Below are positions 1 through 64,000 of a DNA stretch of 64,000 nt, piece after piece. The stretch is from the NCBI GenBank assembly GCA_016219925.1, contig JACRJU010000012.1:6723-70722 (forward strand). The letters run 5' to 3'. The notes under the pieces are model-generated. The model was not told the DNA's origin and searched no databases. It saw only the letters and a list, made by a program, of their open reading frames with translations. This DNA is from Candidatus Uhrbacteria bacterium. Its GTDB lineage: Bacteria > Patescibacteriota > Patescibacteriia > UBA9934 > GWF2-40-263. How positions within the stretch are numbered: position 1 is the first letter of the stretch; each line of letters opens with the position of its first letter. The position numbers and the translations under genes are program-made.

Positions 1-1121
1 GCGCCGAGGCCAAGCTTTCGGGCGCGGCAACAGCCGAGCCCTTGATCGCCGAAAGTCTGCGAGCGCCCCAAGATATCCGTTATCACGCCGAAGGGCCATT
101 CGTGCGCGATCACTTGCGTCTTATTCTCATGAGCCTGTATGCGATCGCGGAAGGGAAGCTGCGTCTTCTGGATATTGAAGAATTGGCTCGGCTCAAAGAG
201 TATGCGGGGGAGATTGAGACGTTAGAGGAACTCCTGCGCGAGCACGTGTCGTGGTTTGAGGCGTTTGCCCTTGTGCATGATAGCGCCAAATGGAACACGC
301 TGGTGTTCAAGTCGCCGGAAGGTTCGCGCGGTGCTGAACTTGGATTTAACGCTCCATTGAGCTATGAGCCTGATGTGGATTTACAGACGCGAGCAGAACT
401 GCGTGAACGCTATTTGGAGCTTTACCGAGGGTTTGAAGCACAGCATCCCAACGAGTCGGCTCGGGAGGTTCAGTCGCTGTTTTATCTTACCTACGAGATT
501 GACGTGAAGTATCCTCATCACGATCGTATTCTGCACACGCCCGTTTATTCTCAATTGCTCGAACGTTTTGCGCGCGCGCATGAGCTCACGGATATCCATA
601 CCGCTATGCTGGAAGATGTGGTGACGCAACATCTGGCGTTTAAGCGATTCAATGAGATGCGCACAAGCGACATGAGCCCCTTCTTCCATTTGGCCCGGGT
701 GCGCGGGTATGATCTTGATGCGTTCATGGCGTTTTTGAAGGGGGCTCTATTTCTGGATTTTGTGTGCGGTTCTAAACGACTATCCGACCACGGCTATTGG
801 CATGAGGTCGAGATGTTAGCAAACGCTCTGCGCGCCGAGCACGAGGTGGATCCTGCACGTCGCGCACAGCGGGAGCATCTGCGAGAACAGAGCGAACAGC
901 GTCGACGTCTGCGCGTGTTTCAACAAGTCGGGCTTGATGGGTTATCGCTGATGGAACTGCTTGGCATGGAGCCGGGGCCAGAGTTTGGCCGTACGCTTCG
1001 CGAGGTGCAGGGGGCAATCGTGGGCGAGCGGCCGATGCCGGTGTTTGGCAAAAAAGTGAATGAGGAGATTTCGCGCCGAGCGGGGGAGTATTATCAAAAG
1101 GTGTTTGAGAAAGGAGAGTAG
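1..1121 (+). CDS. 3' part (5'-truncated at window edge) of a tRNA nucleotidyltransferase/poly(A) polymerase-family protein with an HD-like domain (motifs LVHDSAKW and YPHHDRILH). Its C-terminal tail, LGMEPGPEFGRTLREVQGAIVGE, matches the tail of the cca gene at 35447..36769.
   Basis: ORF in frame from the window start; HD-type His/Asp motifs; tail motif shared with the complete class-II CCA enzyme in this window (LSGNDVLNAGVSAGPKVRETLGEL). Confidence 0.45.
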   Translation, partial: AEAKLSGAATAEPLIAESLRAPQDIRYHAEGPFVRDHLRLILMSLYAIAEGKLRLLDIEELARLKEYAGEIETLEELLREHVSWFEAFALVHDSAKWNTLVFKSPEGSRGAELGFNAPLSYEPDVDLQTRAELRERYLELYRGFEAQHPNESAREVQSLFYLTYEIDVKYPHHDRILHTPVYSQLLERFARAHELTDIHTAMLEDVVTQHLAFKRFNEMRTSDMSPFFHLARVRGYDLDAFMAFLKGALFLDFVCGSKRLSDHGYWHEVEMLANALRAEHEVDPARRAQREHLREQSEQRRRLRVFQQVGLDGLSLMELLGMEPGPEFGRTLREVQGAIVGERPMPVFGKKVNEEISRRAGEYYQKVFEKGE

Positions 1122-1129
1122 TCATACGT

Positions 1130-1675
1130 ATGATTGTATCCCTTAAAGGAGTCGTCACGTATCACGGGGTCGGGTTCGTGATTATCGAAAACGCCGGAGT
1201 CGGCTATCGCGTAATCGTGCCGGAAGATCAAGCGCATGCGCTTGCCGGTGAGGTGTTTTTGTATACGCATGAAGTGGTGCGCGAGGATTCGCGCGAGCTG
1301 TTTGGGTTTTTGTCCGTGGAAGCGCTTGAGCTGTTTTGGAAGCTGACGAGCGTTTCTGGGGTCGGTCCCAAGAGCGCGCAGAAGATCGTGTTTGCCGCAC
1401 CAGTTGATCGCGTTAAAGAGCGTGTCATGGCTTCGGACATTTCTTTTTTGACAAACGTTCCCGGCATTGGAAAAAAGACTGCGCAAAAAATCATTTTGGA
1501 ACTCAAAGGCGCGCTTGCCCAGGAGCCGGAGGTTCCGGCTTGTGATCCTGATGCGGTTGATGCGCTTGTGGGGCTCGGCTACACCAAACGTCAAGCCGAA
1601 CAGGTTCTCATTGGACTTCCCGAACAAACAACGGAAGAAAGGATCCGGTCAGCGCTTAAAGTTTTGGGGAGGTGA
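1130..1675 (+). CDS. ruvA: Holliday junction DNA helicase subunit RuvA
   Basis: 181 aa; N-terminal OB domain (MIVSLKGVV...GVGYRV), two HhH motifs (VSGVGPKSAQKIV / VPGIGKKTAQKIILELKG) and the C-terminal RuvB-interaction domain; GGAG-like RBS upstream. Confidence 0.9.
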   Translation: MIVSLKGVVTYHGVGFVIIENAGVGYRVIVPEDQAHALAGEVFLYTHEVVREDSRELFGFLSVEALELFWKLTSVSGVGPKSAQKIVFAAPVDRVKERVMASDISFLTNVPGIGKKTAQKIILELKGALAQEPEVPACDPDAVDALVGLGYTKRQAEQVLIGLPEQTTEERIRSALKVLGR

Positions 1676-2634
1676 ATCGTATGTGGCAACGGTTGGATCA
1701 TGAGTTTACGCCGCAGACATGGGATGCTTTTGTGGCACAGCACAGCCCGCTTTCGGGTCGGTTTTTGCAATCGTGGGAGTGGGGAGAAATTCAGGGGGCG
1801 CACAGATGGGTGCGGACAGAAGGCCAGAAGGGAATTGCCAGCGTGATAATGAAAACGTTCCCTGTTTTTGGTTCTTATGCCTATTGTCCGCGCGGACCGA
1901 TTGTGACGGGATCATACGATGAGGCTTTTAGGGGTCTCTCCGATGCGCTTGGACTAGTGATTTTTTTGCGCGCAGATCTTCCTGTTGCGCCAGAAGAGAA
2001 AATCCATTTGCACAAAACGATTGATCTTCAGCCTGCACACACTTGGGTGACGGATCTCACTTCATCCGAAGAGCTTTTTTTCGCAATGCATTCCAAAACG
2101 CGTTACAACATTCGCACTGCAGAGCGCCATGGGGTTTCGGTTTCGTTTGATGCCCACGCGTTTGATGCGGTCTGGCCGCTTTTTGAACAGACGTCCGGTC
2201 GCGGCAAGTTTCGACTGCATACAAAAACGCACTATGCGCTATTGCTTCAGACTCTGAAGAGTGAAACGTGCAGGGCGCATCTCGCAGTTGCTTCTTTGGA
2301 AGGCAAGCCGGTCGCGGCCAACATCTTGGTTGATTTTGCAGACGTGAGGACTTATCTGCATGGCGCTTCTTCTTATGCGCATCGTTCGCTCATGGCCCCA
2401 CATCTTTTGCACTGGGAATCTCTGAAGGATGCCTGTGCGCGCGGGTTGCAAGTGTATGATTGGTGGGGGGTTGCGCCAGCAAACGGGTCTCATCACCCTT
2501 GGGCGGGCATCAGTCGATTCAAACGTTCATTCCCAGGGCGCGAGCTTTGTTATCCAGGCACTTATGACTTGGTGAAAAAGCCGCTTTGGTATACGTTGTA
2601 CGGGCTTGCTCGTCGTTTGCGTCGCGTGGCATAA
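1672..2634 (+). CDS. FemAB-family peptidoglycan interpeptide-bridge aminoacyltransferase (FemX/MurM-like)
   Basis: 320 aa; start overlaps the ruvA stop by 4 nt; KTRYNIRTAERHGVSVSF-type FemAB motif; size and two-lobe organisation fit the FemABX family. Confidence 0.55.
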   Translation: MNRMWQRLDHEFTPQTWDAFVAQHSPLSGRFLQSWEWGEIQGAHRWVRTEGQKGIASVIMKTFPVFGSYAYCPRGPIVTGSYDEAFRGLSDALGLVIFLRADLPVAPEEKIHLHKTIDLQPAHTWVTDLTSSEELFFAMHSKTRYNIRTAERHGVSVSFDAHAFDAVWPLFEQTSGRGKFRLHTKTHYALLLQTLKSETCRAHLAVASLEGKPVAANILVDFADVRTYLHGASSYAHRSLMAPHLLHWESLKDACARGLQVYDWWGVAPANGSHHPWAGISRFKRSFPGRELCYPGTYDLVKKPLWYTLYGLARRLRRVA

Positions 2635-2709
2635 GCCCCTGTAGTTTAATGGATAGAGCGTGAGCTTCCGGAGCTCGAGATTGTGGTTCGATTCCACGTG
2701 GGGGCACCA
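2635..2709 (+). tRNA. tRNA-Arg (anticodon CCG), CCA encoded
   Basis: Cloverleaf GCCCCTG acceptor / TAGTTTAATGGATAGAGC D-arm / anticodon stem TGAGC-GCTCG with loop TTCCGGA / GGTTCGATTCC T-arm / 3' CACCA. Confidence 0.8.
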
Positions 2710-2840
2710 TTCCTAAAAAATATTTAATCTCTTATCATTTTTAGCGTATGTCCGAACAAACAGGAATGACACCTGACGCGGCTCGTATGGCTTCTGAAGA
2801 GGCCGCAAAGAATTAAGAGCGTGAGCGTGCGGTCGGTGAA

Positions 2841-3458
2841 TTGATAAAAAGTATTGAGGAAGCGAGAAGAGCTGGTCATATCAGCAACGAGTCGGCCAAT
2901 CTGGCTTCGGTAGCGCTTGGGCTCAAGGGGGATGAAGCGCTGTTTGCCAATCGGATTGTTTCGCGCGGTTCGGATCCGGCTTCCCTTGAGCTTGCGCGTT
3001 TTGGAAGTATCAGTGAGCCGGTCATGCGCGCGCATCAGCTCGGTCCTGGGTCGCTCAAAGAAGACGAGCGCGAGCATTGGCTCGTGCTTTCATCTGTGTC
3101 TATGGATGAAAATGCGGCGGCGGATTTGCCGCCTACCGCGAAGTTTAAACAATTTCACGATGCCCTGAAGTGGCTTGAAACCGCGACAGACACAGAAAAA
3201 AGGGCCGCGGCAGATAAAGAAAAGGGTGCCATTTTGGCCTTGCCGTTTGAGCAAAACGAGGTGGGCGGGGTTTCCATGCGTGTTTACGAATCTGATCGCG
3301 GTTTTGCAAGTGCGTATTGGTCCGGGCAGGAGGTTGCGGCTGTCAGAGAGGGGGATCTCACCTTTGTCGGATCACAAAGTCGTCCGTTAGCGGAGTTAGG
3401 CATTACGGTTGATAAGCAATTGTCGCCAACGTTTGGGATCATTTTTCCTAAAGGTTAA
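2841..3458 (+). CDS. hypothetical protein (TTG start per ORF track), preceded in frame by a 22-codon mini-ORF ending in TAA
   Basis: 205-aa ORF; 3' end overlaps the convergent gene 3455..5275 by 4 nt. Confidence 0.4.
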   Translation: MIKSIEEARRAGHISNESANLASVALGLKGDEALFANRIVSRGSDPASLELARFGSISEPVMRAHQLGPGSLKEDEREHWLVLSSVSMDENAAADLPPTAKFKQFHDALKWLETATDTEKRAAADKEKGAILALPFEQNEVGGVSMRVYESDRGFASAYWSGQEVAAVREGDLTFVGSQSRPLAELGITVDKQLSPTFGIIFPKG

Positions 3459-5275
3459 GGCTTTACCGCCCCCTTACCTTGGGCGAATTCATCTTGCGCA
3501 AGCTCCGTGGTTACCAGAGGCACTGTTGCATTAAGCTCCGCTTTTGTCGAAAGATCCAAGGCATGGAAAAGCGTTTGATTTGCAAGCTTCACGAACTTTC
3601 CAACGTCTCCTTTTTTGGGCGTGATGGAAACATTAAACCATGCTTGCGCCGCACGAATGTCGCGTGGAAGCTTTGAGACTTCCCAGCGCACCTGCCGAGT
3701 TGTCGGGTTGTAGGATAATACCCCAATATCTTTTCCAGAAGATTCTTTCCACGTGACATCTTGGGGCAAGGTCGTTGTGACATCGATATTTCCCAGATCG
3801 TGGAGCGCGTTGGATAGATCAAACAGCATACGATAACTTGTGGTTGATCCGACTTTTGGCGGCAAGTCGCCGCCGCCGACAGGCGTTCCATCGTCGGCGA
3901 AGTAGCGGGCTTGCACTGACAACGAAGCGTCTGAATTCATGGACAAGTGGACAGGCGTTGCATCAATCGTATGGGTGCCTGAAAGCGTTCCGATTTTTCC
4001 AACCGCCATGGAGAGCGCGGCATCCATCGCGTCGGCACCTCCCACAATCAGGGGCAGAGTGAAATCAATCACTCCTTCCACGCCCGGATCAAGCCTCGCT
4101 AATTCTTTGTGTTTGGTTTTGTCCCAATGCAGGGTTCCGTCAGAACGCGAAGCGTCGGAGAGATCCGCATGGGCCCAGTCCACAGGAAGTTTTCCTTGCG
4201 ACGACAGTTTAAGAGTGAATTGAACATCTTCCACAGGGTCGGTGCCCGGGTTTTTGAAATCAATGGATCCGCGCAGAGTTTTTCCTGCAGACACATTTTG
4301 ATCTTTATCCGATCCATCCAAAATTAAATGGAAGCTCACCGCACCCCCAAGGACGTCGGTTTGGACGTTTGCACTGGCCTGTTCGTTAAACGTTTCTTCG
4401 TCCATAAAACTGACTTTGGTCTGCATGGGCAGTTCCCCGTTTGCGGTTGACGTGAACGCTCCTTTAATCACAATGTCAGTGATTTTTCCGGGTTCAAGCG
4501 AGACGATGTCCCAAGAAGGGTCATCGGGCTTGATAGGAGGGACAGAAGAATCAATCACGAAGTCCGCAGGGAATACGGGCACGACACGCAAATTGAAAAC
4601 CGGATCTTTTCCTGTTTGTTCTAGATTAAGGGTGTATTCAACCGGATCTCCCGCGAGGGCTTTTTCTGGGCCTGTCATGGTGAGATGAACGCTAGACTCT
4701 TTGAGATCAACACTTTGGCTTTCGATCGTTTGGAATTCCGAGTTGAAGTTTGCCGGCTTGTAGCTGAATAAGGCTTGGATGCGTTGGGTGCTTGGAACAG
4801 GCGAAAGGAAGATGCCTTTGACGTTGATGGCGCCGTCCGAACGTGCGGTTAGGGCTCCGAGCGACCATTGAAGTTCAGCGGCAGGTTCTGGGATCGCACT
4901 CGTAAGATGGAAACTGTTTGGCAGGTTTAACTTGAGGTTCAGTGAAGCGATTGGGACGTCGCCGGTGTTTTCATACCGGATTGTAAACACCGTTTCCTCA
5001 CCGGCGCGCACAGGCTCACTAAGTTCAATGGAAGCCTTAAGTGATTCTCCGTTTTCAAAAAGGCCTCGGGTGAACAAGAAAAATCCTCCCCAAGCCAGAA
5101 GCGAGAGCACAAACAAGATTCCGATGGTTTTGATCAAAAACGCGGTCAGAGGTGACCGTTTGCGCTGGGAAAGTCTGGTGAAGTCCGGGAGTTTGCCATC
5201 ACGGCCGGAATAAATCGCTCGGAGTTCTTGTTTGATTTGTCGAGAAGATCGGCGTTTTTTTCGGCGGGGGATCAT
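3455..5275 (-). CDS. membrane-anchored extracellular repeat protein with DUF11/CARDB-like beta-sandwich repeats
   Basis: 606 aa; Lys/Arg-rich cytoplasmic N-terminus, one TM (IGILFVLSLLAWGGFFLF), then at least 4 repeats of a 'TGxxPxxNLxLxxxLPxxF' pattern (TIRYENTGDVPIASLNLKLNLPNSF; EYTLNLEQTGKDPVFNLRVVPVFPADF; ...). The start codon overlaps the stop of the upstream gene (ATGA). Confidence 0.6.
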   Translation of the reverse strand: MIPRRKKRRSSRQIKQELRAIYSGRDGKLPDFTRLSQRKRSPLTAFLIKTIGILFVLSLLAWGGFFLFTRGLFENGESLKASIELSEPVRAGEETVFTIRYENTGDVPIASLNLKLNLPNSFHLTSAIPEPAAELQWSLGALTARSDGAINVKGIFLSPVPSTQRIQALFSYKPANFNSEFQTIESQSVDLKESSVHLTMTGPEKALAGDPVEYTLNLEQTGKDPVFNLRVVPVFPADFVIDSSVPPIKPDDPSWDIVSLEPGKITDIVIKGAFTSTANGELPMQTKVSFMDEETFNEQASANVQTDVLGGAVSFHLILDGSDKDQNVSAGKTLRGSIDFKNPGTDPVEDVQFTLKLSSQGKLPVDWAHADLSDASRSDGTLHWDKTKHKELARLDPGVEGVIDFTLPLIVGGADAMDAALSMAVGKIGTLSGTHTIDATPVHLSMNSDASLSVQARYFADDGTPVGGGDLPPKVGSTTSYRMLFDLSNALHDLGNIDVTTTLPQDVTWKESSGKDIGVLSYNPTTRQVRWEVSKLPRDIRAAQAWFNVSITPKKGDVGKFVKLANQTLFHALDLSTKAELNATVPLVTTELAQDEFAQGKGAVKP

Positions 5276-7947
5276 AGAGGAGGTTCGATCAGCATGGCGA
5301 AAAATTCATCGGTGGTGTTTTGGAGCGTGGCCCGGGTGTCTCCGGTTGAGCTCCAGATATTTTTGAGTGTTTCTGGGAGCGATACGGAAACCGTTGTCGT
5401 TCGATCAAGAATGCCAGATTGTTTTTGGACGAGCAATGAGTACGGTTTGGCCTGCCCGACACGCATGAGTGAACGCAGTCGTTCTCGGAGGCGTCCATCC
5501 GCATCAAAGATTTTGAAAGGAAGACGATAGATGAAGGTTGCTGTCGTCGTCGCTCCCGGAGGTGTTTGAATCCAGTTGCCAAAAACGGTTTTGCCTTGTT
5601 CTTCATAAATATCCGTTCCGGTTTTTTCATCTCGGCTTTTGGTCGCTTGCGCAAATTGCAGATCCGCATCCATCATCCAGTCAGACTCGGGTGTTTCAAA
5701 TAAAGAACCGTCGGGAATACTAAACCCGCTTGAAGAGATCAGCTCGCTTCCTTTGGGAACATAGACGCGCAGATAATCCACATTGTTGACGCCGGTGAAC
5801 ACGAGGCCGGGGATGCCATGATGCGTTCGTTTGAGGGTGACCGTATCGATGACCGTGCCATCCGTCGCGATCTGAACCTGGACGTCCACATGTTCTTCGA
5901 TCACCGCATCTGTTTTACCGCCTCCCAAATTAGTATCGACCACCATCACATAATCACCTGAAGTCGAAGCTATGGCTCCGCTCCAACCGCGCTCCAGCGC
6001 CGCGCGTTGTAACGTATCGTTACTGAAATAAATTTGAATATCTTTTTGCTGAAGCCCTTTGGAAAATTGGTCGATCGCCCCCAAAAATATTTCCGGGTCA
6101 CCTTGTTCGGTGCGTTCAATGAGTTTTGTCGCGAGATCCCCGATGAATTGTTTGGGTTTATTTTCGGTTCGATCGTATTCGAGCTCGACGATTTTTTGCG
6201 CTTCGAACAAAAAGTTTTCCTGATCGATCGTACGGCCGTAGTCGCTCATCTCCACGGGGCCGAGCAGTCCAATGAGATCAGCCACGGCGGTGGCGTTGAT
6301 TGCAATAACCCCGTCTACGCTTGGACCGCCAGCATCGGTATAGAATTCAATCATCTGGCGCGCGCTGGTAGGGAAGTCTGGAAACCAGTTGGCATCTTGA
6401 AATTCCCAGTTGGCTTTCAGCAGTTGCAAAGGTTCAGGAGCCGCGCGCAAGTGGCGCAATTGCCCTTGCAGATCATAGGTTCCTCCGCCGGGGACATTCA
6501 GCTCTTCGATTTGACCGTTCGAAACTTTTATTTCCGCGTAGCTTCCCATGAATCCACCGGTTGCACGCATCTCTGCGTTATTTTGGAAGATAAGCAAATA
6601 TCGCTTCGTTTGATCTCCTCCCAAAATGGTAATAGCCAGATCACTCAATTCATCAAAATTCGCAAGGGTTTTTGAAAGAGGAATGAGGCGATTTTTGAGC
6701 TCCATGAAGGTCTCTTGTTGATCCGTTGGAATCACAGAAGGATCAACCGTATCGATCGCTTCGACGGCTTGTGTGAGATGTGGCGTGATGGTGCGCAGAT
6801 AAGATTGCAAAATGCGAATGCGCGAGACAGGGGTGGGGGACGGCTCATGCGCAAGGGCATCCATCGCTTCGGCAACGCGGCCACCGGCGATGCTTAAATG
6901 TTCTCCGGCCTTAAGGAGGGCTTTGCCTGTGGAAAGGTTTTTTTGTGCGGCAGGAATAACCGAGAGCAGAAGGGAGGTGGTGGCGCCTAAGTCTTGGATG
7001 CCTTGCTGGGCTTTGGCGAACCGATCACTTGCAAGCGAAAAGGCTTGTCCGGCGTCCGTCGCTTGCTGACCAGCCGTTTTGCTTGCGCCTGTTTTAAGAT
7101 ATGCGAATGCTTCTTCAGAGGCGCTTTGCACATCTGTTTTTGCTTGGCGCAGAGTAGAGACCAGGTTCATGGCGTGCAGAGGTAGGACGAAAATAAACGA
7201 GATGAGCACGAACGCACCGATGGGTCGAAGCAAAGTCGCGTTTTGGAAAAACGCAAATACGGACGGTCGCGTTGGAGCTGGAGTGAAGGTTTCTTGCGTG
7301 AGTTCAACCAGCTCGCTTTCTTCTTCCTCTTCTTCGCTGTGATCCTCTTGGGGCAAATCAAAGTACGCAAAAATATCCTCTGGCGTTTGTTTGGGAAAGA
7401 ATGATTCGATGGAAATACGTGTAAGATCCGGGAACGAATGGAACGAAGCAAAGGAAATGGCCTGGGTGTGGCGCGGCGTTGAATGCAAAATGAAACGTTC
7501 GGCTTTGCCCCTGCGAGTCTCTTCGATAAGTTGAGGAAGAACGTCGCTATGGTTAAGGACGAGGGCGTTTTTTTCGACTGGCCGAAGCGGATTTTCACGT
7601 AAGAGCGAGCCGTCTAGGAGATTGAGTCGAATGCGCGTGCGATCTTCTAAGATTTCCTCCGGCGACGGAAGTTCTTGTTTGAGGTTGAGGACAAAAGGAG
7701 AAAGCGGTTGGGCGTTTAGACGCACACGCACCGGTCCGGAATGATCAGACGATCCATAAGTGCGCAACATTTCTGGCACGGCGATATCGTGTTCGCCCAT
7801 GTCTCGTGCCGCTTGTCGGCGTTTGAGCGTACGAGATAAGGCGGCATCCTCCAGTTTTTTTGTCACCGATGCCAACACCACCGACTTTTTTTTTGTCGGT
7901 TTTTTCTTTTGGATTTTTGAAGGGGTGAGTTTTTTACGTGCGGTCAC
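5272..7947 (-). CDS. large membrane-anchored DUF4012-like protein with an N-terminal Lys-rich/poly-Glu extension
   Basis: 891 aa; N-terminal KKKPTKKK and EEEEEESE stretches, one TM (IGAFVLISFIFVLPL), then a conserved region (KRYLLIFQNNAEMRATGGFMGSYAEIKV...) that I recognise from memory as DUF4012; overlaps the next GT4 gene by 14 nt. Confidence 0.55.
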   Translation of the reverse strand: MTARKKLTPSKIQKKKPTKKKSVVLASVTKKLEDAALSRTLKRRQAARDMGEHDIAVPEMLRTYGSSDHSGPVRVRLNAQPLSPFVLNLKQELPSPEEILEDRTRIRLNLLDGSLLRENPLRPVEKNALVLNHSDVLPQLIEETRRGKAERFILHSTPRHTQAISFASFHSFPDLTRISIESFFPKQTPEDIFAYFDLPQEDHSEEEEEESELVELTQETFTPAPTRPSVFAFFQNATLLRPIGAFVLISFIFVLPLHAMNLVSTLRQAKTDVQSASEEAFAYLKTGASKTAGQQATDAGQAFSLASDRFAKAQQGIQDLGATTSLLLSVIPAAQKNLSTGKALLKAGEHLSIAGGRVAEAMDALAHEPSPTPVSRIRILQSYLRTITPHLTQAVEAIDTVDPSVIPTDQQETFMELKNRLIPLSKTLANFDELSDLAITILGGDQTKRYLLIFQNNAEMRATGGFMGSYAEIKVSNGQIEELNVPGGGTYDLQGQLRHLRAAPEPLQLLKANWEFQDANWFPDFPTSARQMIEFYTDAGGPSVDGVIAINATAVADLIGLLGPVEMSDYGRTIDQENFLFEAQKIVELEYDRTENKPKQFIGDLATKLIERTEQGDPEIFLGAIDQFSKGLQQKDIQIYFSNDTLQRAALERGWSGAIASTSGDYVMVVDTNLGGGKTDAVIEEHVDVQVQIATDGTVIDTVTLKRTHHGIPGLVFTGVNNVDYLRVYVPKGSELISSSGFSIPDGSLFETPESDWMMDADLQFAQATKSRDEKTGTDIYEEQGKTVFGNWIQTPPGATTTATFIYRLPFKIFDADGRLRERLRSLMRVGQAKPYSLLVQKQSGILDRTTTVSVSLPETLKNIWSSTGDTRATLQNTTDEFFAMLIEPPL

Positions 7948-9010
7948 AAGAGGTGTAGACCTGAACGGTTTGGCGGGCCATGGCCGTCCAGGAATATCGT
8001 TTGATGCGTTCGAAGCCTTTTTGGACGAGGGTTTGTTGTTTTTGAGGATCGTTGAGGAGTTGTTCTATCGTCAGAGCCAGTGCAGAGGGATCGTGTACGG
8101 GGAAGAAGAGAGCGCTGTCGCCCAGAATTTCTTTCAAAGCGGGGATGGCCGAGGCAATCACCGGAACACCCGCGGCCATGGCTTCAAGCGCCGGCAAGCC
8201 GAATCCTTCGATGCGCGAGGGGAAGAGGTAAGCTTTGGCGTGATGATACAAACCGCTTAAATCTTCGTCGTTTGGGCTGAAGATAAAGTGGATGTGTGAT
8301 TGGGCCAAAGATTGTTGGGCGCGTTTTTGGAGGGATCGAGAGAACACATCATCCCTTCCAGCAAAGACGAGATGGATCTCGGGCTGACGAACATGGAGCT
8401 GATCGAATGCGCGCAGAAGGACGTCAAGGTTTTTGTGCGGATAGGCATTGCCAACACACAGAAGAAAAGGGTCTGGAACAAGCGGAGCGGATGAGGCGAC
8501 GGGTGGTAAAGGAGAGACCCCTTCGTAGATCACCACGATTTTTTTTTCAGAAACGTTTGGGAAGTGTGTGAGGATACTTCGCTTGGTCGCTTCGGAAACC
8601 GTAATGATTTTTTTTGATGCGGAGACGCTGTGAGCGAGCACGCGCTTAAACCCGGCGTATTTGAGCGCGTAGACGATGGGGTGTCGGGTTGTTGCCCGCG
8701 CGCTTTTGGGTTCCTCAAGCAAGATCAGATCGTGGATGGTGACGACAAATGGCGTTTTGAGAAGGATCGGAACGTTCCAGTGTGGGAAGTGGATCAGATC
8801 GAGGTGCTCTCGGTCGATGATTGCGGGCAAGAGGATCTGTTCTTTGAGCGTGTACCAAGGGATATCAGCCGCTTTTTCCTTTCCAAATAAAACATAGCGG
8901 TTCACACTGTCGACATTGGGCAATTCACAAATCAACTGCTCCACATACCGACCCAGACCGCCACCCCCCACCGTTGGACCACTCATGCGAGCATCAATGC
9001 CGATGTTCAT
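7934..9010 (-). CDS. glycosyltransferase family 4 (GT-B, retaining)
   Basis: 358 aa; C-terminal EGFGLPALEAMAAGVPVIAS motif typical of GT4. Confidence 0.8.
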   Translation of the reverse strand: MNIGIDARMSGPTVGGGGLGRYVEQLICELPNVDSVNRYVLFGKEKAADIPWYTLKEQILLPAIIDREHLDLIHFPHWNVPILLKTPFVVTIHDLILLEEPKSARATTRHPIVYALKYAGFKRVLAHSVSASKKIITVSEATKRSILTHFPNVSEKKIVVIYEGVSPLPPVASSAPLVPDPFLLCVGNAYPHKNLDVLLRAFDQLHVRQPEIHLVFAGRDDVFSRSLQKRAQQSLAQSHIHFIFSPNDEDLSGLYHHAKAYLFPSRIEGFGLPALEAMAAGVPVIASAIPALKEILGDSALFFPVHDPSALALTIEQLLNDPQKQQTLVQKGFERIKRYSWTAMARQTVQVYTSCDRT

Positions 9011-9083
9011 GGAGAAGAGAAGTAAGAAGCTTCCTTATTATACCAAAAAATCCCGAGTTTGTGCCCAGGATGTACACAGGGTT

Positions 9084-10232
9084 TCAGATAATTTTTTCAA
9101 AGAGATTTCGCGTTTGAAGAGCGCTCTTTTCCCAAGAATAGTCTTGGGATTTTTGGAGACCTTTTTGGATCATTTGTTGGCGAAGCGGGGCCGACTGCAC
9201 CAACTCACGGATGGCTTCTGTCAAATCTACGCTGTTGTAGGGATCAATAAGGATCGCCGCGCCTCCCGTAAGCTCTGGAAGGGATGACACCCGGCTGGTG
9301 ATAACCGGCAGGCCGCTCGCCATCGCTTCCAAAATCGGAAGGCCAAAGCCTTCATACAAAGACGGCCATAACAAAACCTGCGCGCTTCGGTATAAGGCCG
9401 GGCGATCTTGCCCGGGCACATAGCCAATCGGGTGAACCCAAGAGCGATAATCCCGCCGCCAGAGCAGGTGTCTGACGTGAGGGGAATTCCATCCCCATTT
9501 GCCACACAAGACGAGATGCAGATCATCTGCGGTCGTTTGTCGGTAGGCGTGTACGGCCTCGATCAGAGCTGGAACATTTTTGCGCGGCTCGATCGTTCCC
9601 ACAAACAACGCGAAGCGTCGGGGAAGTCTGAGCCGTGAACGCACCCCGTGGTCGCGCGCTTCCATCTTTGGAGCGAATGTCGAATCTTTTCCATGGGGGA
9701 TGACCTGCACACGATCAGTCTCAACCTGAAAGGTCTCAACAAGGTCTTGTTTGGTTGAAGCGGAAGGAGTGATGAGATGCGCGCAGGAAGCGATCAGTTT
9801 TTGTGGACGTACCGCCGCGTGCCACAGGCGCATCTTGCGTGAATAGAGTTCCGGAAAAAATTTCCAGGACAAATCATGGACCGTGAGAACTGAAGGGATA
9901 TCCGATGGGAGAGAAACAATGTTGAGGTTGGGGAGAAATAACAAATCAATCGGTTCTGGGACTCGCCAATTTAAAGTGGGGTGTCCAAGTAACAGCGTCC
10001 GCAGATTAAGGAGTTTGTTTGGCGTGTTGACATGAACAAATCTGATGCGGTCATCAGGAGCGTGCTCTAGCATTTCTTGCGGAGGTTTCGGATGGAGACG
10101 CCCGCTTGAAAGAAAAGTATAAGCGTTTGTTTGGTCCATGCGCAAAAGCGCGCGCAACAACTGCGTGGTGTATTCTCCGATGCCACTCGGCTCTGGACTG
10201 GAAAGGTGTCTGATATCAACAAGGATGCGCAT
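9084..10232 (-). CDS. glycosyltransferase family 4
   Basis: 382 aa; EGFGLPILEAMASGLPVITS motif. Confidence 0.8.
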   Translation of the reverse strand: MRILVDIRHLSSPEPSGIGEYTTQLLRALLRMDQTNAYTFLSSGRLHPKPPQEMLEHAPDDRIRFVHVNTPNKLLNLRTLLLGHPTLNWRVPEPIDLLFLPNLNIVSLPSDIPSVLTVHDLSWKFFPELYSRKMRLWHAAVRPQKLIASCAHLITPSASTKQDLVETFQVETDRVQVIPHGKDSTFAPKMEARDHGVRSRLRLPRRFALFVGTIEPRKNVPALIEAVHAYRQTTADDLHLVLCGKWGWNSPHVRHLLWRRDYRSWVHPIGYVPGQDRPALYRSAQVLLWPSLYEGFGLPILEAMASGLPVITSRVSSLPELTGGAAILIDPYNSVDLTEAIRELVQSAPLRQQMIQKGLQKSQDYSWEKSALQTRNLFEKII

Positions 10233-11301
10233 GTTTGACGAGTTCCTTCATCTCCTCCTTGAACCGGTTTTTTCCAAATCGCCCAGCTTGGGTTTTAATG
10301 CGATGCGGGTCGTAGCGCCGTTCATCAAATCGGATGAGGTGATCGGCGAGTTCTTCCCAGGTTTGGGTTTCGATGAATTCTCCGCTGATATCTTCGACGA
10401 CCGTTTCGGTCGCTCCGCCTTTTCGATATGCGATGACCGGTCGGCCTGAAGCCATGGATTCAACGGGGGTGATCCCAAAATCTTCTTCTTGTGGATGAAT
10501 GAAGGCGAGTGCATCGGCGTACAGATCATGAAGCGCCTCGTCGCTCACCTTGCCGAGAAATTCAATGTTTGATTTGGCTTGTCGGCGCAGGCCCCTCTCG
10601 ACCGGTCCGGATCCAAAGATTTTGAGCGGGATTCCGGTTTTATTGCAGGCATCGATGACGAGATCAAAACGCTTATACGCCACCAATCGTCCACCGGTCA
10701 GGAACGCGGTTTTGGGACGCGGAGAAATGTGGAAGCGGTCAGTATCAACCGGCGGGAAGATGATCTGCGCGTCTTTGCGGTAATATTTTTGAATGCGCGC
10801 GCGAACCGTTTGCGAGTTTGCTACAAAATAATCGACACGGCTCGCCGCCTGCTGATCCCATTGTCTAAGTCTGCTCAAGACGGGAGGCAGAATGGCTTTG
10901 ACGAGTCTGGGGACGCGGAGCTCTTCCACGTAGCTGTGCGTATCCGTCCAGAGGTAGCGGGTAGGAGTGTGACAGTAGCAGATATGGACGGCTCCGGGTC
11001 TCGTGATGAGGCCTTTTGCAAACGCACTGGTTGAAGAGATCACCACGTCATAATCGGATAAATCATAATGCTCGGTCGCGGTGGGCATCAGCGTGATGTA
11101 CCACTGATATTTTTTGAGCGCGAGCGGGAGGCGTTGCAAAAAAGACGTGCGGATGTCGCGCGTGGCAAATTGGGGGAGTTTTTTGGGATCAAAAAACAAG
11201 GTATAGGTTGGGGCTTCTGGCCAGATCTCCTGCAGAACTTCAAGCACCTTTTCTGCGCCCCCATCCTGAACCAAGTAATCATGAACCAAAGCGATCTTCA
11301 T
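10216..11301 (-). CDS. glycosyltransferase family 4 (MKIALVHDYL...GGAE type)
   Basis: 361 aa; N-terminal MKIALVHDYLVQDGGAEKV and C-terminal EDFGITPVESMASGRPVIA motifs; overlaps the downstream GT4 by 17 nt. Confidence 0.8.
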   Translation of the reverse strand: MKIALVHDYLVQDGGAEKVLEVLQEIWPEAPTYTLFFDPKKLPQFATRDIRTSFLQRLPLALKKYQWYITLMPTATEHYDLSDYDVVISSTSAFAKGLITRPGAVHICYCHTPTRYLWTDTHSYVEELRVPRLVKAILPPVLSRLRQWDQQAASRVDYFVANSQTVRARIQKYYRKDAQIIFPPVDTDRFHISPRPKTAFLTGGRLVAYKRFDLVIDACNKTGIPLKIFGSGPVERGLRRQAKSNIEFLGKVSDEALHDLYADALAFIHPQEEDFGITPVESMASGRPVIAYRKGGATETVVEDISGEFIETQTWEELADHLIRFDERRYDPHRIKTQAGRFGKNRFKEEMKELVKHAHPC

Positions 11302-11356
11302 AACGCGAACAGGTTACAAGGATCGTCGAGTCTCATCAAGTTTTGTGCAGGCTCTT

Positions 11357-12802
11357 TTAGTAAACTCCCTTTTCTTTGCGGAAGAGGATAACTAAAGGGG
11401 TTTTAAATAAAATGTAGAAATCGAGCCACGGATTCCAATGTTCGATGTAAAAGGTGTCGAGGCGAACTTCGTCTTCAAAATCCAGATCGGCCCGTCCACT
11501 GATTTGGGCCATGCCGGTGATGCCGGGCTTAACGGTATGAACTTTACGATGCTCGGGGCGATATTTTTCGACTTCTTCTGGGAGATGCGGTCGCGGACCC
11601 ACGAGCGACATCCGTCCAGCAAAGACTAAAAAGAATTCAGGCAGTTCATCAATCGAGTAGGTGCGAATAAATCGCCCCACGCGAGTCACGCGCGGGTCGT
11701 TTTTGATTTTGACCATGGGTGTTCCTTTGCGAATGTCTTGGTTTGCGAGTTCTTTATAGCGCATGAAATGGGTGCCGGGAACCATCGAGCGAAATTTGAA
11801 ATAGCGAAAGGCTTTGCCATTTTGACCGATCCGAACGCTCGGCATATTTTTATCAATTTTGGCGAAGAACACCGGTCCGCGCGAATCAAGTTTGATGGCG
11901 ATCGCGGTCAACAGCATGATCGGACTGGTCAGCACGATCAATAGGAGCGAACCGGCAATATCAAACAGACGTTTATAAATAGCCCCCCATCCATCCAATG
12001 GCGTTTTTTGCACTTCGATAACCGGAACGCCCGCATACGTGTGATGAACAGATCGTCCAACCGCGGCGCCGAATAAATCAGCCGTGAACAGAAATCCAAG
12101 ATGTTCACTTTCGGTTAGACTGATAAGAGCCAGACGCGTCTCACCACTTGCTTCGCTATCGGCAAGGATCACCTCGTCGAGTTTATCCTCTCTGGCCATT
12201 TGGGTGAGTCGTTTACTCAACGCTTTATCAAACGAAGCAAAATGGCCGACCACGCGAAATCCGAAGCGTGCTTTTTTTTTGAAGTCTTCGACAAGTGCAT
12301 CCGCGGTTGCATTTTTTCCAATAACGACAAGACGATGGGTGCCGATGCCGAGCCGCAAAAGGGAACGCTGAAGCCCTCGCACCACAAGACGGGCTACGGA
12401 CACGAAGATCACTGAGAGACCCCATGAAGCGAGCGCGATAAAACGCGACTCAAAGAGTTCACGAGAAAAAAACAAAATACCAAACACCAAAGCCATGGAA
12501 GCAGAACACGCCAACACGACACGCGAAAGTTCAGAGGCGATCCGAGTGCGATGGGCGGCGTAAAGGCCCGAGAACGCAAACACCACAATCCAGATCAGAA
12601 CAAGAGGTGTGGCGATTTTTAAATATTGTTCGTAGGTGAGATCGAAAATGACCGGACGAATCGCGGTGAACGCTGGATGGAAGCGAAGAAAGAACGCCGC
12701 CGAGGCCGCCGCAAGCAATGAAAAAAAATCGAGCGGAACGAGCAGGAGCGTGAAGGCAAGTTCGGAGCGTTTCATAAGGTTTGTGGATCCAATAGGACTC
12801 AT
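11357..12802 (-). CDS. polyprenyl-phosphate sugar-1-phosphate transferase (WbaP/exopolysaccharide priming glycosyltransferase family)
   Basis: Multi-TM N-terminus followed by the bacterial sugar transferase domain (FKFRSM...DELPEFFLVFAGRMSLVGPRP). The ORF-track start at 12937 would run into the RNase P RNA gene, so a start at the Met of MSPIGSTNLM (about 12802) is preferred. Confidence 0.75.
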   Translation of the reverse strand: MSPIGSTNLMKRSELAFTLLLVPLDFFSLLAAASAAFFLRFHPAFTAIRPVIFDLTYEQYLKIATPLVLIWIVVFAFSGLYAAHRTRIASELSRVVLACSASMALVFGILFFSRELFESRFIALASWGLSVIFVSVARLVVRGLQRSLLRLGIGTHRLVVIGKNATADALVEDFKKKARFGFRVVGHFASFDKALSKRLTQMAREDKLDEVILADSEASGETRLALISLTESEHLGFLFTADLFGAAVGRSVHHTYAGVPVIEVQKTPLDGWGAIYKRLFDIAGSLLLIVLTSPIMLLTAIAIKLDSRGPVFFAKIDKNMPSVRIGQNGKAFRYFKFRSMVPGTHFMRYKELANQDIRKGTPMVKIKNDPRVTRVGRFIRTYSIDELPEFFLVFAGRMSLVGPRPHLPEEVEKYRPEHRKVHTVKPGITGMAQISGRADLDFEDEVRLDTFYIEHWNPWLDFYILFKTPLVILFRKEKGVY

Positions 12803-12841
12803 GGTATCAAAAAATTCCGCGTGAGCGAAATTTTTTGATGT

Positions 12842-13301
12842 CCTGGGAGAAGTCTGTAAGCCGAATTTTGTCTTCTGTGGGCGCGAGCCCAGAGGAGATG
12901 GCCATCTCTCTAGCCCGATCATTGCTGACCGGATCAAGACCGGCGAAGCCGGTCATAGCGAGCTACCAAACTTGCTCTTTCACCGAAAAGGGTTTGCCAC
13001 GCCATCGTGTCACCACGAGGCGAGATGCGTGGCACACCGGGCAGGGCCCCGTGCACGCCGCATCACTTTTCACCTTTGATCCGGCCGTGAGGCCGGACTC
13101 GTATTGTCTCTGTGGTACTTTCCCTAGGTTTTGAATCCGGGATCAGGGAATATGAATTGCTCCAATTCCGCGAGCCCTGAATCTTATGCCTGGTCGCCGT
13201 TAGCGACTTTTCGTTTCCTGATGCCTTGCGACACCAGGGGTGTTCGGACTTTCCTCTCCATCCTTTTGATGGATGCAGCGGCCATCCGACTTTCCCAGGA
13301 C
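12842..13301 (-). ncRNA. rnpB: RNase P RNA (rnpB), bacterial type
   Basis: Minus-strand read contains P4 5' strand AGGAAAGTCCGAACAC, J11/12 AAAGGTGAAAAGTG and P4 3' strand CACAGAAGACAAAATTCGGCTTACAG (compare E. coli GGAAAGUCCGGGC / AAGGGUGAAA / ACAGAACCCGGCUUA). P1 pairing CCTGGGAAAGTC...GACTTCTCCCAGG; a perfect promoter lies upstream; A/T stem hairpin plus T-run at the 3' end. Confidence 0.75.
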
Positions 13302-13307
13302 GTGGCG

Positions 13308-13336
13308 ATGATAGCAATTTTTTCTTTAGATGTCAA
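13308..13336 (-). promoter_or_regulatory. sigma70-type promoter of rnpB (TTGACA-17 nt-TATCAT, minus strand)
   Basis: Reverse complement reads TTGACATCTAAAGAAAAAATTGCTATCAT, about 7 nt upstream of the P1 5' end. Confidence 0.6.
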
Positions 13337-13347
13337 TAAAAAAACCG

Positions 13348-13971
13348 TCAGGCAGGCCGACGGGCGAGGGCATCGCGCTGGGTGCGCAGATGGACGAAGT
13401 GGAAGTGTGCCATTACAAGCAGACACACCCCTGAAGAGAGGGAGGAGCGCAGGCTGTAGATTCCCGCGAGCGTGTTGCCATGCACGAACGCCGGGATCAT
13501 GCTTACGACTGAGGCCAACAAGGCGATTCCCCAAGCGGAGAACGATTCAGTGTTTCTGCGTTCCCGCACCATGCGTGTAAACAACGGAATGTAGCCGGCG
13601 GTCATGAGCGCCTGGGAGAAGAGGTTGGACTTCCAAGCGTCCGAGAAGACGACACCGTAGAGAACGATCGCTCCAGACGCGATGAGATACTTCTTCTCAA
13701 ACGGCTGAAGAGTGAATCGACGGGGTCCGGTCAGAGCGACAGCCAGAGTGATTGCGAGCGAGACGGCAACGTCGATGGTGTTGAGGATGCCCGAGAGCAG
13801 ATCGAAATGAGCTTCGATCACATAGCTCACAAAACTGATTGTGTCCCCTGTGGCGAACACAACCCACGTCGAGAGCGTTGGCTCGATCGATCGCGCTCGG
13901 ATTTGGCAGATGTAGCGAACGGCCAAGGCGAGCATAAGAGCCGCCGTGACAATGGCACAGACGGTTTTCAT
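13348..13971 (-). CDS. integral membrane protein (6-7 predicted TM; possibly a PnuC-like nucleoside/vitamin transporter, weak)
   Basis: 207 aa, highly hydrophobic, high-GC codon usage; first gene inside the GC-rich island; a weak hairpin plus T7 overlaps the stop codon (CCGTCGGCCTGCCTGACGGTTTTTTT). Confidence 0.5.
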   Translation of the reverse strand: MKTVCAIVTAALMLALAVRYICQIRARSIEPTLSTWVVFATGDTISFVSYVIEAHFDLLSGILNTIDVAVSLAITLAVALTGPRRFTLQPFEKKYLIASGAIVLYGVVFSDAWKSNLFSQALMTAGYIPLFTRMVRERRNTESFSAWGIALLASVVSMIPAFVHGNTLAGIYSLRSSLSSGVCLLVMAHFHFVHLRTQRDALARRPA

Positions 13972-13986
13972 GCAAACCTCCTTCGT

Positions 13987-14082
13987 TCAGGGCATGAGGA
14001 TTTTGACCAATCCGGGGATGGTCGGCAGGTAGGCCAGGACGATCGTAATGATAGCCCACGTACGCATCTCGGCGTTGCTCAT
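13987..14082 (-). CDS. 31-aa hydrophobic micro-ORF (MSNAEMRTWAIITIVLAYLPTIPGLVKILMP)
   Basis: ATG...TGA, 15 nt upstream of the membrane-protein gene whose RBS (GGAGG) follows it; single predicted TM; hand-translated and not in the ORF track. Confidence 0.3.
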   Translation of the reverse strand: MSNAEMRTWAIITIVLAYLPTIPGLVKILMP

Positions 14083-14169
14083 AATAGCTTTCTTTTCTGC
14101 GAGTGAATGTGCAAGACGACGAATGAATAGCTTACGCTTTGTTGGGTGTCTGTCAAGGAAAATTTTGTG

Positions 14170-14199
14170 AAAATAAAAAGGCCGAGTCTGTGGCTCGGC
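14170..14199 (-). terminator. rho-independent terminator after deoB
   Basis: Minus strand GCCGAGccacagaCTCGGC followed by CTTTTTATTTT; the hairpin overlaps the TAG stop. Confidence 0.5.
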
Positions 14200-15428
14200 T
14201 AGGCGGCGATGTGGACGATGGCGTCGCGTTGAGTGTCTGCGCAGTTAAAGTGCTGCGCGACGAGCAGACCCACCTCCGTGAGCCCTTCGCCCGTTCCCGT
14301 CTGGAGGGGAAACTGACGGTTCCCCACAGTGCAAGCCAATAGTGGCACCGGCTCGCGGTTGTGGTAGCCGTAGTCGTCGCGGTGCTCCATGCCGTGATCG
14401 GCTGTGATCAGGAGCAGATCGTCCGTGGCGAGCTCCGCCTCAATCATCGGCAGGACGCGGTCGAACTCTTCGAGACAACGCAGAGCGCCCTCGATGTCGC
14501 GCGTGTGGCCGTAGAGACTGTCGGTGTCGACGCAGTTGGCGAAGATGAAGGTTCCCCGCGCAGATGTGGTGCGCGTGTGGCGGACGGCGCGCACGATGCC
14601 GTCGATTGTGAAGGGGTTGGTGTCCTTCTGCTTGGGATGCACGAAGCGCAGGTCGAGCTTCGGATCCAGCAGGCTCGGATCCGCGAGATGATACTCGAGA
14701 TCGTAGTCGGTGTTGACCAGATCGCTGGGCTTACCGACAGAGATCACATGGATGCCGGCGTGGCGCAGGACGTCCACGAGAGTGGGTCCCGGCAGGGCGA
14801 GCACGGCGTCGTGGCGGTTGGCCGTGCGGATGTATTCGCCTTCAGGCGTCTGCACGAAGGCGCGGGCGATCGCCCGTGTGATCGGGATCCCCATCTCGAT
14901 GGCGACCTGCAGGGCGAGATCCGCGATTCGGTGTTGCTCGTTGATCTGGATCACAGCTTCGTCCATCGCGAACTGGATGAGGGGATCACACTTGCTTGCG
15001 TAGACGATTGGCCGTCCGGTGCGAGCGTGCTCCGCGGCGTTGGTTTCGATTACCTCGACCCCACCGCCCATTTGGTTGAACAGAGTCTCGCGCCCGGTGC
15101 GACGCTCGAGCTCCGCGATGTAGCGAGTGTCGAATCCGTTGGGGAAGAGCTTGTAGGTCCGACCATCCACGATGCCGCACATCTCGCGATGTCCGATGAC
15201 GGAATCGGGGGAGGCCGAGGCTTGGTCGAGGCGTACGGCGTGTGCACCGGGTTGCGGGTCGGGGCCAAGAACGAGGCGCGAATGGACGTTCGGATTCAGC
15301 AGAGTGCGCAGGCCCAGCCGGGTCAGGTTGGGGAGAGCGGTTGGCTTCTTGGAGCGATCGAGCAAGTACTCAAGGGTCGTGACCCCCAAAGCATCCAGGA
15401 CGATGAGTACGGCGATGCGCGCGGACAT
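14199..15428 (-). CDS. deoB: phosphopentomutase
   Basis: 409 aa; alkaline-phosphatase-superfamily motifs including LITADHGM; full-length similarity to DeoB as recalled; GAAAAGGAG RBS; about 65% GC. Confidence 0.85.
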   Translation of the reverse strand: MSARIAVLIVLDALGVTTLEYLLDRSKKPTALPNLTRLGLRTLLNPNVHSRLVLGPDPQPGAHAVRLDQASASPDSVIGHREMCGIVDGRTYKLFPNGFDTRYIAELERRTGRETLFNQMGGGVEVIETNAAEHARTGRPIVYASKCDPLIQFAMDEAVIQINEQHRIADLALQVAIEMGIPITRAIARAFVQTPEGEYIRTANRHDAVLALPGPTLVDVLRHAGIHVISVGKPSDLVNTDYDLEYHLADPSLLDPKLDLRFVHPKQKDTNPFTIDGIVRAVRHTRTTSARGTFIFANCVDTDSLYGHTRDIEGALRCLEEFDRVLPMIEAELATDDLLLITADHGMEHRDDYGYHNREPVPLLACTVGNRQFPLQTGTGEGLTEVGLLVAQHFNCADTQRDAIVHIAA

Positions 15429-15480
15429 GGGACTCCTTTTCTAAGAGCAGAGAACTCTTAGTGACACGGAGCTTACGGGA

Positions 15481-15516
15481 AAAGAAAAATCCCGTCCACT
15501 CTTGCGAGCAGACGGG
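15481..15516 (-). terminator. rho-independent terminator after the aldehyde dehydrogenase gene
   Basis: Minus strand CCCGTCtgctcgcaagagtgGACGGG followed by ATTTTTCTTTT. Confidence 0.45.
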
Positions 15517-15533
15517 TTGGAAGAAGAGGAGCA

Positions 15534-17909
15534 TCAGGCACCGAAGGGCACCCAGATGGCCTTGGGGTGGGTCGCCTCCGCCAGGGCCCGGGCGGAGAGG
15601 ATCGATGGGTCCAGCCAGTTGAGTCGACGGCCGTCTGACACCCACGTGCGCTTGAGGTTGCCGATTGAGACTTCCTCGATGCGCCGACTGGTGTCGGGAT
15701 CGTATCCGAAGTACCAGAACGATCCGACCTCATCGTAATTGCCTGCGAGCATGACCGCGGCCTCGTCGGGCGCTTCGGGCGTGAGGATGTTGACCACGCC
15801 GCCGGGCAGGTCCGAACTCTGCGCGATCGGCACAAGGTCGAGCGCACTGATGGGCCTGGTGCCCGCGAGCATCACGACCGTGTTGCCCTGGGCGATGGCC
15901 TGTGCCATGGGAGCGACCATTCCGAGCAGAGGAAGCTCGTCGGTCGCCCGCACGCCGATCACCCCGATCGGTTCGCTCAAGGTCGTGACCAGCATCGGGC
16001 CGCACACTCGGCTGACCGTGCCGGCGTTGCGATCCGCATAGGCTGCGTTCCAGAACAGCGCCTCGACCGAGGCGTCGAACTCCTGGCGCGCCTGCTCGAA
16101 CGAGATGCCCGTCTGGGCGCGCAGGCGCTCGATGATGTCGAGCCGCTGGTCGGTGAGGTTCTCCGCGAAGAACCGCAGGATCTGCGCCCGGTTGTGGCCG
16201 GTCTTGCCGCGCCAGCCCAGGAAGGCCTTGGCGGCCGCCTCGACCGCACTGCGCAGATCCTTGCGGTTGACGTGTCCCACGTTGCCGAGGAACACCCCGC
16301 CGGGGCCGTTGATGCGGTAGCTGCGGTCTCCGTCGGGGCGCTTGAGCGCGCCGCCGATGAGGTTCCGTCGGGTGCGGTGAAGCGTGAGCCCCACCACGGG
16401 CTCGGGCACACGATCCTCCGGCTCGGGCACACGCGGTTCCACCGGGGGCTGGTCGACCTCTGTGAGGTACGCGAGCATGCCCCGGTCTCCGCCTTCGGAA
16501 CCCCAGCCACTCTCGCGACGGCCTCCGAACTCGACGGCGGCATCGAACTGGTTGGTGCAGTTGATCCACACCGTGCCAGCTTCGATCCGGGAGGCGATGT
16601 CGAAGGCCACGTCCATGGTCTGCGACCACACGCTGGCGGCCAGGCCGTAGCGCGTGTTGTTGGCCAGCTCCACAGCCTCACCGACCTCGCGGAACGTCAT
16701 GATGACGAGCACGGGGCCGAAGATCTCCTCGCGCGCGATCGTGTGCGCGGGCGAGACGTTGGTGAACAGAGTCGGGGGGATGAACAGGCCGCACTGGCAG
16801 GACTCGAGCAGGCACGAATCGGGCTGCCACTTGGTGGCCCCTTCCTGCTCGCCCAGAGCGATCAGGCCCGTGACCTTGTCGAACTGCGCGCGCGAGTTCA
16901 TCGCGCCGATGTCCACGGTTTTGTCGAGCGGATGACCCACTCGCAGACGCGACATCCGCCGCTTGAGCTTCGCGAGGAAGCGTTCGACGACGCTCTCCTG
17001 GACGATCGCGCGCGATCCGGCGCAACACACCTCCCCCTTGTTGAAGAAGATGGCGTCGATGATGCCCTCGACTGCAGCGTCCAGATCGGCATCCTCGCAC
17101 ACGATGAAGGGCGACTTGCCGCCGGCCTCCAGCGTGAGAGCTTTGCCCGATCCGGCCGTGGCCGTTCGGATCTTGCAGGCAACCGCGGTTGAGCCGGTGA
17201 AGGCCACTTTGGCGATGCCCGGGTGGCGCACGAGTGCGTCTCCGGTCGAGCCATCACCGTTGACGATGTTGACGACGCCCTTTGGCAAGCCGATCTCCAT
17301 CAGGATCTCGGCGAACCGCATGGCGGTCAGCGGCGTGGAGTCCGCCGTCTTGATGACGACGGTGTTGCCGGTCGCGAGCGCGACCGCGACCTTCCAGGCG
17401 AGCATCAGGAACGGGAAGTTCCAGGGGATCACCTGGCCGACGACTCCGCGCGGCTTGTGGTTGGGATGGTCCACGCCGAGGGTCTGGGCCCTTCCGGCGT
17501 GGTGTTCGAAGTGTCGGACGACCAGCGGGACGTCCGCGTCGCGGGCTTCCCGGATGGCCTTGCCGTTGTCGAGAGTCTCGAGCACGGCGAAGAGCCGGGC
17601 GTTCTCACGGATCGCGCGGGCGATCGCGTAGAGGTGCAGGGCGCGCTCGAATCCCGAGAGTTGGCTCCAGGTCTTGAACGCCTCGCTGGCGCTCGCGACC
17701 GCGGCGTCGACATCCGCCTGGGTTCCCCGGGGGATGCTCGCCAGCCGTTCGCCCGTGGCCGGGTTGATGACCTCGATCCGATCGGTTGTCCCGGACGGGG
17801 TCTGGAACACTCCGTTGATGAAGTGATCGAAGGTGTCGTTGTGCGAAGCGAGCCAGTGCAGAGCAGACCCTGCGTCCTCGTGATCGCTCGTATAGACAGC
17901 CGTGGTCAT
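15534..17909 (-). CDS. aldehyde dehydrogenase family protein with a second, degenerate ALDH-like C-terminal domain (791 aa)
   Basis: The N-terminal ~480 aa carry canonical ALDH motifs (VIPWNFPFLM, KTADSTPLTA, EAGGKSP, GEVCCAGSR, EEIFGPV). Residues ~500-791 again resemble an ALDH NAD-binding/catalytic region but lack the catalytic Cys context. The start overlaps the deoC stop by 11 nt. Confidence 0.7.
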   Translation of the reverse strand: MTTAVYTSDHEDAGSALHWLASHNDTFDHFINGVFQTPSGTTDRIEVINPATGERLASIPRGTQADVDAAVASASEAFKTWSQLSGFERALHLYAIARAIRENARLFAVLETLDNGKAIREARDADVPLVVRHFEHHAGRAQTLGVDHPNHKPRGVVGQVIPWNFPFLMLAWKVAVALATGNTVVIKTADSTPLTAMRFAEILMEIGLPKGVVNIVNGDGSTGDALVRHPGIAKVAFTGSTAVACKIRTATAGSGKALTLEAGGKSPFIVCEDADLDAAVEGIIDAIFFNKGEVCCAGSRAIVQESVVERFLAKLKRRMSRLRVGHPLDKTVDIGAMNSRAQFDKVTGLIALGEQEGATKWQPDSCLLESCQCGLFIPPTLFTNVSPAHTIAREEIFGPVLVIMTFREVGEAVELANNTRYGLAASVWSQTMDVAFDIASRIEAGTVWINCTNQFDAAVEFGGRRESGWGSEGGDRGMLAYLTEVDQPPVEPRVPEPEDRVPEPVVGLTLHRTRRNLIGGALKRPDGDRSYRINGPGGVFLGNVGHVNRKDLRSAVEAAAKAFLGWRGKTGHNRAQILRFFAENLTDQRLDIIERLRAQTGISFEQARQEFDASVEALFWNAAYADRNAGTVSRVCGPMLVTTLSEPIGVIGVRATDELPLLGMVAPMAQAIAQGNTVVMLAGTRPISALDLVPIAQSSDLPGGVVNILTPEAPDEAAVMLAGNYDEVGSFWYFGYDPDTSRRIEEVSIGNLKRTWVSDGRRLNWLDPSILSARALAEATHPKAIWVPFGA

Positions 17910-17918
17910 GGAATCCTC

Positions 17919-18884
17919 CTAGGCGATCGCCAGGTAGTGGCCGGCCGGGTAGCGCCCGAACGCGGCGTGGTGCAGTTGGCGCTCCAGGTCTCCCAGAAGT
18001 GAGCTGGCTCCGATCCGGAACCGCTCCGGCTTCGTCCAGTCCTCTCCGAGCTGTTCGTGCATGAGCGCCATCCAGGCCTGGGCCTCCTTGGCCGTCTTGA
18101 TGCCGCCGGCGGGCTTGAAGCCCACGGGGTGGCTCGGATCGATCTCGAGGAAGCGCAAGATCTGGTCGGTCATGACCAGACCGATCGGCAAGGTAGCGTT
18201 GGTTGCTTCCTTCCCAGTCGAGGTCTTGATGACATCGGCTCCGGCCAGGATGGCCGTGGCCGAGGCTTTCGCGATCCGTTCGAGCCTGACCAGGTTGCCC
18301 GTTCCCAGGATCACCTTGAGCTTGGCGCGATCGCCACAGGCCCTGCGGAAGCCGGCGATCTGGTCGTAGAGCGCCTTCCAGTTGCTCTGAAGCGCGAGGG
18401 CGCGGCTGATGACCACGTCGATCTCGGCCGCACCGGCGTTGATCGAAGCCTCGATCTCTTGAGGCTTGAGTTCCTCAGGGCCTTGCCCGTCGGGGAAGAA
18501 CGTCGAGACCGCCGCGACCGGGACCCCGGTTTTTTCCAGACAGGCCACGGCCTCGGCGACCTGCGCGTGGTACACGCACACGGCGCCGACGGTGAACGGC
18601 TCGATCCCGAGTTTCTCGAGGATGTCCGGTCGGACCGGACGCTTGGCCTTCTGGCAAAGCCGATCGACTCGTCCGGGAGTGTCACTCCCATCCAGAGTGG
18701 TCAGGTCGATGCACTGGATGGCATCGACGTGGGCGCGCACTTGCGAACCCCTCTTGATTGGCCGGCGCGCGACGAGCGATTGCGCTCGCTGTTCGACGCC
18801 TCTTCGGTTGACGTGGATCGACTCGATCAGGCCCAAGTCGAAGGCCAAAGTCTCACGCATGACTCCTCCGTAGGAAATTCCCAA
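17919..18884 (-). CDS. deoC: deoxyribose-phosphate aldolase (long form)
   Basis: 321 aa; class I aldolase TIM-barrel motifs (AAVSTFFPDGQG, Schiff-base Lys region VIKTSTGK); GGAGG RBS; high GC. Confidence 0.8.
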   Translation of the reverse strand: MGISYGGVMRETLAFDLGLIESIHVNRRGVEQRAQSLVARRPIKRGSQVRAHVDAIQCIDLTTLDGSDTPGRVDRLCQKAKRPVRPDILEKLGIEPFTVGAVCVYHAQVAEAVACLEKTGVPVAAVSTFFPDGQGPEELKPQEIEASINAGAAEIDVVISRALALQSNWKALYDQIAGFRRACGDRAKLKVILGTGNLVRLERIAKASATAILAGADVIKTSTGKEATNATLPIGLVMTDQILRFLEIDPSHPVGFKPAGGIKTAKEAQAWMALMHEQLGEDWTKPERFRIGASSLLGDLERQLHHAAFGRYPAGHYLAIA

Positions 18885-18908
18885 TCCATGGGGGATAGGG
18901 ATGGACTT

Positions 18909-18937
18909 TATATACAGGTGAAGGCGGCAATCGTCAA
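18909..18937 (-). promoter_or_regulatory. sigma70-type promoter upstream of deoC (TTGACG-17-TATATA, minus strand)
   Basis: Reverse complement reads TTGACGATTGCCGCCTTCACCTGTATATA, about 25-30 nt upstream of the deoC RBS. Confidence 0.5.
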
Positions 18938-18943
18938 GATATT

Positions 18944-18980
18944 GACCGAAAAACCAAAAGAGACCTCATGGGTCTCTTTT
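18944..18980 (-). terminator. rho-independent terminator after trpS
   Basis: Perfect 9-bp inverted repeat AAAGAGACC-catga-GGTCTCTTT directly after the trpS TAG stop, followed on the minus strand by TTTTGGTTTTTCGG. Confidence 0.6.
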
Positions 18981-18982
18981 GA

Positions 18983-19972
18983 CTAGGAGAGTTTTACGCC
19001 GATCGCTTCGCGAACTTGTTGCATTTTTTTCTCGGCGATCGCTTGCGCCTTTTGCGCGCCGGCCTCCAGTATTTCGATCAGATTTTTGTGATCTTTCAAG
19101 GAATCGTGAATGCGTTGTTGGAGCGGTTGGAGAAATTGATTGATCTGTTCGATCAGGTCTTGCTTAAACTGCGCATAGCCTTTTCCTTCAAATGCCGCCT
19201 CGATTTGTGCCATGGTTTTCCCGCTGACGAGTTCGTAGATCGTCATCAGGTTTGACACCCCAAGCCGTCCCGGACGATTGACGATCGTGCCTTCGGCATC
19301 TGTCATAGCGGCTTTGATTTTTTTCTCGACTGTTTTTTCGTCATCCATGAGCGAGAGGAAATTTTTATCGCTTGCGGCAGACTTGGACATCTTGCTTGTT
19401 GGATCATCCAGGGCCATCACGCGCGCGCCTTCTTTTCGGATATGCGGTTTTGGAATCACAAACGTTTCTCCAAACCGGTTGTTGAATCGCTCGGCAATAT
19501 CGCGCGCCAGTTCGACGTGCTGTTTTTGATCTTCACCCACCGGCACGATGTTCGTGTCATACAGAAGAATGTCCGCAGCCATGAGCACGGGGTAATCGAA
19601 CAATCCAACCGTGACCGATTCTCCTTTGTTGCGGGTTTTATCTTTGAATTGCGTCATCCGTTCAAGTTCACCCATATGGGTGAGACAATTCAAAATCCAT
19701 GCAAGCTCGGTGTGCGCGCTCACGCGCGACTGTTGGAAGAGAAGCGTTTTGTTTGGATCGACTCCGGCGGCCAGATACGTTGCGGCGGCAAAGAGAATAT
19801 TTTGTCGGAGCTGTTTGGGATCCTGGGGCACGGTGATCGCGTGGTAATCAACAATAAACAAAAAATTGGTGTTGCCGTCATCTTGCAATTTCACAAAGGG
19901 TTCGATCGCTCCAAAGTAGTTGCCGATATGGAGCACGCCGGAGGGTTGCAGAGCGGTGAGGATGTTTGCCAT
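18983..19972 (-). CDS. trpS: tryptophan--tRNA ligase
   Basis: Class I aaRS; start taken at MANILTALQPSGVLHIGNY (HIGH-type motif), KMSKS present (SKMSKSAASD). The ORF-track start at 20071 would overlap the upstream terminator hairpin and is probably too long. Confidence 0.85.
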   Translation of the reverse strand: MANILTALQPSGVLHIGNYFGAIEPFVKLQDDGNTNFLFIVDYHAITVPQDPKQLRQNILFAAATYLAAGVDPNKTLLFQQSRVSAHTELAWILNCLTHMGELERMTQFKDKTRNKGESVTVGLFDYPVLMAADILLYDTNIVPVGEDQKQHVELARDIAERFNNRFGETFVIPKPHIRKEGARVMALDDPTSKMSKSAASDKNFLSLMDDEKTVEKKIKAAMTDAEGTIVNRPGRLGVSNLMTIYELVSGKTMAQIEAAFEGKGYAQFKQDLIEQINQFLQPLQQRIHDSLKDHKNLIEILEAGAQKAQAIAEKKMQQVREAIGVKLS

Positions 19973-19999
19973 ACGGGGGTATGGTAGCAAAGCACACGG

Positions 20000-20038
20000 G
20001 AAATGAAAAATCACCCTTCGACAAGCGTCGGGTGATTT
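20000..20038 (-). terminator. terminator/attenuator-like hairpin between rnj and trpS
   Basis: 8-bp stem AATCACCC / GGGTGATT with a 13-nt loop and a T-run on the minus strand (TTTTTCATTT). It lies 22 nt after the rnj stop and about 28 nt before the trpS start, so it may give only partial termination or act as a leader. Confidence 0.4.
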
Positions 20039-20060
20039 TATCGTTCGAATGGGGCGGCTG

Positions 20061-21848
20061 TTACACTTCAATAATCACGGGAAGAATCATGGGGCGTCGT
20101 TCGATTTTTTTAAACAGGAACGCGCCGATCTTGTCGCGAATTTGTTCGCGGGCGTATTTGGGGTCTGCTTCGGATTTGGGATCGTGATCTTCAAGCACTT
20201 TGCGCACCTCTTGGCGCGTCTGATCGATCAGTTCACGATGCTCTTTCATAAAGATGAAACCGCGGCTGATAATGTCGGGAACGCCGACCAGTTTGCCGGT
20301 TTTCTTTTCAATCTGAACAATGACAACGACCATGCCGTCCTCCGCGAGCACTTTGCGATCGCGCAGAACGACTTGGGAAACATCACCCACCCCGAGTCCA
20401 TCCACGAACACATACTCGGTCGGAACTTTTTCTTTAGTGAGAGCACCATTGTCTTTCCAAAACTCCATGATCTGTCCGTTATCCACGACGAATACCTGTT
20501 CCTCCTGCCATCCCATCGAATAGGCCACGTCTGCGTTTTCGCGCAAAAGAAAATGGTTGCCTTCGATCGGGACGTAGTATTTTGGTTTGAACAAAGCGAG
20601 CATCAACTTGATGTCTTCTTTTTTTCCATGGCCGCCAGCGTGCACATCCATCATCGTATAGTTGATGACCTTACAGCCTTTGCGGTAGAGCGTATCCATC
20701 AGGCGCTGGACCGACGATTCGTTGCCAGGAATGACGGACGAAGAAAAGATCACAGTGTCGGTTTTGCGCACGCGCACACTGCGGTGCTCGTTGTTAGCGA
20801 TGCGATTAAGCGCGGCTTGCTTTTCCCCTTGGGCGCCGGTGCAGATAAGCACGACTTTTTCGTCCGGGTATCCATCCATCTGTTCGGGCTTGATGAGTGT
20901 GGACTGGGAGCATTTGATAAAGCCGATCTCTTTGGCGATCTCGACGTTGGTTTTCATTGAGTAGCCGTCGATCGCGACTTTCTTGCCGAGTTTTTCGGAC
21001 GCCTCGATGATTTGTTTGACGCGAGAGAGCAGGGAAGCGAAAGTGCCGATGATCACACGCCCTTTTGCTTTTTCAATGATATATTCCAGCTCTTCACCGA
21101 TCACCTTTTCTGAAACTTGGTGGCCTTCGCGGTTGGCGTTTGTGGAATCGCCCATGAGGCACAGGACGCCTTTCTTGCCGATCTCGGCGATTTTTTGGAA
21201 GTCCGCGCGCTCTTCACCGGATGGATGAAAGTCAAACTTCCAGTCGCCAGTATGGCAAATGGTTCCCACCGGCGTTTCCACCACGATACCAACCGAATCG
21301 GGAATGTTGTGGTTGATGTGCACGAAAGAAACCGTGAAAGCGCCGAGTTTGAGAATGTCGTCTACCTTTGTGACTTTCACCTCGAGCTTGCGCGTGTGGA
21401 AATCCTCCTGGCGGCGTTTGATGATGGCCGCGGAGACCGGCAGAGCATAAATCGGCGGATTACCAATGAAAGGTACCGTGTGGGGAATCGCGCCGATGTG
21501 ATCGTAGTGGCCGTGGGTGATGATCACCCCGCGAATATCTTTTTCGCGACCTTTGAGATACGACATGTTCGGGATAATGTAATCCACGCCCGGCATGTCT
21601 TCTTCAGGGAACTGGAGCCCCATGTCTATGAGAATGATGTCGTTTTTGTACTCGAGCAGAGTACAGTTGCGGCCAACTTCCTCACATCCACCGAGAACGA
21701 TGATGCGAAGTTTGTCGCCGCTAGGGGCTTTGATGGTCTGGGTCTGCGCCAACGGTTTGGCGCGAAACACGCGACCCTTGAAACGGTTTCCGCCGCGTGA
21801 ATGACGCGCGGAGGAGTTCCGTCCCGTTGCGGGTTGTTTAGGGGACAT
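20061..21848 (-). CDS. rnj: ribonuclease J (metallo-beta-lactamase/beta-CASP RNase)
   Basis: HxHxDH motif (ITHGHYDHIGAIP), beta-CASP and C-terminal domains; start chosen at MSPKQP (the ORF track gives 21890). Confidence 0.8.
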   Translation of the reverse strand: MSPKQPATGRNSSARHSRGGNRFKGRVFRAKPLAQTQTIKAPSGDKLRIIVLGGCEEVGRNCTLLEYKNDIILIDMGLQFPEEDMPGVDYIIPNMSYLKGREKDIRGVIITHGHYDHIGAIPHTVPFIGNPPIYALPVSAAIIKRRQEDFHTRKLEVKVTKVDDILKLGAFTVSFVHINHNIPDSVGIVVETPVGTICHTGDWKFDFHPSGEERADFQKIAEIGKKGVLCLMGDSTNANREGHQVSEKVIGEELEYIIEKAKGRVIIGTFASLLSRVKQIIEASEKLGKKVAIDGYSMKTNVEIAKEIGFIKCSQSTLIKPEQMDGYPDEKVVLICTGAQGEKQAALNRIANNEHRSVRVRKTDTVIFSSSVIPGNESSVQRLMDTLYRKGCKVINYTMMDVHAGGHGKKEDIKLMLALFKPKYYVPIEGNHFLLRENADVAYSMGWQEEQVFVVDNGQIMEFWKDNGALTKEKVPTEYVFVDGLGVGDVSQVVLRDRKVLAEDGMVVVIVQIEKKTGKLVGVPDIISRGFIFMKEHRELIDQTRQEVRKVLEDHDPKSEADPKYAREQIRDKIGAFLFKKIERRPMILPVIIEV

Positions 21849-22071
21849 AAAATAAAAAATGGTTATTAAATTAAGAGAACCGATGTTCAATTGTGAAAGA
21901 ACCTTCTCTCCTTATATTGATGGCGTGATCTTTTTGAGATGCGTGGGGCGCACACAGCCGGAAAAGATCGCGGGATTGTTCAGATCGATACCTGTCTTCG
22001 GGCCAACGGACTCGTCGCGCCGTTGTTCCCTCCGGCAGATGTCGATCTGATATTACTGTATGAAGAGAGAT

Positions 22072-22156
22072 TGGTGGGCGAGGAGGGACTCGAACCCTCA
22101 AGGATTACTCCATACGCTTCTGAGACGTACGCGTATACCAGTTCCGCCACTCGCCC
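22072..22156 (-). tRNA. tRNA-Leu (anticodon CAG), long variable arm, CCA encoded
   Basis: Minus-strand read GGGCGAGTGGCGGAACTGGTA...anticodon loop CTCAGAA...variable arm TGGAGTAATCCTTGA...GGTTCGAGTCC...CTCGCCCACCA. Confidence 0.8.
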
Positions 22157-22166
22157 GCGGCTTCTG

Positions 22167-23939
22167 TTATTTCAAGGCTTTTTTTGTTTTGATGTACCAC
22201 TCGTTGACGCGAGCGAATCTATCGGAAGGAACGCGCAGAGAAGAGAGATTAATCTGATGGATTTTTTTTGATACCGCGTAACCATAACGGGATTGATACA
22301 AGAAGATCGCGGGAATGTCATCCGTGATTTTTTGCGCAAAGGTTTGATAGGCCTTGTTTCGCTCTTCGGTCGTTTTTGCCGCTCGGGCCATTTCCAAAAG
22401 TTTATCAACGTCCGGATTGGCGTAGTCGGTCACATTCAGTCCTGCCTGTTCCTTTGGAGCCGAATGCCAGAACGGATACGGATCAGGGTCTGTGTTGAAT
22501 TGGGCTGTTGTTAACAGCAGTTCGAAATTGCGCGGAGTCACGACGTCTTCAAGGAAGGTTTGTTGTGGGATACTGACGATTGTCATCTGTATTCCGACCG
22601 CTTCCAGTGCGGTTTTGATTTCTTGTGCGACGTTTTGCATTTCTGCAGAATCGCTCGTGGTGAGCGTGAGAGCGATTGGAGCGCTTTGTTCAGCGGGTTG
22701 TAGTCCCGTGGCGTCCTGTAGAAGTTGTTTCGCTTTTTCTGGATCAAATCCACGATCCGTTACGGAATTTTCAAACCCTGGGATACCACTTAGAAGCGGT
22801 CCAGAAAGCACAAGGCCATCTTCAGAAAGCGTTTCGTTGACGAGATGGGTTTTGTCGATTGCGTAAGCGATGGCTTCGCGCACCCCCTTTTTTTTGAGGG
22901 GTTCGCTTGTCTTTTGGTTAAAGGCCAAAAAGGTTTCACGCGATACGAGAGGCGAATATACCATGACGGCTCGATTTTGTCGAGTCTCTTGCCGGTTTTC
23001 AAACGGCACGTAAGAGACCCCCTCAACAAATTTTCCCATCAAGGCTTCCGTGGCCCCTTGGACGTCAGGATAAAATTTGAAAGTCAAACGATCGATGAAC
23101 GCGCGGGTTCCAACATGGTGGTCGAAGGCCTTAAGCGTATAAGAGCGGATTGCGCCTTTTTTGTCTTTCGCAAACGAATCGAACTGATAAAAGCCCGAAC
23201 CGATCGGTTGGAGATTGAGAGCGGCCAGTGCGGCATGTTGGGGGAGAATGTCGGCCCAAGCGCTTGAAGGCAGGATGCCGATCGTCAGTTGGTTCAGAAA
23301 TGAGGGATCAGGTTTTTCCAAGGTGAACGAAACCGTGTGATCATTTTCTTGTACAACTGAAACGGATTTGAAAATCGGAAGCAAAGGACTGCGATAAACG
23401 GGGTTTTGAATCGCATTGATGGTGAAGAGGACGTCGCGCGCCAAAACAGGATCGCCGTTATGGAATTTGGCATCTTCACGGAGAATAAAGGTGAAGGTGG
23501 TTCCCTCTGGATTTACGGTGAATGATTCCGCGAGGTCTGGGATGAGGCCTTGATCAGGATCCCATTTGAGCAGTCCGGAAAACATCAAGGTCACGAGATC
23601 ACGGTCCACGTCATTGATGGTTGGATAGATCGGGTTGATGAGTTGGGGTTCGCCGATCAAGGCTTCGGTGTATTCTCCGCCTCGAGCGGGGATTTCAATG
23701 CGATGAGCCAGAACAAACACGCCAATCAATGTTGCAAGAGAAGCGATCAAAAGGGCGCTTGCGGTTTTGAGGGTGAATTTTTCTGGTCGCGTGAGGATTC
23801 CTGGAAGTTGTTTCCACTGTTTGAAGCTCGGAAATCGGCGCGGCTTGGACACCGAAATGACCTGGCGCATCGTCAGGTCTTTTGTGGGGTTTGATGAAGC
23901 TATAAAACGACCGAAGATCTTTTTGAAAGAGTCAGACAC
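22167..23939 (-). CDS. ABC transporter substrate-binding protein, family 5 (oligopeptide/nickel OppA/DppA-like), N-terminally membrane-anchored
   Basis: 590 aa; N-terminal TM anchor then an SBP_bac_5-like region (LIGEPQLINPIY..., KFHNGDPVLARDV...); true start may be the internal Met (MRQVIS). Confidence 0.7.
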   Translation of the reverse strand: MSDSFKKIFGRFIASSNPTKDLTMRQVISVSKPRRFPSFKQWKQLPGILTRPEKFTLKTASALLIASLATLIGVFVLAHRIEIPARGGEYTEALIGEPQLINPIYPTINDVDRDLVTLMFSGLLKWDPDQGLIPDLAESFTVNPEGTTFTFILREDAKFHNGDPVLARDVLFTINAIQNPVYRSPLLPIFKSVSVVQENDHTVSFTLEKPDPSFLNQLTIGILPSSAWADILPQHAALAALNLQPIGSGFYQFDSFAKDKKGAIRSYTLKAFDHHVGTRAFIDRLTFKFYPDVQGATEALMGKFVEGVSYVPFENRQETRQNRAVMVYSPLVSRETFLAFNQKTSEPLKKKGVREAIAYAIDKTHLVNETLSEDGLVLSGPLLSGIPGFENSVTDRGFDPEKAKQLLQDATGLQPAEQSAPIALTLTTSDSAEMQNVAQEIKTALEAVGIQMTIVSIPQQTFLEDVVTPRNFELLLTTAQFNTDPDPYPFWHSAPKEQAGLNVTDYANPDVDKLLEMARAAKTTEERNKAYQTFAQKITDDIPAIFLYQSRYGYAVSKKIHQINLSSLRVPSDRFARVNEWYIKTKKALK

Positions 23940-23942
23940 AGA

Positions 23943-24164
23943 TTACACAAGAACATTGGCCAAGGCCACGCCGAAAAAGAGTATCGTGATAATAATTGTC
24001 AATTGGAACAATTTTTTTTCTGCACCGCGCTTGGTGCGATAAACATTTCCCCCTCCTCCAAAAGCCGCACCGAGTCCCGTTCCGCGGGATTGCAACAGCA
24101 CGCCAGCGATCAGCAGGACCGCAAGAACAGTTTGGACGATATTAAGGATGTTTTGCAAGTTCAT
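23943..24164 (-). CDS. secG: preprotein translocase subunit SecG
   Basis: About 73 aa from MNLQNILNIVQTVLAVLLIAGVLLQ, with a Gly-rich loop (GAAFGGGGN) and a second TM. The ORF track extends to a TTG at 24215. Confidence 0.7.
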   Translation of the reverse strand: MNLQNILNIVQTVLAVLLIAGVLLQSRGTGLGAAFGGGGNVYRTKRGAEKKLFQLTIIITILFFGVALANVLV

Positions 24165-24338
24165 ACGTCTCATGGATAACGCACCGATTCTAACAAACAA
24201 GACGTTTTCCGTCAACGGGAAAGCTTGCGTTTCATGCCTTTTCCAGACATCCGCATTTTTGGACGCCCCTTCTTTTCTCGTCGTTTAATTCGTCGTTCTT
24301 CTTTATGTTCGGCGATTTCAATCTTCATATTTTTTTCT

Positions 24339-24434
24339 GTCATCCCGAGCGAAGCACTTGTCATCCTGAGCGAAGCGAAGGATCCCGTGCACCTTGGGAT
24401 CCTTCAGTCCATACAAACTCCTTCAGGATGACAT
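24339..24434. repeat. about 95-bp nested-palindromic repeat element (family core TGTCATCCTGAGCG[A/C]AGCGAAGGATC)
   Basis: Outer inverted repeat TGTCATCCTGA...TCAGGATGACA and inner perfect 10-bp inverted repeat GAAGGATCCC-gtgcacctt-GGGATCCTTC, plus an extra direct half-copy (GTCATCCCGAGCGAAGCAC). Same family as 37345-37419 and 37954-38027. The ORF-track ORF 24225..24431 (…VILSEAKDP…) is simply its translation. Confidence 0.55.
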
Positions 24435-24483
24435 AGAGAGAAACACACTAGAGGTTCGCTTTTTCCCATGATATACTTTTCTT

Positions 24484-25224
24484 ATGCCTTCGCCTATTGT
24501 TCCACTTTCTGATGCGCATCTCCACAAACAACGCAACTGGTTTGCGACGATCATCACGTTGGCTGTTATTCTTCTTCTTGGAGCTTTTGTCTGGCGAGTG
24601 CTAACGCTTGCTCAGCAAATCCGTTCCGGAGCTGTTGATCCTTCAACGTTTGATTTCAAGCAGTCTTTTACTTCAAGCTTGCGCCTTTCCGCGATCCCGC
24701 TGACGACGGGAAATGTGAACCTGGTTACAACAGACGATCCGTCTTTAGGCAGAGCAGATGCTCCGCTGACCGTTGTAGAGTTTGCCGATTTCGGCTGCCC
24801 GTTTTCCCGCGAGGCCGGTTTTACTCTGCGCGAACTCTCGCTTCGCTACCCGGAGAAGTTTCGGTATATCTATCGCGATTTTCCCATCGGCGAATTGCAC
24901 CCGATTGCGCAAAAAGCGGCAGAAGCGGCTGAGTGCGCTTCCGAACAAGGACGGTTCTGGGAATATCATGACAAACTGTTTCACAATCAATCAGATCTTT
25001 CTCAAGAGCGTCTGTATGAATTTGCGACAGAGTTGAATCTGAATACGCAGACGTTTCGGGAATGTTTAGATTCGGGACGCAAACGCGAGGAAGTTCTTCA
25101 GGATTATCAGGATGGGATAGACGCGGGGGTGCGCGGGACTCCGACGTTTTTCTTTAACGGGAAAAAAGTCGAAGGGGCTATCCCGAAAAAAACGTTTGAG
25201 GCATTGATTAACGCGGTGCCATAA
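24484..25224 (+). CDS. DsbA-family thioredoxin-fold thiol:disulfide oxidoreductase with a CPFS (CxxS) active-site motif, membrane-anchored
   Basis: 246 aa; N-terminal TM anchor; thioredoxin-fold motif VEFADFGCPFSRE; DsbA-like helical insertion with a second Cys (AAECASEQGRFWEY); a cis-Pro region near the C-terminus (VRGTPTFFFNG). Confidence 0.75.
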   Translation: MPSPIVPLSDAHLHKQRNWFATIITLAVILLLGAFVWRVLTLAQQIRSGAVDPSTFDFKQSFTSSLRLSAIPLTTGNVNLVTTDDPSLGRADAPLTVVEFADFGCPFSREAGFTLRELSLRYPEKFRYIYRDFPIGELHPIAQKAAEAAECASEQGRFWEYHDKLFHNQSDLSQERLYEFATELNLNTQTFRECLDSGRKREEVLQDYQDGIDAGVRGTPTFFFNGKKVEGAIPKKTFEALINAVP

Positions 25225-25230
25225 GAGTCT

Positions 25231-26514
25231 ATGAATTTTTTCGTGCGTATCGGTGCGGTCGGAGTTTTGCTCAGTCTTTTTTTTGCTCCAAGAGTTTTGT
25301 TAGCTGCGGGCGCCGCGGACACCTGTGCGTGTTTTTGCGCGAATGAAAAGTTAGGAGCACAGAAATTGAAAGATGAGGCCGTGACACCAGATCAATGTGA
25401 GACCGGGTGTACAGAAACAGGAAGAAAGGTTGCTGTTTGCGCCAAGAAGCCAAAGAATTTTCCCGGAAATAATCCCCTGTGCTTTGATTCAGCAGCTTGC
25501 GGTAAACAGGAAGGAGTTTTAGATAAAACACAAGCTCCAGAGTGTCCAAACGGATGGTCTTATTGTTATCCGAACATTGAAAAGTCTGCTGCCAAACTGA
25601 ATATCCCTATTGCGGGTTTGGAAACGGTTGGGGATTTGGGAGTGTATGTGTCGGCCATTTACAAATGGATGGTTGGGATTTCGGGATTTTTAGCTATTAC
25701 CATGGTTATGATCGGCGGGATTCAGTATGTGCTTGCCTCGGGGAGTGAGAACGTCACCAAAGCAAAAGAGCGCATGCAGAATGGGGTGATTGGAATGGCG
25801 CTCCTTTTTGGTGTCGTTCTTATTTTACAGACCATTAACCCCCAGCTTCTTAAATTGGAGATCCCTCGACCTTCTTTGATTCGGCGAGTGGATTTTGTCA
25901 AAAATTCGTGTGAGAAATTGGCTGAGCAGGGATATACTCTTGAGCTCACGAAAGATGGAAAAAAGGAATGTGGAAATACTGCGGAAATCAAAAAAGGTCC
26001 AGGGGGGACAACTGTGGCTGAAGGGCTTACGTGTCAATATACCAAGTGTGAAAAAGGGGCCTGTATATCAACCAGCACTGATGGCGAAGGAGTTTGTGTT
26101 GATTGCCGAAATGTTTCAAAAAATAATCCGACAAGTCCTGGCATTCCGTCCAAATCGGTGTGTAAAGGAATGGAGATACAAAAAACCAATGCAAAAGGTG
26201 AACTGCTTTCCGCAAATTATTGTGAATTCCAACCCGGCGGTGTGCTCAATATATATAACCCCAAGCAGACGACAACCGCTGTGGCACTTTCTGCGGATTC
26301 ATGTTTCGAGACAGTGGTCGACTGTAGCACTATCAAGGAATGCGAAAATTACGATAATGCTCCGGTTTATTATTGGGATGGCGGTGTCCTTAAAAAACAG
26401 GATTTAGATAGCATTTTACCCATTACTTTTCAACAGATTTGTATTAATGATCCGTGTGAGGCTGGAAAAAAGGAAGGATCAAAATGCACGTGGTCGATAA
26501 CGGACTGTGATTAG
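25231..26514 (+). CDS. secreted/membrane cysteine-rich protein (26 Cys) with a central VirB2/TrbC-pilin-like two-helix hairpin
   Basis: 427 aa; signal peptide; ectodomain 1 with 10 Cys; TM hairpin (VYVSAIYKWMVGISGFLAITMVMIGGIQYV - short KAKERM loop - IGMALLFGVVLILQTI) resembling TrbC/VirB2-type pilins; ectodomain 2 with 16 Cys; starts 6 nt after the dsbA-like stop. Confidence 0.5.
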   Translation: MNFFVRIGAVGVLLSLFFAPRVLLAAGAADTCACFCANEKLGAQKLKDEAVTPDQCETGCTETGRKVAVCAKKPKNFPGNNPLCFDSAACGKQEGVLDKTQAPECPNGWSYCYPNIEKSAAKLNIPIAGLETVGDLGVYVSAIYKWMVGISGFLAITMVMIGGIQYVLASGSENVTKAKERMQNGVIGMALLFGVVLILQTINPQLLKLEIPRPSLIRRVDFVKNSCEKLAEQGYTLELTKDGKKECGNTAEIKKGPGGTTVAEGLTCQYTKCEKGACISTSTDGEGVCVDCRNVSKNNPTSPGIPSKSVCKGMEIQKTNAKGELLSANYCEFQPGGVLNIYNPKQTTTAVALSADSCFETVVDCSTIKECENYDNAPVYYWDGGVLKKQDLDSILPITFQQICINDPCEAGKKEGSKCTWSITDCD

Positions 26515-26523
26515 GATTTGTTA

Positions 26524-26552
26524 TTGACGCGTGTTTGTGTGCGTGATAGACT
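26524..26552 (+). promoter_or_regulatory. candidate sigma70 promoter for uvrA (TTGACG-17-TAGACT)
   Basis: TTGACGCGTGTTTGTGTGCGTGATAGACT about 28 nt upstream of the uvrA ATG. Confidence 0.4.
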
Positions 26553-26579
26553 GTGGGACGCTATTGGCTATCCCGCTTT

Positions 26580-29450
26580 ATGTCCGATGACATTTTGATT
26601 CGAGGAGCACGCGTTCACAATTTGAAAAATATTAACGTGAAGATTCCCAAGAACAAACTTGTCGTGGTGACAGGGTTGTCTGGCTCGGGAAAATCTTCTC
26701 TTGCCTTTGATACGATTTACGCGGAAGGGCAGAGGCGCTACATGGAATCGCTTTCCAGTTATGCGCGGCAATTTTTAGAACTGCAGGACAAACCGGACGT
26801 CGATGAAATCTTGGGGCTTTCTCCAACGATCGCGATCGATCAAAAATCGTCTTCGCACAATCCGCGCTCAACCGTCGGAACCGTGACGGAAATCTACGAC
26901 TTTTTACGCGTACTATTTGCGCGCGCCGGACGACCCCATTGTCCGAAATGCGCAAAACCCGTGAGCGAACAGACGCTTGATCAGATCGTTCTTCGCATCG
27001 AACAGACGCTCGGCCGTGAAACATTTTTGCTGTTTGCTCCGGTGGTGAAACAAGAAAAGGGTGAACACAAGCACGCTTTGCAAGCGGCTCTCAATTCCGG
27101 TTTTACACGCGTGCGTTTGGATGGACTGGTTATTGATACCGACGAGGCCATCCGGTTGCGGCGCGACAAAAAGAAAGAACACGACTTGGATGTGTTGATA
27201 TTTGCTTTTGGGCCGGACACGACTTATTCCAAAGACTCTATCACCCAGCAAGTCAAGAAAGCTCTTGATTATGGCAATGGATTTATCACTTTGGTCAACG
27301 ATAGCAATGGGGATGAGATCATCTTTTCTCAAAGTTTCATGTGCGCGGAATGCGGAATGAATCTTCCTAAACCCGAACCGCGTCTGTTTTCGTTCAACTC
27401 CCCTTATGGAGCATGCCAGGAATGCACAGGGCTTGGCGAAAAGCTTGTGCTTGAGCCGGATCTCGTCATTCCAAATCGTCGCCTGACTTTTGCAGAAGGC
27501 GCGGTGCGCCCGTGGACGCGTATTGCGGGCAACCAGACGAGTTATTTGCGTCTGCTTCAAATAGTCGGAAAGAAACATCGGATTCCGATGGACACTCCGA
27601 TCGAAAAAATTTCACAAGCGAAACTGGATATCGCTTTGTATGGCACCGGCGAAGAAGTATTTTTGTTTGATGGGCAAGAAGTTACTTATCCGGGAATTTT
27701 GAAACAGCTCGAGCAGAAATATCGTGAGACCGATTCGGAGTATGTCCGTAGCGAGCTTGAGGGCTACATGCGCCGGATGATTTGTCCGTCCTGTGAGGGG
27801 AAGCGTTTACAACCGTTTGTTTTGGCGGTAACGATTTCTGGAAAATCGATTGCGGATGTCGTGAATATGCCCGTTGAGGACGTTGGAGCGTTTTTTTCCT
27901 CCGTCATTGCGAGCGAGACCAAGCTAAAGACGAGTCGAGGAAAGCTTCAACAGACATTCACCAATGGGTTGACCGGTGATGAACGTCTGGTCGTTGAACG
28001 TGTTGCCAAAGAGGTTAATACGCGCATCGGTCAGCTCATTCAAGTTGGTCTTGGGTATCTCACCCTAGATCGCAGTGCCATGACCCTTTCCGGCGGTGAG
28101 TCCCAGCGCGTCCGTTTGGCCACACAACTGGGGACGCAGCTTTCCGGGGTCATCTACATTTTAGATGAACCATCCATTGGCCTTCATCCGCGCGATAATG
28201 ATCAGCTGATCGCGACCATTAAGCGCTTGCGCGACAACGGAAATTCGGTAATTGTCGTTGAACACGACGAGGCCATGATCCGTCAGGCGGATTATGTCTT
28301 TGACGTAGGACCGGGAGCGGGAGAGTATGGCGGAGAGATCGTTGCGGAAGGCACGGCGACTCAAATTCAAAAAAAGAAAGAGTCTCTTACCGGCCAATAT
28401 CTGTCCGGCAAGAAGTCGATTCCGCTTCCGAAAAAATACCGTAAAGGGAGTGGTAAAAAGATCACCATCTGTGGAGCCAAGGCTTTTAACTTGCAGAACA
28501 TCGACGTCGATATTCCGCTTGGCAAGCTGGTGTGCGTCACAGGCGTTTCTGGTTCGGGAAAATCCACATTGATTCTTGATATCTTGGGCAAGGCGCTCTC
28601 GCGTAAGTTTTATCGTTCAAAAGTTTATCCGGGCGAGCACAAAGCGATCAAAGGAATTGAACACATCGACAAAGTGGTTGCGGTTGATCAATCACCGATC
28701 GGGCGTACGCCGCGGTCCAATCCAGCGACGTATACGGGAGTGTTTACAGCAATCCGCGATGTGTATACCGCCGTGCCCGAAGCGAAACTGCGTAATTTTG
28801 ATGCGGGGAAATTTAGCTTCAATGTGAAGGGTGGAGGACGTTGCGAAGTGTGTTCGGGTGACGGCATGCGCCGCATTGAGATGCAATTCATGCCGGATGT
28901 GTATGTCGAGTGTTCTGAATGTCATGGTACGCGTTACAACCCCGAAGTGCTCGAGATTCACTATAAGCAAAAGCACATCGCGGATGTTCTCTCGATGACG
29001 GTTGAAGAAGCTCGGCGATTTTTTGCCGACCAGTCGGCTATTTTCGATAAGCTCGATATCTTGCATGAAGTTGGTTTGGGTTACATTAAACTAGGTCAAC
29101 CCGCGACAACGCTTTCGGGGGGAGAGGCTCAGCGCGTGAAGCTGGCAACCGAACTTTCACGCCGCGCCACGGGCCGCACTCTGTATATTTTGGACGAACC
29201 GACCACGGGGTTGCACTTTGAAGATATCAAACGCCTCTTGGGAGTTTTGCAAATGCTTGTTGATAAAGGCAATACGGTTGTGGTGATCGAGCACAATCTT
29301 GATGTCATCAAAACTTCGGATTGGGTGATTGATATGGGGCCTGATGGAGGCGTTAAAGGAGGGAAGATTGTTGCCGAAGGATCGCCCAAAGATATCGTGA
29401 AAATCAAAGATTCCGTAACGGGAAAATACCTGAAAGCCGTGCTGAAATAA
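26580..29450 (+). CDS. uvrA: excinuclease ABC subunit A
   Basis: Two ABC ATPase modules (GLSGSGKSS ... GVSGSGKST), zinc-finger Cys clusters ([23 protein letters not shown]), LSGGE signatures; start chosen at [15 protein letters not shown] (the track gives 26553). Confidence 0.9.
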
Positions 29451-29459
29451 CCCTAGCTG

Positions 29460-29488
29460 TTGACAAAAGGCCATTTTTTTGGTATATT
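29460..29488 (+). promoter_or_regulatory. near-consensus sigma70 promoter (TTGACA-17-TATATT)
   Basis: TTGACAAAAGGCCATTTTTTTGGTATATT, about 40 nt upstream of the 29527 ORF. Confidence 0.55.
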
Positions 29489-29526
29489 TTGGCGTTCAAA
29501 ATTAAGCCGACTTTTCTCCCTTATTT

Positions 29527-31239
29527 ATGATCAATTTGAAAAAAACCTTAATTGCCGCTCTCTTGGCCGCAACGGCTGTGAGCCCGATCATTCCCTCGGT
29601 AAACGCTGGCGACGGTCAGTGGAATTCTGTCATCGCCGAGGCCGCTTGGGACTATGATTTGTACCGCGTTGAACGCCTTTCCACGGGGAAGAACGTGAGC
29701 GGCCCGTTTGAGTTTAATGACGGAATATTTTTGAGCGAACAGGCCAAGAGCTGTAAATATCCCGATGCGTGTCAGTTGGTTGATTTGACGTTCGTCAAAA
29801 ACGGATCGCTGATGCGCGTGAACGATGTGAATCCTCGCGTCTTGTCTCCTTTTTGGCACAGCGGCCAAGATGGGCGGTTTGTTTATCTGGTGCCTTCTTC
29901 CAGCAAAGACAGCTGGGGAACCGTGTTTGGATACTTACCAGAAAGTGGAGTGATTCAGACATTGAGTTCGATTGTGCGCAAGACTGACGACATCAACTAT
30001 TTAACTTCATCCGTGGATGGCACGCGTGTGTACGCGTCCATCCTTCATAAGGACGCTCAAACCGGTGCGGTTGAAACCAAGCTTTCCGTTGCCGATTACG
30101 CCGAGCGTTTTGAGCGCGATGATTTTACGTGGACGTTGAATGCGCGTTGGCAAGAGATTTTGGATGTTCGCGATCGCCTTGTGCTCGCGAAGTTTCATTT
30201 TGACGGAGGGCACTCACAGCTCATCTTGATCGATGAAGCTCATCGGACGGTTAAGGATATTCCCGGAACTTGGACGACTCCAGACGGAGATATCGTTGCC
30301 GCGCATTTCCTTTCTGACGGCACGGTCCAGTACTTTCAAAACTTCCGCATGTACACTTATAAACCCGGAGATGAAAAAGCTACCGAATCCGGTGGAGCGT
30401 ATCTCAACTGGTTCGCTGATCCCAAAGACAGCATCCAGATTGTCGGAGATCGCATGGCCTATCTTGATCCGGAGAACACGTTATATGTGACGTCTCCTCA
30501 AGGAGCTTCAAGCTTCGGCAAGGTGCTCAATGGCAAGTTTACTCTTGAGGCCGATGCGGTTTACTTCCAGTCTCCAAAAGAATTTAACAGCTATACGTTC
30601 AGCACCAAAACTTGGAAGGCCCGTCATTTTCAAGTGACGGATGCCTATGAAGACATTCTCATTGGAACAGACGCGCAAGGGAATATCTGGTATGAAAATG
30701 AGACCAGCGGAAAGACCGTAAACATTGGTTACGGTTCCGCGCCGGTTTTGACCGATCGCGAGCATGCGATTTGGAAGGGGGCCGATGGCCACATCTATCA
30801 AGTCACGTTTTCCTCGCTTCTTGATCTGGGCAAGTCCCAGGTCCAAGCTTTCAAAGCTTACGGCGAGTCAACGGTTTACTTGCAGGTTGATCAGAAAACA
30901 TGGCGTGTTCCGGATGAGCAGACGTACTTCACCTGGTTTTCCTCATGGGCCAAAGTGACTTCAGTGTCGACTCAAACGGCAAAAGTTTATCTGGATAAGG
31001 CTCCGTTGATGGGAGACGCCCCGTTTGCTCCGGGGACCCGTGTGAAAGCCGCTGGCAATGCCCGCGTGTATGTCTCTGGAACAAATGGGTCACTTCATTG
31101 GATGGTCTCCGAGACGGTTGCGAATCAAATCTACGGTTCGTCTTGGAATAAAGGTATTATTGAAGTTCGCCCTGAACGTTTGTGGAATTATCCCACGGGA
31201 TCTCGTCTGAATTCAAGCACGGATATTCAACAGATTTAA
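29527..31239 (+). CDS. secreted hypothetical protein (signal peptide; beta-rich, possibly beta-propeller-like)
   Basis: 570 aa; N-terminal signal peptide MINLKKTLIAALLAATAVSPIIPSVNA; no recognisable catalytic motifs. Confidence 0.55.
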   Translation: MINLKKTLIAALLAATAVSPIIPSVNAGDGQWNSVIAEAAWDYDLYRVERLSTGKNVSGPFEFNDGIFLSEQAKSCKYPDACQLVDLTFVKNGSLMRVNDVNPRVLSPFWHSGQDGRFVYLVPSSSKDSWGTVFGYLPESGVIQTLSSIVRKTDDINYLTSSVDGTRVYASILHKDAQTGAVETKLSVADYAERFERDDFTWTLNARWQEILDVRDRLVLAKFHFDGGHSQLILIDEAHRTVKDIPGTWTTPDGDIVAAHFLSDGTVQYFQNFRMYTYKPGDEKATESGGAYLNWFADPKDSIQIVGDRMAYLDPENTLYVTSPQGASSFGKVLNGKFTLEADAVYFQSPKEFNSYTFSTKTWKARHFQVTDAYEDILIGTDAQGNIWYENETSGKTVNIGYGSAPVLTDREHAIWKGADGHIYQVTFSSLLDLGKSQVQAFKAYGESTVYLQVDQKTWRVPDEQTYFTWFSSWAKVTSVSTQTAKVYLDKAPLMGDAPFAPGTRVKAAGNARVYVSGTNGSLHWMVSETVANQIYGSSWNKGIIEVRPERLWNYPTGSRLNSSTDIQQI

Positions 31240-31246
31240 TAGATCA

Positions 31247-31283
31247 AAAAAACCGCTCGGTCATTTGACCGGACGGTTTTTAT
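31247..31283. terminator. bidirectional rho-independent terminator between the secreted-protein gene (+) and rplS (-)
   Basis: AAAAAAACCGCTCGGTCAtttGACCGGACGGTTTTTAT: hairpin flanked by an A-run on one side and a T-run on the other. Confidence 0.6.
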
Positions 31284-31284
31284 G

Positions 31285-31689
31285 TTACTTAACGTACGTT
31301 TCTTTCAATTTTCGTTTAAAGCGATTTTTGAGATTGGATACGAAGCTGAGCTTGGCTCGGCGAACGCGAGCGGTTTTGACGAGTTCGATTTTTGCGATGA
31401 CGGGTGATTGGATCGGGAAGATTTTTTCCACGGCCACCGTTCCGCTCATTTTGCGGATCGTGAAGGTGCGGGATACTCCAGCTCCACGTATTCCCAAGAC
31501 CATCCCCTCAAATACCTGGATACGTTGACGTTCCTCTCCTTTTGGAGAGACGTCCACAATGCGTTCATGAACGCGCACCGTCTGTCCGGCCTTGAGTTCA
31601 TCGAAGTTGATGAGTTTGGTGTTGATGATCGCGGATTCTTCCGCGGGGGTCGGCTCCAAAGGAGTCTGGATGGATTGTTCGTCTGACAT
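31285..31689 (-). CDS. rplS: 50S ribosomal protein L19
   Basis: 134 aa; conserved L19 core (FKAGDTVRV-like QTVRVHERIV..., RIQVFEGMVLGIRGAGVSRTFTIRKMSGTVAVEKIFPIQSP); N-terminal acidic extension. Confidence 0.85.
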   Translation of the reverse strand: MSDEQSIQTPLEPTPAEESAIINTKLINFDELKAGQTVRVHERIVDVSPKGEERQRIQVFEGMVLGIRGAGVSRTFTIRKMSGTVAVEKIFPIQSPVIAKIELVKTARVRRAKLSFVSNLKNRFKRKLKETYVK

Positions 31690-31728
31690 AGAAAGGGGTC
31701 ATTCCGGAAAAATTAAAGCGCGGGCATC

Positions 31729-32280
31729 TTACGAAACCGTAGGGATTTTGTCAAGAATCTGGGTGATAATTTGTTCTGGTGAAAGATGCGTGGTATCAAT
31801 GACCAGGTCGTAATTGGCCTGGTTGAGATAATCCAGTCCGTAGTATTTTTGGTATCGGCTTTGGTCGGAAGCCACGCGCGCGCGGACACGTTCTTTCACT
31901 TCTTCTGCGGAGGCATAAGGTCTTTCATCCTTGCGCAGGCCTTTTTTGGAAGCGTCAAAAATGCGTTGCGCCGCTTCATCTTCATCCACGTCTAGAAATA
32001 TTTTGAATGAGTTCGGAATGAAGTGCCAGGAAAGCCGACCGTCCATGATCACATCTTGTTGTTCTTGACCAAGTTTGGTTTGGTAATCGTCGACTTCTGT
32101 GTCGGTAAAATCTTGTGTTTCTCCAAGCGTGTTGAATTCATCAATGGTCATGCCACGTTCATGGGCCATTTTTCCGCGCAGGTCTCCCATGGAATACCAC
32201 GGGATCCCTAGGTTTTCAGAAAGCCTTTTCGCAATAGTTGATTTTCCAGAGCCAGGTCGGCCGGTCAGAGTAATGATCAT
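31729..32280 (-). CDS. (d)CMP kinase / cytidylate kinase-like P-loop NMP kinase
   Basis: 183 aa; P-loop MIITLTGRPGSGKSTIAKRL, short archaeal-type Cmk length. Confidence 0.6.
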   Translation of the reverse strand: MIITLTGRPGSGKSTIAKRLSENLGIPWYSMGDLRGKMAHERGMTIDEFNTLGETQDFTDTEVDDYQTKLGQEQQDVIMDGRLSWHFIPNSFKIFLDVDEDEAAQRIFDASKKGLRKDERPYASAEEVKERVRARVASDQSRYQKYYGLDYLNQANYDLVIDTTHLSPEQIITQILDKIPTVS

Positions 32281-32290
32281 AAAACAGTCC

Positions 32291-33211
32291 TTACTTTAGG
32301 GTTGTCAGGATTTTTTTGAGTTCATTCGGAAGCGGTTCCACGAAAGTTTTTTCTGTTCCGTCCATCAATCGAATCCGCAGTTTGTGCGCATGCAAAAAGA
32401 CACGGTTCATTTCAATGGGACGGATGTGTTTCATGCGCGTTTTTTTGTAGAGGGTATCCCCGACGATGGGGTAATCAATGGCTCGCAGGTGAACGCGAAT
32501 TTGGTGCGTGCGTCCCGTGTGGAGGATGACGCGGATGTAGGTGTGGTTTTTATAGCGCTTCACCACATCGTACTCCGTCAGAGCTTCTTTTCCTTCTTGA
32601 CTTGAAGGTCTGGCGACCATGCGCCCGCGTGCTTTGGAGCGAGCGATTTTTAGGGTGATGACGTCGTGATCTTTTGGAAGGGAACCATACACGAGCGCGA
32701 GATACTCTTTATAGACCGTGCGGTTTTGAAATTGCGCCTTAAGAAATTGATGAGCTTCTTGCGTTTTGGCGATGACCATAAGGCCAGAGACATCTTTATC
32801 CAAACGATGAACAATGCCAGGCCTGATGGGATTTTCCCCAACGTCTGCGATTTCTGGCCGCATTTCAAGCAGAGCATCCACGAGGGTCGGGGTATCGGGG
32901 GCTCCCTCGTAGCCATGGACGATCAAGCCGGCTGGCTTGTTGATGATAAGCACGTCTGGATTTTCGTAAACAATTTGCAGAAGCGGAATATCTCCTTTGC
33001 GTGCGGGGGGTGCGCCAGTTTCCACAGGAGGAACAAAAATTTTTTCTCCGCCCTGTACGCGAGTGTCTCGGTCCGCGGGTTTGCCGTTCACTAAAATGTC
33101 ACGGGTCTTGATGAGCTTTTGGACTTGTCCGCGCGTGAGATCGCACAGAGCCGTCACGGCGACATCGAGGCGTTGTCCACTGTGTGTCTCATCAATGATA
33201 AAAGTGGGCAT
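32291..33211 (-). CDS. rluD: RluA-family 23S rRNA pseudouridine synthase (RluD-like)
   Basis: S4 domain then the catalytic motif HRLDKDVSGLMVIAKT (catalytic Asp); start chosen at MPTFII (the track gives 33244). Confidence 0.8.
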   Translation of the reverse strand: MPTFIIDETHSGQRLDVAVTALCDLTRGQVQKLIKTRDILVNGKPADRDTRVQGGEKIFVPPVETGAPPARKGDIPLLQIVYENPDVLIINKPAGLIVHGYEGAPDTPTLVDALLEMRPEIADVGENPIRPGIVHRLDKDVSGLMVIAKTQEAHQFLKAQFQNRTVYKEYLALVYGSLPKDHDVITLKIARSKARGRMVARPSSQEGKEALTEYDVVKRYKNHTYIRVILHTGRTHQIRVHLRAIDYPIVGDTLYKKTRMKHIRPIEMNRVFLHAHKLRIRLMDGTEKTFVEPLPNELKKILTTLK

Positions 33212-33212
33212 A

Positions 33213-33383
33213 TCAAGCGAACAGCGCACGGTAGAATAACCCAAAGAAGAGAATCAAAAAAAGCGCGGCGATGATAATGGCCACCATGCCGATCATGCCT
33301 TCTTTATCTTTTTCTTTGAGCGTGATACGCAGAAAAAAAATTCCAAAGGCTAAAATGACGAGTCCGAGAAAGAAAAATGGCAT
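33213..33383 (-). CDS. small membrane protein (about 56 aa, two TM), hypothetical
   Basis: MPFFFLGLVILAFGIFFLRITLKEKDKEGMIGMVAIIIAALFLILFFGLFYRALFA; the longer track ORF (to 33416) would overlap the tRNA. Confidence 0.35.
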   Translation of the reverse strand: MPFFFLGLVILAFGIFFLRITLKEKDKEGMIGMVAIIIAALFLILFFGLFYRALFA

Positions 33384-33389
33384 ACGCAC

Positions 33390-33466
33390 TGGTAGGGGCG
33401 GATGGATTCGAACCATCGGCCATCGAGGTATAAGCTCGACGCTCTAACCAACTGAGCTACGCCCCT
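33390..33466 (-). tRNA. tRNA-Ile with anticodon UAU (AUA-decoding type), CCA encoded
   Basis: Minus-strand read AGGGGCGTAGCTCAGTTGGTTAGAGCG-TCGAG-CTTATAC-CTCGA-TGGCC-GATGGTTCGAATCCATC-CGCCCCTACCA; perfect 5-bp anticodon stem; loop CTTATAC gives U33 and anticodon TAT. Confidence 0.7.
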
Positions 33467-33543
33467 GTGAGCGTCTGTGCGATAGTCAGTCGCGGCTTTG
33501 CGCGAGGGCTTTTATAGTATATCATCGGTATGAGATTGACCAT

Positions 33544-33990
33544 ATGTCCGCCTTTGATTTTTCCTCCTTTGGGTCGTTTTTGTCTGTGATCTGGTTTTTT
33601 ATTTATTGGATTTTGGGAGGGGTTTTCTTTGCGGTCATTGCGCTCTTACGGCTTGGGCGCGTGAGAAAAGTTCGGTTCAGTTGTCTGTTTACGATTTGGG
33701 TCGGGGTCATTTCCGTTCTTGTTTCGTCTAAGGGATTGGCGTGGAGCCATGAGGCGATCACCCGTTGTGTGGAAGGGGCGACCTCGCGAGTTCAGATAAT
33801 TGTAGCGGTATTTACTTGCGGATTTTCCGGAGTCCTTGGAGCGTTTTTGATTGGCGCCTTTGCGGTGACTGCTGGCGGATTTTTGATTTTTGCAATTTCT
33901 CGGACGAAGATGAAACCTTGGATTGTTCTTGAGGAGGAAGAGGTCGCGCCAATAAAGCAAGACGACTCGACCAAGTTTTTTAAAGGTTGA
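33544..33990 (+). CDS. integral membrane protein, hypothetical (4 TM, acidic C-terminus)
   Basis: 148 aa hydrophobic ORF with an EEEEVAPIKQDD tail. Confidence 0.45.
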   Translation: MSAFDFSSFGSFLSVIWFFIYWILGGVFFAVIALLRLGRVRKVRFSCLFTIWVGVISVLVSSKGLAWSHEAITRCVEGATSRVQIIVAVFTCGFSGVLGAFLIGAFAVTAGGFLIFAISRTKMKPWIVLEEEEVAPIKQDDSTKFFKG

Positions 33991-34029
33991 CGCGTTTTTT
34001 AACATTGACTACAATTCGCACGCTTCTAG

Positions 34030-34106
34030 GGGCGCATAGCTCAGTTGGTTAGAGCGTCACATTGACATTGTGAAGGTCAGAGGTTCGACTCCTCTTGCGC
34101 CCACCA
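34030..34106 (+). tRNA. tRNA-Val (anticodon GAC), CCA encoded
   Basis: GGGCGCATAGCTCAGTTGGTTAGAGCG-TCACA-TTGACAT-TGTGA-AGGTC-AGAGGTTCGACTCCTCT-TGCGCCCACCA. Confidence 0.8.
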
Positions 34107-34136
34107 GTTCGCTCACAGGCAGAATGCGGAGAATCT

Positions 34137-35441
34137 ATGGACTTGCAGTACAGGAAAATCCTATTGCTGATAGGGGATGTGATCCTTTTGTTCGCGTCTC
34201 TTTTTTTAACGGTGCGTTTTCGATTGTTCGATCATTGGGACCCTGAATTATTTTGGACGCATGCGCGCGCTTTCGTTTTTCTTTACCCGTTTTGGTTGAT
34301 CGTTCTTTATACCTTCGATCAGTATGATGTCGTATCAGCGAGAGTCACGAGAAATCGGAAGATGTTCATTGTTGCTTTGGGCGTCAGTTTTTTGATTGGT
34401 CTGGCTTATTTTTACGTTCTTCCTCAACCGGCCATCACGCCAAAGACAAATTTATTTATTCACGTCATCCTTTTTGGGCTGTTCGCATTTTTTTGGCGAA
34501 TCCTCTATAAACGATTTTCTGTTTCCGGGTCATCCGTGCCGATTGGTTTATTTAAGGACGATACTCAGACGTCCGTTCTAGTTGATCTTCTTACTTCGCA
34601 CGCCCATTTGGGGTACGTCCCGGTGCTTCTGGACGCCCAAAAGAGTTTGGAGCCTCAAATCACCGCTCATCGACTGATGTTTTTGATCGTTCCGTCCGCT
34701 TTATATTATTCCGTCGATACGATCAAGCGTATGTATGATTGTATTGGTTTGGGAGTGACGTTTCTTGAGCCTGTCCAGATGTATGAATTTCTTGAGAGGA
34801 AGATTCCGCTCTCTGTCGTCGATCAGTCATGGTTTGTCAAAAATTTACAAGAGAGAGAATCGGATTGGTATCGCGTGGCCAAACGTGTTGTTGATCTTTT
34901 TGCGGCCAGTCTGGTTTTGATTTTCAGTTTTCCTTTGTGGATTATTATTTCAATAGCCATCAAATTGGAAGATCATGGACCATTGTTTTATCACCAAGTG
35001 CGTGTGGGAAAATATGGGAAACCATTCGCCATTTGGAAATTTCGATCCATGAAGGTGAATGCGGAGGCGCAGGGAATGCAGTGGGCAGAAAAACAAGACC
35101 CTCGGGTGACACGCGTGGGAAAGTGGCTACGTTACACTCATCTTGATGAGCTTCCGCAGGCGTTGAATATCATACACGGGGATATCAGTTTTGTCGGACC
35201 AAGACCTGAACGTCCGGAATTTGTTTTGCAATTGGAGAAAGAACTTCCGCACTACCGATTGCGTCACGTAATACAACCTGGGTTTACCGGTTGGGCGCAA
35301 GTGCGTTTTCGCTATGCGCGTTCGGTCGCTGATTCGCGCGAGAAATTTGAATACGATTTGTACTATATCAAAAACCGCTCCCTGTTGTTTGACGGACTCA
35401 TTTTGTTAAAAACCGCCAGGCTTTTATTCCGGGGGGAGTGA
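34137..35441 (+). CDS. polyprenyl-phosphate sugar-1-phosphate transferase (bacterial sugar transferase family), second priming-enzyme paralog
   Basis: 5 TM N-terminus then the C-terminal domain WKFRSM...DELPQALNIIHGDISFVGPRPERPEFV; start at MDLQYRK with a GGAG RBS (the track start at 34095 overlaps the tRNA). Confidence 0.8.
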   Translation: MDLQYRKILLLIGDVILLFASLFLTVRFRLFDHWDPELFWTHARAFVFLYPFWLIVLYTFDQYDVVSARVTRNRKMFIVALGVSFLIGLAYFYVLPQPAITPKTNLFIHVILFGLFAFFWRILYKRFSVSGSSVPIGLFKDDTQTSVLVDLLTSHAHLGYVPVLLDAQKSLEPQITAHRLMFLIVPSALYYSVDTIKRMYDCIGLGVTFLEPVQMYEFLERKIPLSVVDQSWFVKNLQERESDWYRVAKRVVDLFAASLVLIFSFPLWIIISIAIKLEDHGPLFYHQVRVGKYGKPFAIWKFRSMKVNAEAQGMQWAEKQDPRVTRVGKWLRYTHLDELPQALNIIHGDISFVGPRPERPEFVLQLEKELPHYRLRHVIQPGFTGWAQVRFRYARSVADSREKFEYDLYYIKNRSLLFDGLILLKTARLLFRGE

Positions 35442-35446
35442 TTTGA

Positions 35447-36769
35447 TCAGGCTCTTTTTTTGAGCCAGTTTTTTGCCTGTTCACGAGTCAGGATGCGCCC
35501 TTCAAGTTGTTCATCGCGTAGCTCCCCGAGGGTTTCACGCACTTTGGGGCCAGCGGAGACGCCGGCATTTAAAACATCGTTTCCAGAAAGAAGCGGAGGG
35601 ATGGTTTCATCCTCTCGGACGGACCAGCACTCACGGATGGCTTGTATTCTTTGCGTGGCTATGCTCACTCCCGTTGTGTTTCCTTTTAGTCGCAGAGCAT
35701 TTAGCAGGAGAGGAGAATGTTCAGCCATGAATATTTTTTCAAAAATTGATGCGCGCAATTTTTTTATGACGTCGGAGTTGATGAATTGTTGAAGTGAGGA
35801 AATCGCCCAGACGATTTGTTTGGGTTCAATGCGCAAAGGACTGTTGTGGGGAAGAGTATCCAATCCAGTCTGCGACAGGAGGGGAGGAACGTTTTGAGAA
35901 GGGATGGATGACAACAGAAGAGTGATCGCGAGAGCTGGATTACTAGATGGGGCTTTTTGCAATAGGTCCGGGTCGATTGTTTTTCCAAACAGAATTTCAA
36001 GCGCACCAGCTTTTTTGAGCCATTGTTCGGCAAGAGTCGGACTTGCGAAAAATGCTTTGGCAAGTTCCTCGCCGATGGTTTCGCGTGGGACGATAAAATC
36101 GCCACGGTCTTTGCGGTCGTGAAGTCGAGCGATGTTTCGCGTTATCGCTTCAAGTGTTGCGGGTTCGATCGTGAAGCCGAGTTGCGCGGCAAAATGTATG
36201 GCACGCAGCATGCGCGAAAGGTCTTCATCAAATCGTATTTGTGCTTCACCAACCGTCCGAATGAGGTGCGCTTCCAGATCGTTGACGCCACCGAACGGGT
36301 CGATGAGATCAAATGTTCGCAGATCAATCGCCATCGCATTGATCGTAAAGTCGCGACGCGAGAGGTCATCTTCGATGGCAAGAGTGGCATCTGTTTGAAC
36401 ATCGAAATCTTTGTAGCCACCCTGACTTTCGGCGGATGATTGTTCACGGCGCGGCAAGGCAATGTCGATATAAGAGGACTGTGCGGGATTCAGGCCTTGT
36501 GGCATAAACTTAAACACCCCGAACGTTTTTCCAACCAGATTAATTTCTCCGCGCTTTGCAAACCAGGCCTCGATTATTTCGGCGGAGACTCCTCGCACAA
36601 CAAAATCAAAATCTTTTGTAGTCTGCGCGCGTTGTAAAAGGATATCTCGCACCGCCCCGCCGACGAGGTATAATCCCGCATCGCCGTGGTCGGTTAAAAA
36701 ATCCGGCACGAACGCGAGCTGGATATTGGATGCCAAAATTCGTTTGGTTTCCTCCTTTGGTAGAATCAT
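35447..36769 (-). CDS. cca: class II tRNA nucleotidyltransferase (CCA- or CC/A-adding enzyme)
   Basis: 440 aa; head-domain motifs GGAVRD, DFDFVV, RRDFTINAMA; C-terminal tail LSGNDVLNAGVSAGPKVRETLGEL. Confidence 0.8.
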   Translation of the reverse strand: MILPKEETKRILASNIQLAFVPDFLTDHGDAGLYLVGGAVRDILLQRAQTTKDFDFVVRGVSAEIIEAWFAKRGEINLVGKTFGVFKFMPQGLNPAQSSYIDIALPRREQSSAESQGGYKDFDVQTDATLAIEDDLSRRDFTINAMAIDLRTFDLIDPFGGVNDLEAHLIRTVGEAQIRFDEDLSRMLRAIHFAAQLGFTIEPATLEAITRNIARLHDRKDRGDFIVPRETIGEELAKAFFASPTLAEQWLKKAGALEILFGKTIDPDLLQKAPSSNPALAITLLLSSIPSQNVPPLLSQTGLDTLPHNSPLRIEPKQIVWAISSLQQFINSDVIKKLRASIFEKIFMAEHSPLLLNALRLKGNTTGVSIATQRIQAIRECWSVREDETIPPLLSGNDVLNAGVSAGPKVRETLGELRDEQLEGRILTREQAKNWLKKRA

Positions 36770-36803
36770 AAGTCCCTATCGTGCCATGAGCTGGTTGACT
36801 TCA

Positions 36804-37946
36804 TTATAGCATTGAACGATAAATTTCTCGTGTGCGTTCGCACATGGTCTGAACGTTGAATCGTGATACAACCCTCTCTTGCCCGACTCGACCCATGTGC
36901 GCGCATAGCTTGGGTTCAACAGCGAGCCGTTCAATAGCATCCCGAAGAGCCAGGGGATCATTTGGAGGCACCATAATCCCCGCGTCTGATCCGACAGCCT
37001 CTTTGATTCCTCCGACGTTGCTTGCAATGACGGGAAGGCCTTGGGCCATGGCTTCAAGAATGGAATAGGGCAATCCTTCATAGCGAGTTGGGAGAACGAA
37101 GATATCAGCCATTTTAAGCCTCTCAAGAACTTGCCTGCGAGTGAGGGCCCCTGTCAGTTCAACCTGTTGGTCGAGGCTGAATTCGCGGATGGCTTTTTGG
37201 AGTTCGGGTTTCTGCGGACCATCGCCAATAAAGGTTATTTGGATGCGCTGGCGTATAGAAGGCGGTAAAAACGAGATAGATTTTAAAAGAAGAAACGGAT
37301 CTTTTGGTGGCGCGAGCCGACCGATAAACAAGATATGGCTTTGTGATCCTTCGTCGGCCTGCGGTCTTCTCTGGATGACAGACTGGTTTTTGTCATCCTG
37401 AGCGCTAGCGAAGGATTCCGAGGTTTCGACTCCGTTGTAAACGACAGTCAGTTTTTCTTTTGGCGCGATTCGGTGTGTGCGGGCTAATTGTAAATCATTT
37501 TTTGAAACGCAGATGATCATTGAACAGAAGTGAGCTGTGAGTCTTTCGAGCCATGGAAGTATGACCCGTCGAGAGCGCTTTGTTCCTTGTGTGAAGCTCC
37601 ATCCATGAGCCGTAAAGATCGTTGGAATACGGTTGTTGATGACAAAGCGTCCCAGAAGTCCGGTCATAGTGCTATGACAGGCGACGAGATCAGGCTGATT
37701 GTTTTTAACAGCGGCGAGGAGCAGGCGGGACGCTTTCCATAACCGAAGCGGATTCACGCTATTTGCAAGCCAAGCATTTGGATAAAAAGTTGCTCCAAGC
37801 CGTTTCGTTTCTTCCTCAAGCCAACCACCGGGCGCACTCATGACAGCGACTTGATCACCCTGCGACAGAAAAAACTTTGTGAGTTGAGCCACGTGTGTCT
37901 GGGCTCCTCCTTGTTCGGATTTGGTGATGAAGAAAAAAATTTTCAT
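36804..37946 (-). CDS. glycosyltransferase family 4, with an in-frame insertion of the dispersed repeat in the inter-domain linker
   Basis: 380 aa; MKIFFFITKSEQGGAQTHV N-terminus and EGLPYSILEAMAQGLPVIAS motif; the linker segment ...ESFASAQDDKNQSVIQRRPQADEGS... is encoded by repeat copy 37345-37419. Confidence 0.75.
   Translation of the reverse strand: MKIFFFITKSEQGGAQTHVAQLTKFFLSQGDQVAVMSAPGGWLEEETKRLGATFYPNAWLANSVNPLRLWKASRLLLAAVKNNQPDLVACHSTMTGLLGRFVINNRIPTIFTAHGWSFTQGTKRSRRVILPWLERLTAHFCSMIICVSKNDLQLARTHRIAPKEKLTVVYNGVETSESFASAQDDKNQSVIQRRPQADEGSQSHILFIGRLAPPKDPFLLLKSISFLPPSIRQRIQITFIGDGPQKPELQKAIREFSLDQQVELTGALTRRQVLERLKMADIFVLPTRYEGLPYSILEAMAQGLPVIASNVGGIKEAVGSDAGIMVPPNDPLALRDAIERLAVEPKLCAHMGRVGQERVVSRFNVQTMCERTREIYRSML
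37345..37419. repeat. intragenic copy of the nested-palindromic repeat (outer GATCCTTCG...CGAAGGATC, inner GGATGACA...TGTCATCC)
   Basis: GATCCTTCGtcggcctgcggtcttctctGGATGACAgactggtttttTGTCATCCTGAGCGCTAGCGAAGGATTCC. Confidence 0.5.
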
Positions 37947-37953
37947 ATATCTC

Positions 37954-38027
37954 TGTCATCCTGAGCGCCAGCGAAATATTATAAATACTTCTGTCATCTG
38001 TCATCCTGAGCGCCAGCGAAGGATCAC
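37954..38027. repeat. intergenic tandem half-copies of the same repeat family (TGTCATCCTGAGCGCCAGCGAAA ... TGTCATC-TGTCATCCTGAGCGCCAGCGAAGGATCAC)
   Basis: Direct sequence match to the repeat core; lies between the GT4 start (37946) and the GT2 stop (38031). Confidence 0.5.
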
Positions 38028-38030
38028 GAA

Positions 38031-38855
38031 TTATTGCATGCTCGGATGCTTGTACACGATTTGTCCAAACACGTGCACTCGCGCCCATCGTACGATGCAG
38101 ATCGGTAGGATGATCGCCAAAAATGGCTTGATGAGATGAATCGCGCACCAAAGAGGGTAGTCACCTCTTTTAAGAGCGCGCCAACGCGCTCTGAGGGCAA
38201 AGCGGATTTGTTCCTGCTCGTTTTTGAAAGAGATCATGTGTGTGGTCATCCGTTTTTGCATGAGGATGTCCGGGAGGTTTGCAAAGTGTGCCGTAGATGA
38301 GAGGCGGAGCCACAAATCGTAGTCCTGGGCTTTTTTGAACGTCTCGTCATAGCCGCCTGCACGGTCTAATGTTTTTTTTCGGATCATGATGGAACCGTGC
38401 AAGAACGGATTCGTGCGAATGAGGGTTTTGTGGAGCGTCTGAGAATCAGTTATCACCTGAGGTCTGCCGATGATGCGTCCTTCTGCATCGATCCATTCAA
38501 ATGCCGTGCCGACCATATCGATGTCTGGATGCGTATCAAGAAAGGCGATTTGGTTTGCGAGACGTTCTGGGAGCGCGATATCATCCGCATCCATACGGGC
38601 GACATAGTTACCTGTTGCTTGAGTAAGGGCGCGGTTGAGCGACTTAGTGAGCCCAAGGTTTGTGGAGTTGGTGAGCACGCGGATGCGGTCATCTTGTGCG
38701 GCAAGCTCACGCAGGATTTGAGAGGTCGTATCGGTTGAGCCATCGTCGACGATCAAGAGTTCGAAATCGCGAAAGCTCTGCCTAAGCAAACTCAACACCG
38801 CCTCGCGGATAAAGCGATCGCCGTTGAAGACGCAACAGACAAGAGAAACGCGCAT
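38031..38855 (-). CDS. glycosyltransferase family 2 (GT-A)
   Basis: 274 aa; VSLVCCVFNGDRFIREAV...LLIVDDGSTD...ARMDADD (DxD) motifs. Confidence 0.75.
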   Translation of the reverse strand: MRVSLVCCVFNGDRFIREAVLSLLRQSFRDFELLIVDDGSTDTTSQILRELAAQDDRIRVLTNSTNLGLTKSLNRALTQATGNYVARMDADDIALPERLANQIAFLDTHPDIDMVGTAFEWIDAEGRIIGRPQVITDSQTLHKTLIRTNPFLHGSIMIRKKTLDRAGGYDETFKKAQDYDLWLRLSSTAHFANLPDILMQKRMTTHMISFKNEQEQIRFALRARWRALKRGDYPLWCAIHLIKPFLAIILPICIVRWARVHVFGQIVYKHPSMQ

Positions 38856-38890
38856 GTGGGTAAGATACTTTTTTTAAAAAGATGCACATG

Positions 38891-39772
38891 TCAGTTTCTG
38901 GATTTGAAAAGCCGAAACAGTCGAAGAAGTCTATTTTGCAAGAGATACCACTGATGCTTGAACGCGTGCTGTTTCAGGACACGGAGGATTTTTTTGTTGT
39001 TTTCCTTTTCGAATGTCGTCTGTGTTCCAGGAATCGCAAGAACACTGATTCCACGATCTGTGATAGTTAATGTCGTAACGACAAAATGGGCCTTGCCTAG
39101 GAGTCCAACGATAGTTTTCGGGGTAAACATCATCAAATGGATGCTGGAAAAATAATCCGTGACGGCTCTATCTGCACGCATACCGAAAATATTTGGAACC
39201 TCCAGGAACAAGACCCCTTTTTTGTTCAACCGTGCATGGATGTTTTGTAAAAAGTTTAGCGGATCAGGTACATGCTCCAATATGTGGAGCGCAACAATCA
39301 AATCAAATTTTTCATGATGAAAGGTTCGCTCGCTGAAAAATCCAGTTTGTATATTTAATCCAAAGTAGTCGCGGCTATATTTGGAAAATGGAACAGAAGG
39401 TTCGATACCGAAAACATTCCATCCACATTTTTTGAGTTCATTGAGAAAAATTCCGGATGAGCTTCCTATTTCGAGAGCGTTTTCCCCCTCACCTTCTCCG
39501 TAATTTTTTTTTAGCCAAACGATTTTCGATTGTGCGTCCTCTCTTGATACTCTGAAATACTTTTCTGATGTACTAGTTTCAAATTCGCCTTCAACATAGA
39601 AGCGTTTTAATGCTTCACCATCGGGTTGAGGATTTTGAAACGTAAATCCGCATTCTCTGCAAAGGACATATTGAATTTTTGGGCAAGATAATTTTTTGAT
39701 ATATCGGTCTTTTCCATGTCTCAGGAGTACTTGATAGTTTCCAGAATCACAGATGGGACAATTCATATACAT
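38891..39772 (-). CDS. N-terminal zinc-ribbon + class I SAM-dependent methyltransferase (TylC3-like architecture: putative sugar C-/O-methyltransferase), paralog C
   Basis: CPICDSG...CRECGF zinc ribbon then the SAM motif LEIGSSSGIFL and acidic motif II. Confidence 0.65.
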   Translation of the reverse strand: MYMNCPICDSGNYQVLLRHGKDRYIKKLSCPKIQYVLCRECGFTFQNPQPDGEALKRFYVEGEFETSTSEKYFRVSREDAQSKIVWLKKNYGEGEGENALEIGSSSGIFLNELKKCGWNVFGIEPSVPFSKYSRDYFGLNIQTGFFSERTFHHEKFDLIVALHILEHVPDPLNFLQNIHARLNKKGVLFLEVPNIFGMRADRAVTDYFSSIHLMMFTPKTIVGLLGKAHFVVTTLTITDRGISVLAIPGTQTTFEKENNKKILRVLKQHAFKHQWYLLQNRLLRLFRLFKSRN

Positions 39773-39837
39773 GTTTGGAAATTAGGCACGGATTTGGGAT
39801 TTAGTTTGGAACCTATTCGTCTGGAGTTAAATGGTCA

Positions 39838-40808
39838 TTAAATGATCTTATTTACACGAACACGTTCTCGAAATTGTGCGAGTGCTCGACTGATCCAAGG
39901 CAATCGAGATTTTATCAAGATTTTGGCGGGGATGCTGTTGGCGATGTATCGATAGAGAAAGGTGTCTCGGTCATGCCGTCGTTTATACGAATCGATAAGT
40001 GAGTGAATTGCTTCTGGATCATCTCTGTGTTCTAGAGCGATGGTCTCGCCCGGCTTCGCAAGCACACAGATTCCCCGAGGCACATTGCCGGCCGCGATCA
40101 CCTGGAACCCGTGCTGGGCAAGCAGTCGCTCGAGTGTTCGTACAGAGAATACATAGAGATGAGGCATGGCGAAGAAAGAAGTGTAAAAGCTACTTTTTGG
40201 GTGATAGATGTCTGGGACTTCAATATAAAGCAGGCCCCCAGGTTTCAGAACGTCGGAGATATCATTGAGGATGGTTTCTGGCCGTTCGAGGTGTTCAAGT
40301 GTGTGTGAGAGAATAACAAAGTCGAAAGAGTGCTGTGGAAACATTTCGGTCTGAAAGAGCTTCGTTTGAATATTTTTGAGTCCGTATATATCGCGTGCAG
40401 TCCGAGTCATGTTTTTTGACGCCTCCACCCCGTGACACTCCCAACCCTTGGCTTTGAACCGGGAAAGAAAGGCTCCCGTGTTACAGCCGATGTCCAAGAT
40501 GCTTGCGCCAGGAGTATATATAGGCATGTGCTTCGCAATCCAGTCAAACGAATGGTCGGCGTATTCTTCTTTTTTCTTTTGTATCCATCTGAAACAGCTT
40601 GATCTTCTTTGTCGTAGTAGTCATGTGAGTACAGCGCCTCAATTTCGTGCGCTACAAGCGTCGGATTTTGATAGACAAACCCACACTCAGTACAGATGAC
40701 ATATCGCGTCTCTGTCGTGCCGACATTTTTTCCAAATGGGTCTTGTTTGTTTATGAGCAAGGTTTCGCTGGTTGGGTTCTGACAGATGAGACAAGAAGTG
40801 TATTTCAT
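39838..40808 (-). pseudogene. zinc-ribbon + SAM methyltransferase paralog B, interrupted by a frameshift in an A-run between the Zn-ribbon and MTase domains (or a sequencing error / programmed shift)
   Basis: The Zn-ribbon (MKYTSCLICQ...CTECGFVYQNP) sits at the tail of ORF 40407..41810; the MTase domain (…EEYADHSFDWIAKHMPIYTPGASILDIGCNTGAFL…) continues in the -1/+2 frame; the two frames are reconciled by a 1-nt indel within GGATACAAAAGAAAAAAGAAGAATAC (about 40590-40620). Confidence 0.45.
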
Positions 40809-41810
40809 AGCGTTCGTTTTTTTTGCGATGACGTGCAAGTTGTCTCCCAATCCAACCAAATCGCACAGACGCACAAGAGGAAGCAAGAGGCGGTTCACGG
40901 GCCAATTATTTCGAATGGCTCCTGTGGAAAGAGGAATATGCCAGGCGTCACGTACCCAATATTCGATCGAACCAGACCACCCCTTGGTACTTGAGACCGT
41001 GGAGAGATCAAGGACTTCGTAGCCTTCTTGCTCGAGGAGTGTTCGAAGAACACGTGGAGAGAAAAGCAGGTTGTGTCGTGGGGCATCGAGATTAAACCAA
41101 TAGCTTCGAAATATCTGCGCCGCGAGACTCCAGACATTGGGCATATTCATGTACAGGATACCATCCTTTTTTAGGGCCTGACGGACATGAACGAGAAGGG
41201 TGTGCAGATTGTCGAGGTGTTCGAATACTTGGTTGAGAACAACAGCGTCGAATGTTGGTTCAGACCAATGTTCCTCGATAGAGAAGCCTTGTTGCACATC
41301 CAGTCCAAGAACTCGACTTTGTTGGACCATCTGCGGGGCTGGCTCCAGACCATGCACGTGCCATCCAAGATGCCTTTGTATCAGGAGGAAAGTTCCGGCA
41401 CCACTGCCGACATCCAAAAGTTCCTTCCCCTCTCCTGGGTATTTAAGCGGGGTGGCGCGAAAGAGTTTTGTGTAACGCAGGAGGTTATGAATCCAGCGTG
41501 AGAATATTCCTGCGGCAGGAAGGCCCGCAGGGAGACAAAAAACCTCTTGCCAAATTCGGCGACGAATCTGCATCAGCCATTGAGCGCGAGGAGAGAAAGA
41601 AGGGGATTTTATTGGTGCTTCTGTGTGAGAGATGTAGTGGTCATCGTAGTGTTCCTCGTAGGTGTGAGAGGTCGTTTGAGGATGGAGGAAGATCAAACCA
41701 CACGAGAGACAGCGATAGTATCCAGAGTTGACGAGCGGCTTGTTTCTCAAACGGTCTTGGCCGCGGGTCCAGATCCTCGCATTTTGGTCACGACAGGAAG
41801 GGCACGTCAT
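40407..41810 (-). CDS. zinc-ribbon + class I SAM methyltransferase paralog A, reading without a stop into the Zn-ribbon of paralog B (fusion/stop loss)
   Basis: CPSCRDQ...CLSCGLIF zinc ribbon, LLDVGSGAGTFL SAM motif, then ...HVIAKKTNA directly followed in frame by MKYTSCLICQ (paralog B N-terminus). Confidence 0.55.
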   Translation of the reverse strand: MTCPSCRDQNARIWTRGQDRLRNKPLVNSGYYRCLSCGLIFLHPQTTSHTYEEHYDDHYISHTEAPIKSPSFSPRAQWLMQIRRRIWQEVFCLPAGLPAAGIFSRWIHNLLRYTKLFRATPLKYPGEGKELLDVGSGAGTFLLIQRHLGWHVHGLEPAPQMVQQSRVLGLDVQQGFSIEEHWSEPTFDAVVLNQVFEHLDNLHTLLVHVRQALKKDGILYMNMPNVWSLAAQIFRSYWFNLDAPRHNLLFSPRVLRTLLEQEGYEVLDLSTVSSTKGWSGSIEYWVRDAWHIPLSTGAIRNNWPVNRLLLPLVRLCDLVGLGDNLHVIAKKTNAMKYTSCLICQNPTSETLLINKQDPFGKNVGTTETRYVICTECGFVYQNPTLVAHEIEALYSHDYYDKEDQAVSDGYKRKKKNTPTIRLTGLRSTCLYILLAQASWTSAVTREPFFPGSKPRVGSVTGWRRQKT

Positions 41811-41814
41811 ACAA

Positions 41815-43347
41815 TTATTTTGTGTTCAAGCGTAGCAGACGATCTGTGATACATCCTACAGCATCTTCAGGATAGTTGACGTAGGTTTTAAGAAAAGTGG
41901 GTATGTGTGACCGTATGAGGGTCTGCGTATGTGGGTCGGTCTGCGATTCCAAAGCGAGAGCGAGCTCTTGTGCGTTATGAGCGCTCCACGCGGCTTGTAA
42001 CGTCACCATGTCCATGTCCGCGACTTCGTCGATATTGAGCAAAATGACGGGGATACCCTGAAGAGCCGCTTCCACGTGTAGGGTTGAGGAGGAAGTGATG
42101 AGTACTTCTGGAAGCTCCAAGAGATCATTGATATTCGACGTAGCTGATCGGATGAAGACATCGTGCTCCAGTTTAAGGCCATGATCACGCACAAGGTTCT
42201 CAAAGAAATTTTTGGCGTCGTAGGGACTTTTAGCTGGATGCGGTGTGATGAGGAGTTTCCAGGTCGTAGAGGTACGTGAAGTGAACTGACGATGGGCGTT
42301 GAGCACGAGCATGCATAGCGCCGCATTCTTTGTGAGATCAAAATGTTGACCTGAAAAGAGAATGAAATGTTGATCTGGCAGAGAGAACTGGGCAAGTCGC
42401 TGTTCTCGGTCTCCTTTTTTTGGAGCAGAAAACAGAGGAGTGAGCGCTGGCGATCCCGTGATGGTGATCCTATTTTCGTCCACGCCGTGATTCACAAAGT
42501 ACTGTTTTGCGCACGATCCCCAGACAAACAGCGAGGAGACAATCGAAGGGGTGTTCACAACTAGATTTTTTGTGGTTTCGTTGGTCACGCCATGTTGGAT
42601 CAAGATTGTGCGGAGATGTTGTTGTTTCGCGCGGGTCAGTATCAGACGTTCGAATGGATGCATTTCTGTCGCTGAAATAACCACCATATCTTCATGGAGT
42701 TCAGTTTTGAGAGCGGCCTCTATTTGGAGGAACCGAGGGGCGTGAAAGAGTAGTTGGCAGAGTGGTTCAAGCATCTGGATTCGTTTTTTCGATGAGAGAA
42801 GCTTGATGGTAGTTTGCCCGAGCATACACAATAGCGACCAAACTTGTTTGAGTGGAACGGATCCTTTTGTAAGATTCACGCAAGGAAGTTTTGGATACCG
42901 GCTCTGCAGGGCTCTGCATTGTCCTGCATCAAAGGTAAATACGCAGACCTTCTCTCCCCGCTCGCTGAGTGATTGGACGACTGGATCGAGTGTTTTCGCG
43001 ATCGCTCCATAGGGAGCATGTTTGGCCAAGAGGAAGGCAAACGTGCGACCTCGAGGATGGTTCAACGGTTCTGCATTTTCTGTGCGTACGCACAGATGTG
43101 CACACTTCCAGAGAGCCGCAACGAGAGATCGAATCAATCGACACCAGGGTCCTCGTTCATTTCCAGACTCGCGACCTTCGCACATCGATAAAAAAACAGG
43201 CAACCGAAGTAGCCCACCATAAGAAATTCCGTTGTGAAGCGTGAGGTCTTTTCCATCCTCGAGGAACCAGTGGTCGGCGAATTCTAGACTCCAGGAGGCG
43301 GTCGCCTGTCGTGTTGATGCATCAAAAGTGGGGATTCTAGGCGTCAT
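41815..43347 (-). CDS. hypothetical GT-B-like capsule/teichoic-type polysaccharide biosynthesis protein (possible CDP-glycerol glycerophosphotransferase-, KpsC- or sialyltransferase-like transferase)
   Basis: 510 aa; C-terminal half with a Rossmann-like pattern (HGVTNET...ITGSP...LITPHP...) reminiscent of the TagF/capsule-biosynthesis families; assignment is weak. Confidence 0.35.
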   Translation of the reverse strand: MTPRIPTFDASTRQATASWSLEFADHWFLEDGKDLTLHNGISYGGLLRLPVFLSMCEGRESGNERGPWCRLIRSLVAALWKCAHLCVRTENAEPLNHPRGRTFAFLLAKHAPYGAIAKTLDPVVQSLSERGEKVCVFTFDAGQCRALQSRYPKLPCVNLTKGSVPLKQVWSLLCMLGQTTIKLLSSKKRIQMLEPLCQLLFHAPRFLQIEAALKTELHEDMVVISATEMHPFERLILTRAKQQHLRTILIQHGVTNETTKNLVVNTPSIVSSLFVWGSCAKQYFVNHGVDENRITITGSPALTPLFSAPKKGDREQRLAQFSLPDQHFILFSGQHFDLTKNAALCMLVLNAHRQFTSRTSTTWKLLITPHPAKSPYDAKNFFENLVRDHGLKLEHDVFIRSATSNINDLLELPEVLITSSSTLHVEAALQGIPVILLNIDEVADMDMVTLQAAWSAHNAQELALALESQTDPHTQTLIRSHIPTFLKTYVNYPEDAVGCITDRLLRLNTK

Positions 43348-43351
43348 AGGA

Positions 43352-44053
43352 CTAAAGTGTCACGTATCGGTCGTTCCACTCTGCCAAGATGAGCTCCGCT
43401 AAGCGAAGTTCGTCCTGTGTATGGATGTCCACGGTCATATTGAGATCATCAAATTCGTGAATGCACACATGGGGACCCAGTCGTTCGCCTTGGGCCATGT
43501 AGGTGGCTTTCGTACAGGTGATGAGTCCACTATAACAGATGTAGATTTGATCGGGCTTGAGTTGGCGTACGGTGAATCCACTGTCCAGACGTTGGAGACC
43601 TTCCATCGTTCGTCTCCAAACGGACTTATGTTCACGCACGCCACTGATGACTGAATCGAATCCACCTAAGAGCATCGCATCAATGGCTTCGTCCAAAAAA
43701 GCAGGTGGTCGCACAGGCCGTGTCGGATCGACAAAACAGATGTACTCGATGGAGGGGTCTTGTTCTAGGAGGATATTGGTCATATAGGCGAATGTATCCT
43801 CAAGGCGAATGTGATCCTGTGTGAGGGTTTCCGGAAGCAAACAAGGAATTTCGGCTCCATACGAAGCAGCGATATCCGCAATTTGTGAGTCATCCGTGGC
43901 GACAATAATACGCCCAATCCGATTGGATCTTTTTGCAGCAGCGATCGCGTACGCAATGAGAGGATGACCATGAAGGGATTGAAGGTTCTTTTTCATCAGA
44001 CCTTTTGAACCACCTCGGGCCGGGACGATCGCAACAATATTTGGAGTCTTCAT
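43352..44053 (-). CDS. acylneuraminate (nonulosonate/CMP-Kdo-type) cytidylyltransferase
   Basis: 233 aa; N-terminal IVAIVPARGGSKGLMKKN motif and the C-terminal dimerisation region typical of NeuA/KdsB-family CMP-sugar synthetases. Confidence 0.75.
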   Translation of the reverse strand: MKTPNIVAIVPARGGSKGLMKKNLQSLHGHPLIAYAIAAAKRSNRIGRIIVATDDSQIADIAASYGAEIPCLLPETLTQDHIRLEDTFAYMTNILLEQDPSIEYICFVDPTRPVRPPAFLDEAIDAMLLGGFDSVISGVREHKSVWRRTMEGLQRLDSGFTVRQLKPDQIYICYSGLITCTKATYMAQGERLGPHVCIHEFDDLNMTVDIHTQDELRLAELILAEWNDRYVTL

Positions 44054-45459
44054 AGACCGATCTCATGACGTTTGAAGAATAGATGTTTTGCCATTTCCCG
44101 TTGGGTATCTTCTTGAATATCCAAAAGGGAGAGTGCATGGTCAAGTTGAACAACGGCAACGGATTCACCGAGTCGAGCGCCGGCATGAATGAAGGTGGTT
44201 TTCGTGATGCAACCCAGACCCGTGTATCCCATCCAAAGCGGATCTTTCTGTGCGTGTTTCACAAAGCCACTATCCTTGCGAGCGAAGATTCCATCTTCCA
44301 ATGCCCATACAGCTCGGTACTCTTTTTTGGCGACAAAGACCGAATCTTCCTTTTCAATCAAAGATTTTTTGATGAGAGCATCTATTAGTTCAGCGGTCCG
44401 GAACACGTGGGTTCCCTTAAAAAAGAGTACATGAGAAGGGGTAAATCCGCAGGACACTTCCTCTTGTGCGAGCGTGGTCTGTAAGACTTCTTCTAAGGAA
44501 GCCGTTGGGCCATTAAACATTGGGGTCAAATAAAAGAACGTTTTGAATCCGTGCAGACGTGCCCGTTCAAGGGCTACTGGATGTTTGCTTGCCACAACGA
44601 CTCGACGGACGAGAGTGGCACGCGCAATCTCACCAAGGACGTGATCTAAGAACGACTGGTCTGACCCGTAGGGAGTTTCGAGTAAAAGCTCGGTATCTTC
44701 GTCACTCAACGGCAGGATGGTGAGGATCTGTTGTGCGCCATCCCAAGCAAGTTGTCGATCTACTTCTTGAGAGGAGACGGAAGAGGGTTCCAGTTGTTCT
44801 AAAATTCTGACGGTTGTTTCACATCGACCAACGTTCCCATATTGGTGAATACCATGATGATGGTAAACACAGGCCTCCGGTTCGTACACGACGGCGAACC
44901 CGCGTTCTTGTACAGCCTTCGTCCATAGCCGGTCTTCAATATTGGTTGCGGTCTCGTCAAACGGGGTGTGTTCCCAGACACCGCGGCGAATGATGGAGTT
45001 TGCATTATGGAAAAAGTTATCCTTCCGCTGGATTTTCTTCTCTGGCCCGAACGTAATGAGGAGGTCGCGTTTATCAAACGGAGAAGATTCTGGAAGAGGA
45101 AGTTGACGCCCATAGACCCCGGCGATCTGGTTGTCCTGTGAAAGGGTGGTGACAAGTTGTTCGAGCCATGTGGAATCCGCTGGGACAGCATGGGCAGACA
45201 AGAGAACCAAAAAAGACCCTTGTGAAGCACGGATGCCAGCGTTGAGGGCTTGCCCGGGGCGATACGGGGAGACTTCATGGGAGATCATTTGGCAGGGAAA
45301 TTTCTTTGCAATTTCAAGCGTGCGATCCGTCGACCCCGTGTCAACCACAATCACTTCACGATTCTGATAGGTCTGGGTTTCGATGGCGCTGAGTGTACGT
45401 CCGATCCAGGCCTCCTCGTTCTTGGTTCGGATGATGATGGAGACGAGCGATTGGGTCAT
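44050..45459 (-). CDS. bifunctional protein: N-terminal GT2 glycosyltransferase fused to a C-terminal NeuA/KdsB-like cytidylyltransferase domain
   Basis: N-terminus [10 protein letters not shown]...VVDTGSTD (GT2). The C-terminal ~230 aa align by eye with the neighbouring NeuA-like protein (…[49 protein letters not shown] versus …KPDQIYICYSGLITCTKATYMAQGERLGPHVCIHEFDDLNMTVDIHTQDE). Confidence 0.6.
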
Positions 45460-46382
45460 AGCGTCCTGCCAACGGCTGGTGCGATAGATCGTACATCCTT
45501 CATGAGTGTGTTGAATGCTTCAAAATTTAGGGCCTGGAGCGGATCTACCCACGCCACTTCGGGGGTAGGATGAACGTCGATCAGAAGTCCATCAGCACCC
45601 CCAGCAATCGCCGCGCGGCTCATGGCGCACACATACGATCGTTTGAAGGTTGAATGACTTGGGTCGGCGATGACTGGAATCGTTGGAGCGTATTCGTTCA
45701 GAGCGACGATGGCTTGGATATCCAAGATGGCTCGTGAGGCCGTGTTGTGTGTATGAGGGACGGCCACCCCGCGTTCACACACGACGATATTGGTTTTTCC
45801 TCGAGCGTAAAAATGTTCCACCACCCCCAAGAGACTTCGAATGGATTCACCGGCATGGCGCTTTAAGAGCACGGGTTTGGAGGTGTGACACAGACGGTAG
45901 AGCAAGTCCATGTTAAACATCGATCGATAGCCAACTTGGTACATGTCGACATACGGCTCCATCAAGTCGATCGCGTCGGCAAAGGTGGGTTCTGAAACGA
46001 TCGGGAGCCCCACGGATTTTCCTGCCTCCGCAAAATAGACAAATCGTGATTCTGCGCGTTCGAGGACTTCTTTTTTTGAAAGAATGTGGGTGCGTGGCAG
46101 ATCTTCTCCGTCACTTCCCGCGTCCGCAAGCAGCAAAGGATCTCCATACGGAAAGGTGAGAGGTTTGAATACGCCACCTCGTAAGATTGTCGCCCCCGCA
46201 TCTTTTACTGCCTTGGCGATGGCGAACACCTGTTCGCGACTTTCGACCGTGCACGGTCCGGCCATAATCGTGAGGGTCTCTCCGCCGACTTGTGTATTCC
46301 CAACAATCACAGGACGTTTGGATCCCTGAACATTCGAGAGAGGGAGGTTATTTTGAAGATCTGTTTCGCTGATGTCCTTCAT
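45456..46382 (-). CDS. 3-deoxy-7-phosphoheptulonate (DAHP) synthase, type I-beta / KDO8P-synthase family
   Basis: 308 aa; motifs [19 protein letters not shown](L)T(F)PY, CERGV and ADPSHS match I-beta DAHPS better than KdsA; start overlaps the upstream stop. Confidence 0.6.
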
Positions 46383-46391
46383 AGCATGTGG

Positions 46392-47306
46392 TTAGACAGA
46401 TGACATGATAGTTTTTACGGAGGTCTGTGGAACTGGGTTCCTCATCCCCGAGGCCGCTTTTTCAAAGGCGATAACGGCTTGTTTGAGATTCATCTCTTTT
46501 CCGTTGAGTGTGTGTGCTCCGTGTTCACGGGCGAAGCGCAAGAGAGGAGTTTCCAGAGGCTGGTAGATGACATCAAAGACGAAATTGGTCGGGCGCAGGG
46601 ATGCCAGGGCCTCAACATCGATCGGCGACTGATTTTCTTGTCCAGATCCGTTGAAACCCAGCGTGGTAGCATTCACGATGATATCAGCATGGGCAACGAC
46701 TTCCGAAGAGATCGGCCAGGCAACGACTGCTGTTGGACAGATAGACTCCACTTTTTGTTGGAACGCCCTGGCGGTATCCAACGTCCGATTGGCGATAAGA
46801 AGTTTTCCTTGTGAGCCGATTGCTCGCGCGAGATATACCCCGACGGCTTGCCCAGCCCCGCCGAGTCCCATGAGCAGAACGGTTTTTCCTGCGATCGGTC
46901 CGGCGTGGAATTCGAGACTCTCTCGTGCAGCCGCTCCATCCGTATTTGCGCCCACAAGCCTTCCGTCTCGACGGTAGAGGGCATTGACGGCACCAATCAA
47001 CCGAGCTTCTTTTTCAACCTCGTCCAAAAAAGCACTTATCGTCTGTTTGTGTGGTGTGGTCACGGCTCCTCCGACAAATCGTAGGTCGTTTTTGAGTTCC
47101 TTAACGACCTCGTGGAGATATTCAGGGGCAACATCCATTGCGTGCATCTTGGCCGAGATCCCCAGGCCTGCGAATGCGGCATTCCACAGAAGGGGAGAGC
47201 GAGCGCCTTTGGAAGGGTGTGCCCCCAAGATGGCCGCATAGGAAGTTGTGGCATCAAGGTCGAGCGTCTCTCGGTTCTCTACATGCGTGAGTATAACCTG
47301 CGCCAT
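46392..47306 (-). CDS. aroE: shikimate/quinate dehydrogenase family (AroE-like)
   Basis: 304 aa; SKSP-type substrate motif (HPSKGARSPLLWNAAF), VTTPHK, GAVNAL, GANTDG and the GAGG NADP-binding motif. Confidence 0.7.
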   Translation of the reverse strand: MAQVILTHVENRETLDLDATTSYAAILGAHPSKGARSPLLWNAAFAGLGISAKMHAMDVAPEYLHEVVKELKNDLRFVGGAVTTPHKQTISAFLDEVEKEARLIGAVNALYRRDGRLVGANTDGAAARESLEFHAGPIAGKTVLLMGLGGAGQAVGVYLARAIGSQGKLLIANRTLDTARAFQQKVESICPTAVVAWPISSEVVAHADIIVNATTLGFNGSGQENQSPIDVEALASLRPTNFVFDVIYQPLETPLLRFAREHGAHTLNGKEMNLKQAVIAFEKAASGMRNPVPQTSVKTIMSSV

Positions 47307-47309
47307 AGG

Positions 47310-48380
47310 TTAGGTTGAGGGATTCCCCAAGCGAGCCGAACGAACTTGTTCATTCACAGGTACCCACGCGTGGTCTTCCGCACTTTTATACAAGGCGTGG
47401 ACGATGCGAACACTTGCAAGCGCGTCCGCGGGAGTGACAGGGGGATCGATGCGTCCAGCATTGAGTCGGTCAAATGTTTCCTGGAGCAAAGGGCCATGCG
47501 AGAGACCATATCCATTCGGAACGGCTTGCGAGTAGGTGCTGGGAGTTTCTTCATCCCCAGCCTGCTTGTGTGTGAACACCCATCCAACGATGGTGTTAAG
47601 TGCGACGCCGCTAATCTGGGCGGACCCGTGTTCCCCCACAATAGAGAGAGAGGCCTCTTTGTCTTCCGGCCGAGCGGCGGTTGTGACTTCAATCGTGCCA
47701 AGTCCGCCGTGTTCAAATCGGACAAGGGCAACGGTCGTGTCTTCAGCTTCAAGTCGGTTGAGGGCATTTTGTTGTGCGCTTACCACCTCCTTGATCGGGC
47801 CACAGATCCATTGCAGGGCATCGATGTGGTGGATAGCTTGTTGGCTGATGACCCCACCGTCCATCTTCCACGTCCCATGCCATCCATCCTCATAGTAATC
47901 TTGATAGCGGCACCAAATCACACGAGCGCTTCCTAAAACTTGTTTTCCAAAACGACCAGAATCCACGGTCTGTTTAAGATGGGCGATTGCGGGGTTGAAT
48001 CGGTTCTGTTTAATCGCGGCGTACATCAGTTTTTTTTGTGCGGCCAAGGCGATGTTCTCTTTGACCTCCTGAGGAAGCAGGCCAATGGGTTTTTCCACGA
48101 TCACGTGTTTCCCGGCGTTCAGAGCCTCACGCGCATGTACACCATGTTTTCCTGATTCTGTGAGAACGAGCATCACGTCGACATTAGGGTTTTGGAGTAT
48201 TTCGTTGAGGTCGTACACAGCGGTAGCTCCAAGGCGTTGAGCCATCGCATCCGCCTTTTCTTTTACGAGGTCACAGGTGGAAACAACCTGTACCCCATGT
48301 ATTCCTTTTTCGAGAAATTGAGCAATGTGGCTGGCGACCCGACCACATCCAAGAAGGGCCAAACGTTGCATAGTTTTCAA
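47310..48380 (-). CDS. Gfo/Idh/MocA-family NAD(P)-dependent oxidoreductase
   Basis: 356 aa; N-terminal Rossmann LALLGCGRVASHIAQ, EKP motif (HVIVEKPIGL) and the C-terminal alpha/beta domain. Confidence 0.75.
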   Translation of the reverse strand: MKTMQRLALLGCGRVASHIAQFLEKGIHGVQVVSTCDLVKEKADAMAQRLGATAVYDLNEILQNPNVDVMLVLTESGKHGVHAREALNAGKHVIVEKPIGLLPQEVKENIALAAQKKLMYAAIKQNRFNPAIAHLKQTVDSGRFGKQVLGSARVIWCRYQDYYEDGWHGTWKMDGGVISQQAIHHIDALQWICGPIKEVVSAQQNALNRLEAEDTTVALVRFEHGGLGTIEVTTAARPEDKEASLSIVGEHGSAQISGVALNTIVGWVFTHKQAGDEETPSTYSQAVPNGYGLSHGPLLQETFDRLNAGRIDPPVTPADALASVRIVHALYKSAEDHAWVPVNEQVRSARLGNPST

Positions 48381-48437
48381 TTAAAAAGCAGGATCATCTT
48401 GCCATAATGTCCTGCTACGGTCAAAGAGTTCTCAGGA

Positions 48438-50216
48438 TCATTCTAAGACGCTCATGCGGGAAAAATAAGAGTTTGAATTCTGAAGGAGCTCCTGTGGAGT
48501 TCCTTCTTCTCCTATACATCCATCTGTCATGGCCAAGACTCGATCCGCCGTGCTTAAAAGGGAAAGACGATGCGTCACCATGATGATAGTGACCGTCCCC
48601 TTGAGTGAGCGAATAGTTTCATGGATTCGTTTTTCGGAATCGTTATCAAGGGCGCTCGTTGCTTCGTCGAGAATCAGGAGCTCTGGTCGGCACGCGAGCG
48701 CGCGAGCCAAGACGACTCGTTGTCGCTGTCCCGTTGAGAGACCAGCACCGAATTCACCAATCTCTGTATCCAAACCGTCTTTCAGCGTCTGGACGAACTC
48801 ATCGACGTGGGCCAGGCTTACCGCCCACGCCACGTCTTCGTCACTGACGGTTTCGTCATAAAAGCGAATGTTTTGTCGGATGGTTCCACGAACAAGAAAC
48901 AGATCCTGGGGGACATAGGCGACTTTTTTTCTCCATTGGTTCACGTCGATTTCCTGAATGGGTTGTTGATCTATCGTGATCTCGCCGGCTTGTGGGGTGA
49001 TGAGTCGTAGCAGGAGGTCTACGAGAGTGGTCTTCCCGGACCCGGACGGTCCAATGATGCCAACTGCTTCTCCTTTTTTGACCCGGAAGGTAATTTCAGA
49101 CAGAGTTTGTTTTTCTTCCGAGTAGTTGAAACGAATATGTTGACAGATAAGTTCCTTCTGGAAGAGAAATGGGTTTTGGCCAGACGGATATTCTTTGTGT
49201 GTTTCGGCGAGACTTCGGTAGTGCAGATTGCTCTCAAGGTGGGGAATTTGGTCGCTGATTTTTTGAACCTTGTCTTGTATGGCCTCGATATTTTTGAAAA
49301 TTTGGTGAACCAGATACATCGTGACGGCGAATGCGCTGAATTGAAAGTTCGATAATTTGTAGACGAGGGCAAATATGATCAGAACAAAGATGACAATGGC
49401 CGGCTGAGAAAAGATCGTCCCCAGTCCCGAGTAGACGAACAACTTGATGCGAGCCATTTTAAGTGCGCGAAAAATGTCGTCCGAGGAATCGATGACGAGG
49501 GAGGGGGTGGCACGTGTTTTGAATGATTTGATGCCGATGAGAGTCTGGTTGATCATGTGGGCAATCCGCTTGTTGTTTTCCGTGAATGTTCGGGAGATGG
49601 AGGCTGTTTTTCGATAGATCGGTTTGAACGCGAAGAAGAAGACGGCGCCTCCAGTCAGGGCGGTCAGTGTCACGGACCAGGAGATGCTCAGTGCAATGAG
49701 TGAGTAGATGATGAGGTTTGTTATAGCCAAGATGGCATTGCTAGAGTTTTTCAGAAGAGCGGTCGACGTGGCGATGTCCGAGGTCATGACTTGATCTAGG
49801 TATCCAATTTTTTGGTGGGTAAGGAAGAGCCAATCGGCTTGAAGGAGCTTTTTAAAGAGCGCGGAACGCTCGGTATATTCATACGCCGCGGTTATTCTGG
49901 CATTGATATAATGAAACAGAAAGAGCAAACCTGCTTTGAGGACGAAGAGCGTCGAAATAAAGAGGAAGAGATTTTTGACGGTAAGGGCGATATGGAGGAA
50001 CGAAAAAAAGTCGGTAATGTTTTCTGTGATGAAGTTTGCTTGGATGGAGGCATCCTGGAGGACAATCCCCAAGAGGGGGATCAGGGCGTTAATCCCGACT
50101 CCTTCCAGAAGGGCTCCGAAAATTCCCAGGAGGACCAGGACAGCCAGTTTTTTTTTGTAGCGCTTAAATCCACTTAGGATTACGCGGATAAGGTGGGGGA
50201 GAGCAGATGATTTCAT
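48438..50216 (-). CDS. ABC exporter, fused permease + ATPase (MsbA/PglK-like lipid or lipid-linked-glycan flippase type)
   Basis: 592 aa; 6 TM then Walker A GPSGSGKTT, LSTGQRQR signature, Walker B ILILDEATSALD. Confidence 0.8.
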   Translation of the reverse strand: MKSSALPHLIRVILSGFKRYKKKLAVLVLLGIFGALLEGVGINALIPLLGIVLQDASIQANFITENITDFFSFLHIALTVKNLFLFISTLFVLKAGLLFLFHYINARITAAYEYTERSALFKKLLQADWLFLTHQKIGYLDQVMTSDIATSTALLKNSSNAILAITNLIIYSLIALSISWSVTLTALTGGAVFFFAFKPIYRKTASISRTFTENNKRIAHMINQTLIGIKSFKTRATPSLVIDSSDDIFRALKMARIKLFVYSGLGTIFSQPAIVIFVLIIFALVYKLSNFQFSAFAVTMYLVHQIFKNIEAIQDKVQKISDQIPHLESNLHYRSLAETHKEYPSGQNPFLFQKELICQHIRFNYSEEKQTLSEITFRVKKGEAVGIIGPSGSGKTTLVDLLLRLITPQAGEITIDQQPIQEIDVNQWRKKVAYVPQDLFLVRGTIRQNIRFYDETVSDEDVAWAVSLAHVDEFVQTLKDGLDTEIGEFGAGLSTGQRQRVVLARALACRPELLILDEATSALDNDSEKRIHETIRSLKGTVTIIMVTHRLSLLSTADRVLAMTDGCIGEEGTPQELLQNSNSYFSRMSVLE

Positions 50217-50220
50217 AGGG

Positions 50221-51297
50221 TCAAGCGGGGATTTCTTTGAGGGGCTGTAGAGCTTGTATTGGAAGTAGATGCTTGAGCATACTCAATCCCCAGACAAACA
50301 TCACGGTACCATGAATATCTGGTTCGTTCAGACCGAGGCTTACCTTTGCGCTGTAATAGCGTTCATTTGCCCGACCTTGATGAAATGAGAAGCCACCAAG
50401 TTCAGAATAAAAATAGGCTCGCCATTGGTCGAGTGCTTCCAGGCAGAACGACTGGAGATCTTCCTGTCGGTAGCGGCCGTCGAGGAGTTGGTTGCTGTGA
50501 CGTAGAACGAAGACTTGATTTATTTGGTCACAGGCGTCGTCCGTGTTGTAAGTATGTTTGGTCAGACACAGGTCGATGAGACGATCGGGGTGATCAAAGG
50601 GGAGGGGGTCAACCATAAGTCCCGAGATCACCTTCATAGCCCCATTGATTTTTTGGCGGTGCGATGGATTCCCCACGTACCACGCGCCGTCCTTATGCTG
50701 GAGAGAGGCGATAAACGTGACGGCGGTATCTCGTGCTTGTCGGTACGTTGCTTCGTCGATTCGATTCGCCTTTCGCATCAGCGTAAGAAAAAACATCAGA
50801 TGGCTAAAATGACTTCCCGCGCCCCAAGGGTGAGACCAATCCAGACGGGAGAGGAATCGGTGAATGTCTGCAGGAGTCGTTGGGACATCGGTGAGGATGT
50901 GTTTTGGAATGACATCGTAAAGAAGCAGGGCACAGTAGGCTTGTCTGGTTTCCGCGCGAATGTATCCAGCGTTCCCTAAATTATGAAGGTCCCCTCGTTT
51001 CAAGTTCGATAAGACATGGCGCACGAGCCTTCTTCTTGCGACGAATGGATCAGAGAAGGTTCCATCAGATTGTTGAAAGGAAAGAATTCGATCGATCGTG
51101 GGTTGGATCTTGGACGGATCTGTTTCTCCAAACATCGCAAAGAGTTTGAGCGCGAAGACGCTTCCGGCCAGATTTGATCTGGCGTAATTCGTGAACACAT
51201 CACTTGTCAGTGAGTAACGATAGTATCCATCCGTTTCGTGGAGCTTCTCAAGGAAGGATAGTGTTTTTGGTTTAAGCATGCTCAGCCAGTCTGTCAT
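50221..51297 (-). CDS. alpha/alpha-toroid protein with QxxDG(x)W-type repeats (prenyltransferase/terpene-cyclase-like or glycoside-hydrolase-like fold), hypothetical
   Basis: 358 aa; FQQSDGTF and LQHKDGAWY motifs; no signal peptide. Confidence 0.35.
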   Translation of the reverse strand: MTDWLSMLKPKTLSFLEKLHETDGYYRYSLTSDVFTNYARSNLAGSVFALKLFAMFGETDPSKIQPTIDRILSFQQSDGTFSDPFVARRRLVRHVLSNLKRGDLHNLGNAGYIRAETRQAYCALLLYDVIPKHILTDVPTTPADIHRFLSRLDWSHPWGAGSHFSHLMFFLTLMRKANRIDEATYRQARDTAVTFIASLQHKDGAWYVGNPSHRQKINGAMKVISGLMVDPLPFDHPDRLIDLCLTKHTYNTDDACDQINQVFVLRHSNQLLDGRYRQEDLQSFCLEALDQWRAYFYSELGGFSFHQGRANERYYSAKVSLGLNEPDIHGTVMFVWGLSMLKHLLPIQALQPLKEIPA

Positions 51298-52430
51298 AGA
51301 GTTGTTCCTTTCGTGTTGAGATGAGAAACAATCGCAAACAGATTGTTTACATACCGATTCCAGGTAAGGTGCATGAGGGCAGTCCGTCGTGCATAGATCC
51401 CAACTTCAGCTCTTCGTTCTGGGTGCTCGATCAGAAAGAGCATCGCCGTAAGGAGTTCGAGTTCATCTTCGGGTTTCACCAAAAAACAATTTATCCCGTT
51501 TTGTAAGTGGTAGCCATTTTTTATGGCCCCTGTTTGGCTCACAAGAACTGACTTACCCATTGCCATACCTTGAAGAAGAGTTGTGGTTCCGCCAGAGTAA
51601 GAGTTTTCCTTCAATGGAATAACGACAAAGAGTGCTTGTGCGATGAGGGTCTTTACTTCTGGAAAAGGAATATCCGTCATGGTTCGGATATTTTTTGGGA
51701 GAGTTCTCCAGGTTTGCTTCAGTTGGGCTAATCGTCGTGCGGTCGTCACAATGAGGATATCGCTGGGGATTTTATTGGCGATTTTGACGAGGAGATCAAA
51801 GTCCCTATTTGGATCTGCTCCGATGCAAAGGATAAACGTATCGGATGCTTTTGTGGGTGTAGGTTTGAAGTAGTTTGTATCTACCCCAAATGGGATAAAG
51901 GTAATCGCTGAAGCCATGGAAGGAAGGAGCTGTTGTAATTTTTCTTTTTCTTCAAACCCGTAACAGATGATTTTGTTTACGCATCTTTTGAAGGCGGCTC
52001 TGTACAATTTTGGCATGCCGTATCGGAGTTGTTGGAGTCGTTCCAGTAACCCGATGCTGATATAGATAATAGGTCGTCTTGGGATAACTCGAGCGTAAGT
52101 CAAAAGGACAAGAGGGAGTCCGACCCGGTCAGCCGTCGAGAGGACAACATCAGAGTTCGCGATACGCCTTCGAAGCTTGATCACTTTGTACCAAGACCCT
52201 CCGACTCCCCCCAAGACAGACCAGCAGATGTTTATAAATCGGTCTGTAATCCTCCCGAAGATTCCTTTCTCAATTTTTTCGCAGATGTCGAAATCGTTTA
52301 CCGTCTCATGGCCATAATTTGACGCGACATCCATTCCATAATGATCATAAAATTGTCCGACAAATCGACCATCGTTTCTTCGCGTTGGTTTTCGTAAGGT
52401 GGAATTTGGAAACAGATAGAAAATTTTCAT
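51294..52430 (-). CDS. glycosyltransferase, GT-B fold (family-1/4-like)
   Basis: 378 aa; C-terminal GGTTTLLQGMAMGKSVLVSQ donor-binding-type motif; overlaps neighbours by 4 nt. Confidence 0.55.
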   Translation of the reverse strand: MKIFYLFPNSTLRKPTRRNDGRFVGQFYDHYGMDVASNYGHETVNDFDICEKIEKGIFGRITDRFINICWSVLGGVGGSWYKVIKLRRRIANSDVVLSTADRVGLPLVLLTYARVIPRRPIIYISIGLLERLQQLRYGMPKLYRAAFKRCVNKIICYGFEEKEKLQQLLPSMASAITFIPFGVDTNYFKPTPTKASDTFILCIGADPNRDFDLLVKIANKIPSDILIVTTARRLAQLKQTWRTLPKNIRTMTDIPFPEVKTLIAQALFVVIPLKENSYSGGTTTLLQGMAMGKSVLVSQTGAIKNGYHLQNGINCFLVKPEDELELLTAMLFLIEHPERRAEVGIYARRTALMHLTWNRYVNNLFAIVSHLNTKGTTL

Positions 52431-53038
52431 ACTTTCTCCGCCACGATCTTCATCATCATCGTTTTATCATGGTGCGGAAAGTCATACTCCTGTTCCAGGA
52501 TATGAGTGAACCCTACATCCTGTAGAAGTAATTTGTATCTTTCAAAATCAACAATGCACAAGTGTATATCATATTCATCCTTGAGTGCGCCATGGAGATA
52601 CCGAAGAACCATATCGTCACAGCCGTTGATGTGGTAGTAGGAAACTATTTTTTTAAGTGACGGGATTCCTAGTTCAACTATTCCATGTGTTTTTAACACG
52701 CGATTGAACTCCCCTAATATTTTTTTTGAATCGACGATATTAAAATGCTCTAAGGTTGCAATAGAGACGATGTTATCGATTGATTCTGTTTCAAAAGGAA
52801 GGGGGTTGTGAAGATTGGTTACAACATCAACGGTTGGATAGTCCAGGATATCGACATTGAGATATTTCGGATTCAGGGGATGTTTTCCCCCACAAATTTC
52901 AAGAACTTTTTTTTCTTCATTTTGAAACATCCTAAGTTTATAGGTACGTTTCAAGCGAACAACGTTTCGGCTAATTGGATTCTTGGAGGCAAGGATAGAG
53001 AGAAGACTCTTTTTTAGGACTGTGAAGAATTTTTTCAT
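52427..53038 (-). CDS. class I SAM-dependent methyltransferase (Methyltransf_11/23-like)
   Basis: 203 aa; VLEICGG SAM motif, acidic motif II, VSIATLEH motif. Confidence 0.6.
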   Translation of the reverse strand: MKKFFTVLKKSLLSILASKNPISRNVVRLKRTYKLRMFQNEEKKVLEICGGKHPLNPKYLNVDILDYPTVDVVTNLHNPLPFETESIDNIVSIATLEHFNIVDSKKILGEFNRVLKTHGIVELGIPSLKKIVSYYHINGCDDMVLRYLHGALKDEYDIHLCIVDFERYKLLLQDVGFTHILEQEYDFPHHDKTMMMKIVAEKV

Positions 53039-53781
53039 ACGGCAAGATGCGCGACGACAACATAATATCTTGGTTCATATCCTGCCCCAAAGGGGATAAC
53101 TTCCGCACTCTGTGTTCGGTCATAGATCGCAAAACGATGTCCCCTAAGTCGTTCCAGAAAAGAGATCGATTTTCTTACAAGAACATTGGATAAAATCTTT
53201 CTTCTCACTCTTTGTCCACGAATAGCAGTCGCCTGAAACCCATGCTGATGTAACAGATCAATGAGCTCGTTCAGACGATACTCTCTAAAGTGATGGGTAT
53301 TTTTAGGAGTGATCGACCCTGGAGAGGTGATGCGTTTATTGGGGGTCGAAATAATCAGTGTGCCGGACGGTTTTAGTAGGCGGTACAATTCTTTTAGATA
53401 GAGATCTCTTTCATGATCATTCAGATGCTCAATAGTCTCGAAAGATACGATTACATCAAAAAATTTTTCTTCAAAGTTTAGGTTGGTCGCATTCCCGCAT
53501 CGGTACTCAAGCCTTTGGCCCGAGTAGTGTTGTTTTGCATAGTTGATAACATCCTGAGACAAGTCGACTCCGTAGACAAAAAAAGCTCCAACCTCTCCCA
53601 TCATTTTTGTTCCATAACCGACCCCACAAGCTACATCTAGAACCGTTTTTCCTTTAACAAAATCTTTCGCGAATTGATATCGAGCCAGATGTTCTTCTTC
53701 GGTTTTTTCAGGGGACTTTCCGGGGATCATTTGTTCACCGGAAAAAAGAATGTTTTGAGGTGAGGGCATAGGTGAGATCAA
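53035..53781 (-). CDS. class I SAM-dependent methyltransferase
   Basis: 248 aa; VLDVACGVGYGT, DLSQDV, VVSFETIEHL motifs. Confidence 0.75.
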   Translation of the reverse strand: MISPMPSPQNILFSGEQMIPGKSPEKTEEEHLARYQFAKDFVKGKTVLDVACGVGYGTKMMGEVGAFFVYGVDLSQDVINYAKQHYSGQRLEYRCGNATNLNFEEKFFDVIVSFETIEHLNDHERDLYLKELYRLLKPSGTLIISTPNKRITSPGSITPKNTHHFREYRLNELIDLLHQHGFQATAIRGQRVRRKILSNVLVRKSISFLERLRGHRFAIYDRTQSAEVIPFGAGYEPRYYVVVAHLAV

Positions 53782-54808
53782 ACAGGTCCTTTGTGACCTT
53801 TTTTGGAGTGAGATTTTTTTGAAAAAATAGGTATCCAGCTTCGGAAATTTTTTCTAGAAGTTCTGGAGCCTCTGTGAGTTCCAAAATTTTTTCTGCAAGA
53901 GCTTTTGGATCCGCCATATTGACCAGAAATATTTCCTGATTGTCTGTAAGGAGCTCTCGTATTGCCGGGGAGTCACCTGTGATGCACGGACACTTTGAAG
54001 CAAGGGCCTCATAAACTTTGTTTGGGATGACGCGTTTCGCTTTTTGTGTGTTTCCGAATATACCCAAACAGACGTTGGCGTGACTCATTAAGGTCCCCAA
54101 GTCTCTGTATGGCACGTTGTCGGTGAATGTGACATTTGTGACTTGAAGCTGTTCCGCCATATACCGAATAGATGCATACGTTTGTCCTTGCCCTATAATA
54201 TTGAAGCGAATGTTTTTTTGTTCAAGCATTTTAGCTGCTTGGATAATGTATTCAATTCCTTGAAGTGGAATAAATGTCCCATGAAAGTGGATAGTGAATA
54301 CCGTATCTCTTATTTGTTTCTTTTTAGGGAATATCATTCGGTCGTCCGAGCCGACGAGGACTCGTTGAAATTTTTCTCGTTCAATTCTGAATGTTTTTAC
54401 GAAATAGTCGATGTGTGTTTTCGTGTCTAATAGTACCTTATCAGCTAATCGACACGAGAAGTAATCTTGAAGCCAGTAGTAAATACTTCTTAGGCTTCTT
54501 GGTTTTGCATAGGTTCTATCAAAAATACGCGAGTCATATACTGAGATGAACGCATCAAAAATAAGAGGCTTTCGAGATAAGATCCAAGCGAGAAAAATGA
54601 CCCGTTGTCCTGGGTAACCGACGAGCATGATGTCATACTGATTTCTGAGTACCCAGTACTTCTTGAGTAAATCGACATATTTCCTTAGGCCAGTTTGTTT
54701 TGAATGACACCGAATAATCTTCGCTCCATTTTCTTCAAGTCCTCGAATGAGGATTCTACTTCGAGAATACTCAGGGTCGTAAATCCCAAAGTAACAAATA
54801 GTCATCAT
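53735..54808 (-). CDS. glycosyltransferase, GT-B fold (GT4-like)
   Basis: 357 aa; MTICYFGIYDPEYSRSR N-terminus and C-terminal VYEALASKCPCITGD motif. Confidence 0.5.
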   Translation of the reverse strand: MMTICYFGIYDPEYSRSRILIRGLEENGAKIIRCHSKQTGLRKYVDLLKKYWVLRNQYDIMLVGYPGQRVIFLAWILSRKPLIFDAFISVYDSRIFDRTYAKPRSLRSIYYWLQDYFSCRLADKVLLDTKTHIDYFVKTFRIEREKFQRVLVGSDDRMIFPKKKQIRDTVFTIHFHGTFIPLQGIEYIIQAAKMLEQKNIRFNIIGQGQTYASIRYMAEQLQVTNVTFTDNVPYRDLGTLMSHANVCLGIFGNTQKAKRVIPNKVYEALASKCPCITGDSPAIRELLTDNQEIFLVNMADPKALAEKILELTEAPELLEKISEAGYLFFQKNLTPKKVTKDLFDLTYALTSKHSFFR

Positions 54809-54814
54809 ACATCC

Positions 54815-55864
54815 CTAGTTAAACCAAGAAAGCCATGTGAGTTTCAGTCGCATGTTGAATTGTCGGGAAGTAAGAAAGAGCCGGTGAGATCGTTGGGGGA
54901 GGAGGTCTGTTTTTTGAGAAATGAGTTGTTCGAACAGGTGTATATAGTCATGACACATCGCTTCGCTTGAAAAAGGATATCGTTCAAGTTGTTGTGTATA
55001 GAAGTCGTAGTTGTTGAGAAGGTTTGTAAGGCTTACTTCGACATCTTTTGGTCCCTCAAAGCCAACCCCATAGTCCTGGCAGTACTCTGGTAGGGCGCCG
55101 CTTATACGGAATAAGATCGGCAAACCGCACAATGTGGCTTCGATGTGGTGCATCCCCGCCGGCTCGTTAAGAGAGGCAGAGATATACACGTCATGTCGGT
55201 GGAGCTCTTGTGCAAGCTCGGCTCCCGACAGGGGAGGAATGACATGGATGGCCTTGAGGGGGGTCTTCGCGGGGACATTTCCGATATACGTGAATTCGAG
55301 TTGTTCGCCGAGGTTGGTTGTGGCGAGCAAGTGGTCAAGGTGCATGTAGACATCCCATCCCTTGTTCCAGTTCGCGCTCCAGTGGTGTGTGACCAGTCGA
55401 ATTTTTCGGTCCATTGGGAGGTGTTTTTTTTGATAGGTAAAGATCGAACGATCGCCTCCATTTTTTATCACAGAGATGTTCTTTGTGAAGGGATTTTGTT
55501 TTCGGTGTAGCTGTTCAAGCCAGGCAGAGATAAAGATGGTGTGGTCCATGATTTCGTTCGCGGCAGAGAGCAGTCGATTAAGACGGTGGGTTCCTTTGCG
55601 TTCATCACATTCGTTTACTCGCTGGACGAGCAGAACCGATGGGTTGATGTCGTGGACATAACGCATGATCTGGAGCGGACCGAAAGCAACGGACGACAGG
55701 GATGTCCGCGGATCCGTCATGAGAATAAGATCAAGGTCCGGTTGATGCAGGTCAAAGAACACCTCATGGCCATGCTCGCGCAGGTATTGGGTGAGGAGTT
55801 TACCGAACTGGTTTCCCCCTCCAAACGCTCCTTCTTGGATGTGCATGCCGATAGCAATCTTCAT
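54815..55864 (-). CDS. glycosyltransferase family 4-like
   Basis: 349 aa; MKIAIGMH... N-terminus, NEPAGMHHIEATLCGLPIL motif. Confidence 0.6.
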   Translation of the reverse strand: MKIAIGMHIQEGAFGGGNQFGKLLTQYLREHGHEVFFDLHQPDLDLILMTDPRTSLSSVAFGPLQIMRYVHDINPSVLLVQRVNECDERKGTHRLNRLLSAANEIMDHTIFISAWLEQLHRKQNPFTKNISVIKNGGDRSIFTYQKKHLPMDRKIRLVTHHWSANWNKGWDVYMHLDHLLATTNLGEQLEFTYIGNVPAKTPLKAIHVIPPLSGAELAQELHRHDVYISASLNEPAGMHHIEATLCGLPILFRISGALPEYCQDYGVGFEGPKDVEVSLTNLLNNYDFYTQQLERYPFSSEAMCHDYIHLFEQLISQKTDLLPQRSHRLFLTSRQFNMRLKLTWLSWFN

Positions 55865-56916
55865 ACGTATAAAGATTCAGAATATCGTCGGGCGATTTTT
55901 TTCCAATCAAAGGAGGGGATACCCGCTAAGGCATGCGAGACCAGTCGATTGCGTAGACCCGCATCTTTCAGGAGATGCTGCACGACTTGTGATAGTCCAA
56001 GGCTATCCGTTGCGGCCAGGAGAACGGTTTCCATATTGACCGCGATATCTGACACCATTCCCACACGCGTGGATACGACCGGCACACCACTGGCCCAAGC
56101 TTCAAGCAAGGATTTTGGACCACCCTCCAGACGCGACGTAATGAGGTAGAGATCCAGCGTATGATACATCATCGGTAACTGTGTTGTGTCTTGCAGATAG
56201 GTATGGATGTAGTCAATCTCGAGCTCGTCGAGTCGGTGTTTCACATATCCACGTGCTGGACCTGTGAGGAGAATGAGTGGACGGCGGTCTTTCAGTCGAG
56301 CGATCGTTTCAACCAGGACGTCAGGGCCTTTGATGAGTTTGGGTTCAAGCCCCTCGCCCCACCCCACTCCATCTTTTTGAAATGATCCAATAACGAGACG
56401 ATCAGGATCAATTCCGAGACGTTTACGTATTTCGCGTTTTTGTTCCTGGATTACAGGAGTAAACAATGTTGTATCGACTCCCAGAGGAATGACGACGACT
56501 TTGTGCTCGTCAATTCCCGCCGCCACGAGCGTTTGTTTCGTGGATTCGCAGGAGGTGTGGATGACGTCGACTTCTTGTTGCACTTGGGCGAGTCGCTCCA
56601 GTCGTGGGTCTCCCTCTTCTACGTGGAACCAGGTGAGGACGATGCGATTAGATGGATGGGGACGGTTCCAGCCAGTCTTGGTGAAGAACGTGTTGATAGA
56701 GCCAAAGTGTACGATCTGGTTTTCAATGAGACACGGGCAATAGGTGATACGCGCGCGGATGAGACCTTGTTGATTTAGAGCGTGCGTGATCGATTCACCA
56801 TCATGTTTGATCGACCAATCGTATGTCTCAACGATGTAGGCCAACGTGAATCCGCGCCATCCTGAAGTCAGATTGCCGATGATGCCTGTTAGTCGAAGGA
56901 GAATACGTTTGATCAT
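55861..56916 (-). CDS. glycosyltransferase family 4
   Basis: 351 aa; EGGPKSLLEAWASGVPVVSTRVG motif. Confidence 0.75.
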   Translation of the reverse strand: MIKRILLRLTGIIGNLTSGWRGFTLAYIVETYDWSIKHDGESITHALNQQGLIRARITYCPCLIENQIVHFGSINTFFTKTGWNRPHPSNRIVLTWFHVEEGDPRLERLAQVQQEVDVIHTSCESTKQTLVAAGIDEHKVVVIPLGVDTTLFTPVIQEQKREIRKRLGIDPDRLVIGSFQKDGVGWGEGLEPKLIKGPDVLVETIARLKDRRPLILLTGPARGYVKHRLDELEIDYIHTYLQDTTQLPMMYHTLDLYLITSRLEGGPKSLLEAWASGVPVVSTRVGMVSDIAVNMETVLLAATDSLGLSQVVQHLLKDAGLRNRLVSHALAGIPSFDWKKIARRYSESLYV

Positions 56917-57569
56917 GTGTTGGTTGTGACCACGACCGCCCAGATTTCGCCAAACTGAATCGAGGAAGACGCTACGGCGAATCCCGCTTCCTGAAGTTCG
57001 ACCATGAAGCCCGAAAATATGTACTCGGTGAAGTGAGTCGTGTCTAGCCGATATTCGATCCCCAGTTCTTTTTTGTAGAGCGTGATCCAGTCGCGGTCGA
57101 TCATGGGAACGCGAATAAGGAAGAGGGGGGCGAGGTGTTTGATTTTCGACAGAAACTCGACGCGATGTTCGATGTGTTCCAACACGTTTGAGAGGACAAC
57201 GACATCAAATTGTTCGTGGGGCGAAAAGGTCGTCGCATCTTCCACGCGATATGTGAGGTTCTCACGGGCGAACCGATTTGTCCACGCCTCTTGGTTTTTT
57301 GCGTTTAGGTCGATCCCAACGACATGACTCGCTTTGCCTGCTAGGTCATAGGCGAGCGCTCCGTTCCCGCACCCGATATCCAGAACGCGGTCGCTTGAAC
57401 GAACGTGATCGAGGAAAAACTGGTGGTAATTCATCAGCCGATGTTTGGGATGCAAGCCCCCCTCGGTCTTGATGGCGAGGTGGCTTGCAAGTCGGTAACT
57501 GAAGCTGTGGAACCTCAGGGCGAGACGGACGAGGATTTTTTGCATACGAGAAGCAACATATGGCCACAA
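56913..57569 (-). CDS. class I SAM-dependent methyltransferase
   Basis: 218 aa; VLDIGCGNGALAYDLAG, GIDLN, VVLSNVLEHI motifs. Confidence 0.75.
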   Translation of the reverse strand: MWPYVASRMQKILVRLALRFHSFSYRLASHLAIKTEGGLHPKHRLMNYHQFFLDHVRSSDRVLDIGCGNGALAYDLAGKASHVVGIDLNAKNQEAWTNRFARENLTYRVEDATTFSPHEQFDVVVLSNVLEHIEHRVEFLSKIKHLAPLFLIRVPMIDRDWITLYKKELGIEYRLDTTHFTEYIFSGFMVELQEAGFAVASSSIQFGEIWAVVVTTNT

Positions 57570-58321
57570 AGACGAGAGAAGAAAATGGTGAACAGATATC
57601 GGATGGCACGGGCGGATGCTGAACGGCTGTTGTACAGTTTTTGGAGCGGGAGATGGAGGAACGCGATTTCATCCTTGATTCCTTTAAGAGCATCGTAGGG
57701 GTAAGACTCCGCACATGCAAATCCTTGCGTTTCCAGCTCACGAACGACTCGCTCCTTGTCCAGCATAAACTCGTAGAAGGTTGTGGGGTCAGTGGAAGAG
57801 TCAAAGCGTGGGTACAATCCGAAGTGTGCCTTCATTCGACGCAGAGGAGACATCCAGGGGAATGTGAGAAAGAGCGTGCCGGCAGGCTTTAAGACACGGT
57901 GGGCCTCCTTCGTAATCGGAGCGAATCCGTCCCAAAAGTGTTCGATGACGCCCAAGGACCAGTATCCATCAAAAAAGGCGTTGGGAAATGTTGTTGCCCG
58001 AACATCTTGGGCGGAGACTTGGAGAGAGGGGACCAACGCATTGGTTGTTGCAATGGCCTGTTGTGCGTAGTCGACTCCGCATGCGTCGTAGCCCCAGGAT
58101 CTCATCGCGAAGACGACCTGTCCGGTTCCACACCCACCTTCAAGAATGCGCCCACCGGAAGAGAGGTATTTTTTGGTGAAGCGCTCGATGAAGTGGTGTG
58201 TCTTTCCAGAAGAGATATTTTTTTTAAGATCCTTTTGGTTCCATTGTTCATCCCAAGATTCAGGCGTCGCTTCCCGCTGGAATAAAGCAAGTCGTTTGTT
58301 GGTTGGGTCGTAGGCGATCAT
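57515..58321 (-). CDS. class I SAM-dependent methyltransferase
   Basis: 268 aa; ILEGGCGTGQVVFAM, GVDYAQ, LGVIEHF motifs. Confidence 0.75.
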   Translation of the reverse strand: MIAYDPTNKRLALFQREATPESWDEQWNQKDLKKNISSGKTHHFIERFTKKYLSSGGRILEGGCGTGQVVFAMRSWGYDACGVDYAQQAIATTNALVPSLQVSAQDVRATTFPNAFFDGYWSLGVIEHFWDGFAPITKEAHRVLKPAGTLFLTFPWMSPLRRMKAHFGLYPRFDSSTDPTTFYEFMLDKERVVRELETQGFACAESYPYDALKGIKDEIAFLHLPLQKLYNSRSASARAIRYLFTIFFSRLCGHMLLLVCKKSSSVSP

Positions 58322-59448
58322 ATATCATAAAGGGAGACTTCCGTTTGAATGGCTCGTTCAAGTGAGGCGTAGCCAACGATGAATTCATGCGCCGTCATCC
58401 CAAGCTTGGCTCGTTGAGCCGGATCAGCAAGAAGACTTGTGATCGCCTGTCGGATGGACGAGGAATTCGTCTCGCATAACACACCGGTTTTCCCATCCTC
58501 AATGAGAGAGGCAATCCCCTCGACGTTCGTACCGATTACAGGGAGTCCACAAGCCATCGCCTCTAAGAGGGCTTTGGGGTTGCCCTCGTGAAGAGAGGGG
58601 AGGACAAAGAGTTCACACGTATTGAGTGCCTCAGGAAGCTGTTCGTTTGGGATATTCCCGCGGAAGCTCGCGTGGACCCCGAGTCGTTGTGCTTGTTGTT
58701 CGAGCGTCATTCGTAAAGGGCCGTCGCCATACAGTACTAAGTGGATGTTCGTTCCCTGGAGTGACTCGATAAGGTTCGTGAGGTTTTTTTCAGGTGAGAG
58801 CCTTCCCACGAAGCACACACGGTCGTTTTCTTTTTTGATGTCCGTGAAGGGGCGGAAGTGTTCTGAATCGACGTAGTTTGGGATCACATGGACCTTTTGC
58901 CCAGGGATTTGGTACCGGCGGACGATGTAGTCTGCCGCCGCTCGTGTCGTTACAATGACGATCCGTGCCGCGCGGTAGACCCAAGCCTCGATCCATTCGA
59001 TCATCAGTCGTTTAGAATAACGGGAGTATTTTTGCTTATGGAATAACGACCACTGATATCCCGCACGGACGATGAGGGGTTTGCGGAAAAACCAATGTGT
59101 GAGAAGGGCAGGGATGGCGCCAGCGACTTGATGGATGCGGATGACGTCGGCATGTTTCAGAGTGCGCCAGTAAACGAAGGGGAGAAGTGTGCCGTAGAGA
59201 AGATTTGGAACGGGGAATTGTTTGGGAAAAATTTTTATGTGACCACGAAGTCGGTCGACGTAGCGATGATCGTTGCGTCCGTAAGTAAAGAACCAAACTT
59301 CGCCAACGCGAGCGGCGAGCTCCTCATAAAATCGGACCTCACGCGAAAACATTCCGCGCTTCTCCCAAAGCTCGAGAGAAACGCCGTGCGTGAAAAAGAC
59401 TGCGAGCGTGCGTTTAGGTGTGTGTGTCATGTGGGGCTGGGGCGTCAC
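58318..59448 (-). CDS. glycosyltransferase family 4
   Basis: 376 aa; EGNPKALLEAMACGLPVIGTNVEG motif. Confidence 0.8.
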   Translation of the reverse strand: MTPQPHMTHTPKRTLAVFFTHGVSLELWEKRGMFSREVRFYEELAARVGEVWFFTYGRNDHRYVDRLRGHIKIFPKQFPVPNLLYGTLLPFVYWRTLKHADVIRIHQVAGAIPALLTHWFFRKPLIVRAGYQWSLFHKQKYSRYSKRLMIEWIEAWVYRAARIVIVTTRAAADYIVRRYQIPGQKVHVIPNYVDSEHFRPFTDIKKENDRVCFVGRLSPEKNLTNLIESLQGTNIHLVLYGDGPLRMTLEQQAQRLGVHASFRGNIPNEQLPEALNTCELFVLPSLHEGNPKALLEAMACGLPVIGTNVEGIASLIEDGKTGVLCETNSSSIRQAITSLLADPAQRAKLGMTAHEFIVGYASLERAIQTEVSLYDI

Positions 59449-60268
59449 GGTGTTCCATCTCTACCAAACTTGAGTTGTTTTCAATTATCTCCTGAAGGAA
59501 TCGTGGGTTGTAGCCCTTGCTTTTGGCCGCCTGCACGAGGGCCAGAATGTCCTTAGGCAGGCATTTTCCTTTGAATCCCCGGTCGCTTGGGAACACGGCC
59601 GTATGCATCCGCTCGACGCGTGGATCCAGGAGCCAACCCTCTCGCACCGCGTACCAGTCCGCCCCGAGAGCCTGGCAGATGTTGTACATCTCGTTGATAA
59701 AGGTGAGCTTGATCGCGAAGTAGGTGTTCTCCATGTACTTGATGACTTCTGCGGAGAGGCTTGTTGTTTTGAAGTAGGTTTTGGTCGGCCCAAGGATTGG
59801 GATGAGCAAATCGAAGTAGTCATTGCAATCTTGGTCGCTTCCACCCGCGATCACAAACGGCACCTCCTTCATGTTATTGTTGAAGAACGGATTGTAGTAC
59901 TTGCTCTCCCCCACGTATTCGGGTGAGAACACAAGCCGCTTCCCGCTCTTCGTGCGCAGTTCATCGGTGGTGCCGGGTGTCACCGTTGATTTTATGACGA
60001 TAAGCTGACTATTCAAGTTTTCCAATGTCCTTTCGACGAGTGAGACATCACAACTTCCATCTTCCGCTTGTGGTGTTGGGACGCAAATTGCGCTCAGGCA
60101 GCAATCTTCAAATCCATTTAGTGAGTTTGTAAAGGTGATGTTCCCTTGATTGTGTTCTGGTGTGTAGGCAGGATCATAGATCATCACGTCATAGTGATTT
60201 TTCACCATATTGACGAAAGCCTTTCCGACGTAGCCGTAACCAATCACGGCGATTTTTTTCTGTGGCAT
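59414..60268 (-). CDS. UDP-glucose/GDP-mannose dehydrogenase-family protein, short form lacking the canonical C-terminal UDP-binding domain
   Basis: 284 aa; N-terminal Rossmann KIAVIGYGYVGKAF, catalytic GKCLPKD (Cys) in the central domain, then the protein ends; overlaps the next gene by 35 nt. Confidence 0.65.
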   Translation of the reverse strand: MPQKKIAVIGYGYVGKAFVNMVKNHYDVMIYDPAYTPEHNQGNITFTNSLNGFEDCCLSAICVPTPQAEDGSCDVSLVERTLENLNSQLIVIKSTVTPGTTDELRTKSGKRLVFSPEYVGESKYYNPFFNNNMKEVPFVIAGGSDQDCNDYFDLLIPILGPTKTYFKTTSLSAEVIKYMENTYFAIKLTFINEMYNICQALGADWYAVREGWLLDPRVERMHTAVFPSDRGFKGKCLPKDILALVQAAKSKGYNPRFLQEIIENNSSLVEMEHRDAPAPHDTHT

Positions 60269-60269
60269 A

Positions 60270-61232
60270 TTATATTTTGTAGTATTCTTTATACCACTTT
60301 ACAAACCGTTCGATCCCTTCTTTAAGTCCTACGCGTGGTTCCCACCCAAGCAGCGCGCGAGCACGAGAATTGTCAGCATAGGTTCGTATGACGTCGCCCG
60401 GCTGCATCGGCAGGAATTTTTTTTGTGCTTCTTTCTGACAGCATTGTTCGATGAATTCGATACATTCCATGAGAGCATTTGGATTGCCTTGGCCCAGATT
60501 GATAATTTCCCACGGCAAGTTTTTTTCGAATGCTTTGACCGTTCCGTCTACGATGTCATCGATATAAGTGAAATCACGTTCCGTTTGTCCGTGGCCATAA
60601 ATATCAATGGTTTCCCCATTCAGGACTTGATGCGTGAATTTGAAAATGGCCATATCAGGCCGACCCCACGGACCGTACACTGTGAAGTAGCGCAGACAAG
60701 TGATCGGGATGTTGTAGAGGTGGTGATACGAGTGTGCAATCGCTTCGAGGCTTTTTTTAGTCGCTCCGTAAAGAGAGATCGGCATGTCGGTCGAGTCTTC
60801 TTCACTCACGGGGTAGCGTTTTGCATTCCCATAGACCGACGAGCTCGATGCGACGGTCATGCCTTTGACACCAAATTTTTTGGCGAGTTCAAAAAGATTG
60901 ATCGATCCGACCAGATTTGAATCGGAGTAGAGAAACGGATTTTCCATGGAATAACGCACTCCGGCTTGGGCCGCCAGATGGATGATATGATCTATGCGAT
61001 GCTCTTGGAAGATATCACCGAGAGCGTCATAATTTTTGATATCAAGGCGGTAGACTCGGTAGTCTCCTTCAAGCAAGCGATTGATTCTCGCTTCTTTTAA
61101 AGAGGGTTCGTAGTAATCATTGAAATTATCGACAATAATGACTCTATGTCCGGCCTCTAGGAGTTTTTTTGCGGTATGAACACCAATAAAACCAGCTCCT
61201 CCAGTTACAAGAATCGTTTTGGTTTCGGGCAT
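60270..61232 (-). CDS. NAD-dependent NDP-sugar epimerase (UDP-glucuronate/UDP-glucose 4-epimerase family, SDR extended)
   Basis: 320 aa; TGGAGFIG, the YxxxK region (YGATKKSLE) and the C-terminal substrate domain. Confidence 0.85.
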   Translation of the reverse strand: MPETKTILVTGGAGFIGVHTAKKLLEAGHRVIIVDNFNDYYEPSLKEARINRLLEGDYRVYRLDIKNYDALGDIFQEHRIDHIIHLAAQAGVRYSMENPFLYSDSNLVGSINLFELAKKFGVKGMTVASSSSVYGNAKRYPVSEEDSTDMPISLYGATKKSLEAIAHSYHHLYNIPITCLRYFTVYGPWGRPDMAIFKFTHQVLNGETIDIYGHGQTERDFTYIDDIVDGTVKAFEKNLPWEIINLGQGNPNALMECIEFIEQCCQKEAQKKFLPMQPGDVIRTYADNSRARALLGWEPRVGLKEGIERFVKWYKEYYKI

Positions 61233-61297
61233 AGCGGCTGTATTTTACACAGAATTTTAAATAGAGCACAATGTGAGACATATCGCAAAATGCCTGT

Positions 61298-63325
61298 ATG
61301 AAACAGAGTATCCTTTTGACATGGATGAAGATTGGCCTCTACGCGCTTCCATTCACTTCTCTCATCTTTTGGAAACGACTGGATTATTTTTTTGATTCCA
61401 CGAAAAGTTTTTTTGTCATGGGACTTAGTGAACTTCTGTTTGTTGGATTTTTCTGGCTCATCCACGCTCATCCGCAATTTCGACCCAGATGGAATGCTGT
61501 TTCCATAGCCTTCGTACTTTATCTTGCGGTTGTCGTCTTTGTTTCACTTATCGGGGTTGATCCATTTTTGAGTTTTTGGGCAAGTACAGATCGTATCAAC
61601 GGTGTTTTGTTTTTGCTTCATTTAGGAGGGATTTTTTTCGTCCTTTCATCGGTATTACGTACGCAGGAAGATTGGAATATCTTTTTTTTGGTCAACAGCA
61701 TGATCGCTCTATTGGTTTGTTTTGTATTTTTTCTTTCATTTCTTGATCCCTCTTTTTTTTCATATTCCAAAGCAGGATCGACACTCGGCAACTCGACGTA
61801 TCTTGGGGCTTACCTGCTCTTTAGTATCTTTTTCAGCGCACTTTTAGCCGTGACCGGACGATCGAGTAATGTCCGAAAATACGGATTTATCACAGCCATT
61901 TTTTTTGCTTTAACAATTTTTTTTACTTCCGCACTCGCGGCTAAAGGAGCTCTGATGGGTGGGGCTGTGCTTGCGCTCGGGTTATTTCTTATTTCTTCAC
62001 CCAAAAGGACGAAGAAAAAACGGAATATTGGTTGGGCAATTTTACTTGTTCTTGTTGCCTTGTTCATATTTGTTTCTATTTCTGTATTTTTTCCTGACTC
62101 GTTTGTCCAAAAAGCATTTATAAAAGCCTCATCCGCCGCACGTTTGGTTGTTTGGCAGATCGCCTGGCGTGCGTTTTTAGACCGTCCCATATTTGGATGG
62201 GGACTTGAAAATTTTCAAACAGCATTTGCCAATCATTTTATCCCTTGCTTTGGCTCCAAGGTATGTGGAACAGAAGTGTGGTATGACAGAGCTCACAACA
62301 ACGTATTGGATTTGCTGGTTGATGGCGGAGTCATTTTATTATTTGCATATTTAAGTCTTTTATATGCTGGGGTGTGGCAGATTTGGAAAACACAGATGAG
62401 CAAATATACCGCACCTGTTGTTGCCGTTTTGTTTACGACATTTATTACCGCACTGTTTGTTCATAATTTGGTCGAATTTGATGTTACTATTACATTATTA
62501 TTCTTTGTTGTTGTTCTTTCATTTGCCAGTGCAAGTGTGTCATTTGTTCATAAGGATCAAGTTGAGCCGGTATCCATTGGTCCGACTCACAAGCAAAAGT
62601 TCTATCTGTTCATAGCTGTGATTATTACCCTCTTGTCTCCACTTGTTTTTTATTACGCGGTTGTCTCTCCTTGGCTGACAAACCAAACGATACGAGTCGT
62701 GCAAGCAAAAACAATGATAGAGAGATCACCTGAGTATGAAAAAATGATTGATGGTTCACCTGTCGGGATTGATTTTCGTCGCGTTTTTCTTGCTGGCGAA
62801 ACAGCGAAGTTGGTTTTTGGTGGGAATATGGCGCGGCGTGAGAAGTTGTCCGAACCGATACGAAGAGAAATCGATCTAGCTATCAATGGTCTTGAACAGA
62901 CGATTAATCGCGCACCAAACTATGTACGTGGGTTTGATTTAGCGACGTTGCTCTATCAGATGAAGGCGCGTTACTACAACGATCCAGACGCGCTTGTTCG
63001 TGCCGAGACGATTGCGCGGCGTTCACTCGCTCTCAACTCTCGGAATCAACAGGCGTATTGGGCGTTGTCGGCGATTTTGATCGAGCAAAACAGAGAAGAA
63101 GAGGCATTTGCACTTTTGGAGACGGCTATTCGTTTGGATCCTGATGTTCCGGATTCATATATTAAAAAATTAGCCGCATTTAAATTAATAGGAAGAGAGG
63201 AAGAATTTAGTGCGCTGGAAGCGGAGGTTGTCAGGCGATTTCCCTTGCGAAAAGCTCAAATAAGCGATCTCGCGTCAGTCAAACCCACTGATGGAAAAGA
63301 TTGGTTGTATACGGTTTTCTATTAA
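61298..63325 (+). CDS. Wzy_C-family O-antigen ligase/polymerase-like membrane protein with C-terminal TPR repeats
   Basis: 675 aa; about 12 TM including the Wzy_C periplasmic loop region (…WYDRAHNNVLDLLVDGG…) then a TPR-like helical tail (…NQQAYWALSAILIEQNREEEAFALLETAIRLDPD…). Confidence 0.7.
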   Translation: MKQSILLTWMKIGLYALPFTSLIFWKRLDYFFDSTKSFFVMGLSELLFVGFFWLIHAHPQFRPRWNAVSIAFVLYLAVVVFVSLIGVDPFLSFWASTDRINGVLFLLHLGGIFFVLSSVLRTQEDWNIFFLVNSMIALLVCFVFFLSFLDPSFFSYSKAGSTLGNSTYLGAYLLFSIFFSALLAVTGRSSNVRKYGFITAIFFALTIFFTSALAAKGALMGGAVLALGLFLISSPKRTKKKRNIGWAILLVLVALFIFVSISVFFPDSFVQKAFIKASSAARLVVWQIAWRAFLDRPIFGWGLENFQTAFANHFIPCFGSKVCGTEVWYDRAHNNVLDLLVDGGVILLFAYLSLLYAGVWQIWKTQMSKYTAPVVAVLFTTFITALFVHNLVEFDVTITLLFFVVVLSFASASVSFVHKDQVEPVSIGPTHKQKFYLFIAVIITLLSPLVFYYAVVSPWLTNQTIRVVQAKTMIERSPEYEKMIDGSPVGIDFRRVFLAGETAKLVFGGNMARREKLSEPIRREIDLAINGLEQTINRAPNYVRGFDLATLLYQMKARYYNDPDALVRAETIARRSLALNSRNQQAYWALSAILIEQNREEEAFALLETAIRLDPDVPDSYIKKLAAFKLIGREEEFSALEAEVVRRFPLRKAQISDLASVKPTDGKDWLYTVFY

Positions 63326-63332
63326 ACGAATT

Positions 63333-64000
63333 ATGTCACAATCGCTTAAGTTGTGGATCAGTTTGATATTAACGAAAGAAAGTACTCGATTTTTAAAGAA
63401 TTCTATGCGGAATAATAAAATCGATTCCTTGCTGTTATGGGGTTCAAAAATTGGTATTTTTACCTTGCTTTTTGTTCCTCTCGTTTTTTGGTATCCCATT
63501 CTTTTCCCTCTTGTTTCTACAAAAGTTTTTTTTGTCTTTGTTTTGTCGCAGATGGTAAGTCTGTTATTCGTTTGGCTTTTATGGCGCCTGCCATCTTTGC
63601 ATCCCCCGGCGGATCATCCTCTTGTGAAAGCTGTCGTTGTATACGTTGCCGTAATCCTTCTTTCTACAATTTTTAGTGTTTACCCGTCGCAAAGTTTTTG
63701 GGGAACTTATGAGCGCAGTGAGAGCGTTTTGGTTTGGATTCATTTACTGGCAATTTTTTTGATCGTGATATCGCTGTTTCGCACCAAAAAAGATTGGCTT
63801 CAGATCGCAGGAATTTCGACCGTCGTGGGAATTATCGTCAGTGCCGTTTTCTTGCTTAATGCTGGAGGGCTCTTTCCATTTTTTTCTTATTTGAACAGCG
63901 GTTCGACATTTGGAAATTCGAGTTTTCTTGGGACGTACCTTATTTTCGCCATTTTTTTCTCCCTCTTTCTTTTTTTCCAAAGTGAAAGCAAGAAGGGAAG
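63333..64000 (+). CDS. second Wzy_C-family ligase/polymerase paralog (3'-truncated by the window edge)
   Basis: Hand translation from ATG 63333 stays open to the window end (MSQSLKLWISLILTKES...LVWIHLLAIFLIVISLF...GNSSFLGTYLIF) and parallels the N-terminus of the preceding gene (…GNSTYLGAYLLF…). Confidence 0.55.
   Translation, partial: MSQSLKLWISLILTKESTRFLKNSMRNNKIDSLLLWGSKIGIFTLLFVPLVFWYPILFPLVSTKVFFVFVLSQMVSLLFVWLLWRLPSLHPPADHPLVKAVVVYVAVILLSTIFSVYPSQSFWGTYERSESVLVWIHLLAIFLIVISLFRTKKDWLQIAGISTVVGIIVSAVFLLNAGGLFPFFSYLNSGSTFGNSSFLGTYLIFAIFFSLFLFFQSESKKG

Follow-up and report, generated by a model that had tools for sequence, protein, structure and literature searches.

The 26-cysteine protein studied here and the DsbA-like enzyme encoded directly upstream of it appear to make up a conserved surface-protein module of two genes in Candidatus Uhrbacteria. 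On this explanation, an exported, disulfide-rich protein is held in the membrane by a pilin-type hairpin and is matured by a monothiol isomerase or holdase; we put the probability of the explanation as a whole at about one half. Patescibacteria are already known to have pilin-like proteins of this family as well as oxidoreductases of the MdbA type. As far as could be found, the CxxS clade that we describe within the bacterial DsbA/MdbA family is apparently undescribed.

A conserved gene pair in a housekeeping locus

The DNA comes from Candidatus Uhrbacteria, ultra-small and probably host-dependent bacteria, and the window, by which we mean the whole stretch of DNA that was analysed, spans 64 kb. 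The gene pair sits in a housekeeping locus, after secG and before uvrA, and has the following features.

24484..25224, + strand: DsbA/MdbA-family thioredoxin-fold protein, 246 aa (PF13462 Thioredoxin_4, 90.2 bits; PF01323 DSBA, 70 bits)
24538..24606, + strand: predicted transmembrane anchor of the DsbA-like protein, aa 19-41 (its sole hydrophobic stretch)
24796..24807, + strand: active site C105-P-F-S108, read from the sequence, a monothiol CxxS and not CxxC
25225..25230, + strand: spacer GAGTCT between the genes, 6 nt (stop TAA at 25222-25224, ATG at 25231)
25231..26514, + strand: 427-aa, 26-Cys protein with a T4SS_pilin hairpin, NCBI hypothetical protein HZA85_02295 (open reading frame, Pfam, hydropathy)
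25231..25314, + strand: predicted signal peptide, ~aa 1-28, with an Ala-rich cleavage region AAGAA just before C32 (hydrophobic N-terminus)
25315..25632, + strand: predicted N-terminal ectodomain with 10 Cys (C32, 34, 36, 56, 60, 70, 84, 90, 105 and 112)
25633..25851, + strand: pilin-type hairpin, helices at aa 136-168 and 172-202 in the AlphaFold2 model (PF18895 match at aa 141-200)
25852..26511, + strand: predicted C-terminal ectodomain with 16 Cys, within residues 227-426

As a sequence-only reading of this DNA had stated, the DsbA-like gene (24484-25224) ends 6 nt before the 427-aa reading frame (25231-26514). The same reading had assigned an AAGAG ribosome-binding site to the second gene; the motif is present, but it overlaps the stop codon, ends 3 nt before the ATG and is a weak, oddly spaced Shine-Dalgarno match. 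We found no terminator-like site between the two genes, and a promoter-like site at 26524-26552 precedes uvrA. In relatives, the two genes may overlap by as much as 38 nt or lie up to ~160 nt apart.

The DsbA-like gene was directly upstream of the 26-Cys-family gene in every full-length family locus examined. Adjacency alone is nonetheless weaker evidence than it appears, because the whole secG-to-L19 neighbourhood is syntenic in the relatives concerned. The pairing could therefore be read as mere conserved synteny, with the DsbA-like protein a general extracytoplasmic thiol-disulfide catalyst lying beside secG. Such a reading draws on the conservation of the entire trpS-to-rplS block (trpS-rnj-SBP5-secG, then dsbA-like-pilin-uvrA-hyp570-rplS) across relatives, and on the fact that MdbA-like oxidoreductases are a general family enriched in CPR bacteria (PMC6744442). 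We consider it quite improbable, since the start and stop codons of the pair are coupled or overlapping in several genomes, the pair is kept at a locus (L007) where the downstream genes differ, and no cysteine at all occurs in the other proteins nearby that are probably exported (SBP_bac_5, DUF11 and DUF4012 proteins). It also sits poorly with a second and unrelated context, in which a DsbA-like gene again lies directly upstream of pilin-like genes, here between clpB-like and radA/recG genes (L016/L017).

A monothiol member of the DsbA/MdbA family

The 246-aa protein is identical (100%) to P0163, the NCBI ‘thioredoxin domain-containing protein’ of Candidatus Uhrbacteria. Among solved structures it is closest to 7uno/7unn, to the DsbA of C. 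diphtheriae (4pwo) and to the BdbD of B. subtilis (3eu3), with 3bci as another PDB match; the Pfam and PDB matches agree with a thioredoxin fold that has an inserted helical domain. Kyte-Doolittle windows above 1.6 span aa 17-46, and by analogy with MdbA and BdbD the catalytic domain would lie outside the cytoplasm.

All family neighbours examined carry CP[YF]S or CSYS as the active-site motif. Among the closest homologues of the DsbA-like protein, CxxS was present in 117/120, the nucleophilic Cys was invariant, and both C151/C194 and T219-P220 were retained in 120/120. T219-P220 occupies the position of the cis-Pro loop and would adopt the cis conformation, while C151/C194 is an extra Cys pair of the kind typical of extracytoplasmic DsbA-like proteins. 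The near-universal CxxS, taken together with the invariant Cys, Thr-Pro and C151/C194, indicates a selected, functional monothiol site. A quick neighbour-joining tree placed CxxC in the outgroups; within the Uhrbacteria clade, CxxS was basal and one small sub-clade had reverted to CxxC. A reverted CPFC enzyme (P0268) still has an ordinary family member with 28 Cys (P0047) as its partner, so the resolving Cys would be dispensable for the client. That same pair refutes a correlation suggested by a 54-Cys pilin found with a CPYC enzyme (L014), namely that CxxC enzymes pair with hyper-cysteine pilins and CxxS enzymes with 26-Cys ones.

Because Ser replaces the resolving Cys, the enzyme cannot hand over a disulfide by the DsbA route. 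No DsbB, VKOR or BdbC was found among the window ORFs scanned or among the neighbours in relatives. Published CxxS sites catalyse isomerisation, not oxidation or reduction, and show holdase activity; AGR2, a CxxS PDI, enters mixed disulfides with MUC2, a mucin rich in Cys (PMC12384036). By analogy, the enzyme probably reshuffles disulfides rather than making them. The sequence-only reading had explained the dedicated adjacent Dsb protein by the Cys-rich ectodomains; a conserved thioredoxin-fold neighbour is indeed there, but since it is monothiol in nearly all homologues, it is better called a dedicated isomerase or mixed-disulfide chaperone than a dedicated oxidase. Oxidation by a monothiol site is conceivable in principle, via a sulfenic acid or a partner thiol, and the protein could serve clients elsewhere in the genome.

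The fold and the N-terminal anchor are shared with MdbA of Actinomyces and Corynebacterium, which folds pilins, with BdbD of Bacillus and with the CPR family fam000318, and 4pwo and 3eu3 are the MdbA/BdbD-type entries among the best PDB sequence matches. Those enzymes use CxxC and are re-oxidised by VKOR or BdbC, whereas here we find CxxS with no VKOR or DsbB nearby. CxxC is present in 89% of the CPR oxidoreductase family, and fam000318 was proposed to fold pilins (Meheust et al. 2019, PMC6744442). The proposed clients also differ: sortase pilins for MdbA and type IV pilins for the CPR family, as against a VirB2-like protein here.

A pilin-type hairpin between two predicted ectodomains

The partner protein had been described as a signal peptide, a 10-Cys region, two hydrophobic helices separated by a short basic loop, and a 16-Cys region; all of this was borne out, and the peptide quoted in that description is present. 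Hydropathy marked hydrophobic segments at residues 1-30 (the signal peptide), 143-171 and 181-207, and the hairpin loop reads S-G-S-E-N-V-T-K-A-K-E-R. In the AlphaFold2 model (mean pLDDT 75.7) the signal peptide is a helix at residues 2-18 with a linker of low confidence (19-28) after it, and homologues have AQA/VQA-type cleavage sites at the same position. Outside the hairpin lie ~105 and 220 residues, and both ectodomains were modelled with confidence as compact mixed alpha/beta folds (pLDDT ~83-91 over aa 31-110 in the N-terminal domain; mostly 80-91 in the C-terminal domain). The N-terminal ectodomain had no Pfam, PDB or BFVD match and structure searches found no known fold for the C-terminal one; as modelled, their folds resemble nothing solved. 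The prediction places both Cys-rich domains on the outer side of the membrane.

The protein matched PF18895 (T4SS_pilin) with 32.7 bits against a curated gathering cut-off of 26.6, the hairpin alone scored 38.1 bits, and 37/37 related hairpins matched the same family. At E ≤ 1 the 427-aa protein did not match PF04956 (TrbC/VirB2), and weak matches to that family were obtained in 16/37 related hairpins (best 1.1e-4). When the hairpin alignment was compared by hhalign with five annotated plasmid VirB2 proteins of the Agrobacterium type, helix 1 was in register and the match was not significant (probability 3.9%, P = 0.011). The full-length profile had 0 matches in the PDB, the hairpin-only profile gave only chance membrane-helix matches there, and structure searches returned generic helical hairpins only; no solved pilin was among the sequence or fold matches of the 427-aa protein. 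PHROGs gave no match, and NCBIfam only a sub-threshold one, to the Mbov_0395 pilin-like family. The proposed VirB2/TrbC-like hairpin was thus upheld as a PF18895 pilin module, recognised above its cut-off, but its direct link to VirB2/TrbC is weak and the structural comparison did not strengthen it.

Classical VirB2/TrbC/TraA pilins (PF04956 and relatives) likewise have a signal peptide, two hydrophobic helices, a short basic loop and both termini outside. They differ in being ~70-120 aa when mature with no ectodomains, as opposed to 427 aa with ectodomains here. The proposed novelty of a ‘decorated’ pilin was not supported, since the form is not unusual in the phylum: a profile search (E ≤ 1e-30) counted at least 330 clusters at 50% identity with this architecture, and many other PF18895 proteins in Patescibacteria are Cys-rich and 250-900 aa long. 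One family member has already been named ‘pilin’ by NCBI. A profile envelope suggested that the C-terminal domain is common to a pilin linked to a type IV secretion system (T4SS) at locus L023; pairwise BLAST supports the hairpin only.

Conserved cysteines and their likely pairing

The protein contains exactly 26 Cys, ten at residues 32-112 and sixteen at residues 227-426. Cys thus accounts for 6.1% of its residues, compared with 0.97% for the window's 52 other long ORFs (binomial P = 2.8e-13). Conservation of these positions in homologues had been named as a check, and it held: 26/26 are conserved, each in 142-162/162 family sequences (142-161 for the N-terminal ectodomain; 157-162 for the C-terminal one). 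C32 and C70 were jointly lost in 13/162 sequences, which points to their being a disulfide pair. We infer that the 10 + 16 Cys most likely form 13 bonds, including C32-C70. The hairpin is the most conserved region of the family (entropy of 1.5-1.7 bits vs 2.7-3.0 bits at non-Cys ectodomain positions), and variability is greatest at the ectodomain residues lying between cysteines. On the same contigs, the enzyme shows 63-75% identity and its partner 40-55%.

Alternatively, the cysteines might be ligands for metals or cofactors, or might remain reduced where the habitat is anoxic, with the neighbouring enzyme keeping them reduced or loading the metal. Uhrbacteria are mostly groundwater anaerobes without quinones, which would suit such chemistry, as would the lack of a DsbB or VKOR gene in the window and the inability of a monothiol site to oxidise by the DsbA route. 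The even number of cysteines and the loss of C32 and C70 as a pair argue against it, and the protein has no CxxCH motif, no His/Cys clusters and a single CxxC. The confident modelling of the ectodomains as compact folds and the conserved extra Cys pair of the enzyme also speak for disulfides, and we regard metal-bound or reduced cysteines as very improbable.

Relation to type IV secretion

The sequence-only reading had called for a genome search for VirB4, VirB6 and VirD4 homologues. Within the 64-kb window none of these and no other T4SS gene was found in a scan that included all ORFs ≥550 aa, nor was any found within 6-10 kb of the module in relatives. Against this background we weighed whether the protein is a true decorated T4SS pilin, whose hairpin would be extracted by a VirB4/VirB6-type machine encoded elsewhere to build a filament coated with disulfide-rich domains, the subunits being prepared by the DsbA-like protein. 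PF18895 membership and the weak PF04956 matches of related hairpins favour this, as does the concentration of conservation in the hairpin, including its basic loop and N203-P204 at the outer end of helix 2. A hairpin that is the best conserved part is expected of a protein that polymerises or docks to a machine. The missing T4SS genes weigh on the other side, and folded ectodomains of ~340 residues per subunit are not known from any solved VirB2/TraA pilus.

Elsewhere in Patescibacteria, at L036 (next to dnaA) and at L023, decorated PF18895 proteins rich in Cys do adjoin ATPases of the VirB4 type, and essential VirB2-like pilin arrays have been reported in the phylum (PMC12102498, PMC10633639, PMC12857230). 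By 36 Uhrbacteria entries in Table S1 of PMC12102498, two genomes with the module are VirB4-positive, yet VirB4 is recorded as absent in half (18/36), an absence that in draft genomes may reflect incompleteness or divergence. Two of the genomes entered there as VirB4-negative, RIFCSPHIGHO2_12_FULL_47_12 and RIFOXYB12_FULL_58_10, have DsbA-like proteins of this family. Filament assembly has not yet been shown for any PF18895 family member, and no such pilus has been seen in any monoderm (PMC12857230). We give the decorated T4SS pilin a real but minority chance, and judge that in most Uhrbacteria the protein works at the cell surface, anchored by its hairpin and possibly as an oligomer, and not as a filament that a T4SS must build.

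The nearest described relatives are the PF18895 VirB2-like pilins of Patescibacteria (Wang et al. 2023, Quinonero-Coronel et al. 2025), with which the protein shares a hairpin scoring above the Pfam cut-off, the signal peptide, the two-helix topology and the phylum, and which likewise include long Cys-rich members, those beside VirB4-type ATPases. In contrast to them, the gene described here is a single copy in a housekeeping locus and not part of a T4SS cluster or pilin array, its product has the hairpin flanked by two Cys-rich domains, a DsbA-like gene always precedes it, and the module also occurs in genomes entered as VirB4-negative in that table.

A proposed route of maturation

For the hairpin-anchored surface protein, we propose that the 427-aa chain would be exported by Sec, lose its signal peptide and be held in the membrane by its VirB2-like (PF18895) hairpin, with the basic loop toward the cytoplasm. 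Because the loop would face the cytoplasm, both ends should be outside, each carrying a disulfide-held domain. The DsbA-like protein, presumably membrane-anchored and keeping its nucleophilic Cys and cis-proline, most likely attacks those disulfides of the emerging ectodomains that are immature or wrong, and the transient mixed disulfides so formed would be shuffled or held until the native pattern is reached. Since a CxxS enzyme hands over no disulfide, net oxidation would have to come from another source. The finished protein would be displayed on the cell surface and may act in adhesion; a fixed Cys scaffold with variable residues between the cysteines fits recognition of a partner or host. 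What the sequences show directly is the conservation, the linkage of the two genes, their family membership and their features; topology, disulfides, the isomerase/holdase role, display and adhesion are deduced from these.

The models for such an enzyme would be the CxxS variants of PDI, ERp44 and AGR2, and functionally TrbB of the F plasmid. ERp44 (CRFS), AGR2/AGR3, yeast Eug1p and CGHS PDI mutants share the single nucleophilic Cys and the thioredoxin fold; enzymes of the ERp44/AGR2 type form mixed disulfides with their clients, which they thereby isomerise or hold, and AGR2 works for one dedicated client that is secreted and highly rich in Cys. All of them belong to the eukaryotic ER and to another thioredoxin subfamily; the resemblance is mechanistic only and, on our side, is drawn from sequence. 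TrbB and TraF resemble DsbC and reside in the periplasm of diderms. Their Cys-rich clients, TraN, TraU and TraH, are no pilins, and the comparison with our pair is one of role, not of demonstrated homology. In the F-plasmid T4SS, TrbB (a disulfide isomerase/chaperone) and TraF are folding helpers; there, too, a thioredoxin-fold protein handles Cys-rich envelope proteins (PMC11315126).

A more far-reaching version of our proposal, in which the protein is a VirB2-derived core surface structure independent of any T4SS, braced by 13 disulfides, recognising or holding partner cells and matured by a dedicated monothiol DsbA-family enzyme, is in our estimate unlikely.

Implications for Patescibacteria

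Few gene sets have been shown to be essential to Patescibacteria as host-dependent organisms, and VirB2-like pilins are one of them. The family described here offers a well-defined case that lends itself to laboratory expression, with two compact ectodomains, probably disulfide-scaffolded, on a hairpin that is conserved across Candidatus Uhrbacteria, apparently even where VirB4 is not detected. The presence of the module in genomes without detected VirB4 allows testing whether such hairpins work outside a T4SS. At the sequence level the practical gain is modest. Study of the CxxS enzyme would address how Cys-rich surface proteins are folded without quinones and respiratory chains. If the T4SS-independent version is true, the enzyme would be a bacterial counterpart of AGR2/ERp44 and would give a hint of how oxidative folding proceeds in quinone-less cells.

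Anatomy of the gene pair

The proteins encoded by the pair are each 100% identical to NCBI entries of Candidatus Uhrbacteria (Patescibacteria/CPR).

24484-25224, + strand: DsbA-like ORF (246 aa; one N-terminal hydrophobic anchor; Thioredoxin_4/DSBA domain)
25231-26514, + strand: Cys-rich pilin-like ORF (427 aa; ATG six nt past the DsbA-like stop)

The 427-aa protein has a signal peptide, 10 cysteines between residues 32 and 112, two hydrophobic stretches (143-171 and 181-207) with a short basic loop in between, and 16 cysteines between residues 227 and 426; together with the gene spacing, this confirmed the sequence-only reading in all its anatomical details. The AAGAG proposed there as ribosome-binding site of the 427-aa ORF is present but weak, overlapping the DsbA-like stop codon and ending just 3 nt from the ATG. 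No terminator-like site was found between the two genes, and a promoter-like site lies upstream of uvrA, the next gene after the pair. Cysteine content is 6.1% in the 427-aa protein versus 0.97% in the window's other 52 long ORFs (P = 2.8e-13).

Between secG and the dsbA-like gene lies a small, very basic ORF (24212-24364, - strand) that had no match in Pfam and looks like a conserved small protein without annotation, its C-terminus (RREKK..P.MRM(S/T)GKGMKRKL(S/A)R) being kept in the window and in three related loci (L001, L002, L003), and partly in a fourth (L043). Between small ORF/secG and the dsbA-like gene is also a tandem region (24339-24433, + strand) with two copies of GTCATCCYGAGCGAAGC at 24339 and 24360 (0.03 expected by chance). 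A long, stably folding imperfect palindrome follows 3' of the copies (-49 kcal/mol for 24300-24483, z = -3.0). A repeat element is one possible reading of the whole; a regulatory hairpin within the divergent promoter region is another.

The hairpin belongs to a patescibacterial pilin family

Residues 141-200 of the 427-aa protein matched PF18895 (T4SS_pilin) at 32.7 bits against a Pfam cut-off of 26.6, and the hairpin scanned alone reached 38.1 bits, which bears out its pilin-like character. PF18895 is the 'VirB2-like pilin' of Patescibacteria, gene arrays of which adjoin virB4 and are essential in one species (Wang et al. 2023; Quinonero-Coronel et al. 2025). Kinship to classical VirB2/TrbC, which had also been proposed, appears weaker: a Pfam scan of the 427-aa protein gave no match to PF04956 (classical VirB2/TrbC), sub-threshold PF04956 matches occurred in 16 of 37 related hairpins, and hhalign against five annotated VirB2 proteins placed helix 1 in register (P = 0.011) at a probability of only 3.9%. 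Fold searches with the 427-aa protein returned generic helical hairpins only, a two-helix hairpin being too simple for structure to be decisive on VirB2 kinship.

We considered whether the protein is part of a true decorated pilus built by a type IV secretion system. A search for VirB4, VirD4 and VirB6 found none in the window (every ORF ≥550 aa scanned), nor within 6-10 kb of the module in relatives. The portion of Table S1 of PMC12102498 covered here scores VirB4 as present in 18 and absent in 18 of 36 Uhrbacteria genomes, with 'No' in two and 'Yes' in two of the four that carry the module; such absence is not proof, since the genomes are drafts. On the other side, long Cys-rich PF18895 proteins adjoin VirB4-type ATPases in other Patescibacteria, at L023 and at L036, a record labelled uncultured Candidatus Saccharibacteria:

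1021-11140 of L036 (CAZMKW010000002.1): VirB4-type ATPase locus

Here the ATPase, assigned from P-loop_TraG and a weak match to TraC_F_IV, comes first; behind it stand a 65-Cys protein of 1176 aa and, in tandem, three PF18895 proteins (494, 449 and 385 aa). The distance to dnaA is about 2 kb. In the sampled other PF18895 loci, roughly two in three proteins exceed 250 aa, in a sample biased by the search pattern; this indicates that decoration is common in the phylum and less unusual than had been supposed. We give a secretion-built pilus about half the probability of hairpin-anchored display.

The enzyme and pilin-like genes stay together

Wherever a full-length family member was examined, a DsbA-like gene lies directly upstream of it, at spacings from a 38-nt overlap to a ~160-nt gap. 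Adjacency alone could be inherited gene order, because the whole block (trpS-rnj-SBP5-secG, dsbA-like-pilin-uvrA-570-aa protein-rplS) is syntenic. Such coincidental synteny is disfavoured by three observations: the pair is kept at L007 despite a different downstream gene; DsbA-like genes recur with pilin paralogues at L016 and L017; and the window's other exported proteins offer no cysteines to fold (0 in those neighbouring the 427-aa protein). At L016 (7962-11488) a DsbA-like gene (CEHC) directly precedes two pilin-hairpin paralogues with 14 Cys each; the upstream flank carries clpB-like and PD40-repeat genes, the downstream flank radA and recG. At L017 (186-3219) a DsbA-like gene directly precedes two paralogues with 10-11 Cys. 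At these loci the pairing is seen in a second setting, independent of the first. Where both genes were compared on one contig, the enzyme is better conserved than its partner (63-75% versus 40-55% identity).

The 570-aa protein (29527-31239, + strand), kept downstream of uvrA in the relatives' block, has a signal-peptide-like N-terminus and 2 Cys, and matched nothing in Pfam or PHROG.

A constant cysteine framework

A word-indexed search returned 18 homologues of the 427-aa protein and an exhaustive profile search at least 330 clusters (50% identity) at E ≤ 1e-30, the top 150 nearly all full-length; one member is named 'pilin' by NCBI. Across 162 family sequences 26 is the modal cysteine count, and any one of the 26 positions is Cys in 142-162 of them. 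C32 and C70 were replaced jointly in 13 of the 162, the signature of a disulfide pair and a point against cysteine chemistry without disulfides; this alternative and coincidental synteny jointly take up the probability left over from hairpin-anchored display and a secretion-built pilus. The hairpin is the best-conserved region (column entropy 1.5-1.7 bits) and non-Cys ectodomain positions the most variable (2.7-3.0 bits). Both predicted ectodomains are modelled by AF2 with reasonable confidence (pLDDT about 80-90, lower over the hairpin), and neither resembled anything in Pfam, PDB or BFVD.

The DsbA-like enzyme has a monothiol active site

The neighbour had been assumed to be an oxidase, wrongly to judge by its active site, C105-P-F-S108. 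CxxS occurs in 117 of its 120 best homologues (82 CPYS, 28 CPFS), and all 120 retain the nucleophilic Cys, Thr-Pro at the cis-proline position and a second Cys pair, C151/C194. Judged by these motifs, it is not a classical DsbA. CxxS thioredoxin-fold proteins isomerise disulfides or hold clients via mixed disulfides and cannot oxidise or reduce (PMC12384036). In a quick neighbour-joining tree, CxxC forms fell outside the Uhrbacteria clade apart from one small sub-clade inside, which suggests an old C-to-S change followed by one reversion. Since one reverted CPFC enzyme is partnered with an ordinary 28-Cys family member, the resolving cysteine seems dispensable for this client.

Its nearest relatives of solved structure include MdbA/DsbA of Corynebacterium and BdbD of Bacillus. 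PDB chain 7uno_A ('thioredoxin domain-containing protein'), the best sequence match, also aligns CPFS at its active site; given the near-identical 7unn sequence, it may be an engineered C-to-S variant. A CPR-enriched MdbA-like family, proposed to fold type IV pilins, is CxxC in 89% of members, sometimes with adjoining VKOR (Meheust et al. 2019, PMC6744442); that paper does not mention the CxxS clade or its VirB2-like partner, and we found no literature joining CPR, DsbA and disulfide bond.

Other features of the window

A GC-rich island at about 13300-18900 (62-67% GC versus 47-52% in its surroundings) carries genes for a Metalloenzyme-superfamily protein, an aldehyde dehydrogenase of 791 aa and a DeoC-type aldolase. 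The insertion was probably acquired horizontally, since related Uhrbacteria contigs run from the Bac_transf gene straight to trpS without these genes. The 5' end of the Bac_transf ORF as mechanically listed (11357-12937) runs into class A RNase P RNA (12840-13297, - strand, 149.6 bits); the true start of that ORF must be further downstream. A tRNA-Ile with anticodon TAT (33390-33466, - strand) represents an uncommon bacterial way of reading AUA. A ~29 kb glycan-synthesis cluster (34095-63325) holds glycosyltransferases, at least 6 methyltransferases, a DAHP-synthase-family (KDO-like) enzyme, a cytidylyltransferase, an ABC exporter and a Wzy_C ligase, and a second GT4 gene set with DUF4012/DUF11 surface proteins occupies 3.4-12.9 kb.

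A candidate surface-protein module

The reading we favour, at about even odds (roughly 0.5), is a conserved module of a hairpin-displayed surface protein and a dedicated monothiol DsbA-family enzyme. The surface protein would be anchored by, or assembled through, its VirB2-like hairpin and would bear two variable ectodomains stapled by disulfides, which the enzyme would shuffle or hold. Its family can be described, from the alignment, as a constant cysteine framework bearing a quickly evolving surface, and the pair, its function putative, is a new variation on two already known kinds of protein.

Follow-up and report, generated by a model that had tools for sequence, protein, structure and literature searches.

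What does a tiny-genome bacterium build with a dense block of glycosyltransferase and methyltransferase genes? The question is raised by positions 36,804-61,232 of the window, i.e. the whole stretch of 64,000 nucleotides analysed here, which belongs to a MAG of Candidatus Uhrbacteria; the CPR-type (Patescibacteria) host anticipated by the original prediction is thus correct, and the operon proteins (MBI53700xx) carry that name. Taken as a whole, we judge it fairly probable that the operon builds a methylated lipid-linked oligosaccharide with a CMP-activated Kdo-like ulosonic acid, supplied by a five-gene module. The block contains 24 minus-strand ORFs, which are given from operon gene 1 onwards:

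60270-61232, minus: SDR NDP-sugar epimerase/dehydratase, 320 aa, operon gene 1 (Epimerase 5.6e-59, GDP_Man_Dehyd 1.9e-60)
59414-60268, minus: short UDP-glucose/GDP-mannose-dehydrogenase-like protein, 284 aa (UDPG_MGDP_dh central domain 1.1e-24, N domain 9e-15)
58318-59448, minus: GT4a, GT4 glycosyltransferase (Glycos_transf_1 5.9e-38, Glyco_transf_4 9.5e-17)
57515-58321, minus: MT1, class I SAM methyltransferase (Methyltransf_11 4.9e-15)
56913-57569, minus: MT2, class I SAM methyltransferase (Methyltransf_23 1.2e-15)
55861-56916, minus: GT4b, GT4 glycosyltransferase (Glycos_transf_1 4.5e-16)
54815-55864, minus: GT4c, GT4-like, weak (Glycos_transf_1 5.3e-07, 29.8 bits against a cutoff of 26.4)
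53735-54808, minus: GT4d, GT4 glycosyltransferase, low-GC patch (Glycos_transf_1 3.3e-23)
53035-53781, minus: MT3, class I SAM methyltransferase (Methyltransf_11 8.2e-24)
52427-53038, minus: MT4, probable methyltransferase, weak (Methyltransf_23 1.1e-07)
51294-52430, minus: GT4e, GT4-like, weak, partner of the toroid protein (Glyco_trans_1_4 1.2e-10)
50221-51297, minus: α/α-toroid protein, 358 aa (AF2 model)
48438-50216, minus: fused TMD-NBD ABC exporter (ABC_tran 2.8e-35)
47310-48380, minus: Gfo/Idh/MocA oxidoreductase, module gene 1 (GFO_IDH_MocA N and C domains)
46392-47306, minus: AroE-like oxidoreductase of the shikimate-dehydrogenase family, module gene 2 (Shikimate_dh_N 3.7e-19)
45456-46382, minus: DAHPS-like PEP-aldose condensing enzyme, module gene 3 (DAHP_synth_1 4.7e-38; KPLTFPYG signature)
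44050-45459, minus: GT2CT, GT2 with a degenerate cytidylyltransferase-like domain, 469 aa, module gene 4 (Glycos_transf_2 3.2e-25)
43352-44053, minus: CMPT, NeuA/PseF/KdsB-family cytidylyltransferase, 233 aa, module gene 5 (CTP_transf_3 7.5e-20)
41815-43347, minus: unk510, GT-B/Epimerase_2-like protein, 510 aa (AF2 model and Foldseek)
40407-41810, minus: MT5, Zn-ribbon plus class I methyltransferase, ORF of 467 aa (Methyltransf_23 9.7e-22)
39838-40527, minus: MT6 methyltransferase domain (Methyltransf_23 1.7e-27)
38891-39772, minus: MT7, Zn-ribbon plus class I methyltransferase, low-GC patch (Methyltransf_23 4.9e-21)
38031-38855, minus: stand-alone GT2 glycosyltransferase (Glycos_transf_2 3.3e-33; best NCBIfam match EpsE-like, 154 bits, under cutoff)
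36804-37946, minus: GT4f, GT4, the final glycan gene (Glycos_transf_1 2.9e-35, Glyco_transf_4 7.4e-26)

In the ORF layout of the window these genes overlap or lie at most 84 nt apart, and at most junctions neighbours overlap by 4 nt or are spaced by 1-9 nt; over-extended ORF starts create the seeming overlaps of 35-55 nt. The predicted single-strand polycistronic unit therefore holds for strand and compactness, but not for the limit of 60 nt set on its gaps, which is slightly exceeded twice (GT4f/GT2, 84 nt, and MT7/MT6, 65 nt; Gfo/ABC follows with 57 nt, and then 35 nt). Internal terminators or promoters that would split the locus were not in excess over shuffled sequence, with 17 terminator-like sites against 21.3 ± 5.5 and 20 promoter-like sites against 20.6 ± 5.1, nor in a second count (12 against 14.4, and 13 against 12.6, respectively). 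The GC content of the genes ranges from 0.38 to 0.54, which indicates that the operon is a patchwork; the GT4d gene, for example, has 0.40 against 0.50 for the whole window. Pfam and NCBIfam, with structure models for the toroid and GT-B-fold proteins, give 6 GT4, 2 GT2, 1 GT-B-fold protein, 7 class-I methyltransferase ORFs, the ABC exporter, the α/α-toroid protein and sugar-precursor enzymes, and they confirm the gene content originally proposed, including the DAHPS-like/AroE-like/Gfo trio, the UDP-sugar dehydrogenase-like protein and the epimerase. Judged from sequence, 36,804-61,232 is a real, single co-directional predicted operon for a methylated surface sugar chain.

The same architecture is kept in four other Patescibacteria genomes (L005, L006, L130 and L131), with a shared block of Gfo, AroE-like, DAHPS-like, GT2CT, CMPT, unk510 and two Zn-ribbon methyltransferase genes, surrounded by GT2, GT4 and further methyltransferase genes in differing numbers. 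The GT4c orthologue in L006 is 70% identical. L005, L006 and L130 keep the ABC exporter, in whose place L131 has a Wzx-type Polysacc_synt gene. The operon proteins fall into 90%-identity clusters of one or two members each, which sets the locus apart from the O-antigen clusters already known.

The DAHPS-like, AroE-like and Gfo genes might be taken for a fragment of the shikimate pathway. We rejected this reading because the DAHPS-like protein falls in a discrete KPLTF subfamily, within a conserved CMP-sugar-type module (Gfo, AroE-like, DAHPS-like, GT2CT and CMPT; 43352-48380). The protein scores under the cutoff of all NCBIfam DAHPS and KDO8PS models, and its alignment to 1zco and 1vs1 reveals the replacements KPRT(S) to KPLTF, GARN to GYRS and KRG to KRH, together with an insertion of about 33 aa. 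The motifs [11 protein letters not shown][HS][19 protein letters not shown] and AWVDP are common to 120 homologues, across which the signature is invariant or nearly so; among GTDB genomes, identity is 57-88% within the subfamily and does not exceed 44% when members are compared with canonical type Iβ DAHPS. By these sequence features, the protein is a member of a discrete subfamily. The subfamily shares the metal ligands (C44, H243, E/D269 and D280) with canonical DAHPS, but lacks the Arg/Ser of KPR(S/T), which we take from DAH7PS structures to be phosphate-binding residues and which are lost in the change to KPLTF. The sequence thus suggests that the aldose partner is probably not phosphorylated. 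Across the loci compared, the module includes no conserved phosphatase gene; the pathway could, however, draw on a housekeeping phosphatase encoded elsewhere.

The two oxidoreductases of the module also score under NCBIfam cutoffs. The AroE-like protein reaches 180 bits with TIGR00507 (cutoff 200) and retains the catalytic PHK and NTDG motifs, with the first substrate Ser changed to Ala. Its PDB relatives include 7cok, a 5-ketofructose reductase, which offers a precedent for a shikimate-dehydrogenase-family enzyme acting on a free keto-sugar. The best NCBIfam match of the Gfo/Idh/MocA protein is IolG, at 116 bits (cutoff 355).

The presence of two cytidylyltransferase domains had been taken to imply a CMP-activated ulosonic-type sugar. 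This proposal is strengthened by the conserved module and its GT30 neighbours (see below), but PARGGSKG is present in CMPT only, the GT2-fused domain being degenerate. CMPT carries VPARGGSKG...KKN at its N-terminus and reaches 102 bits with PseF (cutoff 206). The C-terminal half of GT2CT is homologous to the adjacent CMPT (4e-14), its family profile matches NeuA structures at 9e-12 and PF02348 is found in 11 of 14 members; in this genome, GT2CT lacks PARGGSKG and has SAH in place of DxD. Pfam and NCBIfam detected neither NeuB nor KdsA in the operon, which leaves the DAHPS-like enzyme as the sole possible source of the CMPT substrate.

The DAHPS-like gene was examined in about 45 loci, with hosts in at least eight phyla, including Desulfovibrio mangrovi, Margulisiibacteriota, Omnitrophota, Saccharibacteria, Staskawiczbacteria, Thermodesulfobacteriota and Victivallales. 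Upstream DNA of at least 2.2 kb is available for 33 loci; in 13 of these the DAHPS-like gene is directly preceded by Gfo and AroE-like genes, and in 19 by AP_endonuc_2 and KduI/IolB-like genes. Its neighbours in most flanked loci, usually just downstream, are GT2CT and a stand-alone CTP_transf_3 gene, and in five loci a GT30 Kdo-transferase-like gene (PF04413, 9.6e-30) comes right after CMPT. The module thus most likely makes a CMP-activated Kdo-like acidic sugar, as far as gene sequence and neighbourhood can tell. We found no earlier description of it in the open-access literature.

Directly after CMPT, in 5 of 5 Patescibacteria operons, lies unk510, which has no Pfam match and only weak NCBIfam matches (BFO_1060 GT and TIGR04326). 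Eleven homologues were found, and the four with a named source are from Patescibacteria or Uhrbacteria; eight carry PF02350, one of them with PF05159 (KpsC/S) and PF04464 in addition. The protein is a candidate CMP-sugar transferase; however, the structures closest to its AF2 model (pLDDT 86.8) are UDP-GlcNAc 2-epimerases (Foldseek, 8e-12), and not known ulosonate transferases, with NeuC, MshA and WaaG also matched. It is alternatively a candidate NDP-sugar (hydrolysing) epimerase.

Seven methyltransferases had been counted, and seven class-I ORFs are indeed present, three of them tandem Zn-ribbon genes, but the middle one of these (MT6) is frameshifted and MT4 is weak, with no NCBIfam match. 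The 467-aa MT5 ORF continues in frame into the N-terminal Zn-ribbon of MT6, and it therefore holds two CxxC...CxxC pairs (residues 3-6/34-37 and 342-345/374-377). A frameshift near 40566-40582 parts this Zn-ribbon from the MT6 methyltransferase domain. L005 has separate orthologous genes for the two proteins (335 and 325 aa), and tblastn places residues 1-81 of its MT6 orthologue in one frame and residues 77-325 in a second. The 0-frame at the junction reads A_AAA_AAG, and the split is also present in an independent Logan assembly. MT7 has CPICDS...CRECGF motifs and a gene GC of 0.40. The possibility that the methyltransferases belong to non-sugar families was not borne out, as 0 of 7 ORFs reach the curated NCBIfam cutoff of an rRNA, ubiquinone or other specific family; MT3 comes to 84 bits with UbiG (cutoff 103), and its nearest PDB chains are phosphoethanolamine N-methyltransferases, aligned within the SAM-binding core. 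NCBIfam and PDB searches link none of the seven to a sugar substrate; the genomic context suggests sugars as methyl acceptors, with O- or C-methylation.

Among the sugar-nucleotide enzymes, the SDR protein matches GalE best in NCBIfam (196 bits, cutoff 262). By Pfam, the adjacent 284-aa protein has no C-terminal UDP-binding domain; it retains the GYGYVG Rossmann motif (GxGxxG) and the catalytic Cys in GKCLPKD. Other loci also have such short forms (250-284 aa) beside an SDR gene, and L098 carries a fusion of both. The ABC exporter, a candidate lipid-linked-oligosaccharide flippase, matches HepA (297 bits), MsbA (271) and PglK (224), each under the equivalog cutoff. Foldseek aligns the toroid protein (AF2 pLDDT 92.3, pTM 0.91) only weakly with prenyltransferase β-subunits, squalene-hopene cyclase and GH88 (E ≥ 2e-3, TM ≤ 0.5). 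It has 756 homologues; the toroid gene is preceded immediately by a GT4 gene in the window, L006, L129, L131, L132 and L133, and by a Zn-ribbon methyltransferase gene in L005 and L130; the three contexts looked up outside Patescibacteria (L129, L132 and L133) are all glycan loci, one with PglB/STT3.

The operon is flanked by the following genes:

61298-63325, plus: Wzy_C and TPR membrane protein, 675 aa (Wzy_C 2.7e-14, 53.6 bits against a cutoff of 31.7; TPR_19)
63405-64000, plus: N-terminal part of a second Wzy_C-type paralogue, running off the window (38% identity over 192 aa to the first, E 9e-32)
35447-36769, minus: CCA-adding enzyme, 34 nt downstream of the operon on the same strand
34095-35441, plus: polyprenyl glycosylphosphotransferase, initiating enzyme, convergent with the operon (Bac_transf 3.9e-64)

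The predicted divergence of the operon from two Wzy_C/TPR genes is therefore correct, the paralogue beginning at about 63405; the CCA-adding enzyme and glycosylphosphotransferase genes were not part of the original prediction. The 675-aa protein is a candidate ligase, O-oligosaccharyltransferase or polymerase. The glycosylphosphotransferase exceeds the TIGR03025 cutoff (304.3 against 295.55 bits), and its ORF start overlaps a tRNA (34030-34103), so the true start is probably further downstream. The glycosylphosphotransferase and Wzy_C genes lie outside the operon and, by proximity, may share its pathway; in L130 a Wzy_C/TPR gene lies within the orthologous operon.

From this gene content we infer the sugar identity, substrates, reaction order, methyl acceptors and final acceptor of the pathway as follows. 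The product would be a polyprenyl-phosphate-linked, methyl-decorated hetero-oligosaccharide of roughly ten sugars, started on the lipid carrier by the phosphoglycosyl transferase (34095-35441), extended by six GT4, one or two GT2 and one GT-B-fold enzyme, and decorated by six or seven class-I methyltransferases. The MsbA/PglK-like exporter would flip it across the membrane, and the two divergent Wzy_C/TPR proteins would polymerise it or transfer it on the outer face, with protein (S-layer or pilin) or a wall component as acceptor. Its building blocks would include a CMP-activated Kdo-like 3-deoxy-2-ulosonic acid from the module, in which the DAHPS-fold enzyme may condense PEP with an aldose, probably unphosphorylated, by a phosphate-independent route. 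Through oxidation and reduction, the Gfo/Idh/MocA and AroE-like enzymes may provide or modify the sugar, with net epimerisation or isomerisation, and the NeuA/PseF-like CMPT would form the CMP-sugar. GT2CT would handle the latter as transferase or hydrolase, or might serve as a scaffold.

The module behind the DAHPS-like/AroE-like/Gfo trio went unnoticed in the original prediction; it is widespread, apparently undescribed, and the most interesting part of the locus. On this reading, genes of this contig annotated as DAHPS or shikimate dehydrogenase do not point to aromatic amino-acid synthesis.

ORF calling gives 24 ORFs between 36,804 and 61,232, all on the minus strand, and their Pfam and NCBIfam content confirms the single-strand glycan operon of the original prediction. 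Neighbouring ORFs mostly overlap by 4 nt or stand 1-9 nt apart; the predicted limit of 60 nt holds for nearly all junctions and is slightly exceeded at two (84 and 65 nt, the next largest gaps being 57 and 35 nt). The proposal of one polycistronic unit also agrees with the finding that terminator-like and σ70-like sites are no commoner inside it than in shuffled sequence, as judged by consensus-only scans that may not suit CPR promoters. The gene for a CCA-adding enzyme follows 34 nt downstream on the same strand, both in the window and in one related genome, so the transcription unit may extend beyond 36,804 at its 3′ end.

Genes of the operon in order of transcription (36,804-61,232, all minus strand; coordinates are given for the genes discussed individually)
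1: SDR epimerase/dehydratase
2: 59414-60268, short UDP-glucose-dehydrogenase-like (UGDH-like)
3: GT4 glycosyltransferase
4, 5: two methyltransferases
6: GT4
7: GT4 (weak match)
8: GT4
9: methyltransferase
10: methyltransferase (weak match)
11: GT4-like
12: 50221-51297, α/α-toroid protein, 358 aa
13: ABC exporter
14: Gfo/Idh/MocA oxidoreductase (Gfo)
15: AroE-like
16: 45456-46382, DAHPS-like
17: 44050-45459, GT2 fused to a cytidylyltransferase-like domain (GT2-CT)
18: 43352-44053, NeuA/PseF-like cytidylyltransferase (CMPT)
19: 41815-43347, 510-aa protein without Pfam match
20, 21, 22: three tandem Zn-ribbon methyltransferases
23: GT2
24: GT4

Per-gene GC in the window lies between 0.38 and 0.54, patches of low GC being found at the GT4 gene GT4d together with the methyltransferase genes MT3 and MT4, at the methyltransferase gene MT7 and at the Wzy genes; the operon looks as fast-evolving, mosaic loci for surface glycans usually do.

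The conjecture that the organism belongs to the CPR, a group known for small genomes, was correct: eight of the ten window proteins looked up have exact matches that are Candidatus Uhrbacteria bacterium entries (MBI53700xx, locus tags HZA85_). The same proteins were also matched in the Logan assembly of SRR12113407, and the 90%-identity clusters of the eight have a single member in seven cases and two members in one. The operon architecture is kept in four other Patescibacteria genomes or contigs, L005 (GCA_023246355.1), L006, L130 and L131, whose DAHPS-like proteins are 71-88% identical to that of the window. The block common to them comprises Gfo, AroE-like, DAHPS-like, GT2-CT, CMPT, a 503-510-aa protein and two Zn-ribbon methyltransferases, surrounded by GT2, GT4 and further methyltransferase genes, with glycosyltransferases and methyltransferases varying in number and order. 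The ABC exporter is retained in L005, where a GT4 is fused to it, in L006 and in L130, but not in L131, which has a Wzx-type flippase instead; L005 lacks the short UGDH-like gene, and L130 carries a Wzy_C/TPR gene inside the operon. Gene content, compactness, synteny and the conserved module described next are direct observations.

Five genes of this block (Gfo, AroE-like, DAHPS-like, GT2-CT and CMPT; 43352-48380, minus strand) form a module that also occurs far outside the Patescibacteria. Its DAHPS-like protein is a member of the DAHP_synth_1 TIM-barrel family (PF00793, 131 bits), and homologues of ~308 aa at 57-88% identity are found in Uhrbacteria, Parcubacteria, Staskawiczbacteria, Saccharibacteria, Omnitrophota, Margulisiibacteriota, Thermodesulfobacteriota, Victivallales and the cultured Desulfovibrio mangrovi with its orthologue N1030_13710, the next best matches in the GTDB scan being canonical type Iβ DAHPS with at most 44% identity. 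The window protein misses the NCBIfam cutoffs for DAHPS (PRK08673, 258.8 vs 335; TIGR01361, 221.9 vs 267.75; PRK12595, 187 vs 279) as well as those for KdsA (PRK05198, 72 vs 242; TIGR01362, 66.9 vs 314 bits), and its best PDB scores are 171 bits for DAH7PS against at most 45 bits for KDO8PS chains. In an alignment with the Pyrococcus furiosus (1zco) and Aeropyrum pernix (1vs1) enzymes, with column statistics over 120 homologues, the metal ligands Cys44, His243, Glu/Asp269 (D269 in the window) and Asp280 are retained, and other active-site motifs are changed.

Motifs of canonical DAHPS and their counterparts in the subfamily marked by the signature KPLTFPYG
GGAFKPRTSPY: KPLTF version, followed by an insertion of ~33 residues
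GARNxQN: GYR(H/S)MFN
KRG: KRH(Y)GES
ERGIRTFE: ERGVxxPHTH
DPSHxxGRR: DPSHSTFKR

KPLTF is present in the window protein and invariant or nearly so in the 120 homologues, at a position where 1zco and 1vs1 have KPRTSPY. The phosphate-binding residues for erythrose 4-phosphate in DAH7PS structures are the Arg and the Ser/Thr of KPR(S/T), so the invariant Leu and Phe in their place argue, at the level of sequence, that the aldose partner is not a sugar phosphate. The invariance of KPLTF and the other active-site changes across 120 sequences from many phyla points to selection rather than drift. Relative to the type Iβ DAH7P synthases of P. furiosus, A. pernix and Thermotoga maritima (1rzm), the protein shares the TIM-barrel family, ~40% identity and the Cys/His/Glu/Asp metal site, but differs in these motifs (KPLTF for KPR(S/T), the insertion, GARN and KRG) and in lying among glycan genes instead of aro genes.

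We surveyed the composition of the module by calling ORFs in 51 sequences (50 fetched loci and the window operon region) and labelling them by BLAST against reference proteins. The counts are lower bounds because ORF calling gave wrong labels in L007, in L115 and for CMPT in L006; where a gene seemed absent, tblastn or precomputed Pfam was consulted. Gfo and AroE-like genes lie directly upstream of the DAHPS-like gene in 13 of the 33 non-redundant loci with at least 2.2 kb of upstream sequence. The same place is taken in 19 others by genes for an AP_endonuc_2 protein (xylose-isomerase-like TIM barrel, Pfam E-value 6.4e-41) and a KduI/IolB-family cupin (5.1e-60), and a single locus lacks a complete pair of either kind. 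A GT2-CT-like fusion of ~450 aa and a stand-alone CTP_transf_3 gene of ~235 aa accompany the DAHPS-like gene in essentially all loci with enough flank, and no conserved phosphatase or KdsD-like gene was found among the module loci surveyed. Right after CMPT, five loci (L010 at 10393-11718, L102, L107, L109 and L110) carry a GT30 Kdo-transferase-like gene (PF04413, 9.6e-30), and in four (L095 at 5596-6969, L096, L104 and L106) a B12-binding radical-SAM gene, possibly encoding a C-methylase, lies next to CMPT. The module adjoins NeuB and Maf-type (flagellin glycosylation) genes in Margulisiibacteriota, and NeuB and other glycan genes in D. mangrovi, where a separate Hexapep gene interrupts the row of module genes.

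The AroE-like protein (TIGR00507, 180.3 bits vs cutoff 200.2) has the PHK and NTDG motifs, with the first Ser of the Ser-x-Ser clamp replaced (HPSKGARSP vs HPVEHSFSP). CMPT belongs to the CTP_transf_3 family of KdsB, NeuA and PseF (PF02348, 72.1 bits vs cutoff 22.6; best NCBIfam match PseF, 102 vs 205.7) and has the nucleotide-binding motif IVPARGGSKGLMKKN at residues 9-23, in the canonical form IVPARGGSKG...KKN. The fused domain of GT2-CT is a NeuA relative by profile (9e-12 to NeuA in the PDB; PF02348 in 11 of 14 members), but the PARGGSKG-type motif is absent from the window protein at the aligned position, where the family consensus is IPVKG, and in its GT2 half the DxD usual for GT2 enzymes is replaced by SAH. 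GT2-CT-like fusions may be dedicated transferases, NDP-sugar hydrolases or scaffolds.

These data bear on the reading that follows from the database names (3-deoxy-7-phosphoheptulonate synthase and shikimate dehydrogenase at NCBI, in agreement with Pfam family membership), namely a remnant or partial shikimate pathway situated by chance in the glycan operon. Both proteins, however, score under the NCBIfam equivalog cutoffs, the motif for phosphate binding has been lost, and aroB, aroD, aroK, aroA and aroC are absent from the window ORFs scanned with Pfam and from the annotated module loci. The neighbours of the DAHPS-like gene are instead cytidylyltransferases and glycosyltransferases, and these cytidylyltransferase partners stay in place in the 19 loci that exchange Gfo and AroE-like for the other pair. 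We consider a shikimate remnant very improbable, as it is already contradicted by gene context.

Since the operon contains neither NeuB nor KdsA, the DAHPS-like protein is the only possible source of a substrate for CMPT, and the GT30 neighbours in other loci point to a Kdo-like 3-deoxy-2-ulosonic acid. The loss of the phosphate-binding residues, the lack of a conserved phosphatase and the two interchangeable enzyme pairs fit a NeuB-like logic, from which we infer a route in which the DAHPS-fold enzyme would condense a free aldose with PEP to a free ulosonate, which would then be converted to the CMP-sugar. Either pair could have the net effect of epimerising or isomerising a free sugar or sugar acid, acting before condensation to supply a rare aldose or after it to tailor the ulosonate. 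Tailoring is favoured by the resemblance of 3-deoxy-ulosonates to the compounds on which AroE (quinate/shikimate) and KduI (2-keto-3-deoxy acids) canonically act, and supply by the ketose 3-epimerases and aldose-ketose isomerases among AP_endonuc_2 and cupin proteins. The 5-ketofructose reductase 7cok (PDB) is a precedent for a member of the shikimate dehydrogenase family that uses a free keto-sugar.

The module is a variation on the Kdo and nonulosonic-acid pathways in which the folds of DAH7PS, KdsA and AroE are kept. With the CMP-Kdo pathway (KdsD, KdsA, KdsC, KdsB and the GT30 transferase WaaA) it shares a PEP-condensing enzyme of the DAHP_synth_1/KDO8PS fold followed by a CTP_transf_3 protein and, in the five loci, a GT30-like gene. 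It differs in a condensing enzyme nearer to type Iβ DAHPS than to KdsA (in the window, by PDB scores), in having KPLTF instead of KANRS or KPRS, and in having neither a KdsC-type phosphatase nor KdsD, in place of which stand one of the two pairs and the GT2-CT-like fusion. LPS synthesis is not known from CPR bacteria, the group of the present host. With the nonulosonic pathways (NeuC/NeuB/NeuA; Pse, Leg) the module would share the use of a free aldose and PEP without a phosphatase and CMP activation by a NeuA/PseF-like enzyme; a NeuC-related GT-B/Epimerase_2-like protein adjoins CMPT, and NeuB and Maf genes are neighbours in Margulisiibacteriota. The condensing enzyme of the window is nevertheless not NeuB (no PF03102 match), and the lack of an aminotransferase and an acetyltransferase in the operon makes a 5,7-diamino sugar improbable.

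The fold and metal ligands of DAH7PS/KDO8PS, the GT30-like genes and the relationship of CMPT to KdsB and NeuA would also suit known Kdo or DAH made by the phosphorylated route (arabinose or erythrose phosphate, A5P/E4P, plus PEP, then dephosphorylation), with phosphatase and isomerase encoded elsewhere and the signature reflecting lineage drift. This route is hard to reconcile with motif changes that are invariant in 120 sequences, with a subfamily sharply set apart from canonical enzymes, or with a module in which no phosphatase or KdsD-like gene is conserved whereas two other enzymes always are. Gram-negatives such as Omnitrophota and Desulfovibrio, moreover, normally have KdsA/KdsB for LPS, and such hosts would be expected to own both already. 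We regard the classical route as rather improbable. Our tentative proposal, to which we give a little less than an even chance, is that the KPLTFPYG subfamily is a third class of bacterial ulosonic-acid synthase, beside KdsA and NeuB. It would join PEP to an unphosphorylated aldose (possibly deoxy or uronic), supplied or tailored by either non-homologous pair, to give an acid different from Kdo and from the known nonulosonic acids; this acid would be activated with CMP, a dedicated GT2-cytidylyltransferase-like fusion would assist in its installation, and the module would have passed by horizontal transfer through at least 8 phyla, into glycan loci of flagellin, LPS and S-layer type. Candidate products 3-deoxy-lyxo-heptulosaric acid (Dha) and DAH were dropped, as no test result favours a particular chain length. 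A search of open-access full text found neither a module of a DAHPS-like protein with cytidylyltransferases nor ulosonic acids in CPR bacteria, and this widely distributed module is apparently undescribed.

The methylation predicted for the glycan depends on the seven methyltransferase ORFs, none of which reaches any specific NCBIfam cutoff; they match generic class-I Pfam families only, so that assignment to particular non-sugar substrates did not materialise. The nearest solved relatives of MT3 are phosphoethanolamine N-methyltransferases (1.4e-18, over the SAM core only), ahead of the D-glucose O-methyltransferase 6uv6 as a distant PDB match (2e-7). The enzymes could accordingly methylate groups other than sugars on the glycan or on its carrier, turning phosphoethanolamine into phosphocholine, modifying amino groups or forming methyl esters at carboxyls, instead of O- or C-methylating sugars, and the glycan would then not be rich in methyl ethers; besides the relatives of MT3, it speaks for this that no methyltransferase is above the cutoff for a sugar O-methyltransferase family and that the acidic ulosonate, and possibly uronic acids, offer carboxyl groups. 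We think it unlikely: the methyltransferase genes are interleaved with and translationally coupled to glycosyltransferase genes (4-nt overlaps), the same pairing recurs in unrelated glycan loci, and no phosphoethanolamine transferase gene was seen in the operon.

MT6, the middle Zn-ribbon methyltransferase, is frameshifted at the same codon (..KK/EEYA..) in the window (40560-40590, minus strand) and in L131 (15778-15795), and is in frame in L005, L006 and L130. To restore the frame, a -1 shift is required in the window, where A_AAA_AAG in the 0 frame is a slippery heptamer of dnaX type, and a +1 shift in L131, at AAG AAA G GAG GAG. The neighbouring MT5 has no stop codon before the N-terminus of MT6 in the window. 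A homopolymer assembly error in the A6 run was rejected: the A6G stretch is identical in the in-frame L005 orthologue, the frame difference arises just upstream, and the independent L131 has the opposite shift at this codon. In the independent Logan assembly L001, MT6 is split as in the window. Phase variation, recoding and decay are possible explanations.

Two proteins of the operon lack a ready assignment. The 510-aa protein has only 11 homologues, and the four with a named source are from Patescibacteria or Uhrbacteria. It is modelled as a GT-B-type fold (pLDDT 86.8), closest to UDP-GlcNAc 2-epimerases including hydrolysing NeuC (8e-12), with MshA and WaaG glycosyltransferases also matching, and by sequence it weakly matches the BFO_1060 glycosyltransferase family, whose locus tag we take to be one of Tannerella forsythia. 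Because its gene always follows CMPT in the Patescibacteria operons, we lean towards a transferase for the CMP-sugar; judging from the model, it may alternatively be a NeuC-like enzyme. The toroid protein is confidently modelled as an α/α toroid (pLDDT 92.3) with QxxDGxW/F repeats; its Prenyltrans match is below threshold (20.2 bits vs cutoff 26.5), Foldseek gives weak matches to prenyltransferase β, squalene-hopene cyclase and GH88 (E >= 2e-3), and a PDB sequence search found nothing significant for either protein. The toroid has 756 homologues, with contexts that include the PglB/STT3 N-glycosylation locus of Hydrogenimonas thermophila and glycan loci of Arcobacter arenosus and a Sedimentisphaerales MAG. 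Its gene directly follows a GT4 gene, overlapping it by 4 nt in the window, L129, L132 and L133 and lying 5 nt from it as called in L006, and class-I methyltransferases are nearby; in L005 and L130 it comes after Zn-ribbon methyltransferases instead. The toroid is a conserved, uncharacterised component of glycan assembly. We also observed the GT4-toroid pair as part of a conserved submodule with a class-I methyltransferase and a gene like GT4a, one of the operon's GT4 genes:
L129, 6574-12231, methyltransferase upstream of the GT4 pair
L132, 5915-10906, methyltransferase after the toroid
L133, 6106-10938, methyltransferase probably after the toroid (an ORF without Pfam match)
The submodule occurs in Campylobacterota, including the PglB N-glycosylation locus, and in Planctomycetota-related MAGs, and so spreads independently of the ulosonate module.

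The 284-aa UGDH-like ORF was considered as a truncated pseudogene, which we rejected: the N-terminus and catalytic Cys are intact and short forms recur. Such forms of UDP-glucose/GDP-mannose dehydrogenase (250-284 aa) keep the Rossmann motif and catalytic Cys without the C-terminal nucleotide-binding domain, and were found at:
window, 59414-60268
L008, 1953-2804 and 6306-7112
L012, 1483-2289
L087, 4535-5287
L114, 4577-5431
L098, 1-1776 (fused to an SDR)
The gene usually lies just upstream of an SDR epimerase/dehydratase. The short protein may act as an oxidising enzyme on a substrate other than a UDP-sugar.

The genes needed for lipid-linked assembly occur in one neighbourhood, with the ABC exporter, of the flippase class, inside the operon and the others outside it:
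34095-35441, plus strand, initiating phosphoglycosyl transferase (TIGR03025, 304.3 bits vs cutoff 295.55)
61298-63325, Wzy_C/TPR protein (Wzy_C, 53.6 bits vs cutoff 31.7)
from ~63405, Wzy_C/TPR paralogue
The exporter scores below the equivalog cutoffs for PglK (223.6 vs 1000), MsbA (271 vs 602) and HepA (297 vs 725) and can be assigned to the same exporter class only. The phosphoglycosyl transferase would start a lipid-linked glycan, nine or more glycosyltransferases would extend it, with the ulosonate included, six or seven methyltransferases would decorate it, the ABC exporter would flip it, and the Wzy_C/TPR proteins would transfer or polymerise it outside the membrane, with a protein or a wall polymer as acceptor. 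Overall, the original prediction of a methylated, acidic-sugar glycan locus is supported and sharpened.

Wzy-type polymerisation of repeats could yield a capsule, an exopolysaccharide or a wall-linked secondary polymer as the product, instead of an oligosaccharide transferred en bloc to proteins. Wzy_C (PF04932) is common to polymerases, ligases and O-oligosaccharyltransferases; it is all that is shared with PglL/PilO-type enzymes, and no sequence feature here separates the three. The match of the phosphoglycosyl transferase to the EPS_sugtrans subfamily, HepA, a polysaccharide exporter, as the best NCBIfam match of the ABC exporter, and Wzx in its place in L131 would all suit a polymer. Against it, the window ORFs scanned include no Wzz/PCP chain-length regulator or LCP ligase, the toroid/GT4 submodule is also present in a PglB locus for N-glycosylation, and at least nine different glycosyltransferases fit a long non-repeating oligosaccharide like the Tannerella decasaccharide. 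None of these points is decisive, and we see a polymer as possible, if somewhat doubtful.

The gene cluster is a new member of a familiar class, the lipid-linked surface-glycan loci, with the O-glycosylation cluster of T. forsythia and the pgl loci of Campylobacterota as closest analogues. The Tannerella cluster reportedly includes methyltransferases, and its glycan is said to carry methyl groups; the seven methyltransferase ORFs of the window presumably exceed their number there. The phylum and the ulosonic acid chemistry are different, and in the window the flippase is an ABC exporter and the candidate transferases are Wzy_C/TPR proteins. Like the window locus, which joins several glycosyltransferases, methyltransferases and a probable CMP-ulosonic pathway, the Tannerella locus combines several glycosyltransferases with a CMP-ulosonic (Pse/Leg) pathway and gives a complex decasaccharide on S-layer and other proteins (PMC6120980, PMC5420450). 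The H. thermophila locus L129 shares the GT4-toroid-GT4 submodule with adjacent class-I methyltransferases (toroid 42% and GT4a 37% identical to the window proteins), and the PglK-type flippases of pgl-type loci are of the same exporter class as that of the window. In contrast, the window has Wzy_C/TPR proteins and no STT3/PglB, and L129 has no ulosonate module.

A second glycan cluster lies at 3455-12937 on the minus strand:
11357-12937, minus strand, Bac_transf phosphoglycosyl transferase
7934-11301, minus strand, three GT4 genes
5272-7947, minus strand, DUF4012 protein, 891 aa
3455-5275, minus strand, DUF11-repeat protein
The called start of ORF 11357-12937 overlaps the RNase P RNA gene (12840-13297) and that of ORF 34095-35441 a tRNA gene (34030-34103), so the true start codons of both phosphoglycosyl transferases must be further in. 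At 14000-18900 lies an island of high GC (0.62-0.67 vs ~0.50 for the window) with genes for a Metalloenzyme-superfamily protein, an aldehyde dehydrogenase of 791 aa and an aldolase of the DeoC/LacD family; it has the look of a block for pentose or deoxyribose salvage gained by horizontal transfer. A 427-aa T4SS_pilin-domain protein (25231-26514), adjoining a DsbA-like thioredoxin protein, could be a surface appendage protein and a candidate glycosylation target.

These findings suggest that the module's "DAHP synthase" and "shikimate dehydrogenase" are likely to be systematically misannotated in CPR and other MAGs, and do not represent partial aromatic amino-acid biosynthesis. The KPLTFPYG-type signature and the five-gene context define a compact, testable candidate pathway for an uncharacterised CMP-activated acidic sugar, present in numerous lineages without cultures and, among cultured organisms, in at least the genome of Desulfovibrio mangrovi. 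Two further conserved, uncharacterised parts of glycan assembly are the α/α-toroid protein, a partner of GT4, and the short UGDH-like protein with its SDR neighbour. In this CPR bacterium ~24 kb, and a second glycan cluster in the same 64 kb, are given to an elaborate, fast-evolving and probably methyl-decorated surface glycan, an investment that bears on how CPR episymbionts present themselves to hosts and phages.

Follow-up and report, generated by a model that had tools for sequence, protein, structure and literature searches.

A glycan-operon cassette with DAHP-synthase-like and AroE-like genes as a probable variant of ulosonic-acid biosynthesis in Candidatus Uhrbacteria

Two genes in a glycan operon of Candidatus Uhrbacteria bacterium, a member of the candidate phyla radiation (CPR), carry database labels of aromatic amino-acid enzymes (DAHP synthase and shikimate dehydrogenase). 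This raises the question of whether they serve aromatic biosynthesis or whether, as an earlier note on this DNA had proposed, they form with their neighbours a module devoted to making an ulosonic acid and activating it with CMP. The data presented here are best read as a novel form of ulosonic-acid synthesis, in which the five genes, together with the adjacent p510 and two precursor genes at the operon head, form a horizontally spread cassette that would make and CMP-activate a 3-deoxy-2-ulosonic acid for a lipid-linked surface glycan (probability about 0.78). The product is most likely an acidic sialic-acid- or Kdo-like sugar destined for the cell surface of this CPR bacterium, and both genes labelled as aromatic enzymes would here belong to a sugar-acid cassette.

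Gene layout and distribution

The cassette consists of five consecutive, tightly packed minus-strand ORFs at 43352-48380 of the window, i.e. the whole 64-kb stretch of DNA analysed (Table 1). All five ORFs described in the earlier note were confirmed, Pfam agrees with the families given there, and both ATGA start/stop overlaps were read directly, at 45459-45456 (DL/GT2-CT) and 44053-44050 (GT2-CT/CT); the remaining intergenic gaps are 3 nt (Gfo/AroE-like) and 9 nt (AroE-like/DL). The five genes are translationally coupled; no terminator-like site was found on the minus strand within the block, and promoters and terminators are no more numerous than expected by chance. Scanning every non-overlapping ORF of 150 aa or more bore out the claim that the window holds no other shikimate-pathway genes. 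The sole shikimate-family match elsewhere in the window is a secondary SKI (shikimate kinase) match of 34.9 bits at 31729-32280, an ORF assigned to the archaeal-type (d)CMP kinases (TIGR02173, 105.5 bits; cutoff 102.1).

Table 1. Features of the cassette and surrounding operon in the window
Feature	Coordinates	Strand	Remarks
Gfo/Idh/MocA oxidoreductase (Gfo), WlbA/WbpB-like, 356 aa	47310..48380	-	TTG start; candidate sugar 3-dehydrogenase
AroE-family (shikimate-dehydrogenase-like) NADP-type dehydrogenase, 304 aa	46392..47306	-	candidate keto-sugar-acid reductase
DL, DAHP-synthase-like metal-dependent PEP aldolase, 308 aa	45456..46382	-	proposed ulosonic-acid synthase
GT2-CT, fusion of GT2 (GT-A) and degenerate NeuA-fold domain, 469 aa	44050..45459	-	Pfam, BLASTP, Foldseek
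CT, predicted NeuA/PseF-like CMP-ulosonic-acid synthetase, 233 aa	43352..44053	-	CTP_transf_3, CTP loop
p510, CPR-restricted GT-B-fold protein, 510 aa	41815..43347	-	4 nt downstream of CT
SDR, UDP-glucuronate 4-epimerase-like	60270..61232	-	first operon gene; candidate precursor supply
Short UGDH, short NDP-sugar 6-dehydrogenase-like protein, 284 aa	59414..60268	-	C-terminal domain missing
ABC exporter, MsbA/PglK/HepA-like	48438..50216	-	ABC_tran + ABC_membrane; candidate flippase of lipid-linked glycan
3 SAM methyltransferases, 1 GT2, 1 GT4	36804..41810	-	downstream operon genes; Pfam
Alpha/alpha-toroid protein p358, GT1/GT4 glycosyltransferases, methyltransferases	50221..59448	-	upstream operon genes; Pfam
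Initiating phosphoglycosyl transferase (Bac_transf)	34095..35441	+	Pfam, 216 bits; context
Wzy_C/O-antigen-ligase-like membrane protein with TPR	61298..63325	+	Pfam Wzy_C, 53.6 bits; candidate ligase or O-oligosaccharyltransferase; context

More than 80 loci carry the cassette; they come from CPR, Omnitrophota, Desulfobacterota, Margulisbacteria, Dehalococcoidia, Acidobacteria, a nanoarchaeon, SAR11 and Azospirillum, and in them its neighbours always include glycan genes and never shikimate genes. Pattern-based scanning of 185,579 species genomes yielded 138 copies. Where at least 5 kb of flanking sequence was available on both sides of DL (51 loci), CT was a neighbour in 45 loci, GT2 in 44, the AroE-like gene in 41 and the Gfo gene in 35, and synteny with CT and GT2 spans more than ten phyla. 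Gene order is preserved in Desulfovibrio mangrovi (Gfo, AroE-like and DL, followed by CT and GT2-CT), and in Margulisbacteria the cassette lies between Maf flagellin-glycosylation genes and NeuB. A minimal CPR operon, L028, encodes Wzx, short UGDH, a UGA-epimerase-like SDR, AroE-like, Gfo, DL, GT2 and CT, and L022 reads in the same order by ORF layout and tblastn; in both, the SDR homologue lies directly upstream of the cassette and is preceded by the short UGDH (268 aa in L028, an ORF of the same length and position in L022). Both genes are also found in the window's own operon, and they accompany the cassette in only ~10-24 of 83 loci. Such SDR and UGDH genes are widespread in glycan clusters of all kinds.

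The DAHP-synthase-like aldolase

The earlier note had described DL (Pfam DAHP_synth_1, 131 bits; containing ADPSHS and one further 10-residue stretch) as a type I-beta DAHPS/KDO8PS-family enzyme; tree and model scores place it in the type I-beta DAHPS lineage and not in that of KDO8PS. The DL clade is nested inside type I-beta DAHPS, where the 308-aa protein, whose placement had been left to phylogeny, falls in a clade of its own apart from KDO8PS (bootstrap 98% for the 308-aa group, 62% for the whole DL clade). DL shares the fold of the type I-beta enzymes of P. furiosus (1ZCO), A. pernix (1VS1) and T. maritima (1RZM), with phmmer E-values of ~1e-46 to 1e-49 and tblastn identities of 33-40% to canonical aroF genes. 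It scores below the curated cutoffs for DAHPS (TIGR01361, 221.9 vs 267.75; PRK08673, 258.8 vs 335), KDO8PS (66.9 vs 314 bits, with KDO8PS models overall at 45-72 bits) and Pfam NeuB (18.7 vs 22.1 bits), and bit scores descend from 427 in its own cluster through 274 to ~190 for canonical enzymes.

DL keeps both the metal site of type I-beta DAHPS (Cys/His/Glu-or-Asp/Asp) and the Lys and Arg residues that bind PEP, in that C44, H243, D269 and D280, and K73, R153, K174 and R204, respectively, align with 1ZCO; some family members show a Cys-to-Asn change at the metal site, a switch that also occurs in KDO8P synthases. The acceptor loop, in contrast, has been remodelled. Neither of the two forms between which a choice had been expected, KANRS or KPRT(S)SPY, is present: the sugar-phosphate-binding KPRTSPY is replaced by a third, KPLTFPY, with loss of the Arg and Ser and retention of the Thr of the KPxT loop, followed by an insertion of 22-25 aa. 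There is also a PHT insertion, and further motifs differ from type I-beta DAHPS (GAR to GYR, KRG to KRH, ALSD to AWVD). All 18 aligned DL members, and each further DL sequence inspected, have Leu in place of the loop Arg; among 269 proteins gathered by homology searches, 123 carry KPLTFPY and the remainder mostly KPRTSPY or a close variant. A sister-clade protein with KPATFPY (P0125) is likewise found with CT and GT2-CT. Because the PEP and metal residues are kept and the acceptor loop is remodelled, the partner that DL joins to PEP is probably an aldose different from erythrose-4-phosphate, although Arg, His and Lys residues that are conserved and new to the family (R97, R113, H176, H210/H212, K247) could still bind a phosphate.

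Tailoring and activation enzymes

Gfo contains the Pfam GFO_IDH_MocA N- and C-terminal domains and falls far below the cutoff of every NCBIfam equivalog, the highest being inositol 2-dehydrogenase IolG (116 bits vs 355). Its closest solved relatives, 3Q2I/3Q2K, which we take to be WlbA UDP-GlcNAcA 3-dehydrogenases, match over the full length with E 1e-60, the next matches being at 1e-21; since these are by far the nearest, they suggest that Gfo oxidises C3 of a carboxylated nucleotide sugar. Unlike the WlbA/WbpB system, the cassette has no WbpE aminotransferase or WbpD acetyltransferase and carries an AroE-like reductase in their place. This protein (Shikimate_dh_N, 69 bits; TIGR00507 aroE, 180.3 bits vs a cutoff of 200.2) retains, in E. 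coli AroE numbering, the catalytic dyad K65 and D102 together with N86, S16, Y215, Q244 and the NRT motif; most carboxylate ligands are kept, and the pocket is largely quinate/shikimate-like. It shares the AroE fold and Lys/Asp dyad with paralogues such as YdiB, SdhL and 7COK, whose substrates are other than 3-dehydroshikimate, and differs from them in its gene context and its own signature (S14 replaced by Ala in 53/60 cassette copies and N59 by Ala or Ser in the majority). The 5-ketofructose reductase 7COK, which is among its PDB relatives, offers a solved precedent for an AroE-family keto-sugar reductase. As AroE enzymes bind small acids and not nucleotide sugars, the order of steps in the pathway is uncertain.

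In nine loci the Gfo/AroE-like pair is exchanged for IolO-like and IolB-like proteins, and the two pairs were never seen together in one locus among the cassette loci. Those of locus L002 pass the curated cutoffs of both models (IolO, 5-keto-L-gluconate epimerase, 330.6 vs 300; IolB, 5-deoxy-glucuronate isomerase, 221 vs 205). Their closest known counterparts are IolO (5-keto-L-gluconate/D-tagaturonate epimerase) and IolB of Thermotoga-type inositol catabolism; unlike there, no other iol genes lie near the variant cassette, and embedding between GT2-CT and DL-CT implies recruitment into biosynthesis. Both pairs look like sugar-acid tailoring enzymes and would fit inversion of a hexuronate at C3.

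Of the two cytidylyltransferase domains originally reported, that of CT is intact (CTP_transf_3, 72 bits; CTP loop PARGGSKG). CT scores 102 bits with PseF (cutoff 205.7) and 34-46 bits with KdsB models; its nearest PDB entry is the NeuA 9FTB (E 1e-21), and other CMP-Neu5Ac and Kdo synthetases also match. Family and motif thus point to CMP coupling, and the pathway product would be its substrate. In GT2-CT, the N-terminal half (residues 1 to ~235) matches Glycos_transf_2 with 89 bits and is strongly conserved across the family, whereas the weakly conserved C-terminal half (residues ~245-469; 23% identity to CT, BLASTP E 4e-14) has the NeuA fold and a degenerate CTP loop, PLSDEDTE, in which PxRxxSK is missing. 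Foldseek with an AF2 model (pLDDT 88.8) relates the N domain to GT2 enzymes and the C domain to CMP-Kdn/CMP-Neu5Ac synthetases (TM-score normalised to target, 0.76-0.82). The GT2-CT family is also found without DL.

Proposed pathway and alternatives

In the proposed pathway, DL would join PEP and its aldose, Gfo and the AroE-like protein would act as an oxidise-then-reduce pair inverting one hydroxyl of a carboxylated sugar, and CT would couple the product to CMP. The favoured acceptor would be a hexuronate. In the preferred specific route, which is tentative and, taken as a whole, rather doubtful, the short dehydrogenase and the 4-epimerase-like SDR would turn UDP-Glc into UDP-GlcA and then UDP-GalA; C3 inversion by Gfo and AroE-like, release of the free hexuronate and PEP addition by DL would then give a nine-carbon dicarboxylic 3-deoxy-non-2-ulosaric acid, to be activated as its CMP-sugar. 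The SDR contains the motif DNFNDYYEPSLKEA and matches Pfam Epimerase/GDP_Man_Dehyd and PDB 5U4Q (E 4e-105) and 6ZL6/6ZLA (E 4e-58); the short UGDH has only the N-terminal (partial) and central UDPG_MGDP_dh domains (TIGR03026, 161 bits vs a cutoff of 189.8).

This scheme resembles the Kdo pathway (KdsD/KdsA/KdsC/KdsB plus Kdo transferase) in combining a PEP-dependent alpha-carboxyketose synthase of the DAHP_synth_1 superfamily with CTP_transf_3 for a surface glycan, but DL groups with type I-beta DAHPS and not KdsA, has KPLTFPY in place of KANRS, and has as its partners a GT2 and tailoring pairs of redox or isomerase type, with neither a KdsC-type phosphatase nor a KdsD isomerase. With the NeuC/NeuB/NeuA, Pse and Leg pathways it shares NDP-sugar tailoring, liberation of a free aldose, PEP condensation, CMP activation and a dedicated transferase, CT and p510 being nearest to NeuA/PseF and NeuC/GNE types, respectively, and some genomes carry the cassette together with NeuB and Maf genes. 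The synthase, however, is not NeuB-type and lacks the SAF domain by Pfam, and the product is not expected to be a 5,7-diamino sugar, since the conserved set contains no aminotransferase or N-acetyltransferase.

A conventional phosphorylated aldose as acceptor (a pentose-5-phosphate, tetrose-4-phosphate or hexose-6-phosphate isomer) would leave the logic of the cassette unchanged and is possible, if on balance unlikely. DL would then form a sugar phosphate resembling Kdo, DAH or Kdn, from which an unlinked phosphatase, which could be encoded elsewhere in the genome, would remove the phosphate; Gfo and AroE-like would afterwards epimerise the free ulosonic acid at a ring hydroxyl. The ancestor of DL used a sugar phosphate, the KPxT Thr persists, basic residues are available, and CT is nearest to enzymes acting on free ulosonic acids (NeuA/PseF/KdsB); a quinate/shikimate-like AroE pocket would also fit a pyranose ulosonate, in which C4 corresponds to C3 of quinate. 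Nevertheless, DL has Leu where both DAHPS (KPRT) and KDO8PS (KANRS) have the Arg for binding the sugar phosphate, neither the conserved set nor the recurrent neighbours include a HAD or other phosphatase, and the IolO/IolB pair, which acts on non-phosphorylated open-chain uronates, would have no obvious substrate after condensation.

That the two proteins are an ordinary aromatic aroF and aroE, placed in a glycan operon by chance, is how public records annotate them, and their retained catalytic residues and top PDB matches (genuine DAHPS and AroE enzymes) agree; this reading is nonetheless barely credible. Comparative genomics strongly backs a dedicated module instead, through the CT and GT2 synteny across more than ten phyla, loss of the Arg for the phosphate of E4P, sub-cutoff scores of both proteins and the interchange of AroE-like with IolO/IolB-like genes, to which are added the 64 kb devoid of other shikimate genes and the translational coupling to GT2 and cytidylyltransferase; CPR bacteria, moreover, typically lack amino-acid biosynthesis. 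A CMP-activated, glycan-attached carbocycle (a cyclitol or shikimate/quinate-like unit), also raised in the earlier note, is very unlikely. An AroE-family beside a DAHPS-family enzyme does recall steps one and four of the shikimate route, IolG is the top, if far sub-cutoff, NCBIfam match of Gfo, and the variant cassette has IolB- and IolO-like proteins, but neither a sugar-phosphate cyclase, DHQ-synthase-like or otherwise, nor a dehydroquinase could be recognised in the window or among annotated recurrent neighbour clusters, and without a carbocycle-forming enzyme the proposal is unsupported. NeuA-type cytidylyltransferases, furthermore, activate the anomeric hydroxyl of 2-keto-3-deoxy acids, which a carbocycle does not possess.

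For the ulosonic-acid pathway, gene context suggests sugar transfer by p510 and/or the GT2 protein, followed by ABC flippase export and ligation. The role of p510 is ambiguous between a CMP-sugar transferase and a NeuC-like NDP-sugar hydrolase: it is nearest to NeuC/GNE-type hydrolysing epimerases and shows weak likeness to the BFO_1060 NulO-transferase family (PMC5420450). The ABC exporter scores 297 bits with the HepA family and 224 bits with PglK, both below cutoff, and its place upstream of the cassette is conserved in the CPR loci L004-L007; p358 is likewise conserved in CPR loci.

Organisation of the cassette and the surrounding operon

The five genes that the earlier note had described as an overlapping or adjacent series form a single block on the minus strand (Table), comprising a Gfo/Idh/MocA oxidoreductase (Gfo), an AroE-like protein, a 308-residue DAHP-synthase-like PEP aldolase (DL), a GT2 glycosyltransferase with an extra C-terminal domain (GT2-CT) and a CTP_transf_3 cytidylyltransferase (CT). 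Both ATGA overlaps, at the DL/GT2 and GT2/CT junctions, were confirmed; the remaining junctions are of 3 and 9 nt, and the ORF for a 510-residue GT-B-fold protein (p510) begins 4 nt after CT. No terminator-like sites were found on the minus strand within the five-gene block, promoter and terminator matches being at the level of shuffled sequence.

The cassette is embedded in a long minus-strand glycan operon that opens, in order of transcription, with a UDP-GlcA-4-epimerase-like SDR, a short NDP-sugar dehydrogenase, and GT4/GT1 glycosyltransferases with methyltransferases, continues through an alpha/alpha-toroid protein (p358), an MsbA/PglK-like ABC exporter and the cassette with p510, and closes with three methyltransferases, one GT2 and one GT4. 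On its flanks are an initiating transferase (Bac_transf) and a ligase-like protein with Wzy_C and TPR. The 358-residue p358 gave only faint prenyltransferase/squalene-cyclase alpha/alpha-toroid matches, and is kept beside the ABC exporter and the cassette in CPR loci L004-L009. A 100% database match assigns the host to Candidatus Uhrbacteria, a CPR lineage.

That the window holds no further shikimate-pathway genes was borne out by a scan of every remaining non-overlapping ORF of 150 aa or more across the 64 kb, in which no shikimate-pathway enzyme was detected outside the cassette. One ORF considered as a shikimate kinase was rejected, its lone secondary SKI match belonging to a (d)CMP kinase of archaeal type (TIGR02173, just above cutoff), here in a bacterial (CPR) genome.

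Table. Coordinates of the features discussed, in the window unless another locus is named
Feature	Sequence	Coordinates	Strand
Gfo/Idh/MocA oxidoreductase (ORF)	window	48380..47310	minus
AroE-like protein (ORF)	window	47306..46392	minus
DL, DAHP-synthase-like (ORF)	window	46382..45456	minus
GT2 with extra C-terminal domain (ORF)	window	45459..44050	minus
CT, CTP_transf_3 cytidylyltransferase (ORF)	window	44053..43352	minus
Glycan operon	window	61232 down to 36804	minus
p358	window	50221-51297	
Short UGDH-family protein	window	59414-60268	
Short UGDH-family protein	L028	1483-2289	
Short UGDH-family protein (assigned by ORF length, position and tblastn only)	L022	6322-7128	
(d)CMP kinase, archaeal type	window	31729-32280	
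Second glycan gene set	window	3455-12937	
Bac_transf/CoA_binding_3 phosphoglycosyl transferase (longest ORF call)	window	11357-12937	
RNase P RNA	window	12840-13297	
High-GC island	window	14199-18884	
Protein with T4SS-pilin domain	window	25231-26514	

The DAHP-synthase-like aldolase

DL contains a DAHP_synth_1 (beta/alpha)8 domain (PF00793, 131.1 bits; cutoff 25.5) and scores under the curated NCBIfam cutoffs for I-beta DAHPS (TIGR01361, 221.9 versus 267.75; PRK08673, 258.8 versus 335; PRK12595, 187 versus 279). Alignment with 1ZCO matches its metal ligands C44, H243, D269 and D280 (the D269 position being Glu in most relatives) and its PEP-binding residues K73, R153, K174 and R204. DL has the Cys/His/acid/Asp metal site and the PEP-binding Lys/Arg residues in common with the P. 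furiosus and A. pernix DAHPS enzymes. Relative to the same two enzymes, GAR has become GYR, KRG has become KRH and ALSD has become AWVD, and a PHT insertion has been gained.

In the KPRT(S)SPY loop of I-beta DAHPS, Arg and Thr bind the phosphate of erythrose-4-phosphate, the Arg of KPRT in DAHPS, or of KANRS in KDO8PS, being the residue that binds the phosphate of the aldose phosphate. The earlier note had proposed this loop as the discriminator between the two families, and DL conforms to neither: in place of the DAHPS loop it has a third state, KPLTFPY, followed by an insertion of 22-25 residues, with Leu at the phosphate-binding Arg position. KPLTFPY is invariant among aligned DL members (18/18) and was present in 123 of 269 proteins collected by homology alone, most of the others carrying KPRTSPY or a close variant. 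Unlike KDO8P synthase (KdsA), DL has no KANRS loop (TIGR01362, 66.9 versus 314), and it differs likewise from the NeuB/PseI/LegI synthases (PF03102, 18.7 versus 22.1; no SAF match; PseI, 17 bits versus 340).

An exhaustive search of representatives gave stepped scores, i.e. 427 bits for DL's own 50% cluster, 274 for a sister subfamily of about 286 aa and about 190 for canonical enzymes. Phylogenetic placement, by neighbour-joining with a numpy bootstrap and with E. coli KdsA as root, put the family on the DAHPS side of the choice posed in the earlier note, within the I-beta DAHPS radiation but in a clade of its own and apart from KDO8PS, E. coli KdsA being a distant outgroup. The 308-aa subfamily had a bootstrap value of 98%, against 62% for the KPLTFPY clade as a whole, whose nearest relatives in the tree have KPATFPY or KPCTFPY loops.

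The metal-ligand Cys of the AGPCxVE motif is kept in the window's DL (Cys44) and is Asn (AGPNxVE) in 34 of 83 DL proteins, encoded at loci L049-L082 from SAR11 Pelagibacteraceae, Azospirillum, Thalassobaculum, SAR324, Methylomirabilota and others. The same Cys/Asn switch separates metal-dependent from metal-independent KDO8P synthases; to our knowledge, it has not previously been described within the DAHPS lineage. The family offers a natural experiment in how acceptor specificity (with the loop Arg lost) and metal dependence (with Cys replaced by Asn) change on a DAHPS scaffold.

Distribution and partner enzymes

A pattern and tblastn scan of one genome per species yielded 138 copies of DL. 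CPR hosts include Uhrbacteria, Parcubacteria, Saccharibacteria and Staskawiczbacteria; others include Omnitrophota, Desulfobacterota, Elusimicrobia, Margulisbacteria, Dehalococcoidia, Acidobacteriota and Planctomycetota, together with one nanoarchaeon, SAR11 Pelagibacteraceae, SAR324, Azospirillum and Thalassobaculum. A tblastn search of 72,556 plasmids for DL returned only canonical aroF genes, at 33-40% identity.

By tblastn and ORF clustering, the same partners recur across 83 loci. Of the 51 loci whose sequence extends 5 kb or more to either side of DL, 45 have CT, 44 GT2, 41 the AroE-like protein and 35 Gfo. The high-GC Azospirillum and Thalassobaculum ORF lists were too noisy for annotation by eye. 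The gene order in Desulfovibrio mangrovi is Gfo, AroE-like, DL, CT, acetyltransferase and GT2-CT, and the cassette of Margulisbacteria has Maf flagellin-glycosylation genes on one side and a NeuB/CMP-transferase pair on the other. A sister-clade protein with a KPATFPY loop (P0125) is encoded between CT and a GT2-CT fusion, with radical-SAM enzymes, so that the whole Arg-less branch appears tied to CMP-sugar genes. One locus labelled uncultured Gammaproteobacteria (L004, CAZELN010000020.1) has the same operon, with p358, the ABC exporter, the cassette and p510, its proteins being 69-94% identical to those of the window; most likely it derives from a CPR bacterium and was mis-binned into a gammaproteobacterial MAG.

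CT itself (PF02348, 72.1 versus 22.6) has an intact N-terminal PxRxxSK(G) CTP-binding loop, as PARGGSKG, and best matches NeuA and PseF, then KdsB, all under the sugar-specific cutoffs (PseF, 102.1 versus 205.7; KdsB models, 34-46 bits versus 155-281). Of the two cytidylyltransferase domains that had been claimed, CT stands, whereas the second has the fold but not the CTP loop. The predicted model of the 469-residue GT2-CT (pLDDT 88.8) comprises a GT-A/GT2 domain and a NeuA-fold domain (TM-score normalised to target, 0.76-0.82), of which the former is very conserved and the latter, with PLSDEDTE in place of the loop, poorly so. Several genomes encode an unfused GT2 beside a single CT, and the extra domain therefore looks like a degenerate duplicate of CT. 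As NeuA and KdsB enzymes are dimers, this domain may possibly act as a docking or hand-off module.

The GT2-CT family is also found without DL, adjoining other candidate acid-sugar synthases (HMGL-like, DHDPS-like, Ldh_2), and its role may for this reason be one of several: we tentatively favour a transferase that passes the CMP-sugar on to a conserved acceptor, release of a free aldose from an NDP-sugar is a possible but less probable function, and a role of some other kind seems unlikely. The GT2/NeuA-like fusion and a separate CT recur beside varied candidate acid-sugar synthase or tailoring sets (L087, L088, L090 and one JGI contig), among them HMGL-like with DHDPS-like and Ldh_2, B12-radical-SAM enzymes, and sulfotransferases; this constant partnership of CT and GT2(-CT) with several synthase types hints at a wider, uncharted family of CMP-acid-sugar pathways. 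Profile comparison of p510 with E. coli WecB gave a weak match (43% probability), so that p510 is not classed as Epimerase_2 but kept as a candidate hydrolysing NDP-sugar 2-epimerase (NeuC/LegG/GNE); since no WecB/NeuC-like gene was detectable in any of the 83 loci, a NeuC-type hydrolase was rejected as a general component of the cassette.

The AroE-like protein (Shikimate_dh_N, 69 bits) has the two-domain AroE fold but falls under all 18 AroE/YdiB model cutoffs (TIGR00507, 180.3 versus 200.2). The Lys/Asp catalytic dyad is kept in 58 of 60 cassette copies. In E. coli AroE numbering, N86, S16, Y215, Q244 and the NRT motif are also retained, but the full set of shikimate ligands (S14, S16, N59, T61, N86, Y215, Q244) is incomplete, S14 being Ala in 53 of 60 copies and most copies having Ala or Ser at N59. 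For sugar substrates there is a precedent of known structure in the AroE family, the keto-sugar reductase 7COK. Gfo has only two close solved relatives, 3Q2I and 3Q2K (E 1.5e-60 and 3.6e-60, residues 6-342), which we take to be WlbA UDP-GlcNAcA 3-dehydrogenases; unlike WlbA/WbpB systems, the cassette has no partner aminotransferase. In nine loci both Gfo and the AroE-like protein are missing and two other proteins take their place. In L002 these score above the curated IolO (5-keto-L-gluconate/D-tagaturonate epimerase) and IolB (5-deoxy-glucuronate isomerase) thresholds, and no locus has both pairs.

Proposed product and further features of the window

Taken with the motif states, clade structure and cross-phylum synteny, these data support the earlier note's view of a CMP-activated ulosonic-acid module rather than aromatic biosynthesis, i.e. 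a dedicated, mobile module built around a DAHPS-derived synthase. A PEP aldolase, a CMP-transferase and a glycosyltransferase are co-located in glycan clusters across taxa, as in a generic ulosonic-acid cassette, and no shikimate genes occur among the annotated recurrent neighbours of DL; gene context argues against DL being an E4P-condensing enzyme of the aromatic pathway. The alternative of a cyclitol or carbocyclic sugar, also raised in the earlier note, was not upheld, no cyclase having been recognised among the annotated recurrent neighbours or in the window. The cassette shows an AroE-fold enzyme recruited into glycan synthesis, and no description of it was found in the searchable literature.

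What the analysis establishes is how the genes are arranged, which families and folds they belong to, the states of the motifs, the clades, and the synteny across phyla with its mutually exclusive accessory pairs; every substrate, the order of steps, the hexuronate model set out below and the roles of GT2-CT and p510 are inferred. The two accessory pairs both correspond to carboxylated-sugar chemistries that may be read as C3 inversion of a hexuronate: Gfo and the AroE-like protein would do so by oxidation followed by re-reduction, and the IolO-like and IolB-like proteins, which are not homologous to them, would reach the same result by aldose-to-ketose isomerisation and then C3 epimerisation. 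The synthase would join PEP to the C3-inverted hexuronate, such as guluronate, giving a nine-carbon dicarboxylic 3-deoxy-non-2-ulosaric acid that would be CMP-activated, an assignment to which we give a probability of about 0.2-0.25. Calculated masses are 282.059 Da for the free acid (C9H14O10) and 587.100 Da for the CMP adduct. No phosphatase is present in the conserved gene set.

This hexuronate reading fits the genes at the operon head, where the SDR (best solved relatives 5U4Q, E 4e-105, and the 6ZL6/6ZLA series, E 4e-58), which has a DNFNDYYEPSLK motif, adjoins the short dehydrogenase, as well as the layout of a compact Saccharibacteria operon (L028) that runs without gaps through Wzx, short UGDH, SDR, AroE-like, Gfo, DL, GT2 and CT, and of a Parcubacteria operon (L022), for which ORF positions and tblastn indicate the same layout. 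This lends modest support, since SDR and UGDH genes are frequent in glycan clusters generally and are found with the cassette in only a minority of loci. The short protein of the UDP-glucose/GDP-mannose-dehydrogenase (UGDH) family (268-284 aa) has no C-terminal domain; a reading of the window copy as a pseudogene was rejected, since recurrence beside a UDP-GlcA-4-epimerase-like SDR in three CPR operons marks a conserved short form.

In public records these proteins appear as '3-deoxy-7-phosphoheptulonate synthase' and shikimate dehydrogenase, so that metabolic reconstructions of CPR, DPANN, SAR11 and other uncultured groups could be credited in error with part of the shikimate pathway. From the cassette one would predict that very abundant or poorly known microbes have on their envelopes, which also serve as surfaces for phage and host contact, a CMP-activated acidic sugar so far unrecognised; it could be sought in the cultured carriers Desulfovibrio mangrovi (CP104208), Thalassobaculum fulvum (KCTC 42651) and Azospirillum spp. 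If the nonulosaric-acid assignment is correct, a class of sugar not described before would decorate CPR bacteria, SAR11 and many other uncultured lineages.

Elsewhere in the window, a high-GC island (0.62-0.67 versus about 0.50 elsewhere) encodes a phosphopentomutase-like protein, a 791-aa aldehyde dehydrogenase and deoC (over its curated cutoff), and has the look of a nucleoside/deoxyribose-salvage block of foreign origin. Three GT4 genes, a Bac_transf/CoA_binding_3 phosphoglycosyl transferase, and DUF4012 and DUF11 proteins make up a second glycan gene set, separate from the operon. The longest ORF call for this transferase shares its 5' end with a bacterial RNase P RNA (149.6 bits), and the true start of the gene therefore probably lies downstream of 12840. 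A 427-aa protein with a T4SS-pilin domain is also encoded.
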